Positions 1 to 46,708 of a stretch of 46,708 bases of DNA are shown piece by piece. The stretch's first letter is position 1; each line of letters begins with the position of its first letter. Under the pieces are notes generated by a model that worked only from the letters and a program-made list of their open reading frames with translations, did no database searches and was not told the origin of the DNA. A program made the position numbers and the translations under genes. The stretch is from an uncultured virus (IMG/VR IMGVR_UViG_2124908030_000005) (lineage: Duplodnaviria; Heunggongvirae; Uroviricota; Caudoviricetes; Thumleimavirales; Hafunaviridae), in the IMG/VR virus record IMGVR_UViG_2124908030_000005, one strand, 5' to 3'.

Positions 1-879
1 ACGCAGCAGACGTTCATCCAAGAGATCAACGAAGCACAGCCAGATCAGTTTGAACGATTGGCTGAAGGTGAATTCCCGGCGTTCCAGAACGACACCTCAC
101 TGCCCGAATACAACGAACTGACCATCCGCTCGCAAGAGTACGGAAAGGCAATGGGGCTAACCCAGAAGTACATCGAAGACGCGACTTCCGACCAACTGAA
201 CCGCAAGGTGCAGGAGGTTGTCGAGGGCGCAACTGAAACGATGATGTCGGACACCTTCGACGTTATCTTTGACTCAGTGTACGATGGCTCTGGCGGTCTC
301 TGGTTCGAGATTCCAGACTACGGGGCGTACTCGTTCGATGAGACGCACTCGCACCAAATCAACGACTCGGCCACGCTGATGGACGAAGCTGGCGTCCCCG
401 ACACGAACGGCGACGGCTACAGTGCCCAGCAGCACTTCGAGGCCGCAGCCGAACACCTGCGCCACCACGGGTGGACCTCGGGTGAGAAGGTCGCGCTGGT
501 CTCGAAAGACTGGAAGTTCAAGCTCAAAGAGGAGCTTATCAACGGGTCGGACTACCACATCCCGCTCGCTGATAATCTGCGAAACTCGGACATCCGTGAC
601 ATGGACGCGGTTCGACCGGGCAATGTGACTATCATGCAGTCGCCGCACCTCACTGGCGACGAATTCCTGCTTTACGACACGGGCATTCAGCCTGTGAAGA
701 TGTACCAGGACCGCGAACTTCAGCTAACCCAGCCGCAGGGTGGCCCTGTCGTTCAGCCCGGTGACATCATCAATGGGTCGGCTACCATGTCCTACGGAAT
801 CGCCTGCACGAATCCGCTTGCAATGGTGGAATTCGATGGCGTGGACGTGGAGTGGGAAGCAACCCAGACTCGGTACTAA
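1..879 (+). CDS. Major capsid protein, 5' truncated by window edge (probably HK97 fold)
   Basis: Frame is open from base 1 (TQQTFIQEINEAQPDQFERLAEGEFP). It has an AEGE-type motif and a C-terminal YGIACTNPLAMV strand pattern, and lies just upstream of the head-tail genes. Confidence 0.75.
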   Translation, partial: TQQTFIQEINEAQPDQFERLAEGEFPAFQNDTSLPEYNELTIRSQEYGKAMGLTQKYIEDATSDQLNRKVQEVVEGATETMMSDTFDVIFDSVYDGSGGLWFEIPDYGAYSFDETHSHQINDSATLMDEAGVPDTNGDGYSAQQHFEAAAEHLRHHGWTSGEKVALVSKDWKFKLKEELINGSDYHIPLADNLRNSDIRDMDAVRPGNVTIMQSPHLTGDEFLLYDTGIQPVKMYQDRELQLTQPQGGPVVQPGDIINGSATMSYGIACTNPLAMVEFDGVDVEWEATQTRY

Positions 880-900
880 AGTACCTAGTTTCCCGGCTCA

Positions 901-1332
901 ATGGCATCCAATAATATTGATCTCGCTAGTGAGATCAGAGACTTCGCACAGTACGAAGAACAAGCTCTTTCGGATAAAGAGCTAATCGGTGCAATCAACC
1001 GCGCCGAGAAACACCTCACCATTGAAGCCCGGATCGAAGAAGGAGACTTCTACGACACTGAGTACCGAGAAAAAGCACTTTACTGGACTTCGCTGCTGTT
1101 CTCGAAACTCGTCACTGGTGAATTAGATGCGAAGTCTATCTCCGTTGGATCAATCTCTGAGAACAAGTTGCTTGCCAACGGCGACGAAATTACGTTCTGG
1201 TATTCAGAATACAGGCGAGCAAAGAAGACACTGCTAACGCGAGAAGGGCGCTCAACGAGAGTTGGAAGAAGCAGCCGCACCGGAGACGTGGCTGGGTCGC
1301 GGTCATATGCAGATGAAAGAGGCGGGCGCTAA
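901..1332 (+). CDS. Head-tail adaptor/connector protein
   Basis: 143 aa, directly after the capsid gene, with a SISVGSISE strand motif typical of adaptors. Call rests on synteny. Confidence 0.55.
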   Translation: MASNNIDLASEIRDFAQYEEQALSDKELIGAINRAEKHLTIEARIEEGDFYDTEYREKALYWTSLLFSKLVTGELDAKSISVGSISENKLLANGDEITFWYSEYRRAKKTLLTREGRSTRVGRSSRTGDVAGSRSYADERGGR

Positions 1333-1688
1333 TGTCTCGACTCTCAGTTTCATCGGCATTGACGCGGCTTGGACGCTACGTTGACGTGTATCAAAAGTCG
1401 TCTGCGGGCGGGCGGGATGGCTTTGGACAGCAGGATATTGACTGGCAATTTGCCGAGCAAATGCTCGCTGCTCGAAGCTATCAGAATCGAAACACCACAC
1501 GAGACGACCCGAGCGGCACTCTCCACCGAGATCGCCCGGTGTTCTTCTTCAGTCCAGACGCAGACATTACCGCTAATTCAAGAATCGAGTACGAGGGCGC
1601 ATGGTACGACCTCGACGCAACGACCGAACACCGCACGCACACTGTGGCAGTCGGTATTGAAGTTGTAGACGAAGACTTCGACCCATAG
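1332..1688 (+). CDS. Head closure protein (SPP1 gp16-like)
   Basis: 118 aa with GRDGFGQQ and DITANSRIEYEGAWYDL patterns, in the expected position. Confidence 0.6.
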   Translation: MSRLSVSSALTRLGRYVDVYQKSSAGGRDGFGQQDIDWQFAEQMLAARSYQNRNTTRDDPSGTLHRDRPVFFFSPDADITANSRIEYEGAWYDLDATTEHRTHTVAVGIEVVDEDFDP

Positions 1689-1721
1689 CGCGGCTATCCC
1701 CCGCTCAATGACATCTAATCT

Positions 1722-4700
1722 ATGAGTGACATCTCTTTCGAGGTAGATAGAAAAACCGTTGAAGCGGTGCTTGAACGCATCGAAGACGATATTGAAGCGG
1801 GTGCAAAAGACGGGCTAGACGAAGTTCTTGAAGCGGGTCAAGATCGTGCGCGGGCCACTGTGACAACACAGCGAACCCCGTACACGACGCCTCATCTCTT
1901 TTCTTCGTTCGACACGATTCTCCATGATCGCGGCGGAGGAGAGTTACAGGGGTTCATTACCAACCCGCTCGAACACGCGGCCTACATTGACCAAGGTGTG
2001 TCTGGTACAGAGAATCAGCGCGACACCCCGTTCGGCTACACCTCTGGTGGGCCGATGCCGCCACTCGATGAGATGATTGCGTTCGTTGAAGAACGATTTG
2101 GTGGATACGACCTTGGTTCATCTGACGGCGGCAGCGGCGGTGGACCGGCCCCTCCAGGTGGAGACGATAGCGGGGGTGGCGGTGACGGGGGCGATGGCGA
2201 CGGTGACGGCGGCGACAATGTTAACACCGGAGATGTAGATGAATTTTACCGTAGCTTGGGTGAATACGACTTGGAAGACCAACCGTTCGTTAAAGGTCGG
2301 AAAAACACCGCCGCACAGTTCAACAGGGGCGAGCTACTGCTCGTGGACAGCGGCGACGGACCCAGGCCGGTACAAGTGCAATCTATCGAAGAACAAGACG
2401 GTTACGTGTCTGTCAAGCCTACATTTGGAGATGATGCGTTTCGTGTTGCCCTCAATGACAGGACGAAAAACCAAGTTGTTGCTCGACAAGAAAAAACCCA
2501 CGTCCAAAACTTGCGCGAAGACCAAGAAGTGATGTTTTCTGGTGAGGCATCTGAAGAATTCTTGCATAATCGTGTTATTTCTGGGACAATTATTGCAGCC
2601 AATGACTTCAACGGCAACGGTGAGATTGACACGTACACAATTCGAGACAAGCGCGAGGCCAACAAGCTGTACAACGATGAAGAAGACGCATTTTTCCAAG
2701 TAGATGCAGACCCGCTAGCCAACACCTTTCTTGGCACTCGCAACGAGCGGCCAGAGTTGTGGGACCAGCAGATAACTCCAGCAGAAACACCTACTAATAC
2801 AACCCTCAAAGGCAAGTTTCGGGTCGCTGAACCGAAGCCACTCACCGATGGCATGATTCAGCAAAGTTTTCGTGACGATAGCAAACTTGCTGACGATTAC
2901 GTAATCAAAACGGGCGACGGAGAGATATACAGTGCCCGTGTTCGGACAAAAAGCGAGATTGGCAGGGACGCGAACACGTTTGAGTTTGTGGCTGGATTTG
3001 ACGAAGTGACGGGCGAGCGTATTTCTTTTGAATTTGGTGAGTTAGACGGCGCTGTAGATAGAATCAGCGGCAAAACGTGGGATGTTGTTGGAATTCCAGA
3101 AAATAAGAACAATTGGGCTGCCCTCGAAGAAGGCGACCAACTCTTTGCTAATATTGATAGAACAGTCAATAGGCTACGAGACGAAAACAAGCCGACAGAC
3201 TGGAAATCAGATAGATTTACGTTTGACGAACCCGGTGACACCAGAGACGACAATGCGTATGCCCGCGTTGTTGTTGACGACATCTCAGAGAATGAATTTG
3301 GCGAGCGTGTAGTCACCGCCCGGACGTTCGGTGCTGCAAATCGAGAATTTCAGCTTGAGCCAGAAAGATTGTTCAACTTAAAAAGAAACTCTGCCCCGTG
3401 GAAAGCTAAAGGATAGAGATGGAGATAAAGTTGAGTACGACCAGAATCGTGACAGTAGAGAGCCCTTAGACCCGACTTCTGGACGGCTCGCGTTATTAGT
3501 GGCCGCAGCAAAGAGCGCAAATCGTACAACGCAGGCGAATATACTGTCTATGACGCAGGCAAAGACAAGCTTATTACCGACTTGTCAGCGCGTCAATTAA
3601 CGGGCATTATAACCGGCGACGAGTTTCGAGATCGGCGAGATAATTCAGAGCCACCAGCAAGCGCCACTCTGCCAACTGGTTTTGATGAATTTAACGACAG
3701 CACACCGGGCCGAATTGACGCTGAAGAAGACACAGAATTCTATGCGTGGAACCGGACAGAAGAACGGTTCATGTACGTTACCCCCAGAGAGGGAGATGTT
3801 AGTGGTTTCGCAGAAGTTGATGGGCCAGAGAACAAATATTACATTAGCGCCGATGCTTTTAGCAAAAACCCACACGAAATCAACATCTTAGGTAAAGAGC
3901 AAGAACAAGCTGATCTGCTTGAACCCTATTTTCCGCCAGATAGATTCGAGAAAAAGAGGCTTGACTCGACAGATGATTTTGCACCCGGACAAGAAATCTA
4001 CGTAGATCAAGTTGGCAATCGGCCTCAGAAAACCGCAGTTGTGCAAGAGGTCAATGGCGACGATGATGAAATCGTTGTTTTAATCGGAAATCAAACTATT
4101 GAAACACGAATTGACATCTCTGAACTTGATCTCGGCGACGACAGCCAAACCCGGCCAATAGCTGTCCAACGAGACAAATCAATCAGAGAACTTGAGGTTG
4201 GAGACAAGGCGATTTTTAATCCCGACTCTGATTCTCAAGTGTACAATGATGCGACTGCGCTCAACCTAGACCGCCCAATCTACGGCGAGATCACCGAGAC
4301 CTATGAGCCGACTAAGTTTGGGAGAGATAACTTCAGTTACGAAATTGAAGACGTGTACGAGCGAGGAAGGGGGAGCGGCAACCTCGAAGAACAACCAACC
4401 TACATTGTCAGCGGAGAGGCATTCGATAACAACTACGTCGGCACCCGGAATGAAAACCGAGGCCAGTGGGGCGAAGAAGTAGACCTTGGAAAGCCACAGA
4501 CGCCAGAAAACATTGGCGAGCAAGCATTCGAGAAAAACCCTCCTCGTTCGCTAACACAGCGAGTTATCGAGCAACGACTATCTGTTGGGTCTTCAAGCGA
4601 CAAGGATTTTGTCATACAAGATTCCGAAGGACAACGCTATCTTGCATATCTAAAGCCTCAGCGGCGAACTGCAAATGACGAACCGTATGCTTTCGTGGCT

Positions 4701-6662
4701 GGGTCTAATGATGAAGGAGAAGAAATCAGATTCGAGTTTGACAACAAATCTGAAATCAACAACGGCTTTGAAGACAGTTCATGGAGTGTCGAGGGAGTTT
4801 CTGAGCATCTAAATACATGGTCTGAGCTTGAAGAAGAAGACCAGCTTTTCGTTGACTTAGACGATACTCTTAGCTCGATTGAGCCGAATATTAACCGATT
4901 CACGATAGAAACAACGCTTAACGACAACACACCAACGACGCGAGTGAAGGTTGACAGCGTTTCTGAAAACAGTGTCACGGTGCGCCCGTCAGGAGCGAAA
5001 AAAGAAGTACGAAATCAGATAACACTGAGGCCGCGTGCCATTGAGGGGCTGCGCGAAGATAACGAGGCTGCTTGGATAGCTAAAAACCGAGGTGTTGGTG
5101 ATCTCGTAGAGTTTGAAGACAATGATGGCGAGTTAGTAACCGGCGTTATAGAAGACAAAGACCCGAGAAAACAGGTCAAAAACTACAACCCATCTACGTT
5201 TCGAGTTTTCTCTGAGTCAGAAGATCGGAGCTACACAGTTACGCCGTTTGACTTCAAATCAACTACAAAAAGGCCAGAGTTCACAAATCGAAGTGTGCCG
5301 CCGACTCTGGACACGCCAGACGGATACACTGATGAGGTTGACTTTGGTGAAAGAAACGAAGAAGGCGCTGAATATTTCGCGTGGGACAAACAGCGCGACG
5401 AATTCATCACTGTCGTCAACACCAACTTCGGGCAGTATAAAGAAGTTGATGGACCAGAGAACAAGCTGTACAAGCCAGCCAAAGCCCGAAACAGCGAGCA
5501 TTTATTCCAGATTGATGTTTTAGGAAAAGAGACTGATGAAGAAACTACGATAACATCTGACTACAACCTCGAAGTAAATGAAGTCCGTCAAAATGCAGAC
5601 CCAACAACACGGTCTCTGATTACCCAAGAATGGCATGACTTCTTTGACGAAACTGACGACCAAGACATAAAAGACGAGATTAGAAACCCAACAGTTACCG
5701 ACGAAGAAACCCGCGAAGTAATGGCTAGCTACTTGCAGATCAAACTTGATGAAAAAATCCCGGTGGTTGATAGAACCAGGGTTCTTGACTCAACAAACAA
5801 GCGACCAAGCCAGCTTGCGTTGTTTAGAGACGACCCAGGAGAACCACGGGCTTCTGATGAAGATAAAGACACCATCCAGCAGCAATTCGACAACGCCATT
5901 GAAAGAATGGACACGGTAACGGCTGCTCTCGTAATGACGGACTTAACTGATATAAAAGTCTCTGATAAAGACACTAATGTTTCTGGTGCATACAATGGCG
6001 ATAGAAAACACATTAAACTCAACATAGGAGCAATACGGAAGAAAACAGAATTTAACGAAGACATTGATCAGTCAGCAAAAGCATCAATTATACACGAGTT
6101 GGGTCACGCAGCACACGCTGCTCTTGGAATAGGCATCAACCAAGATAATTACAAGGAAAATGAAAAACTAATGGATGAAGCTGACAATCCTGATGATGTT
6201 GACTTTAAGATGCGAATAACGAGAGACACCACCACACAGAATTCAAGCAGGAAACTGGGCCAACTTCAAGAAGCGTGGGATGTAATGACTGAAAACAAAA
6301 AAGAGCGTCTTGTACAAGGCTATATGCTACGACACGGAGTTGAAATGCTGGCTGTGTCACACGAAGAATGGCTCCAAGACGGGCCAGAACACGATCTCAA
6401 AAGCGACAACCCCCTAATGTACCTCTGGTGGGAAGAACACGAAAATCGGAGACAGAGGATTAGCTCTGAAGAAAACGAATTTGCTAAATTAGAACCTGGA
6501 GCAGAAATGATAAGCAAAAGAGAGGGGTCAGACACGTACAGCGAAGCGTCAACTGTTAAAGACATAGACACTGACACCAGAACTGTCGAATTTGACGACG
6601 GCGGTATTTTGCCATTTGACGCATTTGAGGAAGTATTTGAATGGCAGGCACTACTCCCATGA
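1722..6662 (+). CDS. Giant protein: HK97 gp10-like N-terminal domain, Gly-rich linker, tandem duplicated repeat region and C-terminal HExxH metallopeptidase. Interrupted by two compensating frameshifts at about 3410-3470.
   Basis: ORFs 1722-3416 and 3582-6662 are in the same frame, and the +1 frame at 3412-3470 reads GDKVEYD, matching GDLVEFE in the second repeat. N-terminus has HAAYIDQG...PPLDEMIAFV; C-terminus has SIIHELGHAAH...EMLA. Confidence 0.65.
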
Positions 6663-6988
6663 CAGAAGTAGCAATTCACAACGAAGAAACAGAAGACATA
6701 GTTGGCCGGGTCAATGACACTGGGTATGAAGCCGACACTCAAGGCTTTGAAGACTTCGTTCAATCACTGAAAACCAGAGGTGGAGGCATAACCACCCATG
6801 CAACCCCGGTGTTTGAAGACAGTGAGCCGTCTCCCGTGAGTTGTTTTATGAGTCGGTCTGAAGGTGAAACAGGGTTCGGAAAGGTTCTTATCGAGAACAT
6901 GAACCCTGGCGATAAGTACCGAGTCATACCCTTCCATCGAGATCGGGTGTATAAGCTAACGTTTGAGCGCGACGAGATAACAGTATAA
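6659..6988 (+). CDS. Hypothetical protein, possible immunity or partner protein of the upstream peptidase
   Basis: ATGA overlap with the stop of the giant ORF; about 109 aa, acidic. Confidence 0.5.
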   Translation: MTEVAIHNEETEDIVGRVNDTGYEADTQGFEDFVQSLKTRGGGITTHATPVFEDSEPSPVSCFMSRSEGETGFGKVLIENMNPGDKYRVIPFHRDRVYKLTFERDEITV

Positions 6989-7182
6989 TGGCAAGCATTG
7001 ACGAACTAAAAGCTGAACACGGAGCAGAAACGGTACAGCAAGCCTTCTGGCTGCAAGAACACATCTACGAAGACGGCATCAGAGGGATTGATTTCACTGG
7101 TGATGCTGAACGAAAAATGAACGAAGTCAAACAGCCGCTCGTGAAGTCAGAGATTGAGTCGCAGCTTCGGTCGTCTTACTAG
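6988..7182 (+). CDS. Small protein resembling the C-terminal half of an HK97 gp10-like neck protein
   Basis: QAFWLQEHIYEDGIRGIDF resembles the AF.I...I...G..P.PF segment of gp10-like proteins; it precedes the tail terminator. Confidence 0.5.
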   Translation: MASIDELKAEHGAETVQQAFWLQEHIYEDGIRGIDFTGDAERKMNEVKQPLVKSEIESQLRSSY

Positions 7183-7186
7183 TGGC

Positions 7187-7698
7187 ATGGAGGTCACAGA
7201 ACTAATCAAAGCTTCCAGTCACATCTCAGCGATGAACTAGAGCCACAAGTTTTAGTTGCTGGCTCTGGGGAGCGACCCGTCCCGAGTATCCACATTGAGG
7301 ATTGGGCTATCGAGCAAATGGACGCCTCAATGAATCGGTACTTGACTTCTACCTATGACGACAGAGGCTTTGAGCAAGCACGGGTGTATCGGCTCCCGTA
7401 TTCCTGTCGAGTCTCGATGGTAGTCCGAGGTAGAGGAGACTTAGAAGGCAGCAAACAGCATGACGCGCTGCGAAAAGAATTGCTCAAGTTAGAAGCACAC
7501 CCGGACACCGTGGCAGACGAAGTTTCACAGGTGGTCATTCAGGGTGGTGGTGGCATTCAGCATCAGTTTGTGTCACCAACAGAATCAGAATTCCAGCAAG
7601 ATGTGCGGCTTATGTCTGCGCTGATCTGGAAAGACACTGATTACGAAAACATCGAAGAAGTCGTTGCAGACTACGAAATTATTGAATCATACACATGA
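7187..7698 (+). CDS. Tail terminator/completion protein, one-base frameshift near 7213 (probably a sequencing error)
   Basis: ATG at 7187 (MEVTELIKA) joins FQSHLSDELEPQVLV... in the 7318 frame if one T is restored at gcttcc. Directly upstream of the sheath gene. Confidence 0.55.
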
Positions 7699-8981
7699 TT
7701 GGAAATAACAACGAACCAGGAGTAACATCTACAGTTAAGAGTGCGCCATCGGTGCCGAGCAGCGGCGGCTCTGCGGGGAACCCAGTTATCGTCGGCTCGG
7801 CTGATCTTGAAACAGGAGAAGCGCAGCCAGCGTCAATTGAAGCAGTTGAGGAAAGCGCAGACGCACAGAGGCTTTTCGGTAAGGAATCGCGGCTTACCCG
7901 AAATGCCATTGACGCGCTCAATCAGGGCGCACAGCCAGTGTTGTGTGTCGCGGTGCCGACCACAATGGCTACGATGGAGTTGTCGGAGCTATCGGCAGCT
8001 TACGGACAGATTACAGAGCCAGCACTGGAGTCAAACGAATACACGACTGTTACCGTCAGTGGACAGGAAGTTGACATCGAATACACTCTCCGAGACCCAG
8101 AAGGACTCGACGTGCCTTCCGGGGAAGTGTATATCAATCCTTCCAGCGGCGAATTTGCGCTGTCCACGTCGCCGTCAACTGGAACCATTGAGTACATGGA
8201 GCTTGACTATGCTGCTGCACTTCAAGCAGTAGTTGAATACACGGGCGACATTGACTTTGTTGTTCCGCTGAAAGAGCGAGACGAAGTGACGACAGCCGCA
8301 GTTGGCGCTGTGAACCAGATGGAGACGGAAGAAAACCTTGCACTGGTTCTCGCCGGGCTGCCACACCCAGTTGACGCAGACGGTCTTGAAGTCGGATTCG
8401 ATACGTCGCGCTTGCAACTGTTTGGAGGCGTTCGGCAGGAAGACTTCGGCTCGTCGCTCGGCGCACTTGCTGGGTTGCGAGCGGAGCTTGGTCTTACCTC
8501 TACGCCCATCAATCAGCAAGTGCCACTGCGCGAGCGGCCCGAAGAGGGGCTTGACATTGCCGACAGAGGCATTCTTGTTGATAAGAACGTCGTTCCCCTA
8601 GAGCGGATTGGGAACAGTGTGCGCGTGGCTGACGACCTTACAACGGTCAGCATCGAAAACTCGGACGAACAGAACTACAAATACGGCTTCTCTCGGCTGG
8701 CGGTTGACTTCCTTATCGAAACCGTCCACGATCTTGAGGAGCAGTTCATCGGGAGCTTCAATTCTCCGGGGACTATCGCACAGTTAGAAGACCTGCTCAA
8801 TGAAGGAGCGCGGCCATTGAGTCAGAGCAACGTCATTTACAGCCACGAGGCAACTGTAACTATGATTTCACCCACCACTGCTCGGGTGACGTTCCGAGCA
8901 GATGTGGCAGAACCAATCAGGTTCATTGACAACGATTTCATCATCGGTCAAGACCTGAGCCTCGAAAGCGGAAACGAGTAA
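7695..8981 (+). CDS. Contractile tail sheath protein
   Basis: 428 aa with an N-terminal EPGV motif, QRLFG, and C-terminal EQFIG...AEPIRFI typical of sheaths. Confidence 0.85.
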   Translation: MIGNNNEPGVTSTVKSAPSVPSSGGSAGNPVIVGSADLETGEAQPASIEAVEESADAQRLFGKESRLTRNAIDALNQGAQPVLCVAVPTTMATMELSELSAAYGQITEPALESNEYTTVTVSGQEVDIEYTLRDPEGLDVPSGEVYINPSSGEFALSTSPSTGTIEYMELDYAAALQAVVEYTGDIDFVVPLKERDEVTTAAVGAVNQMETEENLALVLAGLPHPVDADGLEVGFDTSRLQLFGGVRQEDFGSSLGALAGLRAELGLTSTPINQQVPLRERPEEGLDIADRGILVDKNVVPLERIGNSVRVADDLTTVSIENSDEQNYKYGFSRLAVDFLIETVHDLEEQFIGSFNSPGTIAQLEDLLNEGARPLSQSNVIYSHEATVTMISPTTARVTFRADVAEPIRFIDNDFIIGQDLSLESGNE

Positions 8982-8988
8982 ATAATCT

Positions 8989-9468
8989 ATGGTCGGAACA
9001 CCTGACAGTCTGAATCAAGTTGAAACAGCAGCGCACATCTACGTCCGAATAGCCCTTGAAGATGGTTCGACGTTTGAAGTGCCAGTATCGGAAATTGACT
9101 TTACCAAAGACGTGGACGTTGAGCGCGTTCGAGAGATGGGAATGCACCCGAACGGCTACGCGGTGAATGCCATTGACGTGGACGGGTCGCTCACCTTTGC
9201 AGGACATCGTGTGAAACCGCCTACCGGGGGCGAGAAAGACCTCGATGCGCTTCTGTTCAACAACGATGGCACGCCAAGCACGTTTGACGTGACAATTGCC
9301 CACGAAGACGCTGGTGGGAATTCTGTTAACGGAGATGAAGATGAATTCACTGATCTTACCGGCTCGGACACACTGAAAAACTGCATTGTCACGCAGTCCG
9401 AGTTTACCGCCAGCAGCGGCGACTCGACGGAATCGAGCTACGAATTCATGGCGCAGCGAATTAACTAA
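8989..9468 (+). CDS. Tail tube protein
   Basis: 159 aa, beta-rich, after the sheath; TLKNCIVT...SYEFMA ending. Confidence 0.75.
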   Translation: MVGTPDSLNQVETAAHIYVRIALEDGSTFEVPVSEIDFTKDVDVERVREMGMHPNGYAVNAIDVDGSLTFAGHRVKPPTGGEKDLDALLFNNDGTPSTFDVTIAHEDAGGNSVNGDEDEFTDLTGSDTLKNCIVTQSEFTASSGDSTESSYEFMAQRIN

Positions 9469-9470
9469 GA

Positions 9471-9938
9471 ATGTCTGAATCCAGCATCAGTCGCCTGAAA
9501 GAAATGGCACTACGCGGCAAAGAGTACCGAGAGGAACACGAGTACGACTACTTCGGGGAGTCTATGACACTTCACCTCCAGCCGTTGCCTGATAAGAAAG
9601 TGATTCCCATTACAGGCGCACTTCAGGCCAAGTTCGGCATGGACATTGAAGAAGCTAGCGAAGAAATTGAGGAGAGCCGCGAAGAAGGTGGTGACATTGA
9701 CCCCGCAAAACTCGACCAAGAGTTTGTGGAGTTGATGGGCCGGGCAGCCGTGGAAGGCATTGACCGGACAGAAGGAGATGCAGACGGCGCGGATAAGGCC
9801 GAGCTTGAAGAAGTCTTCGGCCTGCGCGACGATGAAAGCGAGAACATCGGACTTCGGAATGGAATGACCCTGGAGATTTCCCAGGACGTGCTTGACATCT
9901 CTGACGACGAGGAAGACGCCGACAAATTTCGTAGATAG
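9471..9938 (+). CDS. Tail assembly chaperone
   Basis: Acidic 155 aa protein between tube and tape measure; ends with TTT CGT AGA TAG. Confidence 0.7.
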   Translation: MSESSISRLKEMALRGKEYREEHEYDYFGESMTLHLQPLPDKKVIPITGALQAKFGMDIEEASEEIEESREEGGDIDPAKLDQEFVELMGRAAVEGIDRTEGDADGADKAELEEVFGLRDDESENIGLRNGMTLEISQDVLDISDDEEDADKFRR

Positions 9939-10218
9939 CGGGCACGCCGCTGAGATTGCTCTGCTGGAGAAAGAATACGGGAAGGGAATAGTGGGTAACG
10001 ATCAGCTAGAAATGACTCCTTTCCAGAAGGCAGTGCTTCTCAAAGAAGAACAGCGGCAAAGCGAACAGGCAAAACAACAGCAGCAGGGCGGGGGTGCAGA
10101 GTCTCCATCTGGCGCTTTGAATGCTCGCTCACCGCGTAACAGCGGTCGCAGCGAACACCACCACTACAAAAACAGTGGTGAGTACGAGACACCCAACGAA
10201 GCAACCTTTGTAGATTAA
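9927..10218 (+). CDS. Tail assembly chaperone C-terminal extension, produced by a +1 frameshift
   Basis: The +1 frame is open across TTTCGT at 9927-9932 (FVDSGHAAEIALLEKE...) with no ATG near its 5' end; lambda G/GT-like layout. Confidence 0.65.
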
Positions 10219-10221
10219 TTC

Positions 10222-12408
10222 ATGGCGATAAATATTGAAGTCAATCTTGAATCCATTGACACGCAGGACATTGCTACTGTCGAGGCACAGTTGGCCTCGC
10301 TCGGAGACGGTGTTTCTGTAGACCTCGATGATATTCTGGATGGTGACTTTAGCGACGTAGAAATTGACATAGATGAAGACTCGCTCAGAAATCAAGTCAA
10401 CAGTGCCTTTGAGGGGACGATGCTCGACGACGGCACGCTTGACATTGACTTTACTGACGACGCTTCAGGAAAACTAGAATCACCAGACGGCGGAGGGGAC
10501 AAAGAACAAAGTAAGATGCGTTTTGCTCCGGTCCAGGCTGCGCTTGGTCGGGTGATTAACAAGCTAGGTTCGATTGAAAAAGAGCTTGGTTCCGACGCCC
10601 AGCAAGCACAAACCAACCGGCATCTCAGTAAGATCAAGCGTATTCTTCAAGGCCAAAACTTCATGGACGGGCCAGAAGCCGAAGACTTCACTACCGGAAA
10701 CCCGCCGTTAACTCGGTTCTACGATCAGCGTGACGTTGACGCCAGCGCCGACTCGCTTGACACACCGCTCAATGAGCTTAATTCTGAGGGCGATCTGATG
10801 GAGGTTGGGCGAAGACTGGACGACATTCGAGACTCCGAGACTGTTGCAAACTTTGGCGAGGCTGACGATTTCTATGCTGACCAACCGGGCTTTGACCGAG
10901 CCACGCGGATGGACTCACTAGACCGACTTCTCAACAAAGACCTCGATTCGTTCAACTTCCGGAGCCCCCGGCTCGACGCCGACGCGGCAGACGTAACGAA
11001 TGTTGATGTGCCTGAGATTATGCCGAATTCCGAATTCGACCCAATTAAAGACGCTCACTCAAAAGCATACCTAGATAATGACCAGCATTTGATAGGCGGA
11101 GAGCGCGTCAAAGACATGGGGAATGGCGTCGGTCTACCTTTGGGCGACCTTCGGGATACGACGAGAAATGGAATCAGGCAGACCACGGATGCTGGCGTAA
11201 GCGGAGCAAAAAGCAGAGAGCAGATTACTTCTAAAAGTCTGAATGGTAACGCAGATCGAGTCAAGAGGCTCCGGCAGCAAAAACTGAAACTTACACAAGT
11301 AAACAACAAACTTAGCAAAGCGTCTGGTGTTCTCCGCAGTGCGCTTGGAAAGATCAAGCCGACGTTCGGACGTGTGTACCAGATTGTTGCCACGTTGCTA
11401 CCAGCAATTTTAGCCCTTGCTGCTGGAATCGGAGCAACGGTTGTTGCACTCGGCGGCCTCGCGGTTGCCGGTGGAGCGATCACGATGCTCGGAATGCTCG
11501 GCGGCGAGGCAGAGACGCTTTCGGGCAGCATGAAGCACGCTGAAAGCCGGATGAAGGACTTTAAGAGGGCACTGTTCCAGGTGCTAGCTCAAGATAATGT
11601 CTTTGACACATTCGGCCCGATAGCAGATGGCTTCTTAGCGAATTTCGTTACACAAGTTGGCCTTGTTGGAGACGAACTAAAGGGCCTCCAAGTCTACGAA
11701 GGGACGATTAACGAGATCATCGGAGACATGGGGCAGATGGCTAAGAATCTCATCAAAGCCATTGTTGAGTTGGAGCCAATAATCAGTCGGATTGCACTGG
11801 CTTTCAGTGACTTCGTGAAAACAGCAGTGCCATCCTTCTTCGCAATGGCTACGAAAGAAGCTGGCTCGATGCAAGGTGTACTCAAAGACTCTCTTGCTGT
11901 TATCCTTCAAGTCTTACGTGGACTCTACGGAGTAGCAAGGGCTGTCTTGTCGCTACTCGGCGCACTAGCAGTGTTCTTACCTGTATTGCGCGTTGTGGCA
12001 GACGTTCTCAACAGCAAACTCTTTCGAGTGCTTGTCACCCTTGTAGCAGTAGTTGGGTCGTTAGTAGTAATTCTGTTCGCTACTGCGAAAGTGTTTGCAG
12101 TTCTGAAAGCTGCATCATTAGCATGGGGTGTGGCGCTGGCAATGAACGCGACATTGAGTGGGGCGTTAGCCTCGATCTGGTCGGGTTCGTGGATTGGGAC
12201 TGCTGTGGGTGGGATTATCTCTATAACTTCCTCTCTCTTTGCAATGAATAGTGCCTTGGCTACAGCAGCGGCTCTTGTGGGAATTGTAACGGGAGGATTA
12301 GCAATCGTTGCAGGTCTCGGAGCAATATTCGCAGGCGGAAAAGCTCTCAAAGGTATTTTGAAGCCTGATAATCCGAGCTTGAGCGGCGAAGCGGCCTTCG
12401 GCAACGGT
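10222..12408 (+). CDS. Tape measure protein, 3' end lost in gap
   Basis: Long ORF after the chaperones with an Ala/Gly/Leu-rich helical hydrophobic C-terminal half. N gap at 12409-12428. Confidence 0.8.
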
Positions 12409-12428
12409 NNNNNNNNNNNNNNNNNNNN

Positions 12429-12807
12429 TCGATTCAAAGTTACAAGTGACAAAGAACTGTCAAGAATTGAAGCCGGACAGACCGGAGAACGAGTGACCAT
12501 TGACAAGCTGAAAAACTCGGACGTGCATATTACTGGTAAAGTCCACGCTTTTGATATGAACGTCATAGACGGGCTTGCACACACAGGAAAACCAGTGGAA
12601 GTCGTGAGTCCGATATTTCAAGAGGGAGCCATCAATGCCATCGTCAAAAAGACTGAACGAGGCGAATTGATTGGCTACGACGCCTTCCCAACATCCGATG
12701 ATTGGCTGTTCAAATACACGCTCGATCTAGTGAGTACCGGCGAGTCGGAATACAAGAGTGGAAACGAAGCCGAAAACCGATACATTCCCCCCCTCTCAGA
12801 ACAATGA
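12429..12807 (+). CDS. Baseplate/tail-tube initiator-like protein, C-terminal fragment (copy 1)
   Basis: Sequence after the gap differs in character from the tape measure and is nearly identical to 13672-13878. Confidence 0.5.
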
Positions 12808-13651
12808 ATTACAACGGCTCGGGGAATGTAAGGCTCATGCTGAGGTTTCAATATGGTGCAGGTCTTGAGCCAGAAAAAGTAAGACTTTCAACTGGAAAAG
12901 GCCAGTACGACACCCTTGTTGGAAAATTCGGGCCACGAACCGTTGAAGCAATCCAAAATTCAGACGCTTTAGATAAAGGCCCCCAATCTGTGCTAGTCTT
13001 TGCTAGTAGCGGAGATGAAGTTGGAGACTTAATTAAGCCAGTTGCAACAATGTACTATGAGCCGAGCTTTCTCAAACTTGGCGATTCAACCAAACGCGGC
13101 GACGAGTTGCCGGGATTCATTGAGTTGCACGATCTTCGAGAGGCTTTGAAACACGGCACTGTGAATTACAGTCCCAAATCTACAACGACAAAAGAAACAT
13201 TCCAAAAAATCTGGAATTCAAAGGTTGAAAGTAACTTCTTTGAAAGTAACTTCTTTCAAATAGGTGAAATATTTGTCAGAGAGAATGAAGAAATCAGTAG
13301 ATACACCGAGCAGAATGAAGTTGTGTTTGACCTTGGTGCTGTGTTTGAAAATAACGAAGGAGACACAGGCGGCGGAGCGGAGATCGGGACGCGGGCACTC
13401 CACTTCGACCAGATAACTCCATATAAGGCGTTGCAAAAGGCAGAGAAAGCTCACGGAGTAGAAACTAACATTGATAAAAAAGGCAATTTCATTGTCGGCG
13501 GCCATCATAAGCCCGGCCACAACTACGAGTCATACACAGCCAGCAAAAGCGGGGCTGGAGTTGATTTCCAAGTAGTTAATTCGAGCATTGGAGGGTCACA
13601 CAACGAATTAAACGTCTTAATATCCAAGCCCGGCGCTCGATACTCAGACAA
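12804..13651 (+). CDS. Baseplate hub-like protein (copy 1), truncated at gap
   Basis: ATG at 12804 overlaps the upstream stop. Homologous to 13875-15189, with indels near the contig end. Confidence 0.55.
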
Positions 13652-13671
13652 NNNNNNNNNNNNNNNNNNNN

Positions 13672-13878
13672 GTGGAAGTCGTGAGTCCTGTATTCCAAGA
13701 AGGAGCCATCAATGCTATCGTAAAAAAGACTGAACGGGGCGAATTAGTTGGCTACGACGCCTTCCCAACAGCCGATGATTGGCTTTTCAAATACACACTC
13801 GATCTGGTGAGTACCGGCGAGTCAGAATACAAGAGCGGAAACGAAGCCGAAAACCGATACCTTCCAGACGGCGCATGA
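13672..13878 (+). CDS. Baseplate/tail-tube initiator-like protein, C-terminal fragment (copy 2)
   Basis: VEVVSPVFQEGAINAIVKKTERGELVGYDAFPTADDWLFKYTLDLVSTG is almost identical to copy 1. Confidence 0.5.
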   Translation: MEVVSPVFQEGAINAIVKKTERGELVGYDAFPTADDWLFKYTLDLVSTGESEYKSGNEAENRYLPDGA

Positions 13879-15189
13879 ATTATCAAGGTTCAGGAACAGT
13901 GCGAATCTCGTTGCTGTTCCAAAGCGGCGGCATTCTTGAGCCAGAGAAAGTGAGATTTTCGACTGGAAAAGGCCAGTACGACACGCTCGTTGCGAAGTTT
14001 GGCCCACGGACGGTCGAGACGATTCAAGATGTGGACGACATTGAGCCGCGTCCTCAACCTGTTACTGTACTTGCCAGCACTGGGAACGAGATCGGAGATT
14101 TCATCGAACGAATTGCAACGATGTATTTCGAGCCAGACTACATGAAGCTCGGAAATGCAAGTAAGCGCGGCGACGAGTTGCCGGGGTTCGTTGAGTTGCA
14201 CGATCTCCGAGAAGCATTAAAACATGGCACTGTGAACTATTCTCCCACATCTACGACAACACAAGACACGTTTGAAAAAATCTGGGGGTCAAGAGTTGAA
14301 AAGAACTTCACTGGCTACGGAGACTTAGTTGTTTTAGAAAATGAAGAAATTAGCAGATACACGGAGCAGAGTCAAGTTGTGTTTGACATTGGCGCTGTGT
14401 ATATCAATGACGAAGGAGAATATCTGGGCAACGACACGGAGATCGGAACGCGGGCACTACACTTCGACCAGATTCCTCCGTTCAAGGCGTTAAAAAAAGC
14501 AGAAGAAGCCCACGGGGTAGAAACTAACATTGACAGATACGGCAACCTCATTGTAGGCGGGCACCATCAGCCCAGCTACGATTATCAACTATACACTGCC
14601 AGCAACAGTGGAGCCAACACAGATTATCAAGTAGTTAACTCGAATCTTGGGCAGGTCACACGGCGCATCAAGCGCATGAACATCCAAGGTCCGGCACTTG
14701 ATTACTCAGACAAAACGCCGGAACTTCACCGGGAGCAAATATTTCAAATGATAAGCCCGTTGGCTGAAACCGAAACGTATCGAGTCAATCTCGTTGTCAC
14801 CAACACCGAGCTTGATGAAGGGGCTGTGGTTGATGCGCGAATCAATGACGTTGAACCTGTACCGGACACGCTCATTAAGCACGCCAAGCGGTACTTCCAA
14901 GGCGCTGAATCGGGCGGAGAAGGGAGCCTGTCTCTAAAGCAGTACGGCGAACGCAAAGACGTAAGAAGCGAGCTTTCACTTCCTCGCATTGGAGACGTTA
15001 TCAACACAAAACGATCTGACATTGACAATCAACTGCCCAGAACGCTTGGGAATTCACTGGCTATTGTCACGAATGTCACGCATAAAGTAGACGGCTCATT
15101 CACCACGGAAGTTGACGTAATGCAGCCTCCGTCTTCCAAAGACAAACTCGACGTGCAGATCAAATACTACGCCGTGAGGAAGATCAGAG
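13875..15189 (+). CDS. Baseplate hub-like protein (copy 2), 3' end at gap
   Basis: ATG at 13875 overlaps the upstream stop. C-terminal IVTNVTHKVDGSFTTEVDV is typical of hub proteins; it precedes the spike gene. Confidence 0.6.
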
Positions 15190-15210
15190 NNNNNNNNNNN
15201 NNNNNNNNNA

Positions 15211-15783
15211 GATTTCAATAAGAAACCAGGATACATCACAGAGGTATTCATGCAAGACGGTGCGGTTCTTTGCACCGTTGAAGACAAAACAACACCTAAT
15301 AAAGAATATACTCCCGTAATCTACGCGGCCAACGGACCCAACGAAGTCACTGCTCCGCCCGAAGGAACAGAAGTGATTGTCGAACGAGTCCGAGGCCAGT
15401 ATATCGTCACAGGCACGATTCGAGCGCCCCCATCAGCGGGTAAAAGTGAGCCAGACATTCTTGCTGGAACAAACCAAGAGCGCGGCTCTGTGTCATTCGT
15501 GTTTGGCCAAAGCGGAGAGGAATTTCTCAGCGTGGAGTATCGAGACGGCGGCTACGTGTTCAATCTCGACGTGAAAAATGATGTAACAGTCAAAAGTCAA
15601 GGCGACATTACGATTGATGCTCCGCAAGGCGACGTTCAGATCAGCGAAGGCGGCACCACAAAAAAAGTAGCAACAGAAGACCACACGCATTCGTTAACTT
15701 ACGACGGTGGCGGCGATAACTCAGGGAGCCGTTCTACTACGACAGACAAACCAGACGACAACACGCAGGTTGAACTTGAATGA
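15211..15783 (+). CDS. Baseplate central spike (gpV-like), start probably in gap
   Basis: PPEGTEVIV OB-fold-like motif, beta-repeat stretch and C-terminal DHTH metal-binding tip motif. Confidence 0.7.
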   Translation, partial: DFNKKPGYITEVFMQDGAVLCTVEDKTTPNKEYTPVIYAANGPNEVTAPPEGTEVIVERVRGQYIVTGTIRAPPSAGKSEPDILAGTNQERGSVSFVFGQSGEEFLSVEYRDGGYVFNLDVKNDVTVKSQGDITIDAPQGDVQISEGGTTKKVATEDHTHSLTYDGGGDNSGSRSTTTDKPDDNTQVELE

Positions 15784-16118
15784 CTGACTTAGAGTTAGAC
15801 GAAAACTTGCAGCCGATATTCAAGCCACGACGAGATTACGCCGTGGTAGATGGCCGCAAGGAGTTTGAGCAGTGGGTGCGGCTTCAAGCCCAAGACAGAT
15901 TGTATGGCATTGAGGCGGAGTATGCCAGCGAAGATGTCAAACACAAGATTAAGTTCGTTCTGTCTCAGTTAGCGCGTGAATCGAATTACGTTAATTCAGT
16001 AGAAGGAGTCGAGGTCACTAACTTACAGAAAGACCCGCTTGCGGAAAAGACGGGCTACGAAGCAAAAATCCTGTATAATGAGTCTGAATCGCTCATTCAA
16101 CAACTAGAGGGTCTATGA
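15780..16118 (+). CDS. Baseplate wedge protein (gp25-like)
   Basis: 112 aa, DYAVVDGRKEFEQ, located between spike and baseplate J. Confidence 0.6.
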   Translation: MTDLELDENLQPIFKPRRDYAVVDGRKEFEQWVRLQAQDRLYGIEAEYASEDVKHKIKFVLSQLARESNYVNSVEGVEVTNLQKDPLAEKTGYEAKILYNESESLIQQLEGL

Positions 16119-17344
16119 CATATAATCAAAACACAGCAGAGGTTGAGCCGCGCACACAGCAAGAGTGGCTTGATCTCCTGTTAGAAGACGGCAGCGAGCA
16201 TTGGGGAGAAGATATTACTGAACGAGAAGGCACCTACATTCATCGGCTCTATGAACCGTTTGCTGACCGACTCGCCGAGTTAGAGGAGCAACTTCAGACA
16301 GTACAGCATTCGCTTCGGCTTGAAGATGCGACCGGCCAAGCACTCGACTACCTTGGCGAACGCCTTGGTGTGTCTCGGCGAAAAGACAAGAAAGCTGTCG
16401 GTCAAGTTACGTTTTCTGCATCTGCGCCTGTAGACAAAGACTACGTAGTTCAGAAAGGCACGCGGCTTTCTACTGAAGGCCAAGACTCGATTGTTTTTGT
16501 CGTCGCAAACGAGACAGTGCTAAACGTCGGAGATAGCCAAGTTACCACGAAAGTTGAAGCCAAAGAAACAGGCAGCCAAGGCAACGTGGCCGCGAATACC
16601 ATTACGCGGATTGCTGGCTCAATACTTGGCGTAGATTCAATCACGAATCCTCAAGCAACAAAAAACGGACGGGACATCGAAGTGGATGATGTGTACCGCG
16701 ACCGCATCCAAGCAACCGTTGGAGCGTCTGAAATCACGTCGCTCAAGCGGCTGTATGAGGCGTTGAATATGTATCAGTACGTCGAGCAGGTGCGCCCGCT
16801 AGATAACTCTACAAAAGGCACTCAGAGTGGGTTAGACCCGTATCAGGTCGAAGTTATCGTTGACGCCGAGGCCGGGCACAAAGACGAGATCGCACAAACG
16901 ATTCTTGAAAACACAGCAGCAGGAGCAGAAATAGTGGGCGGCGTCAATGGCACTAAACAAACAGGGACAGCGGAGTTAACGAATGGCCAACAGTTCACAA
17001 TGCCATTCAGCACCCCCGAAGAAGTCCCAATCTACACGACTGTAGACGTGGTAGTAAGCACGCCAACATCAAAACAAGCGATCAAAGACTCTATTATTGA
17101 GTATATCGGCGGGGTCAAAACCAACGGCGAACAAATCTACGGCGAGCTTGGGATTGCAGAGAACGTGTTGGCCGGAGAAATAGACTTTGCTGCCAGAGAA
17201 CTTGAAAATGTGTATGACATTGAGGCGGTCAAAGTTGGGAAAACTTCATCCCCCACAGGCACGACGAATCTGACTATTCAGAGCAATCAGCGAGCGGCAA
17301 CTAAGCCAGCCAACATTGTCATTAACACGTCGCTGAAACAATGA
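16115..17344 (+). CDS. Baseplate J-like protein
   Basis: ATGQALDYLGERLGVSRR, GSQGNVAANTI and GRDIEVDDVYRDRI motifs. Confidence 0.9.
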   Translation: MTYNQNTAEVEPRTQQEWLDLLLEDGSEHWGEDITEREGTYIHRLYEPFADRLAELEEQLQTVQHSLRLEDATGQALDYLGERLGVSRRKDKKAVGQVTFSASAPVDKDYVVQKGTRLSTEGQDSIVFVVANETVLNVGDSQVTTKVEAKETGSQGNVAANTITRIAGSILGVDSITNPQATKNGRDIEVDDVYRDRIQATVGASEITSLKRLYEALNMYQYVEQVRPLDNSTKGTQSGLDPYQVEVIVDAEAGHKDEIAQTILENTAAGAEIVGGVNGTKQTGTAELTNGQQFTMPFSTPEEVPIYTTVDVVVSTPTSKQAIKDSIIEYIGGVKTNGEQIYGELGIAENVLAGEIDFAARELENVYDIEAVKVGKTSSPTGTTNLTIQSNQRAATKPANIVINTSLKQ

Positions 17345-18060
17345 GCGACGGGCAACACTATCTCAACGAAGACGAAGACGTAGCCCAGCCGTGGGTTTCG
17401 CGTGAAGATGAAAGTGGATACGTAATTAAATCTGGCACAAGAGAAGAAGCAATTACGCATCACCTCAACGAGATTGAGAAAGCCTTGGCTCCGTGGCTTC
17501 CGCGAGAAAACGAAACAGGAGAGATTCTTGATGCCGCTGTGGCTGGAGCCGCAGAACTGAGCATTGACACGAGCAAAGTGCAGCGAGGGCTGATTCTTCA
17601 GCAAGCCGAAACCAAGTCAGAAATTGGACAAATAGCCCAACCAGTCGAGCTAGCCCCACGCAAAAACGACACTGTGCGATCATACCGAGACCGGGTACTT
17701 ACAGCATTCCAAAATCTTACTCAACAAGGAACGCGAAAAGACCTACTTGAACTAACATCTACGCTGTTCAATATCAATAAAGAACAAGTAGAAATACGAA
17801 ACTCAACAGTCGCCCCAGTCGTAGTAATTGTAGTTCCAGTGGGAGCAGTTGATACGCCAGATCGGACGCGAGCAGAAATTGTTTCTACGCTGCTAACGGC
17901 CACGGCAGAACCGTTCGGCATTCGCCTTGTCGGCCAAGGAACGCTTGAATACATCACACCAGAAGAACTTGCCGCCGGAGACTACGACATTACGAAGGGG
18001 TACGCCGACTCTGCGAGCGACGACGGTGGCACTTACAGCAACTTTAACGAACGACAGTAA
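17341..18060 (+). CDS. Baseplate wedge protein (gpI/gp48-like)
   Basis: Follows baseplate J; PRKNDTVRSYRDRV...GT motif. Confidence 0.55.
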   Translation: MSDGQHYLNEDEDVAQPWVSREDESGYVIKSGTREEAITHHLNEIEKALAPWLPRENETGEILDAAVAGAAELSIDTSKVQRGLILQQAETKSEIGQIAQPVELAPRKNDTVRSYRDRVLTAFQNLTQQGTRKDLLELTSTLFNINKEQVEIRNSTVAPVVVIVVPVGAVDTPDRTRAEIVSTLLTATAEPFGIRLVGQGTLEYITPEELAAGDYDITKGYADSASDDGGTYSNFNERQ

Positions 18061-18062
18061 CT

Positions 18063-18555
18063 ATGGCAAACTACAATACAAATCTTTCAACGTGGGGAGC
18101 GACGGGTTCATCTCCACCAGCAGGATACCGCTATCAAGACGACGAACCGCCAGTTGACGACTTTGACAATCACACTGTGAGTAACCAGATCAAGGACATT
18201 AAGCACCTGATCTCGGTGACAAACAGCCGGATTGAAAGCTCGAAAGGAGACGAAAACAGTCACCCGACTTCTCCTGAGCAATCAGAACTATATCACAATC
18301 AGACGGTTGGCCGCTTGCAGGTCTATGACGCTGGAACTTCGAGTTGGTACAGCCACCTNNNNNNNNNNNNNNNNNNNNNNNNNNNNNNNNNNNNNNNNNN
18401 NNNNNNNNNNNNNNNNNNNNNNNNNNNNNNNNNNNNNNNNNNNNNNNNNNNNNNNNNNNNNNNNNNNNNNNNNNNNNNNNNNNNNNNNNNNNNNNNNNTA
18501 TGATCTCCAGAAGAATGGCAATGACGGAACCGGCATTATCAACTTTAAGACATGA
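18063..18555 (+). CDS. Tail fibre proximal protein, with internal gap
   Basis: WGATG...GYRY..DEPP...DN N-terminus; N gap at 18359-18498; ends GIINFKT overlapping the next start. Confidence 0.5.
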
Positions 18556-21065
18556 CGATAAACTCGGCAGGCTCCAAGGTTAACTCTCTGACCATTGACG
18601 GGCAGGAAGTAAAAGAAGTCACCATTGACGGGTCTCTTGTGTTTCCGTTCAACGAAGATATGCACATCACCGACATAGATGTGTACGCAGGGACAGCGGG
18701 CAGTGATGATACTGATGTCCATGTCACTGTCAAAAACAGAGGCAATGTCCCTGGCGATAGTAACGTCGAAGTCGAACGTCAGGACACATATGAAGACGAC
18801 TATGGGTACTTCAATCTTAGTGTCGGCTCACAGAATACATTTCACGCTGACTTCAACCACGATGTCCGAGATTTTGGCTCGCATGAAGTGGAGATCACCC
18901 ACAACGGCGGGACTATCTACACGGGTTCTAACCCAGAAAGCAGATATTACAATGTAGGCCGATTCCCTGGTCCGTATCTTGTGAGTAACATCACTGATAA
19001 CGGCAGCACCTACGATGTGACTTACAAGAACCTCGGTGCTGACACAGCTAATGTAGACACTTTCCATCTCGGTGCTGCAACTGCTTCTGGAACCAGCGTT
19101 GGCACAGGTAATACTGTGACTAAAACTTTCACTGACGACGAAGTAGAATCTTTTAGTGGGTCAACTGCTACTGCATACTGGACTGCGAGCAGCGGTTCAA
19201 TTGAAGGAGAGCGTGATACCGTGGAGGTGCCACAGACTGTTGACATAAGAGTAACTGACGTATCAATAACTGGTGGCTTTGCGGACGGAGAAGGCAATAC
19301 AACATTTGTTGCTTCTGTAGAAAACTTTGGTAACTCCACTGGTGACGCGGATACAACGTTCAGAATTCCTGATTCAAGTGGCATCAACGACGTATCAAGC
19401 AGGCTACAGCAGCCGCTAAATCCAGGTGAAACAGATTCACACGTTTACAACGTAGCACACGACCAAGGAGAATATGGCGACTTCTATGTTGAATTAGAAA
19501 ATCTCAATGGAGACATAACAGCAGGCAACGGCAACAACCCACAGGATTTCCCTTACACTGTTGTACCTCCGAGTGCATATCTAGTCAGTGACATCACGGA
19601 CAACGGCGATACGTTCAGCGTCACGTACACTAACGAAGGCAGCGAGGACGCAGACGTGCAGACGTTCCATCTTGGCCCCGCAACAAGCGATGCTGGTGAT
19701 GTGTACACAAGAATTGCGCCTGGAAGTTCTACTACAGCGACGTTCGACGCTTTAGAAGTGAGTAAGTCTACTGGCGACACGGTTCAAGCTTACTGGACTG
19801 GGTACAACATGACGATAAACGGTGATCGTGACAGCATTACTCCTCCAGATGGTCCTAATTTGCAGCTTCAAGGTTTTAGTTACAACGACGAATACATTAC
19901 TGGAGGTCAAATGTGGGCGAAGTTTAAACTTGAAAACACAGGAGACTTACCAGGAGATCATACGTTCACATTTGACGTTTCTGCAAGTAGCAAAAATTAT
20001 CGGGATGAGACTTTAACTGTCCCAGCCAATAGCATTGCAACTTCAAATAAATTCTACTTCAGAGAAATGACCCCCAGCGACTATGGGAAATCATTTGATT
20101 TTGAATTCCAAAACAGGCCCAACGGGCTTCCATACGGCGGCACTTGGGAACCAGAGTCTCCGTTCGGTCACTACTTTCATATAGAAAATGTCAGTACCAC
20201 CGGAGGAACCGAAGAAACAGATTCTACCATAGACGTTAGCCTGAGAAACATTGGCAGAGACGCGGGCACAGGAACCGTAACTGTAAGTGACCCTGATCAC
20301 GCTAATGGCGCAAGTACATCGCAAGACATCACTCTTAATTCAGGAGAAAGGGCAACTGCGGACTTGTCTATTAACCACCCCAACGACGGGACGGTTAATG
20401 TGGGCACTCACAACATAAGCGTAAGCACGGGCAGAGATTCGACAAACTCCTCGTACACTGTCAAAGAGTCTACTAAATTCGAGATAACTAGCTTTAGCGC
20501 GACTGGAGGCATGGCAACAGCAGTAGATAACAACCACCGAACAACGGTGACAAATACAGGTGGCGTAGCGGGCGAAGTAAGCATTAGCTATGACAACCCG
20601 AAAGTAAACGGCTACACCACTACTCTTTCAGCAGGTAGTCATGTTAACTTTAACAAACTCGACGGTCGCGGGTGGACTTCGGATACTGGGGGCACAAAAA
20701 GCCTCACTGTCTCAACACCAGACGATAGCGCAACTGCTTCCTACACAGTAGAGCCGGTGCCAGCCGACATCACAATGGAAATTCTCGAAACAGACAACTA
20801 TCCACTTGGCATCAAAGCAGAAATAGAGAATGTAGGTGGTCAAACTGTTGACATGGAAGTGAGAAATCAGAGTGACAATGACCACCGCTTCGAGGACACC
20901 AACAATGACAGAGTGATGACGATGCCGCCCGGACAAATAAGAACAATAACCCTACCACACCACGATTGCGTCTACTACAACCGCATTAGAGTCTACTTCG
21001 TAAACAGCACAGGAGAGTACGCAAACGGCGCTAGCCGAGGAGTGTACGTTCGCAGCCAAGGTTGA
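18552..21065 (+). CDS. Tail fibre/adhesin with tandem CARDB/Ig-like domains
   Basis: 837 aa, Thr/Ser/Gly/Asp-rich, with recurring V.N.G motifs (VKNRG, YKNLG, VENFG, YTNEG, LENTG, LRNIG, VTNTG, IENVG). Confidence 0.7.
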   Translation: MTINSAGSKVNSLTIDGQEVKEVTIDGSLVFPFNEDMHITDIDVYAGTAGSDDTDVHVTVKNRGNVPGDSNVEVERQDTYEDDYGYFNLSVGSQNTFHADFNHDVRDFGSHEVEITHNGGTIYTGSNPESRYYNVGRFPGPYLVSNITDNGSTYDVTYKNLGADTANVDTFHLGAATASGTSVGTGNTVTKTFTDDEVESFSGSTATAYWTASSGSIEGERDTVEVPQTVDIRVTDVSITGGFADGEGNTTFVASVENFGNSTGDADTTFRIPDSSGINDVSSRLQQPLNPGETDSHVYNVAHDQGEYGDFYVELENLNGDITAGNGNNPQDFPYTVVPPSAYLVSDITDNGDTFSVTYTNEGSEDADVQTFHLGPATSDAGDVYTRIAPGSSTTATFDALEVSKSTGDTVQAYWTGYNMTINGDRDSITPPDGPNLQLQGFSYNDEYITGGQMWAKFKLENTGDLPGDHTFTFDVSASSKNYRDETLTVPANSIATSNKFYFREMTPSDYGKSFDFEFQNRPNGLPYGGTWEPESPFGHYFHIENVSTTGGTEETDSTIDVSLRNIGRDAGTGTVTVSDPDHANGASTSQDITLNSGERATADLSINHPNDGTVNVGTHNISVSTGRDSTNSSYTVKESTKFEITSFSATGGMATAVDNNHRTTVTNTGGVAGEVSISYDNPKVNGYTTTLSAGSHVNFNKLDGRGWTSDTGGTKSLTVSTPDDSATASYTVEPVPADITMEILETDNYPLGIKAEIENVGGQTVDMEVRNQSDNDHRFEDTNNDRVMTMPPGQIRTITLPHHDCVYYNRIRVYFVNSTGEYANGASRGVYVRSQG

Positions 21066-21068
21066 TAT

Positions 21069-21563
21069 ATGTTTGACCACAAAGACGACTTCATAGAGAC
21101 ATTTCGACGCATAGTTTACCCGAAAATTCACGAGCCTCTTTCTCGACTCGGAAACAAAGTTGGAATCAATCTGTACGCAGAAGGCCACGTTGGCTACAAT
21201 CAGCGTGTAGGTACAATTCTGAAACACGAAGACACAATAGAACGAGCATTAACGTCATTGAGCGGGCAGCGAAACGTGATCGCCTGTCTAAAGTCCTTGC
21301 CAGACGACCGGCTCTCAGAAGGGTCGTGGGTGTTCTTGCACGAAGACGCGCCGGAACTAATAGAAGAAGGAATGCAGGTCCACGTCACACTGTTCAATCT
21401 CAAAGACGTAAACGCGGGCCGAGAGGTCTATGCTCACTACGAAGACGACTGGCGGGTTTCTCCGATCAATCACTTGAGAGCAAAAAACTTCGATGTGAAA
21501 GCGGGCAAAGAGAAAATGACCGAAATCTGTAGCCGGTCTGCGGTTCTTGAAGATATTAACTAG
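21069..21563 (+). CDS. Hypothetical protein
   Basis: 164 aa ORF tightly packed in the operon. Confidence 0.6.
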   Translation: MFDHKDDFIETFRRIVYPKIHEPLSRLGNKVGINLYAEGHVGYNQRVGTILKHEDTIERALTSLSGQRNVIACLKSLPDDRLSEGSWVFLHEDAPELIEEGMQVHVTLFNLKDVNAGREVYAHYEDDWRVSPINHLRAKNFDVKAGKEKMTEICSRSAVLEDIN

Positions 21564-21818
21564 ATGGTTCTTTCAAAAGCAGAATTCCAGTCATTGATTC
21601 TCGGAGCAACAGTCGGATTTGTGACGGCATTGAGCGGAGGGAAAGACGCCGCGTGGATGTTCATTATCCTGACTGGCGTGGCGCTCGGCGGCAAGAAAGT
21701 TGACGTTGGGGTGTTAGAGAATGTTCAGAAAGAACCGCTCTATGCCCTCACAACGTCAGTTCTTGCATTCATTATCACTGCGTTCCTCATTGTTCCTCGA
21801 CTACCGGGTGGATTATGA
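21564..21818 (+). CDS. Small membrane protein, possible holin
   Basis: 84 aa with about three hydrophobic segments, at the end of the virion module. Confidence 0.5.
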   Translation: MVLSKAEFQSLILGATVGFVTALSGGKDAAWMFIILTGVALGGKKVDVGVLENVQKEPLYALTTSVLAFIITAFLIVPRLPGGL

Positions 21819-22009
21819 CAGAAGAAAATACAGAAGAAAAAGAGACGTTAACGCTAGAGATTCCGCTTGACCCAGCCCACAGACGCATGGAGTTGGCGCT
21901 GCGAGAGAGCGGGGTCGAAGCCGAACAGCACATTGAACAGCAGGTAGCGCCGGACGTAGAGCAAGCTCTCTACGCCGTGCTACAAGCCACGAAATACAAC
22001 CATGACTAA
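21815..22009 (+). CDS. Hypothetical protein
   Basis: Acidic 64 aa ORF with ATGA overlap. Confidence 0.55.
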   Translation: MTEENTEEKETLTLEIPLDPAHRRMELALRESGVEAEQHIEQQVAPDVEQALYAVLQATKYNHD

Positions 22010-22217
22010 TCACGACGAACTATCAGCGACGGTGAAGACAAACGTAGAAGTGACGCTCGGCGACGACGGAGAGCAACTTCTTGACCTAGTAAAGCAGATC
22101 AAAGAAGCAACCACGGGTCTCGCGCTTGCTCGGCAGTCGCTTCAGCAAAACGGATACGACCTGTTGCTCTCAACGAACGACACTGGCGAACTGGTCGTTG
22201 AAGTCGTTTCCCAGTAA
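22002..22217 (+). CDS. Hypothetical protein
   Basis: Acidic 71 aa ORF overlapping the previous gene. Confidence 0.55.
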   Translation: MTNHDELSATVKTNVEVTLGDDGEQLLDLVKQIKEATTGLALARQSLQQNGYDLLLSTNDTGELVVEVVSQ

Positions 22218-22229
22218 GAGTGACACAGA

Positions 22230-22266
22230 GGCGGCCCTCGTTGGCTGCCCTGCTTTTTTTATTTAT
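22230..22266 (+). terminator. Terminator of the late operon
   Basis: GGCGGCC-ctcgtt-GGCTGCC hairpin followed by a T-tract (ctttttttatttat). Confidence 0.6.
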
Positions 22267-22303
22267 CCAGAGGACTTACACACCCGGAACACTACTTTAT
22301 CGT

Positions 22304-22508
22304 AACCACCAGAAGGCGGCGGGGTGTCTAACGTCGGGTGTTGGGTTAGAAACAAGGGTGAACCCCTAATCGCAAGAAGGCGTCGGGGTAGTCTCCTTCA
22401 GAGAGAGCCGTTACCCTACTGGGTTAGGGCGGATTCTTCACTCGCCGGCCCGCACAACGCCTGTGCGGCGTGATTAGGCTCTTTCCGTCGCTGCCTTCTA
22501 GGCTGGTT
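22304..22508 (+). ncRNA. Putative structured RNA or leader upstream of the integrase
   Basis: AGAAGGCGGCG (22311-21) pairs with CGCTGCCTTCT (22489-99); AACCA/TGGTT outer stem; internal CCGCACA/TGTGCGG hairpin. Confidence 0.45.
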
Positions 22509-22517
22509 GCCCGCACT

Positions 22518-23515
22518 ATGAGCCGACAATTCACAGTAGACGAAGCCGTATCGAGATACCTGCAACAGCGAGAGAGCAACCTGTCAGATGCCACACTACA
22601 CAACTACCAATCGAACCTCGGGACGTTTGCTGAGTGGTGTGAGGAGACCAACATCGAGAGCGTGAGCGACATAGACCAGTTCGATGTGGCTGACTATCAA
22701 ATAACCAGAGAAGCGGAAGGACTGGCAGATACGACGATCTACAACATTATGATGAGCCTCCGAGTCTTCATCAAGTGGTGTGAAGACATGGGCTTGCTCG
22801 ATGGCATCTCGCCGAGCATCCAGTTGCCAGATCAAGGTCGAGCAGCGAGGACCGAGACCATCGAACCAGAAGCGGCTGAGAATCTTCTGGAGTACCTGAA
22901 ACTATACGAGTACGCCACTATGCGGCACGCCATGTTTGCCCTGCTCTGGGACACGGGAATGCGAATCGGAGCCGCCCGGTCGCTCGACCTGCGAGACTTC
23001 AGTGATGAAGAGAATTATGTCGAGTTACACCACCGTCCGAATCCCTCGAACCCTGGGGGGAGCGGCAACTTTGACCAACACAGCGGCACTCGGTTGAAGA
23101 ACAAAGAACAGTCGGAACGCAAAGTCAACCTACACGCCTGGGTGACAGAAGTGCTGGTGGACTACATCAATGGTCGGAGGAACGATGTCATGGACGAGGG
23201 TAGGGAGCCACTGTTGACCACTTCGCACGGGCGGCCTGCCAGAAACACAATGAGGAAACGGGTGAACGCCATGACTAGGCCGTGCTACTACACCAATGAG
23301 TGCCCGGTAGACGAGAAAGAGATGAAAACCTGCGAGGCAACGAAGTATGGGAAGGCCGCTCAATGCCCCGAGAGCATTCCGCCGCACTCAGTTCGGAGAT
23401 CGGTGATTACGGCTTGGCTGGACGACGGGCACAAGAAGACGCTGGTATCCGACCGAATGGATGTGACCCCAGACGTGATTGACGAACACTACGATCAGCG
23501 CACTGAAGAACAGAA
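22518..23515 (+). CDS. Tyrosine recombinase/integrase (haloarchaeal SNJ2-like), last codons in gap
   Basis: Catalytic R (TGMRIG), K (RLKNK), HxxR (PHSVRR) and Y (DEHYDQR); N-terminal core-binding domain; Cys-rich insert. Confidence 0.9.
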
Positions 23516-24489
23516 NNNNNNNNNNNNNNNNNNNNNNNNNNNNNNNNNNNNNNNNNNNNNNNNNNNNNNNNNNNNNNNNNNNNNNNNNNNNNNNNNNNNN
23601 NNNNNNNNNNNNNNNNNNNNNNNNNNNNNNNNNNNNNNNNNNNNNNNNNNNNNNNNNNNNNNNNNNNNNNNNNNNNNNNNNNNNNNNNNNNNNNNNNNNN
23701 NNNNNNNNNNNNNNNNNNNNNNNNNNNNNNNNNNNNNNNNNNNNNNNNNNNNNNNNNNNNNNNNNNNNNNNNNNNNNNNNNNNNNNNNNNNNNNNNNNNN
23801 NNNNNNNNNNNNNNNNNNNNNNNNNNNNNNNNNNNNNNNNNNNNNNNNNNNNNNNNNNNNNNNNNNNNNNNNNNNNNNNNNNNNNNNNNNNNNNNNNNNN
23901 NNNNNNNNNNNNNNNNNNNNNNNNNNNNNNNNNNNNNNNNNNNNNNNNNNNNNNNNNNNNNNNNNNNNNNNNNNNNNNNNNNNNNNNNNNNNNNNNNNNN
24001 NNNNNNNNNNNNNNNNNNNNNNNNNNNNNNNNNNNNNNNNNNNNNNNNNNNNNNNNNNNNNNNNNNNNNNNNNNNNNNNNNNNNNNNNNNNNNNNNNNNN
24101 NNNNNNNNNNNNNNNNNNNNNNNNNNNNNNNNNNNNNNNNNNNNNNNNNNNNNNNNNNNNNNNNNNNNNNNNNNNNNNNNNNNNNNNNNNNNNNNNNNNN
24201 NNNNNNNNNNNNNNNNNNNNNNNNNNNNNNNNNNNNNNNNNNNNNNNNNNNNNNNNNNNNNNNNNNNNNNNNNNNNNNNNNNNNNNNNNNNNNNNNNNNN
24301 NNNNNNNNNNNNNNNNNNNNNNNNNNNNNNNNNNNNNNNNNNNNNNNNNNNNNNNNNNNNNNNNNNNNNNNNNNNNNNNNNNNNNNNNNNNNNNNNNNNN
24401 NNNNNNNNNNNNNNNNNNNNNNNNNNNNNNNNNNNNNNNNNNNNNNNNNNNNNNNNNNNNNNNNNNNNNNNNNNNNAAAAGTAACACTC

Positions 24490-24678
24490 CTATTCAGGTG
24501 TCGGAATCGCTTTCCACACATTGCTGCATTTACAATACCACTCGCTGATGGTTTCTTCCGAGCTATCTAACACTATCCGAGACACGCAATACACACCACA
24601 ATTCGGGCAGTGGCTTCCGTCAATAGCATATGATTCGTCCAGCTCAGAATCAAGCTTCTTTTTTGTAGTTCCAATCAT
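24490..24678 (-). CDS. Small Zn-finger protein
   Basis: HCPNCG...WYCKCSNVW. Confidence 0.5.
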   Translation of the reverse strand: MIGTTKKKLDSELDESYAIDGSHCPNCGVYCVSRIVLDSSEETISEWYCKCSNVWKAIPTPE

Positions 24679-24775
24679 GTCAAGGGTAGTGGACGTGCAT
24701 ACCCAACACACAACGCCGCTAGCACAGAATATTTTATACCCTATAAAGGCCCCGACTTAATTTTTGTGACTAGAA

Positions 24776-27325
24776 TCACAAATAATCACCAATCGCGTTT
24801 TGTTTTCTGCCGGTCATGGCCGCTTTCGCATCTATGTCAACCGCCGAAAGAATACGCTCCATCGGCGTTTCAACGACGACCTCTTGCATCCGAGCCACGT
24901 CTACCGCCAACTGATCTGCTACAGGCTGAATGTCTGATTCATCTTCAAAGCAAATCACGTCAGTCTCTACTGTTGTCCCAGCGACATCGAGGCCAGTTCG
25001 CTCCAAGTAGAGTCGTTTTGGCTTGTCGCTCTCGCCGAGGCTGAGATTGAGCAAGTCATTAGCTGCCTTCGCACCGCGAACTTGGGCTGTGTCAGAGTCG
25101 TACTCGTCTAGCGGCTGCCCGATACCGCCGGGAATTCCAATGAGGTCGGGGTCATAGTCGGTGCGGTCAATCTTACGGCTCGCTTGAAACACGCGGTCGC
25201 GGATTTCTGAGTTGGGTTCGCCATCAACAATCATAGTGAGTGTTTCTTTCTGGAGACGTTCGAGCAAAGTCGCACAGTCTGATCTCTTTGCTTCAAACCC
25301 TTTGATGCTGTACTCCGGCTCGTCCAGGCGGGCGTCAATGTCCATGCCTTCTTTCCAGACGCTCTTTTTTGCGTACCGCTTCTTTCGGTTTGCCTGAAAC
25401 ATGGCCTCGCTGGCGTCTTCAATCTCCATCTCCCACTGAGACTCTGCCGGGTCAATGCCCCACTCGCCTGCGAGCTTCGGAAACTCAACGCCATTGAGGC
25501 GGGCTACGATCTGGTGGGTTTCTTCGAGGCTTTCCGTGATAGTCCACTCGTTTGGGAAGGAGATGTAGCAACTATCGGTGTCGCCGTAGATTACGTTGCC
25601 CGGAGTTTCCTCGTTGATGTACTCGGCGCTGCGCTTTACGACACGCTGAGAGAGCGTGGTGATAGCCTCAGCAACGGGCTTGTCGTACATGAAGAACCAC
25701 ACCCAGCCCAGCACTCCATATAACCCGTTTCTGATGCGTTTACGTGCCTCTCTTGACTTGTTGTGCTTGTTCCACATCTCTGTCCCCGGCTCGTGCTGAT
25801 CGCGGAGCCTGCCCGCCTGCTGAGTTAACTCTAGCGCCTCGTCCACGACCTGCCGGAACAAGCCGTCGTTCTCGTTGCTGAACACTGCGCCGTTGGGAGC
25901 GGCGGTGAGGTCTCTGTCGTCTTGCTTGATGTACTCCTGCGGGTTCTCGGCGTGGGTGATTAACTGCTCTGGCGACGAGTTAAGCATCTTCATGGTGTAC
26001 GGATACAGCGAGGAGAGGTCAATGCTCACCACGTTCTGCCGCCTGCCCTCGAATGCGTCGAAGGTGTAGGCTCCTTCGTATCCACTGTCACCGTCTGGAG
26101 GCGTGCCGTCTGGGCCTTTCTTTTCGACTTCCCAGAGTTTGCGCCGACACAGCATCTCGATGAAACTGTTAGCCTGATAGGTGTCTTCATAGTCTACACC
26201 CACGGTATCTTTCAGTTCCTCGCGGTCGTCCATGATGCCTGCTTCTGCGTTGATGTCCACCATGAGAGACACGTCCCGGCCATTGTAGCGGAGCAACTGC
26301 TCGGCGTCGTCTTGCCACATCTCGTGGATGCCTGCCTCGTGTTCGATCTTACCGTGGTCGTCGCCCAACTCCATTGACGCAGCGTTGTTGAGGCGGCTGG
26401 ATACGTCACTAACCTGCATCTTCGACCACGCTTTCATCAGATCGTACACTGCAACGCCGGTCACGGCTGGTGTTCCCCGCCGAACCCCTGCTGCTGGGGC
26501 AGGTCCACGGCCCATGTCGCCAGGGTTGAGACCGATTGCATTGGCTCGCTCAATGAGATACGGAGCATCGAATCCGACATTATTCCAAGCGAGCAAAGCA
26601 TCAGGTTGAATTTCTGAAACGAAGTCAATCCATCCTTTGAGCATAGGCTTCTCGGTGTGATAGAAATGCAACTTGTCGAGACAGCCGGGTGCTTCCTGTT
26701 CCTGCATCACAGTCGGAAGAACCTCTGATGGCTGCCTGTCACCGAGCGAGACAAAGCCGTGATACTCCTGAGTGTAAGAGTCATACGCGCAGATCGTAAC
26801 CACCTCGGAGTCAGTATGAACCACGTCGTCTCCCTGGACTGGCATGGCTCCCCGGTCGTCTATCTCAATGTCATAGTAGAGATAGCGCGGGTCAGCGTCA
26901 ATCTCGACTGGCTCTAGTTCCTCGGGCCGCACACGCCGCTTGTTCGTCTCCACGCGAATGCCACTGTAGATGTCATGGTCTATTCGCAACCGGCTCTCGA
27001 AGTCCACGTCGGCCTCGAACGTGCTGTCATACTGCTCTTGGAGACCGCGCACGCCGCCGGGGTGTGTTGCTGTGATTCGAGCGAGGCTGTCGCCGAAGAT
27101 AGAAGTCGCAGATGCGGTGTCATTGACGCGGGCTAGGTCGCTGTGGTCTTTCGGTTGGAGCGTGTCGGCTTCTTCTTCTGGCACAAAGAAGTACGGCTCA
27201 AAACCAGTCACACGCACGCGCTCTGGCTCGCCGTCCGGGGTTCGACCGTACAGAATAATCTCAACGTCGCCGTAATTGTCTGGGTAGTACGTCCGGGTCT
27301 CGGTGATGTACATTTCCGTAGCCAT
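24776..27325 (-). CDS. polB: Family B DNA polymerase with 3'-5' exonuclease
   Basis: YYDIE, WNNVGFDAPY, YNGRD, DLSSLYP, KRIRNGLYG, YGDTDS and KKRY motifs; no intein seen. Confidence 0.95.
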   Translation of the reverse strand: MATEMYITETRTYYPDNYGDVEIILYGRTPDGEPERVRVTGFEPYFFVPEEEADTLQPKDHSDLARVNDTASATSIFGDSLARITATHPGGVRGLQEQYDSTFEADVDFESRLRIDHDIYSGIRVETNKRRVRPEELEPVEIDADPRYLYYDIEIDDRGAMPVQGDDVVHTDSEVVTICAYDSYTQEYHGFVSLGDRQPSEVLPTVMQEQEAPGCLDKLHFYHTEKPMLKGWIDFVSEIQPDALLAWNNVGFDAPYLIERANAIGLNPGDMGRGPAPAAGVRRGTPAVTGVAVYDLMKAWSKMQVSDVSSRLNNAASMELGDDHGKIEHEAGIHEMWQDDAEQLLRYNGRDVSLMVDINAEAGIMDDREELKDTVGVDYEDTYQANSFIEMLCRRKLWEVEKKGPDGTPPDGDSGYEGAYTFDAFEGRRQNVVSIDLSSLYPYTMKMLNSSPEQLITHAENPQEYIKQDDRDLTAAPNGAVFSNENDGLFRQVVDEALELTQQAGRLRDQHEPGTEMWNKHNKSREARKRIRNGLYGVLGWVWFFMYDKPVAEAITTLSQRVVKRSAEYINEETPGNVIYGDTDSCYISFPNEWTITESLEETHQIVARLNGVEFPKLAGEWGIDPAESQWEMEIEDASEAMFQANRKKRYAKKSVWKEGMDIDARLDEPEYSIKGFEAKRSDCATLLERLQKETLTMIVDGEPNSEIRDRVFQASRKIDRTDYDPDLIGIPGGIGQPLDEYDSDTAQVRGAKAANDLLNLSLGESDKPKRLYLERTGLDVAGTTVETDVICFEDESDIQPVADQLAVDVARMQEVVVETPMERILSAVDIDAKAAMTGRKQNAIGDYL

Positions 27326-27344
27326 TGTTACAAAGAAACCGCAG

Positions 27345-27385
27345 ACCTCTCTCGGGAATCGAACCCGACAAGGCCAGCAAGAGGC
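27345..27385 (-). ncRNA. Mini-tRNA-like element upstream of polB
   Basis: GCCTCTT-gctggccttg-TCGGG-TTCGATT-CCCGA-GAGAGGT. Confidence 0.7.
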
Positions 27386-27404
27386 AAACAGTTAGAAGGC
27401 TATT

Positions 27405-28310
27405 CTAGTAGTCCCAAGTCGAAGGGCACTGCGGCTGGTAGTCGCACCAGTCGCAGAGGGGCTGCTCGTTGATCTCAAAGTCGCTACGAGTCACTGCTAA
27501 CTCATGGAGGTCTTCAATTACCTCTGTGATGGTGTCGCGTGTCTGCTCGTTTGGCATTGAGCGCACGACGTTGCCATCTGCTGTGGGATACATACCGATT
27601 GCACCAGCCACGTTGAAGCCCTCCTGTTCGAGCATCCAAGCGTAGAATTCTAAGTCCACATGAATCCCAGAATCTCGATACTCTTTCTTCGGGAGTTTCC
27701 CAGTCTTGTAATCCACCACAACATAGCCCTCGTTGCTCTTGATCTCCCGAACTGAACGGGCATCGAGCAGGGCGTCGTAAGGACCGAGCCACGGCAGGTC
27801 GCCCACTGGTGGGTCTTCGATGGTGAGGCTTTTCTCAAGACTGTGAGGCGTCCATGCCCCCAACGCTTTGTGCTTTGTCTTGATGTTGGCTCTCGCCGTC
27901 TCGTATCGCTGTAACTCCCAGTCGAAGAACGGGCCAATCCAATCTATGAATTCAAACCACTCTGTGGCTGGCCCCATGAGATCAGTGAGCGAGGCAGGGA
28001 ACGTCTGATTGGCCGCGACGAAGGCTTTGAGGTTGTGATGATACTCCTCGAAGGCGTCATGGATGTGGGTTCCCCGCCGCATATAGAAGTTCTCGCTGGC
28101 CCGCTCACCAGCGAGGTACTTGTAGGCGAACTTGCGCGGGCACTTCAGAAACGTCTTGATGCGGCTCTTGGAGATGTGGGGCAGGTGGTCGGAGGCTGGC
28201 TCGTCGCCATAGAAATCAACGGCAAGGTCTTTTTCGCCCCCCGTGCCAAATTGACTGCCGGTTGGGACCTCGACTTCTGCATCTACGTTGCCGCCGAATC
28301 GGTCACTCAT
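27405..28310 (-). CDS. Cas4-like PD-(D/E)XK exonuclease
   Basis: SKSRIKTFLKCPRK, GTHIH, DAL...VVDYKTG and C-terminal CDWCDYQPQC. Confidence 0.85.
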   Translation of the reverse strand: MSDRFGGNVDAEVEVPTGSQFGTGGEKDLAVDFYGDEPASDHLPHISKSRIKTFLKCPRKFAYKYLAGERASENFYMRRGTHIHDAFEEYHHNLKAFVAANQTFPASLTDLMGPATEWFEFIDWIGPFFDWELQRYETARANIKTKHKALGAWTPHSLEKSLTIEDPPVGDLPWLGPYDALLDARSVREIKSNEGYVVVDYKTGKLPKKEYRDSGIHVDLEFYAWMLEQEGFNVAGAIGMYPTADGNVVRSMPNEQTRDTITEVIEDLHELAVTRSDFEINEQPLCDWCDYQPQCPSTWDY

Positions 28311-28551
28311 GGCTGTCTCGATTCTCCATCCAACGCCGGAGGTTGCTGCGGACAGTCTGTGCTTCAAACGCCCGCGAAAGTTCCGTGGTGTCTACTTTAT
28401 CAAGGTAGCTGTCCATCAGACCAAGCCCCTCAACGTACACTTTGTCGTTGTCCTGGTCGTTGATAACGAAGTACAACTGAGCAGTTTCGGCTTCGTATTT
28501 GTCTTCTTGATTCTTCAGTTTTCGTAGAAACTCCTCAAAGTCCAACATCAT
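28303..28551 (-). CDS. Hypothetical protein
   Basis: Acidic ORF overlapping its neighbours. Confidence 0.5.
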   Translation of the reverse strand: MMLDFEEFLRKLKNQEDKYEAETAQLYFVINDQDNDKVYVEGLGLMDSYLDKVDTTELSRAFEAQTVRSNLRRWMENRDSHE

Positions 28552-28735
28552 ATTGTGCCTCCAACTCTGCAACGTGTTCAGTGATCTCAACTGCCGTCTC
28601 TAGTTCGCGGTCGTCGCCGTCGTCAGTCGTCCGAAATTCGATTACCGTGCGTTCTTGGCTGGCTGCTCGCTGTAGAATAGAGAGCAGTGTTTCTTTGTCA
28701 ATTCCAAAGCCAACTTGAGTGGGTGAGTCAGTCAT
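28535..28735 (-). CDS. Hypothetical protein
   Basis: Acidic ORF starting MTDSPT. Confidence 0.5.
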   Translation of the reverse strand: MTDSPTQVGFGIDKETLLSILQRAASQERTVIEFRTTDDGDDRELETAVEITEHVAELEAQYDVGL

Positions 28736-28757
28736 GATAAATAAAAAAGCTGCGAGC

Positions 28758-29165
28758 CTAGTCGTACCGCCCAGCCGCCGACGCATCACGGGCCATCTGT
28801 GAGTCAGCCGAACTGAGAATCAGCCCGCACTCAGGACACAGTTTCTCGCCGCCCTCATTGACGCGGCCTACTACGTCGTGGGTCTCGTCGCTGCACTCGG
28901 GGCAGACAAGTTCTTTCCAAGCAACCGCGTGGCGCTGGATTGTCTTGCTGGAGCGACCCATATCTATGCGGCACAACACCGGAACCGCCTCGTTATCCGG
29001 TGGAAAGCGGTCGCCTGTCGCACTGGTGTCATACGTTTTCTTGATGCCGGTTCCTTCATACACGCTGGATTCTCGAACGCCGGGGACCTTCCAGGCTCGG
29101 TACAGATTGTGGGTTGATTTGAGAGAGAACGATTCGGCCTTAACTCGGCTTTCTTTTGTAGACAT
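28758..29165 (-). CDS. Zn-ribbon protein (TFIIB-type ribbon at the C-terminus)
   Basis: CPEC...GEKLCPECGLIL. Confidence 0.6.
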   Translation of the reverse strand: MSTKESRVKAESFSLKSTHNLYRAWKVPGVRESSVYEGTGIKKTYDTSATGDRFPPDNEAVPVLCRIDMGRSSKTIQRHAVAWKELVCPECSDETHDVVGRVNEGGEKLCPECGLILSSADSQMARDASAAGRYD

Positions 29166-29221
29166 TAGAGTAGACGTGGCTGCGATTAGTGAGCGAGCGA
29201 GACTACGCGGCAATAATTGTA

Positions 29222-30448
29222 CTACTCGTCCAGCGTGTCCCCGAACTCAATCGGGTACATAAATGTTGTGGGTCTTTTGTCGCTGACTCCATGCACCGTG
29301 GCTGTTGGCTGAGTCCACTCTGACAGTCGCTCCTCGAATCCTCCGGGGGGCTTCGGGCTACCCGTCATGAACACGTTGCGGTTGCCCGTGATGGCCTCGA
29401 TTCTGAACGAGTGGTAGTGGCCTCTGTACGCCTGATCGAATCCGTGCTTGATCTGCCAGCCTCTCCAGCGGTTCTTCCCAGCCGACGTGCCGATATGTTC
29501 AAGCGAGTCTTCGCCGTGGCGCAGGTGGAACTTGTAGCCCTTGTTCCGCCGCTTGTAGCTCTCCTTGTCGCCGCGAACGAAGAAGTTAGTGAAGTTGGTG
29601 CTACTATTCCGAATCAGCGTGACGTTATCGAGTCCAGAGTCTCGTCGCACTGCTTGGTCCAACATCATGTAGACAATACGATCAGCGTTGGCTCCGTTGC
29701 TGTAACTGGCATCGAGCGCCCCGTGGTTGCCAACTTGGCACACGACCTGAACGCTCGGGAAGAAGTCAGCAAGACGCTGAATCTGCTCAAGGAACGTCTC
29801 TGCTGCAATCTCGATCTGAGAGTCGAGCGTTTCCTCGATGTGAGCTTGTTGATTCGCGTAAATCTGCTCTCCTGTAACGTGGTCGCCGCCGAGCAAGAGG
29901 TGGGCTGTATCGAACGTGACGCCCGCCTGCTGCTGTCTTTCGACCAACTCCATCACCTGCGAAGTCACATATTCTTCGCGGTTGACGGCAATCTCTGTAT
30001 CGTAGACTGTCTCTCCAAATTCGTTGGTGACAACATCTCCGATGTGTGTGTCCGTCCGATGAATCACAACGTCTTCGTGCTGGTCGCGCAGGCTGTGGCC
30101 GCCGTCAGCCACCGGAGGCTTGGTTCGGTCGAGCATATCAGTGAGACGCCGCTCCATGCCGTTGAGATACTTGTTGAGCCGTTCGGTCTTACCTCGCTTG
30201 TTGCGCTTTTCTTCGGAGTTTTTCGGGTTGTTGTTCGTCGGGTGAGAGGTAGTAGAATTCATCGTGAAGATACGTTTTTCGCCGGAGCGGGTTGCCTGTG
30301 AGCAGATACCGTCTTCGCTGTCTCGGAGACTCGATACGTGATCTCGCGCTGTGCTTTTCGTGATGTTCAGTTCATCCGCAATCTCGGCGTAGGTCGCGCC
30401 GTTATCAGAGAGCAATTCGTAGACTAATTGTTGACTGTTAGATTTCAT
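29222..30448 (-). CDS. HTH plus calcineurin-like metallophosphoesterase
   Basis: N-terminal ATYAEIADELNITKSTARDHV; DTHIG, GGD, GNHG, HG and GHYH motifs. Confidence 0.85.
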   Translation of the reverse strand: MKSNSQQLVYELLSDNGATYAEIADELNITKSTARDHVSSLRDSEDGICSQATRSGEKRIFTMNSTTSHPTNNNPKNSEEKRNKRGKTERLNKYLNGMERRLTDMLDRTKPPVADGGHSLRDQHEDVVIHRTDTHIGDVVTNEFGETVYDTEIAVNREEYVTSQVMELVERQQQAGVTFDTAHLLLGGDHVTGEQIYANQQAHIEETLDSQIEIAAETFLEQIQRLADFFPSVQVVCQVGNHGALDASYSNGANADRIVYMMLDQAVRRDSGLDNVTLIRNSSTNFTNFFVRGDKESYKRRNKGYKFHLRHGEDSLEHIGTSAGKNRWRGWQIKHGFDQAYRGHYHSFRIEAITGNRNVFMTGSPKPPGGFEERLSEWTQPTATVHGVSDKRPTTFMYPIEFGDTLDE

Positions 30449-30461
30449 AGTAGACGTAGAG

Positions 30462-31688
30462 TTACTGCTGGTCAATTTGCAAATCGTCGGCTCGATTGTA
30501 GATGTGACACCCTTCTCCAAGACAGAACTGCGGTGCGCTCTCCGTGATGGAGCGACACACGAACGAGCTTGGATGGTAGCGGGCTATCACATCTCGAATG
30601 AGACTGCGGGAGTAGCCCTCGTCAAAGCGAGGGATGTCAGAAAACAATTCAATCATCACGCCAATCGGGACTTCATGCTTGGCTAGTTCTTTGATTACGT
30701 TGATCTCCATTTCCCGCGACGACCCTCCGTGCCGGTACGCATCATCGCGGTCAAGCCACGCACCTATGCACGGCTTGTTTTTAATGAGCAAGTTACGAAC
30801 TTTGGAAGCAGTTATCTTGTCGTTGCTAGCGTCTCGATACTGCTCCAGCGTGTCGTCGTTGCGATAACTCGACTCTCCGGGCTTCGTGCGGATTTCGGAT
30901 TCTGATGCACTCTTAACGTGTTCGGTGAGAACATTGTGCGCCCGCTCGGACTGCGAACGAAACGCTGCATCAGGCAATGCTCGTGGCTGTTTGGTTAACT
31001 CAAGATACTTGTCTGGCGTGAGATTAGCCAACTCCTCGACGGAACTGGCAACACAGAACGGCGTGTAGTCAACGTGTTTAGCGCCCGTGTGGGGCGTGTT
31101 GGGATGCCTCGCCAGCCGACCGAGATCGTGGCTAGTTACGTCTAACCAGCGGCGAATCTCGATGCCAGCCTCATTGGCAAAGTGGTCAATGATCTCCTCT
31201 GCATATTGCTGGAGTCCGTTCTTGTACTGCTGAAGCGAACCCAACTCGCTCGACAACGGCTCGAAGTCAATGTACAGGTGAATGCCCTTGTGACCTGAAA
31301 GGGAGACACGAAAATGCTCTGTCAAGCCCGCGTCCATGATTACACCTGAAATCATGCGTGCGCGAACGAGCAACTTGGATATGTCGCGTCTCCAGTGTTC
31401 GGTCTCGCCTCCAGATTGAGGGTCATAGACTCCTTCTCCTGCCGGAATGTCGAGGTCAAAGAACAGTGTGTCAATCTTTGGTATCTCTCCCTCCTGGCTG
31501 TGGCCGTGTGGAAACGAGTACACCGACACGAATCCGGGGCTGTCGGACTGGCTTGACTTGCTAAGGTTGTCAATCAGGCTGGGTCGGGTCTGCACTGTGC
31601 GCTGCTTCGGGCCGTCACCGTGAGTTGACTTTCTTGGAAAATCTGGACACCATGACATACTGGCTTCGTAAGTGAGTGCGCGGTCCAT
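30462..31688 (-). CDS. Archaeo-eukaryotic primase, catalytic domain fused to a PriL-like Cys domain
   Basis: FDLD, SGHKGIHLY and D...LAR motifs; C-terminal PCI...C...C...C. Confidence 0.8.
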   Translation of the reverse strand: MDRALTYEASMSWCPDFPRKSTHGDGPKQRTVQTRPSLIDNLSKSSQSDSPGFVSVYSFPHGHSQEGEIPKIDTLFFDLDIPAGEGVYDPQSGGETEHWRRDISKLLVRARMISGVIMDAGLTEHFRVSLSGHKGIHLYIDFEPLSSELGSLQQYKNGLQQYAEEIIDHFANEAGIEIRRWLDVTSHDLGRLARHPNTPHTGAKHVDYTPFCVASSVEELANLTPDKYLELTKQPRALPDAAFRSQSERAHNVLTEHVKSASESEIRTKPGESSYRNDDTLEQYRDASNDKITASKVRNLLIKNKPCIGAWLDRDDAYRHGGSSREMEINVIKELAKHEVPIGVMIELFSDIPRFDEGYSRSLIRDVIARYHPSSFVCRSITESAPQFCLGEGCHIYNRADDLQIDQQ

Positions 31689-31695
31689 TGAATCA

Positions 31696-33153
31696 TCATC
31701 CGATAGTTCCTTGGAATGGCTGTTCTTCCTGCTTGTCCTGCACGTCGTCGGGGTCGTCGTCGCTCTCGAACGGGCTGGTCTCCTCGATTACTTCGCTCTC
31801 TTGCTGGGCCTGCTCGACCACATCATCCCCGAGGTCTTGTTCGGTGAGGCTGATCTGAGTGCCATCGAACGGGTCGGTGACAATCAGGCCCTCGCCCTCG
31901 CAGAAGGTGCTGATGTATTCTTCAGCAGCGCCCGGCTCTAGGGCAAAGCGAGCGTCCTTTTTTGTCTGCTCGACAATAGCCTCAAAGTCAATCGAGATGT
32001 CTTTCGTCACCTGATCTTCTGTCGCAAACGGTGACGGCTGAAACTTGACGCGAGCCGCCGCGTTGTCTTTGAAGACATAGCCCTTGTCGAGCATGGCGTT
32101 CAGGGAGCCTCGCACCTGGGGTTCAGAGAGGTTATGCCCCTGTCTACGCATCTCTGTCTGGGCCTCCGCGACAGTCATTGCGCTGGGACTGGTTCGCAGT
32201 AAGTCCAGAATCCTGAAGTCTAAGTCTTGGAGGTTGAGAGCCGAGAGAACCATTTTCTCGCCGAACACACGCCACGCCATCCAGAGGTCTTCTGGAGCGG
32301 AGAGCAGCGACACAGTGGCGTCTCTGCCCTCGTTATTTAGCTCCATCCGGTTCTCGTACTTGAACAGCGTCACGGATTTGACGAACTTGTTGAAGCGCCC
32401 GAAGTCCATGCGAGACTCGGGGAACAGATCAGGCAGCGGATTCTCCTGGTCGAAGCCAAGGTGCGTGAGGTTCCAGACTTCTCCGGGGGAAGCATCGTCC
32501 GTGTAGAGACCAACCGGGATTGACTCTGAGTACGCACGAATCTCGTCGTGACGATCTTGAGGAACCTTCTGGTCGTAGCGCCCAACCTCCATTTCTGCCT
32601 GTCGCGTCTTGATGCGAGAGGTGAGGTCAGCACTGCTATCTGTTGAGACGACCATTGCCCGATTCCGAACCTCGGGGTAGTCGTTGAGGTCCACGTTCTG
32701 ATTGTCGCTCGCTGCGAACAGAATCATAGCGTTTGGTGGCCTGATCGTCTGGCTGACCTCTGTTCGCTCGTCGCCAGAGATGTCAGTGAACGAGTGCGTG
32801 GACTCTCTGCCATCGCCGTTGTCCTTGAGCAGTTGCTCAATGTGTTCTTCAAGGCTGGTGATGTCCGGGTAACGGTGGATACGAGACGTGTTCAGTTCCT
32901 CCGCTCGCTGGTATAGCACCGTCTTTGAGGTGGAACTGGGAATCTTGGCTATCTCGTCGCCAGCCATGCAATACTCCACAGCGTCAACCACCATGTCCTT
33001 GCCCGACCGCGAGGGCGACGACATGATTACGAGACCGCCGTTGATTGTAAGGAGAAACACCGAGAGATGCGTGTCGCGCTCACCGACCAAGCCGAAGTCC
33101 CGAGACATCTGAGAGACCTCGAACAACGTCGGCGGCTCTATGTCACTTGGCAT
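31696..33153 (-). CDS. P-loop ATPase, putative replicative helicase, with C-terminal winged helix
   Basis: Walker A-like SPSRSGKD, arginine-finger-like EVRNR; adjacent to the primase. Confidence 0.65.
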   Translation of the reverse strand: MPSDIEPPTLFEVSQMSRDFGLVGERDTHLSVFLLTINGGLVIMSSPSRSGKDMVVDAVEYCMAGDEIAKIPSSTSKTVLYQRAEELNTSRIHRYPDITSLEEHIEQLLKDNGDGRESTHSFTDISGDERTEVSQTIRPPNAMILFAASDNQNVDLNDYPEVRNRAMVVSTDSSADLTSRIKTRQAEMEVGRYDQKVPQDRHDEIRAYSESIPVGLYTDDASPGEVWNLTHLGFDQENPLPDLFPESRMDFGRFNKFVKSVTLFKYENRMELNNEGRDATVSLLSAPEDLWMAWRVFGEKMVLSALNLQDLDFRILDLLRTSPSAMTVAEAQTEMRRQGHNLSEPQVRGSLNAMLDKGYVFKDNAAARVKFQPSPFATEDQVTKDISIDFEAIVEQTKKDARFALEPGAAEEYISTFCEGEGLIVTDPFDGTQISLTEQDLGDDVVEQAQQESEVIEETSPFESDDDPDDVQDKQEEQPFQGTIG

Positions 33154-33158
33154 GAAGA

Positions 33159-33395
33159 TTAGTCTTCGCGTTCGTCTTTGACTTGCTGCTCGACTCGCCG
33201 CGCAATCAATCGCTTCGCGTGTTCTTGGGCCAGTTCTCCGAGCTTGTGCTGAAGAATCTCAGCGGATTGCTCGTCGCCAACTGAGGCTTTGTATTCTACC
33301 TCTGCGCTACTCGGCTCGTACTGCTGCACCTGCTTAGTTTCACTTGCTGTCACTGACACTTCTTTTACTGAGTCAAGTGCTTCTTGAGTATCCAT
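33159..33395 (-). CDS. Hypothetical protein
   Basis: 78 aa ORF starting 10 nt after a mini-tRNA element. Confidence 0.6.
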   Translation of the reverse strand: MDTQEALDSVKEVSVTASETKQVQQYEPSSAEVEYKASVGDEQSAEILQHKLGELAQEHAKRLIARRVEQQVKDERED

Positions 33396-33405
33396 AGTAC
33401 CTCAG

Positions 33406-33445
33406 ACCCCTGCTAGGAGTCGAACCTAGCGCGGCCACGGGGGGT
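33406..33445 (-). ncRNA. Mini-tRNA-like element
   Basis: ACCCCC-cgtggccgc-GCTAGG-TTCGACT-CCTAGC-AGGGGT. Confidence 0.65.
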
Positions 33446-33476
33446 AATAGTTAGCGGGCTGTGCTACGGAACCTTG

Positions 33477-33710
33477 TTACAGCTCTGCGTGAGCGTAATA
33501 GTGTTCCACGACTTCTGCTGGGAAATGCACCTTCATGTACTCGTGGCCGCCTTCTTCGATACCTCGCGTAGTGATTGTACCTCGGTCGTGGTGGAACTCC
33601 GTGTCGTGGGGATGAATCGTGTACTCCCTATCACTATCCAGCACCAGCATCATCTCGCCTTCTTGATCGTAAAGCAATGCTTCGAGAGATTCAGTAGTGT
33701 ATCGAGCCAT
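33477..33710 (-). CDS. Hypothetical protein
   Basis: 77 aa acidic ORF. Confidence 0.6.
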   Translation of the reverse strand: MARYTTESLEALLYDQEGEMMLVLDSDREYTIHPHDTEFHHDRGTITTRGIEEGGHEYMKVHFPAEVVEHYYAHAEL

Positions 33711-33760
33711 TAATTGTAAGAGTAGAGTCGCGTGTTTAGAGTCCTATGCCGCCGACTTCT

Positions 33761-34747
33761 CTACATCCGCGCTTCGATTTCGTCTATCATCACGTCGAGG
33801 TCGATCTCGTAATCGTCCGGCGCTTCTGACTTGACCATCCGCTCTACACTGTCGCGCTCGGTGTTTTCAGTGCGAGCGAACATATCGAGCAAGTCTTCAA
33901 CCGAATCAGGAATGTCTGCGTCGTTCGTCGTGTCCGGGTCTGGCTCCGAATTACGACTCTCGACGCTTTCTGTATCGTCCGACTCGTCTGGGGTCGTGTC
34001 GCTGTTCGGAATCGTGATTGGTGTCTCGGATTCGCCGTCGAGGACAACCGCATCAGTGAACGTCACTTCGCTGTCAAGGTCGTCAATGTCGTCGGGAGTG
34101 AGCGTCGTCTGCTCGAACCAGAACATGATGCGCTCACCTTCTAGCTCGTCTCGAAGGCCAAACTCGTCTGCTGAGTCGGCATTGAGCCAACTATGATCGT
34201 CCTGTTTGTCTGCCTCGGAAATGATGTCGTGGCCGTGGTCCGAGAGAACCTTGGCCATCGTTCGGGCTTTCTTGCCGTTTCCCAGCCAGAGGTCGAAGTC
34301 ACCGAGCGGAACTGGGTCGTCGCCTCGATCTTCCAAGACACCTTCTTGGACTTGGTACTTGTACTGGTCTCCACCTGCTTCTTGGGTGACTCGTCGGCCA
34401 ACCTCGTCAATTGAGATTTCGCCGCCTTCATCGAACGGGATGAGGTTCATGTCCTCGTCGGTATCGAACCACGTCTCCCAGCCCATGATTTTCGTCTTCT
34501 CGTCTGCCACGCCGTCGCCGTTCTCGACTCGCTCCGTGATAACGCCCTGTAGCACTTCCAGGTCGTCCATGTTGAGAATCATTGACTTGCCGTAGGAACC
34601 GTCGTAGACCGACGTACTGGCCAGTGTGGCCTCAACAATCGAGTACCGACCGAGCAAAAGGCTGTCTCGGTCCTTGAAGTCGTCGCTGCTGCTGTTGGTT
34701 GGTGAACTGGACGGATTGTAATTCGTGGAGTTGAATCGGTTTGCCAT
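33761..34747 (-). CDS. Very acidic hypothetical protein, possibly ssDNA-binding or replication accessory
   Basis: Start reassigned to MANRF at 34747 because the upstream extension crosses non-coding elements. Function is suggested by context only. Confidence 0.55.
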   Translation of the reverse strand: MANRFNSTNYNPSSSPTNSSSDDFKDRDSLLLGRYSIVEATLASTSVYDGSYGKSMILNMDDLEVLQGVITERVENGDGVADEKTKIMGWETWFDTDEDMNLIPFDEGGEISIDEVGRRVTQEAGGDQYKYQVQEGVLEDRGDDPVPLGDFDLWLGNGKKARTMAKVLSDHGHDIISEADKQDDHSWLNADSADEFGLRDELEGERIMFWFEQTTLTPDDIDDLDSEVTFTDAVVLDGESETPITIPNSDTTPDESDDTESVESRNSEPDPDTTNDADIPDSVEDLLDMFARTENTERDSVERMVKSEAPDDYEIDLDVMIDEIEARM

Positions 34748-34816
34748 TGAAAGAGAGAGGACCGCTACCGCAATCGCAATTAGTAATCGACCGATACTAG
34801 AACACCGAGACCGCAA

Positions 34817-34859
34817 TGAACCCAGCAGAATCGAACTGCTGTTCGCCGTCGCCGGTCCA
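34817..34859 (-). ncRNA. Mini-tRNA-like element
   Basis: TGGACC-ggcgacggcgaa-CAGCAG-TTCGATT-CTGCTG-GGTTCA. Confidence 0.6.
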
Positions 34860-34889
34860 AAGGCTTCGCTTCTTTTGTTTGCTTCCATC

Positions 34890-34921
34890 CACTTACGTAA
34901 AGGGGACCTAGACACATAAAG
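34890..34921 (-). promoter_or_regulatory. Conserved viral promoter-like motif
   Basis: CTTTATGTGT-CTAGGTCCCC-TTTACGTAAGTG. Confidence 0.6.
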
Positions 34922-35008
34922 GGCAGGTTTTGGTCTTACCAGCAGAGCCAAGAGAATCAGCGCCACAGAGCCGAAGGCTGAAGGTTTTTCATTCATTATC
35001 ATTCTTCT

Positions 35009-35040
35009 CACTTACTATAAGGGGACCCAGAGTTATAAAG
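35009..35040 (-). promoter_or_regulatory. Conserved viral promoter-like motif
   Basis: CTTTATAACT-CTGGGTCCCC-TTATAGTAAGTG. Confidence 0.6.
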
Positions 35041-35109
35041 TCTGCGTCTTCGGTCTTTGTTTTTTCGCAAAGACTTAACAAGGGTAAAGCACCACGTTTC
35101 ATACGTGCA

Positions 35110-35685
35110 ATGCAGGTCAAAAATTTAGAGGACGAAGTTCGCTGTCCGATTGATGGCTGTGATTCCACTGCCGTCGCTCGTGGCCTCCATATTCACGTCT
35201 ATCAAACAGACGACCCAGAAGGCAGCGGCCACTACCCGAGAGGCGAAGTCCCTCCAGACTTCGACCCAAAGGCCGTAGAAGTAGAAGGGCAGAAAGAAGT
35301 TGAGATGGACTTCCCGCAGCGGCTCAATATGCAAGAAACAGAGTACCTGTGTACTTTCTGTGGCTCGTCGTTTCAGGGGCGGAGAGGGCTGTTCATCCAT
35401 CTGGGCCAATCCGCTGGGAAAAACAACATCCCTGAGAACGTCACTGATCGGTTCGAGCCTGATGATTTCCCCATCGTAGAGACCGACGACGACGGCAACA
35501 TCGAGGAAGTGGTCAAGTGGGGCGACAGTGCTGTGCCACCGCTGGAACCATACCTGCCGTGGGTGATGGATTACGAACGGGGCTACGTTGATCGAGAGCG
35601 GGTCGTTGATTTCGTTGATAAGATCAAGAACAGTCCAACCGGAGCCGCGTCTGCTGAAGCCATTGAAGATGCGTTGTTGAAGTAG
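35110..35685 (+). CDS. C2H2-type Zn-finger protein with two finger repeats
   Basis: CPIDGC...RGLHIH and CTFCG...RGLFIH. Confidence 0.7.
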   Translation: MQVKNLEDEVRCPIDGCDSTAVARGLHIHVYQTDDPEGSGHYPRGEVPPDFDPKAVEVEGQKEVEMDFPQRLNMQETEYLCTFCGSSFQGRRGLFIHLGQSAGKNNIPENVTDRFEPDDFPIVETDDDGNIEEVVKWGDSAVPPLEPYLPWVMDYERGYVDRERVVDFVDKIKNSPTGAASAEAIEDALLK

Positions 35686-35962
35686 CATAGTTAGAACCGT
35701 ATCTTTCCGGTTTCTAATAATCTCTCTAGTACCTTTTTGCCCTAGAAAGGATTATAGAAGGAGTCAATGTCATTCTATCTGATTAGTTGTTACTACAGTA
35801 TTAATTAATAGCCCGAGTACCCCACGTAGTGGGGTACGAGGGCGTAGATACAACTATTGTTGTTATTATTAGTTGTTGCTGTAGCCTTTGCTGTAGTTGT
35901 TGCTGTGCCGCACCGCTCCGCAAATCGCGCACACGCGAGGCCAGCAAAGACCAAAGACAAGG

Positions 35963-35993
35963 CTTTTAACTTTAGGTCCCCTTTTACACAGTG
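35963..35993 (+). promoter_or_regulatory. Conserved viral promoter-like motif
   Basis: CTTTTAACT-TTAGGTCCCC-TTTTACACAGTG, upstream of the ORF at 36027. Confidence 0.55.
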
Positions 35994-36026
35994 GAAGCAA
36001 GTCTTGATTTCACTACTTCTACTTTT

Positions 36027-36533
36027 ATGTCTGACAGTGACAACTACGACGACCAGCGGCCAACAAATGCAGGAATTGACTCGGCAGGTAACACACACTT
36101 TCACCCCTCTGACGCACCGGCAGACCAGAAGCGAAAGTACCGTCGAATGTGGCGGTACAACGAAGACCTCCAGCGAGACCGGAACCATGCTAACACCAGC
36201 GAGATCAGGCGGCGGACCAACAACCACACTCTCGACGCTATTGCTGGCCAACTCGGAATCCCCGACTTTCAGAAAGAGGAAGTCGAGATCGTCATGGAGA
36301 CTGAAAACTTCGGAGAAATGCAATGCGGGCCGTGGTTGAACTACTCTATCTACTGTTTCGCCGTCGTGATTGTTGTTTGGAATAGATACCATGAACACTT
36401 ACAGGAGAAATTCATCGTTGGTGCCGGTAATCTCGAACACTTCGACCAGATGCAAAGTGAGCTTGACATCACCGACAGGCAACTCGAACAGGCACTTGAA
36501 GAACTGGATTACTCGCTGGGGGAGTACGCCTAA
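36027..36533 (+). CDS. Truncated TFB-like protein (linker plus one cyclin-like repeat)
   Basis: KYRRMWRYN...LDAIAGQLGIPDFQKEEV resembles the TFB pattern RLRKWQ...I.R.AS.L.LP..V.E.A. Confidence 0.45.
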   Translation: MSDSDNYDDQRPTNAGIDSAGNTHFHPSDAPADQKRKYRRMWRYNEDLQRDRNHANTSEIRRRTNNHTLDAIAGQLGIPDFQKEEVEIVMETENFGEMQCGPWLNYSIYCFAVVIVVWNRYHEHLQEKFIVGAGNLEHFDQMQSELDITDRQLEQALEELDYSLGEYA

Positions 36534-36997
36534 TGCACCGTTTTACAGTGCTGAGAGACACCAGAGAGAAGAAGCCATACGACTTCCAGAACTATCCAGT
36601 CCAGACAAAAGACAAGAAACTCACTACAGGCGACTACTGCCTGGAGCGAGACGCCACAGAAATGCCCAAGGGCGGTTACGAACCATCCTACGCCGTCGAG
36701 CGGAAGAACCCGAGCGACTTCGTGAACAGCATCACTTGGGAACGAGATCGCTTCGAGAACGAACTGGCCCGTGCCGACTCGATGCCACACCGGATGCCAG
36801 TGGTAGTTGAACGAAGTAAACAATACTTTGAAGACGGACACTACTACCGAAATGTCAATCCTAGTTCGATTCTTGGCACAATTGATGCTCACCCTCAACG
36901 CTACAACATTGACTACTTCTTCTCACCTAACCGGAACGACGCCGAATACACGACGTTTGAATTTCTGGACTGGCGAAGGAAGCAGTTGGTTGAGTAA
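36533..36997 (+). CDS. ERCC4/XPF-family nuclease
   Basis: DTREKKP, LTTGDY and VERK..SD motifs. Confidence 0.85.
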   Translation: MHRFTVLRDTREKKPYDFQNYPVQTKDKKLTTGDYCLERDATEMPKGGYEPSYAVERKNPSDFVNSITWERDRFENELARADSMPHRMPVVVERSKQYFEDGHYYRNVNPSSILGTIDAHPQRYNIDYFFSPNRNDAEYTTFEFLDWRRKQLVE

Positions 36998-37171
36998 CTA
37001 CGGAATCAAGGCTGTAAGAGAGTCCTTCTGCTGCCGAAGGAATGCCCCTTCCGAGAAGTCTCGCTCGCTTAGACGCTCCTCATTGGCTTTTATGGTACTC
37101 TCAATGTCGAGTGCGAGCCGGTCAATCATGTCGTCTGTCCATTCCGTTTCCTCAGCAGTTGCTTCAGTCAT
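36998..37171 (-). CDS. Small hypothetical protein (57 aa, not in the ORF track)
   Basis: MTEATAEETEWTDDMIDRLALDIE...LIP*, acidic, with an AT-rich upstream region. Confidence 0.55.
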   Translation of the reverse strand: MTEATAEETEWTDDMIDRLALDIESTIKANEERLSERDFSEGAFLRQQKDSLTALIP

Positions 37172-37212
37172 TGTATATAAAGGTTAAGGTTATTTTAGTT
37201 TGTTTTACGTCT

Positions 37213-37518
37213 CTATTCGTCGCTTTGCAAACGCGCTCCATTTTCCGCATAGCCAGCCATATCCACCCAGTTATCTTCGTTGTAGTGGCCCCCGGCGGCC
37301 CGGCTGGTCTTCAGATCAACCATCATTGCAGCTACGTCTGCGGCTTCTAACTCGAAGGAGTCTGCCCCGTCAATGTCACTCGAACGAAGTAGCTCTCTCA
37401 AGTGGGCGCTCCACTTGTCTGCGATAGTCTGGAACGAGTCTTCGGGATTACCGTTCTCTCCTGGCCGGTTGTACACTACGTCTGATGCGGCTTGCAAGAC
37501 TTCTGTATGATCACTCAT
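37213..37518 (-). CDS. DUF6378-like protein
   Basis: GNPEDSFQTIADKWS...DVAAMMVDLK..R...DNWVDMAGYA. Confidence 0.75.
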   Translation of the reverse strand: MSDHTEVLQAASDVVYNRPGENGNPEDSFQTIADKWSAHLRELLRSSDIDGADSFELEAADVAAMMVDLKTSRAAGGHYNEDNWVDMAGYAENGARLQSDE

Positions 37519-37626
37519 GAATCTATCACACAATCGTCATTCATACAAAACCAGCCCACTACGCCGCTTACCATTGGTTCATCTACGTGAGTTTTTTCTT
37601 CGCCGCATTTGTAGCACTTCGGTTTG

Positions 37627-37890
37627 TTACTCATATTCAACTCTCCAGAGATCGTTTTCGATTACAATACATCCTGTCGGGTCGAGGATTTCAAGTATCA
37701 CTTCGTAGCCGTGGGTGAACAGCGATTCTTCGGCTTTGTCTATGATTCCGTTCGTTAGATTGTCGCCGTAGAACGCGCTGGGCACAGAGTCGTAAGTTTT
37801 AGATTCGATTCTTGTTGGCTGAAATCGCACTGTTTCGTCATTGTGAACGAACGTTGCTTCTCGGCCTGGAAATTTTGGGTACGTTGTCAT
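37627..37890 (-). CDS. Hypothetical protein
   Basis: 87 aa ORF. Confidence 0.55.
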   Translation of the reverse strand: MTTYPKFPGREATFVHNDETVRFQPTRIESKTYDSVPSAFYGDNLTNGIIDKAEESLFTHGYEVILEILDPTGCIVIENDLWRVEYE

Positions 37891-38004
37891 TGATCTACCT
37901 GAGTGAACGAGCCGTGACCGCAGTAACTACACTGCCAGTTTAGTTCTTTCAGCACTGCTTGCCTGTACGGCATCGAGCAATTCTCACATTTCCATGGTCT
38001 CGCG

Positions 38005-38283
38005 CTATCGGATTTTGATTTCATACCTTGTGGCGAAGCCGGTTGTCGCATAGTGCGAGCCGTAAGAAATCAAACAGTCATTTTCTCGCACCTCCATCTT
38101 TTGATCGTCGCTCCGAGTGAACACTATCTTTCGATCTCGTGTGTCACCGTTTCTGGGAAGTTTCACGCCATTGACTTTCCCTTCGACAACCTGCCGGTCT
38201 TCTGCTCGGGAAGAATTGTACGTCACTCGAATCCACGCGCCATCTTCGATCTGACACGCCGCGTCCATGAACCTGTCACTCAT
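38005..38283 (-). CDS. Hypothetical protein
   Basis: 92 aa ORF. Confidence 0.55.
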   Translation of the reverse strand: MSDRFMDAACQIEDGAWIRVTYNSSRAEDRQVVEGKVNGVKLPRNGDTRDRKIVFTRSDDQKMEVRENDCLISYGSHYATTGFATRYEIKIR

Positions 38284-38443
38284 GTCTTTGGATAGTCAAA
38301 ATGTACTCGCTGTCGCCGAAGTCGAGCAGCATCTTCTTCCCTTGGTGCTTGATACACCAGTCTTCATTTGGAGACTGTGCAAGGCTCGTTAATTCCTGTT
38401 CGTCTGCGCTGTCGCTAGCGAAAGGATGTGATTTTTCAGCCAT
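38276..38443 (-). CDS. Small hypothetical protein (55 aa)
   Basis: MAEKSHPFASDS...IQRHE*, starting 21 nt after a mini-tRNA element. Confidence 0.5.
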   Translation of the reverse strand: MAEKSHPFASDSADEQELTSLAQSPNEDWCIKHQGKKMLLDFGDSEYILTIQRHE

Positions 38444-38464
38444 AGTAATTAGAGTCGCACTGCA

Positions 38465-38510
38465 TGGACTAGCAGGGAATCGAACCCTGCGCTAACTACC
38501 AGTTAATCTA
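38465..38510 (-). ncRNA. Mini-tRNA-like element
   Basis: TAGATTA-actggtagttagc-GCAGGG-TTCGATT-CCCTGC-TAGTCCA. Confidence 0.65.
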
Positions 38511-38615
38511 ATACCCGAAAGCGCCCTGCACCATCTGCCACGAGAGATACAGAAACACCACGTCTACGATTAGAGCGAACGCTACGACTGTCGCCACTAC
38601 TTCTACACTCAACAT
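38508..38615 (-). CDS. 35 aa single-pass membrane peptide
   Basis: MLSVEVVATVVAFALIVDVVFLYLSWQMVQGAFGY*; its stop overlaps the 5' end of the element. Confidence 0.4.
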   Translation of the reverse strand: MLSVEVVATVVAFALIVDVVFLYLSWQMVQGAFGY

Positions 38616-38690
38616 TTTACTGACCTAGAAACCAGATACCTGCAAAGAATGTTGCAAACCAGATCACTAGGACCACAGCGAATCCGAACG

Positions 38691-39023
38691 TCATGCTTTA
38701 TCTGACCTCACGAACCGGGTGAAGCCCCCGCATTCTCCTTGGCAATAGTTCGTGGTTTTGATCTTTGGTGTTTCGATCTCAGTCACCCAGCCACAAAGAA
38801 CGCAGGTGTGGGTGGTGACATCTCCCTCATCAGTGTCCACGTCATTTCTCCACTTGTCCCAGTCAACGTCGTCTAAGTCTGGATTTTGCTCGGGGAGGTC
38901 ATAGAGGGTGTGATCGTGGTCGGCCTGCTGAATGGCTTTTTCTCGTGCTGTTCCAGAATAGAGGCGGCCTTGAAGATTGCCTGCTTTCTCGTCGCTGTCG
39001 TCGTCACTATTGTTGTCAGTCAT
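38691..39023 (-). CDS. Zn-finger hypothetical protein
   Basis: CVLCG...CQGECG; start MTDNNS lies downstream of a promoter motif. Confidence 0.55.
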   Translation of the reverse strand: MTDNNSDDDSDEKAGNLQGRLYSGTAREKAIQQADHDHTLYDLPEQNPDLDDVDWDKWRNDVDTDEGDVTTHTCVLCGWVTEIETPKIKTTNYCQGECGGFTRFVRSDKA

Positions 39024-39042
39024 GGTTAGAAGAATCGTCCTG

Positions 39043-39073
39043 CACTTACTATAACGGGATGCTAAGACTAAAG
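39043..39073 (-). promoter_or_regulatory. Conserved viral promoter-like motif (variant)
   Basis: CTTTAGTCT-TAGCATCCCG-TTATAGTAAGTG. Confidence 0.5.
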
Positions 39074-39088
39074 GCTGTCGCTTCGGTC

Positions 39089-40876
39089 TTACCGCCACGG
39101 AGCAGATTCTTCATCGGACCAGTGTTGCGGCGGTGAGTCGGTGATTGCTTCAGTGAACCAGTTTGGCATGGCCGTTCGGCTCACCACGTCATGGAATTTG
39201 CTGTCCAGAACGTAGTACGACGCCGCTTCTTCTGGCTCTGGACCCCGGACTGCACGGCCCACGGACTGCTGGATGGCGATTGAAGTTGCGCTGTAGTACC
39301 AGTTCCAGTCCTTTTCCTCGTTGAGCAGATAACTCACCCGCTCGTCGCCGACCGCTCCGAACGGCACCTTGAGAAGTGCCTGCCATCGGCACAGATCGCC
39401 GTGAAGGTCAACGCCCTGCGTCATGGCTGGCGTGGCAAGAATCTGCTTGTCGCTGTCTTGCCACTCTTGTATGACCACATCAGAATCTTTCTCTTGGTCG
39501 TCCATCATCACACCATCAACCCACTGGCGCACTTTCTCAGCACGATTGTAGGAGTTGGTGTGAACGACGCCCTTCTCTCCGGGGTGCTGGTCTCGCACCT
39601 CGCGTAGTTTTTGCATGGCCTCGCCCCAGTTTTCTTCCTCACTGTCACCGGACATAGGCCCGCTCTCCGTCGCTGTGGAGATTAGCCTATGCTCCCGGTC
39701 GAAAGGCATTGACTTGGAAATGAGCGCCGTGCGACCGCCCAGACCCAGCCTCTCGCACCACTGCTGGATGTTGTCTCGATACGGGATGGTCGCCGAGGAA
39801 ATCACCCGCTTTCGACCACGGCTGAAGACCTTGCGGGCCAAGAATTTGTCCACGTAAACCGGCTTCATCTCTATCTTTTTCGTAGAGTCGCCATCCCTGT
39901 CTGTCGTCTCGCTGACGTTGACTACCCACTCTCTGCCGTCACCGATCTCCTTGAGAGTGTACTGAAACTTACGTAGATAATTCTCACAATTCCGCACTTG
40001 TTTCTGCTTGTTGGGGTTTTCCTCGTGCAGATCAGCGAAGTCCTTGGCTCGTCGTGCCACGGCAGAGAGAATGTCCTCGACCTCGTGGAATCGCTCGTAA
40101 CTCCAGTTTGCCTGTCGGCCTGCTCCGTCGAACACAGTCGGAGGCAGCGACCACGGAGACACGGAATACCCAGCGAACAGGCTCGCAGCCTGGTTCTCTA
40201 GGTCCTGCCCCTCGTCAACGATTAGCACATCTCGGTCTCGGAACCCGAGCGGCTGTCCTTCTTGGGTCTCTGGCGGCACGTTGTTATCGAGGATAAGCAT
40301 AGCGAAGGTCAATGTCGCCACGTCTGAGGACCGTGCCATCATTTTTGCATCCCAGTACGTACAGGCTGGAGTGTCCAGGCAAGATTTCTCTGGGTCTGAC
40401 TGAATGGCGCAGGAGTCACACGCACTGCCTGTTTCGCCGCACACGTAATCGGCGCGAGCCTTCAGCCCATCGACGTAGGGTTCGAGGTCGCCGTCTTCCA
40501 CTAACTGCTCACGGAGTTGCTTCTGTGGAGTCGTGTAGAACGATTGGCCTTTGGTGAGGTTCACTCTCGTAGAGAATGAGTCTGCGAGCATCTGCTGTGA
40601 GGAAGCCAGGAAAGAAGTCACGGCAGCAATCGTGACATTGAGCGGCGACTTCCCGACCCCGGTTGGCAGATCAAGAATCACGTTGTCTTTGCCGTTCACA
40701 TACAACTCCTCCAGAGCCTCGTAGAGTGCTTCGTCCTGCCCCTCTCGGTAGGCCGGGAAGGGGAAGGCAGCGTCGGCAAGGTCGTGAAGGTAGAGAGTGA
40801 AGCCCGCCTTACTGTCTGGGTAATCCGCTGGGTTCGGTGCGTCGTCGTCACTAAGCGGCGTCGTTGTTTTGCTCAT
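39089..40876 (-). CDS. DinG/XPD (Rad3)-family SF2 helicase
   Basis: YREGQ Q-motif, PTGVGKS, Fe-S-type Cys residues, VDEGQ, SAT, QGVDL, KVPF and QSVGRAVR. Confidence 0.9.
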   Translation of the reverse strand: MSKTTTPLSDDDAPNPADYPDSKAGFTLYLHDLADAAFPFPAYREGQDEALYEALEELYVNGKDNVILDLPTGVGKSPLNVTIAAVTSFLASSQQMLADSFSTRVNLTKGQSFYTTPQKQLREQLVEDGDLEPYVDGLKARADYVCGETGSACDSCAIQSDPEKSCLDTPACTYWDAKMMARSSDVATLTFAMLILDNNVPPETQEGQPLGFRDRDVLIVDEGQDLENQAASLFAGYSVSPWSLPPTVFDGAGRQANWSYERFHEVEDILSAVARRAKDFADLHEENPNKQKQVRNCENYLRKFQYTLKEIGDGREWVVNVSETTDRDGDSTKKIEMKPVYVDKFLARKVFSRGRKRVISSATIPYRDNIQQWCERLGLGGRTALISKSMPFDREHRLISTATESGPMSGDSEEENWGEAMQKLREVRDQHPGEKGVVHTNSYNRAEKVRQWVDGVMMDDQEKDSDVVIQEWQDSDKQILATPAMTQGVDLHGDLCRWQALLKVPFGAVGDERVSYLLNEEKDWNWYYSATSIAIQQSVGRAVRGPEPEEAASYYVLDSKFHDVVSRTAMPNWFTEAITDSPPQHWSDEESAPWR

Positions 40877-40894
40877 TAGTAGAAAGGACCGCAG

Positions 40895-40935
40895 GAGGGA
40901 AGCAGGAATCGAACCCGCTCTATGCCAATTCCCCG
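40895..40935 (-). ncRNA. Mini-tRNA-like element
   Basis: cGGGGAA-ttggcataga-GCGGG-TTCGATT-CCTGC-TTCCCTc. Confidence 0.7.
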
Positions 40936-40939
40936 AGAG

Positions 40940-41326
40940 TTACCGCTCGTAGCGAATCCGGTAGTCGTCGTTCTCTCGCACTATGCAGGGGTCATCGGTA
41001 GCAACAATGCTCTGGAGCGCAATCTCTGCGCCCTTGTCGTAGTGATTAATGTCTGCGTTCTCTGCCATCGTGTCGGCTTCTGCGTAGAAGTCGTCGGGGT
41101 GCGTGGGGCCATCGAGGGGCGTCACCTCTGCCTGTTCTAACTCGATTACACGCTGGTTCTCGCACTCTCTGCCAGTGCCGTAGAAGGTTTCGTCGTGCTT
41201 TTCTGAGTGTCGGCGGCTCGTGACCTCCACGAAGTTGCACTCCATGACGACGATAACGCGCTGTTCAAGAAATTCTGGTTCACCTACGGGCAGGAAATTA
41301 CAGTTGTGGCTGTTGAATGAAGTCAT
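40940..41326 (-). CDS. Hypothetical protein
   Basis: 128 aa ORF flanked by mini-tRNA elements. Confidence 0.6.
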   Translation of the reverse strand: MTSFNSHNCNFLPVGEPEFLEQRVIVVMECNFVEVTSRRHSEKHDETFYGTGRECENQRVIELEQAEVTPLDGPTHPDDFYAEADTMAENADINHYDKGAEIALQSIVATDDPCIVRENDDYRIRYER

Positions 41327-41350
41327 GATAAGAAGTGGGTCGCACCGCAG

Positions 41351-41394
41351 TAGCCACTCAGGAATCGAACCTGAGATTAACTACCAGTTAGCCA
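41351..41394 (-). ncRNA. Mini-tRNA-like element
   Basis: TGGCTA-actggtagttaat-CTCAGG-TTCGATT-CCTGAG-TGGCTA. Confidence 0.65.
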
Positions 41395-41401
41395 GAAACC
41401 G

Positions 41402-41848
41402 TTAGTTGACGTTCGCGTAGTCTTTGAGCCGCTTGAGTTTCGCCTCACTCATGGTCTCAATGTCAACAAGATCGTCGTCGTCGCGTTGCTTGAGATCAAA
41501 GTCTGTCTCGATACCGGCGTTGAGCAACTTTCGATACGTCTTTTCTCCCACGCCGGTCACGTTGTCCCACACTTGTTCCTCCGCGTCAATGGCACCCGGC
41601 ATGACCGGCGACTCGGGGCACTCGTCGGCTGACTCATAGCGCCCCGCACCGATCTGCTCGGCTAGTGTGTCAGTGAATTCTGTCTTGTAATGTTGCTGTC
41701 CGTTCTGTTGCAAGACGACGTTAGACCGAAGCAGAGTCCGGTCGTCGTCGGTGTACACTACTCGGTACATTGTGTCGTCTGTTCTGGTGTCTACGTACAG
41801 GTCTGTTTCTTCGACGCTGACGCTATCGGAGTAAGTGATTTGACTCAT
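41402..41848 (-). CDS. Protein with a C-terminal helix-hairpin-helix domain
   Basis: VTGVGEKTYRKLLNAGI...DLVDIETMSEAK. Confidence 0.65.
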   Translation of the reverse strand: MSQITYSDSVSVEETDLYVDTRTDDTMYRVVYTDDDRTLLRSNVVLQQNGQQHYKTEFTDTLAEQIGAGRYESADECPESPVMPGAIDAEEQVWDNVTGVGEKTYRKLLNAGIETDFDLKQRDDDDLVDIETMSEAKLKRLKDYANVN

Positions 41849-42414
41849 AAGAGGTCGGATGCGGAGTTGTAGTCGAATGCCTGTGCGAGTTTGTCTTGGC
41901 GCTGTTGAAGTGTCTCACAGCGACCGTCAACCATGTTCTCGGTGGGATTCTTGACCACTTGCTTGATAAAGATGTCTTGCACGAGATCGTCGGCTTTGAA
42001 CCATCTCTGAACTGTGTTCCAGTTGTAGATGAGGTCCCACGCATAGCCAGCCATCGTGTCCCAGAAGGTGGGTGGGTGGCGTGGCTGGTTGGGCTGGGTG
42101 CCAATCTCGATGTGGACTGTCTCGTGGAGCATAATCATCAGCAACGGCTCCATGTACGGGTCAATGATGCCGTGGCCTCTGGCCCACTTCATGTTGACGC
42201 GAAGGCTTGCACCAACTGCTGTGGGGCCACATGACGCTGCGAAGTTGCGGTCGAAGGATTCGTAGTCGAGTTGCTTCATGGCAAGCGGATACCTGCCGAG
42301 GTTCGGATGCTCTGGCTCACAGAGATTTGCCACCTTGAGAAAGAGCTTTGCTACGTCGTCAATGTCTAGTTTGCCTCTACGTGGAAGTCGTGGATTAGTT
42401 GGGTGCATACTCAT
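41845..42414 (-). CDS. SprT/WLM-like zinc metallopeptidase domain protein
   Basis: MLHETVH...HPPTFW. Confidence 0.6.
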   Translation of the reverse strand: MSMHPTNPRLPRRGKLDIDDVAKLFLKVANLCEPEHPNLGRYPLAMKQLDYESFDRNFAASCGPTAVGASLRVNMKWARGHGIIDPYMEPLLMIMLHETVHIEIGTQPNQPRHPPTFWDTMAGYAWDLIYNWNTVQRWFKADDLVQDIFIKQVVKNPTENMVDGRCETLQQRQDKLAQAFDYNSASDLL

Positions 42415-42426
42415 ACAGAGATTAAA

Positions 42427-42801
42427 TCAGGGGTACTCGAAGTCTGTTTCGAGGCCGTCGCCGCCGTTGAAGGCGTTGATCTCACGCAACTGTTCTTCTT
42501 GCCAGCGGCCACACTCGACAGCCTGCCGTGGGTCGTGTACTGCCGTCCAGCCGGTGATAGTAACTGGAACCTCGTCGGTTTTGTTGTAACCACACAGAAT
42601 GTAGACTTTCACACCGTGGTAATCGTTGCACCACTCGATGTCAGCACTGCCCGACGCGGTGCTGATGTCACCGTGGCGAATCGTTTGATACGCCAACTGC
42701 ATCGTCAGGTGCCGCTGATCGTCTTGGATAACGTCAGATGAAAAGTGGTTAGAAATATCATACTCCGAAGGGTCAGATGGGAAATACTGAAATAGATTCA
42801 T
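42427..42801 (-). CDS. Hypothetical protein
   Basis: 124 aa ORF; ISNHF...TIRHG...VTITGW is reminiscent of DUF4258-like proteins (weak). Confidence 0.5.
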   Translation of the reverse strand: MNLFQYFPSDPSEYDISNHFSSDVIQDDQRHLTMQLAYQTIRHGDISTASGSADIEWCNDYHGVKVYILCGYNKTDEVPVTITGWTAVHDPRQAVECGRWQEEQLREINAFNGGDGLETDFEYP

Positions 42802-42836
42802 GTGTCTATTCTATAGTCTGTGTGTTTAGTTGTTTG

Positions 42837-43385
42837 CTATAGCGCACCGAGTCCATGTTCTTCTGCCGTCTTGATAACGTCGAGCAGCGTGCTGTCATAC
42901 ACTTCATCGAAGTCATTTTGCTGATCGAACATCCGACCGCCGCCAAGACACTCGACCACCTCAATGTCACTGGACTGCATGACACCCTCGGTGGCTGCTC
43001 TCTCACGAACCGTTGCGCCGTACTTGTGACAGTACGATTCATCAACAACGAGCCGGTGGCCTTCGCGGTTGATCTGGCCCGAAATCCAGTCACTCCACGA
43101 CTGCGCTCGGTCTTGTTCGTTGTAAATGTGAGCAAGACGCGACCACTCTTTGTCTTGCAACTGCTCCATGCGCCGCTCGATCTCGTCTTCATGAACCGGA
43201 ACCATCTCTGTCCCGACTGCACCGTGCAAGTTGTCGGTGGCGAACACGTAGTCGAGGAACAAGTAACTGCGATTGTTTCGTGCTACGAGAGCATCGAAGT
43301 TGTACTGGATTCGGCTCCCGTCGCGGGTCATTTCCGGCGTTGTTTCTGTTTCAAATTCGTCTGGATGGGTGTAGATTACACTCAT
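42837..43385 (-). CDS. Hypothetical protein
   Basis: Acidic ORF; start reassigned to MSVIYT at 43385. Confidence 0.6.
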   Translation of the reverse strand: MSVIYTHPDEFETETTPEMTRDGSRIQYNFDALVARNNRSYLFLDYVFATDNLHGAVGTEMVPVHEDEIERRMEQLQDKEWSRLAHIYNEQDRAQSWSDWISGQINREGHRLVVDESYCHKYGATVRERAATEGVMQSSDIEVVECLGGGRMFDQQNDFDEVYDSTLLDVIKTAEEHGLGAL

Positions 43386-43415
43386 AAGTAAACTCAGCAG
43401 TAGGATGCTAGCCAC

Positions 43416-43456
43416 AGTGAAAGGCGGAATCGAACCGCCTCTATGCCAATTTCACT
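43416..43456 (-). ncRNA. Mini-tRNA-like element (perfect 7+5 bp stems)
   Basis: AGTGAAA-ttggcataga-GGCGG-TTCGATT-CCGCC-TTTCACT. Confidence 0.8.
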
Positions 43457-43462
43457 AAGGAG

Positions 43463-43648
43463 TTACTGGCAGCCAGCGCAGAGGTCTCGTTTACCTTCCT
43501 CAGTGTGATATACGTGCCACCCGTTCCTCTTAGAATAGGCTCGCGCTTCTTTTACCGTGTCGAATTTGCTGGGAACTTCGACTGAGCAAATACAGAATTT
43601 GCCTTGCGAGCCGTCACAAACTAGCGTGATAGTGTTTTTTGCTGTCAT
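43463..43648 (-). CDS. Small Cys-rich protein
   Basis: LVCDG...C...GW...DLCAGC. Confidence 0.55.
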   Translation of the reverse strand: MTAKNTITLVCDGSQGKFCICSVEVPSKFDTVKEARAYSKRNGWHVYHTEEGKRDLCAGCQ

Positions 43649-43785
43649 TTTTCGCTCACTATAACCGGAGCGCCGTAAGCCGCGAGTGCCCGTTCTTGGG
43701 CCTGAATATTATCTCTCGCAGTGATACTATCAATTGCTGTTTTATGTCCTACTTCGTCTAATTCGTAAACAATGAATTCACTCAT
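43645..43785 (-). CDS. Small hypothetical protein (46 aa)
   Basis: MSEFIVYELDE..., overlapping both neighbours. Confidence 0.5.
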   Translation of the reverse strand: MSEFIVYELDEVGHKTAIDSITARDNIQAQERALAAYGAPVIVSEK

Positions 43786-43930
43786 TACTAAGTTGATCTC
43801 GCAAAATATCTCTTGTATGATAGATGGAGTCCGATGGTTGACACATGGACCTTTTCTCGACTCTATCAATCGTTGCTTCTACTTCTAACAATGCAATTCG
43901 TGCTTCGTTGTCGGTTAGAGTTACAGTCAT
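43778..43930 (-). CDS. Small hypothetical protein (50 aa)
   Basis: MTVTLTDNEARIALLEVE...LSNE*, starting 29 nt after a mini-tRNA element. Confidence 0.5.
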   Translation of the reverse strand: MTVTLTDNEARIALLEVEATIDRVEKRSMCQPSDSIYHTRDILRDQLSNE

Positions 43931-43959
43931 AGTAAACAGAGCAGTAGGATGCCAGCCAC

Positions 43960-44000
43960 AGTGAAAGGAGGAATCGAACCCCCTCTATGCCAATCTCACT
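43960..44000 (-). ncRNA. Mini-tRNA-like element
   Basis: AGTGAGA-ttggcataga-GGGGG-TTCGATT-CCTCC-TTTCACT, with G-U substitutions relative to the 43416 copy. Confidence 0.8.
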
Positions 44001-44302
44001 TATTTCCTAACGGGGTTCTTCTGTGGTGTGCGCTTCGGGTCTGGGTTCACCTCACTTGGCATGGCAAAGACGTATCTCTCGCTTTCTGTGCAGTGAGCCA
44101 CTTGGAAACGATTTCGCCGCCGCTGGACTTTCGCCCGCAGCGTGACCTCCGGCAGTTGTCGGCCTTCGCCGTTGACGAAGTACCAACCGTTGTTGTAATC
44201 TGGCCGGTGGTTTTCCGGGTCCATGTTATTTTTCTTCATCCATTCAACTAATGCTGCGAGCCTGTACTTCCGCTTTGTCTGAGATGTATCTTGAAGTGTC
44301 AT
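44000..44302 (-). CDS. Basic hypothetical protein
   Basis: MTLQDT..., flanked by two mini-tRNA elements. Confidence 0.55.
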   Translation of the reverse strand: MTLQDTSQTKRKYRLAALVEWMKKNNMDPENHRPDYNNGWYFVNGEGRQLPEVTLRAKVQRRRNRFQVAHCTESERYVFAMPSEVNPDPKRTPQKNPVRK

Positions 44303-44326
44303 TGTAAGAAGTAACCGTAACCGCAA

Positions 44327-44371
44327 ACAGTGAACGGGAATTGAACCCGAAACTAACTACCTTGTCACTGT
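44327..44371 (-). ncRNA. Mini-tRNA-like element
   Basis: ACAGTGA-caaggtagttagtt-tCGGG-TTCAATT-CCCGt-TCACTGT. Confidence 0.65.
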
Positions 44372-44396
44372 ATAATAGGGGACCTAGAGACTAAAG
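44366..44396 (-). promoter_or_regulatory. Conserved viral promoter-like motif
   Basis: CTTTAGTCT-CTAGGTCCCC-TATTATACAGTG, abutting the element. Confidence 0.6.
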
Positions 44397-44404
44397 GCTG
44401 TTGT

Positions 44405-46099
44405 TTACGTCTTATCGCATATGATCGTGACCGTACTGAGCAACTCATCGAGAGTGTGGCTGCTGATCTCACCCATCAGGTGGGAGAGATTGTCAATGCC
44501 ACCCTGTTTCTCGACGGTCTTCCAGTAACGGTTCGCGTAACTTCGACCGTGACTAGGTTCTTCTTTGCTACTGAAGCGGTGTGCTATCTCGTGTTGCATT
44601 GTTTGCCAGAGTTCTGGAACCCACTGCACCCACTGGTTGGACTCCGTTGCTGAATCTGTGATTGTGATACTGTCAACGCCGTTCGTCCACGCATGAGCCA
44701 CGTCAGACTCACCGAATGTCACTTCGTAGTAGTCTGGGACTTCTTCATGCTGATGGGCAATGAATCGAGCCACACCGAGTTTCTTACGTTGCATCGGCTT
44801 GAGATCGTATTCATCAACTTGCTCAAACTGAGTGTGGATGCCTTCATCTGAGGCTCTGTCTTGAGCATCGAATGTGCCGGGCTTGTCGGGGTTGTCGTCT
44901 TTCGCAAACTTTGCAACAGCGCCATCATCTTCGTTGAGAACAACTAACCCGAAGGCTTCTTCGAGCCGGTCGGCAGCCTTGTTGCCCTTGTTAGCGTAGC
45001 CAATCTCTGCCTGCTCCATGACATGATTGTAGGAGACGTAACTCTCAGAAGCCGTCTCGAACACCTCTTTGTCGCCGTGCTGCTGGGTCTCGCCTTTGTT
45101 GAGCATTCGGTCAGCGTAAAACTCACGAGCATCGTCGTTGAGATGCCCAGCATGGTCGAACACTTCTGCTCGAATATCAACCAATACCTCGTTGAGTTGC
45201 GTCCAGATCGGACAGCCACTCTTGATCTCGTTGCGAGCGAAGTTGAGGCGAAGATTTCTCTCGGTAACAATCGTGCCTTGGAGGCCCCGAGACTGCACAT
45301 CTTTCACCATGATGCCGCCGGAGTGAACGGTGAGGTCTCCGTTGCCATGCCGAACGCCAATGTGAACGTCGCCGGTCATTTCTGACTGGTACGTTGTTGA
45401 GTGCGTTGGCTCACCGTTCGCAGTCACATCTCGCGGGTCGCCATTGCTGATACAGACACCATTGAGGCAAACCTCTGTGTCTCGCACTGATTCGAGGAAA
45501 CGGAAGCGGTCTTTGAGGTTGCCCTCATAGTCGTCCCACCTCCAAGACGTATCGCTGGGAACCTCGTCGGGGTAATGCTTGACAAGGATGCCCATGCCGT
45601 CGTAGAATCCTGCCGTTCCAAACTTCTCTAGGATGAGATGTGCCCACTCTGGGTCTTGTTCTGCAACTATGTCAGCGGCGTCACTCAGCGGCACAGTCCG
45701 GGCTTCGAGGCCCCAGTTGGTAATGTCAAAGAGCAGGGCAGTTGTGCCGGAAGCGAACATCGTCTTGCCTTTGGCTATAATCTGACCTTTGCCGATACCG
45801 AATTCGCCAATCGAAGCATGATCGTCGGCGTCTTTCGAGGACTCACCCATCGTTGTGAGGAGATCGAGTCCTTGCTGTTGGGTCAATTCTACACCGGAGC
45901 CATTGTCCTCGACGAAGGAGAAGTCCGTGTCGTAGTCCAGCGAGACTTTTGTTGCGCCGGAGTCAATGCCGTTCTGGATGGCTTCTCGCCAGCCTTTCTC
46001 TAGGTTGTCAGCCTGATCGACAATCACGGAGCGAACCAGACTGTCGTTTGCGTCAATGTTGTGAGTCTCTGCGTTCATCTGCGTTGAGTTGTCACTCAT
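44405..46099 (-). CDS. GHKL (Hsp90/MORC-like) ATPase with a C-terminal HExxH motif
   Basis: REAIQNGIDS, VEDNGSG and IGEFGIGK boxes; MQHEIAH...HG near the C-terminus. Confidence 0.8.
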   Translation of the reverse strand: MSDNSTQMNAETHNIDANDSLVRSVIVDQADNLEKGWREAIQNGIDSGATKVSLDYDTDFSFVEDNGSGVELTQQQGLDLLTTMGESSKDADDHASIGEFGIGKGQIIAKGKTMFASGTTALLFDITNWGLEARTVPLSDAADIVAEQDPEWAHLILEKFGTAGFYDGMGILVKHYPDEVPSDTSWRWDDYEGNLKDRFRFLESVRDTEVCLNGVCISNGDPRDVTANGEPTHSTTYQSEMTGDVHIGVRHGNGDLTVHSGGIMVKDVQSRGLQGTIVTERNLRLNFARNEIKSGCPIWTQLNEVLVDIRAEVFDHAGHLNDDAREFYADRMLNKGETQQHGDKEVFETASESYVSYNHVMEQAEIGYANKGNKAADRLEEAFGLVVLNEDDGAVAKFAKDDNPDKPGTFDAQDRASDEGIHTQFEQVDEYDLKPMQRKKLGVARFIAHQHEEVPDYYEVTFGESDVAHAWTNGVDSITITDSATESNQWVQWVPELWQTMQHEIAHRFSSKEEPSHGRSYANRYWKTVEKQGGIDNLSHLMGEISSHTLDELLSTVTIICDKT

Positions 46100-46130
46100 G
46101 GAAAGAAACACGGCAGTAAGATGCCAGCAT

Positions 46131-46171
46131 GGAGGGAGACGGAATCGAACCGCCTCTATGCCAATCCCTCT
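46131..46171 (-). ncRNA. Mini-tRNA-like element
   Basis: aGAGGGA-ttggcataga-GGCGG-TTCGATT-CCGTC-TCCCTCc. Confidence 0.75.
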
Positions 46172-46646
46172 AGTATTTCTGCGGCTCCCAATCGTCGTGC
46201 TTATTTACTTCATCTCTCATTTTTTCATACAGAGTATCATGAATATCATCTTCAGTAAGATTAGTCACACTAGCCAGTGAAAGTATGTCTACGTTTTGCT
46301 CTAACCATTCGTAAGTATTTTCTATCAATGTTGTTTTGTGGTCTATCGAACGAGGGTCCAAATCATGTGTTCTTCGTCTTAGAAATTCTTTGTCTTGTTC
46401 CACTGAATACTCAGCCATTGTTTCAGCAGGAAATTCAGTGTAAACTATACAGTCTACGATAGCAGTCATTTGATCTGCAATAATTTCGCTTGATTCTTCG
46501 TCGTGGTAGCGAATATGACCATGTGATTTTCGAGAACTAGAGAGTGTCTGGTGCGGATGTTTGGTGTCGTTGTATGTTGCGAACACGGTTTTTCTGTCAA
46601 TTTTTTCGTCTCGGTTGTAGAACAGCCGCTCTGTTTGTTCGTGCAT
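46170..46646 (-). CDS. Hypothetical protein
   Basis: 158 aa acidic ORF flanked by two mini-tRNA elements. Confidence 0.6.
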   Translation of the reverse strand: MHEQTERLFYNRDEKIDRKTVFATYNDTKHPHQTLSSSRKSHGHIRYHDEESSEIIADQMTAIVDCIVYTEFPAETMAEYSVEQDKEFLRRRTHDLDPRSIDHKTTLIENTYEWLEQNVDILSLASVTNLTEDDIHDTLYEKMRDEVNKHDDWEPQKY

Positions 46647-46677
46647 TGTAGTAAACTCAGCAGTAAGGTGCTAGCAT

Positions 46678-46708
46678 AAAGGGAGACGGAATCGAACCGC
46701 CTCTATGC
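46678..46708 (-). ncRNA. Mini-tRNA-like element, 5' end cut by window edge
   Basis: ...gcataga-GGCGG-TTCGATT-CCGTC-TCCCTTT. Confidence 0.7.

What the first reader, a model, noticed from the sequence alone, without database searches (positions are those of the whole stretch)
27345..46708. At least 11 anticodon-less mini-tRNA elements punctuate the minus-strand operons
Seen: elements start at 27345, 33406, 34817, 38465, 40895, 41351, 43416, 43960, 44327, 46131 and 46678. All are intergenic and on the coding strand. Each folds as a 6-7 bp acceptor-like stem, a 9-14 nt linker containing GG (TTGGCATAGA, ACTGGTAGTTA, GCTGGCCTTG), a 5-6 bp T-stem and a 7-nt TTCRA(T/C)T loop, giving about 12 bp stacked. 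Stem sequences differ widely between copies (AGTGAAA/TTTCACT, GCCTCTT/GAGAGGT, TGGACC/GGTTCA) yet pairing is kept. Most substitutions are G-U only on the - strand, which points to selection at the RNA level. Several elements begin at the upstream stop codon, and most end 10-31 nt before the next ATG. Established: acceptor stem plus T-arm is the minimal substrate of RNase P and tRNase Z, the D-loop GG pairs with the T-loop, and tRNA-like elements direct processing in plant mitochondria (t-elements), mascRNA and haloarchaeal 5S rRNA. Inference: this may be a viral tRNA-punctuation system that uses host tRNA-processing enzymes to cut or stabilise polycistronic mRNA, and it may release small tRNA-mimic RNAs as decoys.
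Basis: partly seen in the sequence, partly recalled or inferred. Interest (0 to 1): 0.92.

Follow-up and report, generated by a model that had tools for sequence, protein, structure and literature searches.

The report
Mini-tRNA punctuation in halovirus early operons
A salt-lake archaeal virus carries eleven tiny tRNA-shaped signals without an anticodon arm between its early genes; relatives including the lab virus HF2 share them, and they most likely let the host's tRNA-trimming enzymes cut long viral messages into pieces.

Summary
The window holds 10 complete and 1 truncated 40-46 nt element. All lie on the minus (coding) strand and all are intergenic. Each has an acceptor-like stem, a 9-14 nt linker containing GG, a T-stem and a TTCRAYT loop. 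ARAGORN and Rfam call none of them a tRNA. A structure descriptor finds exactly these 10 and nothing else, against 0.3 expected.

The window is a distant relative of Hafunaviridae (HF1/HF2-type haloviruses; PolB 38% identical). The same elements occur in related contigs and in HF2 and HRTV-5, where they are unannotated. A covariance model finds 59 hits, all 59 on the coding strand. Pairing is 92% against 55% in shuffles, with compensatory changes at 11 of 12 pairs, and slots are conserved upstream of homologous genes.

Two positional facts point to RNA cleavage. At one slot with conserved flanks, three viruses carry a full tRNA-Arg and five carry a mini-tRNA. Directly upstream of the helicase gene, the HF group carries a hammerhead ribozyme where the window carries a mini-tRNA.

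Best reading (about 0.55): virus-borne t-elements cut by host RNase P and tRNase Z. Cleavage itself is untested, because no RNA data exist. The decoy idea has no support. My literature searches found no description of these elements.

The parts
27345..27385 (-). mini-tRNA element 1 (7 bp acceptor, 10 nt GG linker, 5 bp T-stem, TTCGATT loop). It lies 19 nt after the stop of the PD-(D/E)XK nuclease gene and 19 nt before the PolB ATG.
   Evidence: R2 36.8 bits; MFE = proposed fold
33406..33445 (-). mini-tRNA element 2 (5 bp acceptor with a 1-nt bulge, 6 bp T-stem, TTCGACT loop); 10 nt before the next ATG.
   Evidence: 25.9 bits
34817..34859 (-). mini-tRNA element 3 (6+6 bp), the weakest copy. It lies 69 nt before the ATG at 34747 in a 370-nt spacer that also holds two promoter-like motifs.
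   Evidence: Missed by R2 at E<=5. L029 15715 holds an element in the orthologous slot, upstream of a 47%-identical gene.
38465..38510 (-). mini-tRNA element 4 (the linker can form a small GGU-loop hairpin); 21 nt before an ATG.
   Evidence: (31.4 bits)
40895..40935 (-). mini-tRNA element 5, 4 nt after an upstream stop codon and 18 nt before the Rad3-type helicase ATG (40876). HF-group viruses have a hammerhead ribozyme in this slot.
   Evidence: (43.7 bits)
41351..41394 (-). mini-tRNA element 6 (6+6 bp), 7 nt after a stop codon and 24 nt before an ATG.
   Evidence: 30.0 bits
43416..43456 (-). mini-tRNA element 7, 6 nt after a stop codon and 30 nt before an ATG.
   Evidence: (48.7 bits). The orthologous slot is L029 6924.
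43960..44000 (-). mini-tRNA element 8. Its first base is the last base of the upstream TAA stop codon; 29 nt before an ATG.
   Evidence: 46.4 bits
44327..44371 (-). mini-tRNA element 9 (7 bp acceptor, 4 bp T-stem, TTCAATT loop), with a promoter-like motif directly upstream.
   Evidence: (17.4 bits)
46131..46171 (-). mini-tRNA element 10. It overlaps the upstream TAG stop codon by 2 nt; 31 nt before an ATG.
   Evidence: 48.3 bits
46678..46708 (-). mini-tRNA element 11, with its 5' part cut off by the window end; 31 nt before the ATG at 46646.
   Evidence: 28.1 bits, model positions 11-41, cut at the 5' end
43388..43415 (-). trailer hairpin after element 7 (a 4-5 bp stem around a UCCUAC loop), followed by UUUACUUAUG. 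Hairpins of the same type follow elements 8, 10 and 11 (about 43932-43959, 46108-46128 and 46655-46675).
   Evidence: MFE; z -1.22, 0.2, -1.81, -0.91. The same hairpin follows most L029 elements.
40888..40893 (-). trailer motif TGCGGT at exactly +2..+7 after the element. The same motif sits at 27338, 34810, 41344 and 44320, i.e. after 5 of the 10 complete elements.
   Evidence: 20 matches in the window, 5 at this offset. The same motif follows both the true tRNA-Arg and the mini-tRNA of HF-group viruses.
44377..44384 (-). GGTCCCCT followed by an AT-rich stretch, a candidate archaeal promoter. Two further exact copies on the minus strand lie at 34901-34908 and 35020-35027.
   Evidence: Inference only.
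39089..40876 (-). Rad3-type helicase gene, used to fetch related loci.
24776..27325 (-). family B DNA polymerase gene, 38% identical to the Hafunaviridae PolB.

Best explanation
The elements are virus-encoded t-elements: minimal tRNA mimics that keep only what tRNA end-processing enzymes read. That is a 12-bp acceptor/T-arm stack, a canonical T-loop, and a D-loop-like GG that could form the elbow. They are transcribed as part of the long early/replication transcripts. Host RNase P is proposed to cut at the 5' edge, often right at the stop codon of the upstream gene. Host tRNase Z would then cut after the discriminator base. This would release the downstream mRNA with a defined, short 5' leader of 10-31 nt that lacks a Shine-Dalgarno sequence and begins with either UGCGGU or a small hairpin. 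Shown: the fold, its conservation and covariation, its strand and slot conservation, and its positional equivalence with a true tRNA and with a self-cleaving ribozyme. Inferred: the cleavage itself, the enzymes, the order of cuts, and the benefit (uncoupling, stabilising or activating individual cistrons).
For: (1) tRNA-specific anatomy without an anticodon arm.
(2) Selection on RNA pairing. In alignment A9 (53 distinct sequences), 92.2% of cells are paired against 55.5% in shuffles. The covariation score is 0.854 against 0.186 (0 of 500 shuffles reach it) and 0.12-0.20 when the partners are slid. Eleven of 12 pairs show changes on both sides (A6 gives the same picture).
(3) All 59 R2 hits at E<=0.01 in 407 kb lie on the coding strand. 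Whole-record scans place them only in the early/replication arm.
(4) Slots are conserved upstream of homologous genes that are only 20-47% identical, with unrelated stem sequences.
(5) At one slot with conserved flanks, 3 loci carry a 77-nt tRNA-Arg(TCT) and 5 loci carry a 47-nt mini-tRNA. Both are followed by the same UGCGGUG trailer. That trailer follows 5 of the 10 complete window elements at the same offset.
(6) Directly upstream of the helicase gene, 6 of 7 HF-group loci scanned have a hammerhead type II ribozyme, while the window has element 40895-40935.
(7) HF2 true tRNAs sit between a promoter repeat and the ORFs of an 18-kb transcript (PMC8707807 section 3.4 and supplementary Table S4). 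tRNA processing therefore already cuts these mRNAs.
[quoted passage not shown] Archaeal RNase Z cuts pre-tRNAs lacking a D, anticodon or T arm but needs the acceptor stem and a mature 5' end (PMC7479834 passages).
(9) In the HF2 RT-PCR map, the 5' limit of transcript F2 falls between nt 2894 and 3073, which brackets the first HF2 element at 2905-2945.
Against: No RNA ends were seen for any element.

The HF2 paper reports a 5' end, 'T-4384', at nt 10 of the HF2 element 4375-4414. It treats the sequence upstream as a promoter and cloned fragment 4343-4385. Transcripts that start there could not form the acceptor stem.

Transcript F2 spans that same element, so cleavage there is at best incomplete.

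The fold is not unusually stable. z ranges from -0.15 to -2.3, and 4 of 10 MFE structures differ from the proposed fold.

The elements lack a D-stem. Whether haloarchaeal RNase P accepts such a substrate is unknown.

From memory, not read here: Holzle et al. 2012 (Biochimie) found that other predicted tRNA-like elements of H. volcanii were not cleaved in vitro.

The CM-derived alignments lean towards the modelled structure.
Confidence: 0.55

Rival explanations
1. The elements are structured RNA that acts without being cut. They could be 5'-UTR modules that recruit ribosomes or a tRNA-binding factor to Shine-Dalgarno-less internal start codons. Alternatively they could be stabilisers at the 3' end of the upstream mRNA or the 5' end of the downstream mRNA.
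For: Spacing to the ATG is constant: 26-33 nt in most HF-group and L029 copies and 10-31 nt in 10 of 11 window copies. Most window leaders have no SD-like sequence, and a conserved UUACU-AUG context is present. A hairpin lies between element and ATG in many copies; 22 of 42 trailers have z<-1. HF2 transcript F2 reads through an element.
Against: This does not explain why a true tRNA or a self-cleaving ribozyme occupies equivalent slots. It also does not explain why exactly the RNase P/Z recognition features are what is conserved. No known archaeal initiation mechanism uses a tRNA mimic.
Confidence: 0.2
2. The elements are DNA-level regulatory repeats. Either they form part of early promoters or they are binding sites for a viral regulator, like the HF2 class I intergenic repeats. 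On this view the tRNA-like look is incidental or inherited.
For: In HF2 a promoter-like motif and a mapped 5' end (T-4384) overlap an element, and the authors cloned fragments 2880-2937 and 4343-4385 as putative promoters. Window element 44327 directly follows a promoter-like GGTCCCCT plus AT-rich motif. The window lacks HF2-type repeat motifs: CTTTAAGT has 0 matches, and the alpha motif has no match within 3 mismatches near any element. Something else must therefore organise its early transcription.
Against: Compensatory changes in two stems, an excess of G-U over A-C on the sense strand, and a tRNA T-loop consensus are not expected of a protein-binding or TATA/BRE site. Most window elements follow a stop codon within 0-7 nt, with no AT-rich box upstream. 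All hits are orientation-locked to the mRNA strand.
Confidence: 0.1
3. The released ~41-nt RNAs are themselves the functional product, for example CCA-tailed tRNA mimics that titrate or misdirect a host tRNA-binding enzyme or defence. Their position between genes would then be only a convenient way to express them.
For: There are many copies per genome: at least 11 in the window and 14 in the 31.7-kb record G001. The T-loop and GG elbow are conserved beyond what a minimal RNase Z substrate needs (passages). Plant t-elements do receive non-encoded C/A tails (PMC1920247 passages).
Against: Acceptor-stem sequences are not conserved between copies or between viruses, so there is no common identity. 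The anticodon arm, which known tRNA-targeting defences attack, is absent. No RNA data exist.
Confidence: 0.1
4. The elements are decaying remnants of viral tRNA genes or recombination scars with no present function.
For: The viral lineage carries true tRNA genes in the same arm. Contigs of co-occurring strains break at element borders, although this may be an assembly effect of the shared 11-mer.
Against: Structure is maintained by compensatory change across genomes whose proteins are 20-50% identical. Slots, orientation and spacing are also conserved.
Confidence: 0.03

Closest known systems
t-elements of plant mitochondria (Forner et al. 2007, PMC1920247; abstract and passages read)
   Same: They are non-decoding tRNA-like folds with the GGTTCRANYCC T-arm motif, embedded in mRNA precursors. 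Their edges coincide with mRNA 5'/3' ends, and they are thought to direct RNase P and RNase Z.
   Different: Those are organellar, few per genome, mostly irregular cloverleaf remnants, and supported by mapped RNA ends. The elements here belong to a dsDNA archaeal virus, form a uniform two-helix design with a 9-16 nt linker in place of the D and anticodon arms, number up to 14 in 16 kb, and have no RNA data.
Haloferax volcanii t-element upstream of 5S rRNA, and its use to release an icrRNA (PMC4326828 and PMC3296008 passages; Holzle 2008/2012 not held, cited from those papers and from memory)
   Same: It comes from the same host clade and enzymes: a tRNA-like structure cut by tRNase Z (and RNase P) to create the end of a neighbouring RNA.
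   Different: That is a single cellular element in an rRNA operon. I could not compare its sequence or structure because the primary paper was not held. The elements here are viral, multi-copy and lie between protein-coding genes.
tRNA punctuation of animal mitochondrial transcripts (textbook knowledge, recalled)
   Same: tRNA-shaped units between cistrons act as cut marks for RNase P and RNase Z.
   Different: There the marks are the functional tRNAs themselves. Here most marks have lost the anticodon arm and cannot decode.
Hammerhead type II ribozyme of HF1/HF2-group viruses (annotated in AF222060.2; Rfam RF02276 hits)
   Same: It is an intergenic, coding-strand RNA-cleavage module in the same operons. 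It occupies the helicase-upstream slot where the window has a mini-tRNA.
   Different: The hammerhead is self-cleaving and has an unrelated fold. None is found in the window.
HF2 class I/II intergenic repeats (Russ, Pfeiffer and Dyall-Smith 2021, PMC8707807; abstract, sections 3.1-3.7 passages, section 3.4 and supplement tables read)
   Same: They are repeated intergenic elements of the early/middle arm of the same virus group, conserved in position and orientation.
   Different: The IRs are AT-rich BRE/TATA/INR promoters 56-58 or 29 bp long, with no tRNA-like fold. Their motifs are absent from the window.
mascRNA/MALAT1 and gammaherpesvirus tRNA-like precursors (recalled, not checked here)
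   Same: A tRNA-like fold within a longer transcript recruits RNase P and/or RNase Z to define RNA ends.
   Different: Those are eukaryotic nuclear systems with cloverleaf-like folds, present as single copies or as pol III units.

Membership tests
t-elements (tRNA-like processing signals) | tRNA-like fold with an acceptor stem stacked on a T-arm that carries the GGTTCRANYCC-type loop | tested here: met
   Nine of the 10 complete copies have GGTTCRAYTCC; e34817 has AGTTCGATTCT.
t-elements (tRNA-like processing signals) | Not a decoding tRNA (no anticodon arm, not called by tRNA finders) | tested here: met
   ARAGORN finds 0 genes. Rfam tRNA gives no hit at E<=10. A 9-14 nt linker replaces the D and anticodon arms.
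t-elements (tRNA-like processing signals) | Lies inside a longer precursor transcript, sense strand, next to the end of a mature RNA | tested here: inconclusive
   All copies are intergenic and on the coding strand, 0-33 nt from the upstream stop codon in 8 of 10 and 10-31 nt from the next ATG in 10 of 11. Transcripts and RNA ends were not observable.
t-elements (tRNA-like processing signals) | Cleaved by RNase P and/or tRNase Z at its borders | not testable with these tools
   This needs in vitro cleavage or RNA-end mapping. Only positional analogies are available.
canonical tRNA gene | Cloverleaf with D-arm and anticodon arm | tested here: not met
   By contrast, true tRNAs in related loci are called by both tools.
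HF2 class I/II intergenic promoter repeats | AT-rich TATA (beta motif CTTTAAGT core) and the alpha/gamma motifs | tested here: not met
   CTTTAAGT has 0 matches in the window. The alpha motif has only 2 three-mismatch hits, at 6556 and 6738 on the + strand, far from any element.
Hammerhead ribozyme | Match to the Rfam hammerhead covariance models | tested here: not met
   No hammerhead hit in the window at E<=10.

The most novel reading that the evidence does not exclude
A whole lineage of haloarchaeal tailed viruses runs its early gene expression on interchangeable 'RNA cut-here cassettes': full tRNAs, stripped-down 41-nt mini-tRNAs and hammerhead ribozymes, swapped between equivalent intergenic slots. 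In the window's sub-lineage the mini-tRNA has become the standard punctuation mark, with at least 11-14 per genome. It converts SD-less internal cistrons into short-leader mRNAs that the haloarchaeal ribosome can initiate on. The excised, possibly CCA-tailed mini-tRNAs accumulate as a second product that engages host tRNA-binding machinery.
Probability: 0.2. Interest if true: 0.9.

Novelty: new variant of a known kind. Interest (0 to 1): 0.8.

Why it matters
If these elements are cut by RNase P and tRNase Z, this would be, as far as my searches show, the first tRNA-punctuation system in a virus of archaea. It would also be an unusually clean natural 'minimal substrate' set: dozens of independent sequences that keep only the acceptor/T-arm stack, the T-loop and a GG.

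It would explain how long early transcripts of HF1/HF2-type viruses yield the shorter species seen on Northern blots. It would also address how internal genes without Shine-Dalgarno sequences get usable 5' ends in haloarchaea, an open question in archaeal translation.

Because the elements are present in culturable viruses (HF2, HRTV-5) whose hosts are genetically tractable, the hypothesis can be tested directly. The elements are also ready-made compact processing cassettes for multigene expression in haloarchaea.

Tried and rejected
- RNA evidence: no RNA holder was listed for window 37000-46708. Only 4 DNA runs from one hypersaline-lake study were found.
- Laying those contigs gave no informative variation inside elements. 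Contig breaks at element borders (38471/38505, 46128/46172) may be assembly effects of the shared 11-mer.
- No whole genome is held for the window.
- A megablast of 27000-46708 against phage records gave no match.
- The single-protein PolB scan of IMG/VR found nothing.
- The pattern TTGGCATAGA-N4-6-TTCGATTC in IMG/VR gave one locus (L002) whose match has no T-stem, so it is a chance hit.
- MAFFT cannot align the elements because of the variable linker. I therefore seeded a covariance model from five same-length copies (A3, R1) and iterated to R2.
- R1 hits at 28214 and on the + strand (E 0.35-6.7) disappeared with R2, so they are chance.
- Descriptor hits in L041 and some in L022, L023 and L025 are parts of true tRNAs and are not mini-tRNAs.
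- I tested whether the structured ~100 nt upstream of the helicase in the closest relatives (L003, L004, L007, L010) is a hammerhead. There was no Rfam hit at E<=1.
- Earlier scan notes held nothing relevant.
- The attP / tRNA 3'-fragment reading is rejected, because each element carries its own complementary 5' acceptor strand.
- The intrinsic-terminator reading is rejected, because no T-run follows the elements.
- Holzle 2008 (PMC2327364) is not held. Tang et al. 2002/2004 on HF2 could not be consulted.

Full report
**What the window is.** The 46.7-kb window (GC 0.50) is part of a tailed archaeal virus. The + strand up to about 24.7 kb carries structural genes, including Baseplate_J, and a large integrase-like gene. 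The minus strand from 46708 down to 24776 carries replication and early genes: a Rad3-type helicase, a PD-(D/E)XK nuclease, a metallophosphatase and family B DNA polymerase. PolB is 38-39% identical to that of Hafunaviridae such as HRTV-5 and the HCTV group. No phage record matches at the DNA level. The helicase protein sits on a 72,464-base contig in the protein collection. Its nearest relatives are 60% identical and come from metagenomes. DNA runs holding the window come from one hypersaline-lake study.

GTTCRAYTC occurs 11 times on the minus strand and once on the + strand, against 2.8 expected. Each minus-strand hit is the loop of a T-arm flanked by an acceptor-like stem. I wrote a descriptor independent of any alignment: a TTCRANN loop, 12 stacked positions with at least 11 pairs, and a 7-17 nt linker. 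It returns exactly the 10 complete elements, all on the minus strand, and nothing else in 93 kb of two-strand sequence. Shuffled windows give 0.295 hits on average. The eleventh copy is truncated by the window end. ARAGORN and Rfam see no tRNA. All copies are intergenic. Ten of 11 end 10-31 nt before the next ATG; e34817 ends 69 nt before the true start at 34747. Two overlap the upstream stop codon and three follow it by 4-7 nt. With the borders, the base before the element is T in 8 of 10. The element is always followed by N-T-G (invariant columns). Thermodynamics alone would not single the elements out: the MFE equals the model in 6 of 10, with z from -0.15 to -2.3.

**The elements are a family trait, not a quirk of this contig.** I used a helicase alignment (A2) to fetch 17 metagenome loci and 35 IMG/VR loci. 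The same descriptor hits the hafunavirus-like loci. There are 61 hits that have G53-C61 and a GG linker, against 1.8 per shuffle replicate, and 60 of the 61 are on the helicase strand. That count includes duplicate records and a few parts of true tRNAs.

A covariance model seeded on five window copies (A3/R1) and rebuilt from 36 hits (A8/R2) gives these results:
- In 26 sources (407 kb), 59 hits at E<=0.01, all 59 on the coding strand. Two of these lie inside a true tRNA-Gly.
- In whole-record scans, 14 hits in a 31.7-kb record (G001), then 7, 6 and 2 in three others, and two strong hits in HF2 at 2905-2945 and 4375-4414. All lie in the early arm and on one strand.

Neither HF2 element is annotated in AF222060.2. 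HRTV-5 likewise shows only its tRNAs.

**Selection acts on an RNA fold.** On alignment A9 (53 distinct rows), 92.2% of cells pair against 55.5% in shuffles. The covariation score is 0.854, against 0.186 in shuffles (0 of 500 reach it) and 0.12-0.20 when partners are slid by 1-3 columns. Eleven of 12 pairs show double changes, and only the two pairs next to the loop are nearly invariant G-C (A6 gives the same). These alignments are fitted to the model, which favours pairing. The alignment-free descriptor and the orthologous comparisons agree with them, however. For example, the HF-group element upstream of the HF2_035 homologue reads GCTCCG/CGGAGC, GCCCCG/CGGGGC or GCTCTG/CAGAGC in different viruses. 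Elements also sit upstream of homologous genes in distant genomes with unrelated stems:
- window 34817, L029 15715 and L033 18901 (downstream proteins 47% and 20-25% identical);
- window 43416 and L029 6924 (36%);
- L026 8563, L033 5711, L020 3939 and L023 4127.

Sense-strand G-U cells outnumber A-C cells, which would be G-U on the other strand. The count is 29 to 5 without the terminal pair and 11 to 4 in the window.

**Why cleavage is the favoured function.** There are four arguments.

1. At one slot with conserved flanks, HF2, HRTV-5 and L025 carry a full tRNA-Arg(TCT). L030, L024, L005, L021 and L022 instead carry a 47-nt mini-tRNA with a different acceptor stem and T-loop. Both are followed by the same N-UGCGGUG trailer. 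The published note of a 'partial tRNA-Arg with a 28-nt deletion' in Serpecor1 and HRTV-8 (PMC7230728 passage) probably refers to this. A true tRNA must be excised by RNase P and tRNase Z, so the slot tolerates, and perhaps requires, excision. The same TGCGGT sits at +2 to +7 after 5 of the 10 complete window elements, although the hexamer is not enriched in the window overall (20 matches against 21.8 expected).
2. Directly upstream of the helicase gene, 6 of the 7 HF-group loci I scanned carry a type II hammerhead (L021, L022, L024, L027, L028, L030; not L025, which has two elsewhere). The window has mini-tRNA 40895-40935 there. A self-cleaving RNA and a tRNA mimic in the same slot point to a shared role as a cut site.
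3. In HF2, true tRNAs lie between promoter repeats and the ORFs they drive: IR2-tRNA-Arg-prohibitin, and IR3-tRNA-Asn-tRNA-Tyr followed by an 18-kb transcript whose most 5' RT-PCR primer lies inside tRNA-Asn. tRNA processing therefore already shapes these mRNAs.
4. The biochemistry is plausible. Haloferax t-elements placed beside a crRNA are removed by RNase P and tRNase Z in vivo (PMC4326828). tRNase Z makes the 5S rRNA 5' end at a tRNA-like structure (PMC3296008). Methanogen RNase Z enzymes cut pre-tRNAs that lack a D, anticodon or T arm, but they need the acceptor stem and a mature 5' end (PMC7479834). That last requirement predicts RNase P first and tRNase Z second.

**What follows the element.** There are two trailer types. 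Many copies are followed within 1-6 nt by a small hairpin and then the start codon. This includes most of L029, the HF group, and window elements 43416, 43960, 46131 and 46678. Twenty-two of 42 trailers have z<-1, with a mean z of -1.04. The other window copies have UGCGGU and no hairpin. If tRNase Z cuts after the discriminator, the hairpin would sit at the very 5' end of the downstream mRNA, where it could protect against 5'-3' decay. This is inference. The role of UGCGGU is unexplained.

**Evidence that complicates the picture.** The HF2 study maps a 5' end, 'T-4384', which is nt 10 of the element at 4375-4414. It regards the upstream CTAAAGACTTAGAA as part of a promoter. The supplement shows that fragments 4343-4385 and 2880-2937 were amplified with cloning tags. 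A transcript that starts at 4384 lacks the 5' acceptor strand. Either the fold forms only in read-through RNA from upstream (F2 does read through), or the 5' end is not a primary start. I cannot tell which. The F1/F2 boundary in their RT-PCR map (2894-3073) brackets the first HF2 element, which fits either a promoter or a processing site. In the window, by contrast, most elements follow a stop codon directly, with no AT-rich box upstream. HF2-type repeat motifs are absent. Only three promoter-like GGTCCCCT plus AT-rich motifs are seen on the minus strand. Here the elements do look internal to polycistronic RNA.

**Novelty.** I ran seven full-text searches:
- tRNA-like / halovirus / intergenic;
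- tRNA-like / archaeal virus / tRNase Z / haloarchaea;
- t-element / tRNA-like / polycistronic / virus / RNase P;
- hammerhead / Haloferacalesvirus;
- Hafunaviridae / tRNA-like;
- anticodon arm / tRNA-like / phage genome / intergenic / T-loop;
- tRNA-like elements / Haloferax / 5S / tRNase Z.

None found a description of these elements. The HF1-group papers mention only the attP tRNA-Thr fragment, an aberrant tRNA-Pro call near terL, the partial tRNA-Arg and the hammerhead, and they say these conserved non-coding features need study. Subscription papers (Tang et al. 2002, 2004; Holzle 2008, 2012) were not available, so an earlier mention cannot be excluded. The concept itself is known: t-elements, tRNA punctuation and mascRNA. 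What is new is the host-virus system, the uniform minimal design, the copy number, and the apparent interchange with tRNAs and ribozymes. I therefore class it as a new variant of a known kind.

**Verdict.** The RNA-level structural element is very likely real. Processing by RNase P and tRNase Z is the best mechanism at about 0.55. The decoy role is unsupported.

Noticed in passing
L027 (HF2) 18080-18190 versus L030/L024/L005/L021/L022 about 18225-18628 (alignment A7): At one slot with conserved flanks, three HF-group viruses have a full tRNA-Arg(TCT) and five have a 47-nt mini-tRNA with an unrelated acceptor stem. This is a replacement rather than a simple internal deletion. A TGCGGTG motif occurs both before and after the insert.
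   Followed up: partly
L025 8159-8226 and 12302-12367; L022 7821-7888: Some HF-group viruses carry additional type II hammerhead ribozymes at other intergenic positions of the early arm, all on the coding strand, besides the one upstream of the helicase.
   Followed up: no
L003 about 940-1045, L007 about 2040-2142, L010 about 5360-5464, L004 1-84: The closest relatives of the window (helicase 60% identical) have a conserved, hairpin-rich region of about 100 nt upstream of the helicase gene in place of the mini-tRNA. It has no Rfam match at E<=1. One hairpin loop reads AGTGGCGA, like the HF-group mini-tRNA linker, and the region ends in the same TTTACTATG start context.
   Followed up: partly
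window 34901-34908, 35020-35027, 44377-44384 (minus strand); 35975-35982 (+ strand): GGTCCCCT occurs exactly four times, each followed by an AT-rich stretch (for example CTAGGTCCCCTTTACG). These are candidate archaeal promoters of the early region. Two lie in the 370-nt spacer that also holds element 34817.
   Followed up: no
window, leaders of the genes after each element (e.g. 43386-43395, 43931-43939, 38444-38452): Start codons are preceded by a pyrimidine-rich (T)TTACT context and, apart from GAGGT before the ATG at 33395, by no Shine-Dalgarno-like sequence. The same context precedes the helicase ATG in L003 and L007.
   Followed up: no
all mini-tRNA hits: The T-loops read TTCGATT, TTCGACT, TTCGAGT, TTCGACC or TTCAATT, and never TTCGAAT. 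PMC7230728 (passage) notes that TTCGAA, a methylation target motif, is avoided in HF1-group genomes, which may constrain the loop sequence.
   Followed up: no
window 46128/46172 and 38471/38505 (loose ends): Contigs from the same lake study diverge from the window exactly at the borders of elements 46131 and 38465. One carries a different T-arm sequence at the 46131 slot. This could be strain-level cassette exchange or an assembly break at the shared 11-mer.
   Followed up: no
window 22470-24548 (+ strand): A 692-aa protein has Phage_int_SAM_1 and Phage_integrase domains in its first 280 residues. It is unusually long for a tyrosine integrase, and no tRNA-type attP was found in the window.
   Followed up: no
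window 35000-38450: This stretch has ambiguous gene calls (overlapping ORFs on both strands) and no mini-tRNA. It contains a DUF6378 gene (37213-37533, minus strand).
   Followed up: no
L029 6876-6969: ARAGORN calls a 94-nt 'tRNA-Met' that overlaps mini-tRNA 6924-6968. Rfam does not call a tRNA there, so it is probably a false call built on the mini-tRNA.
   Followed up: partly
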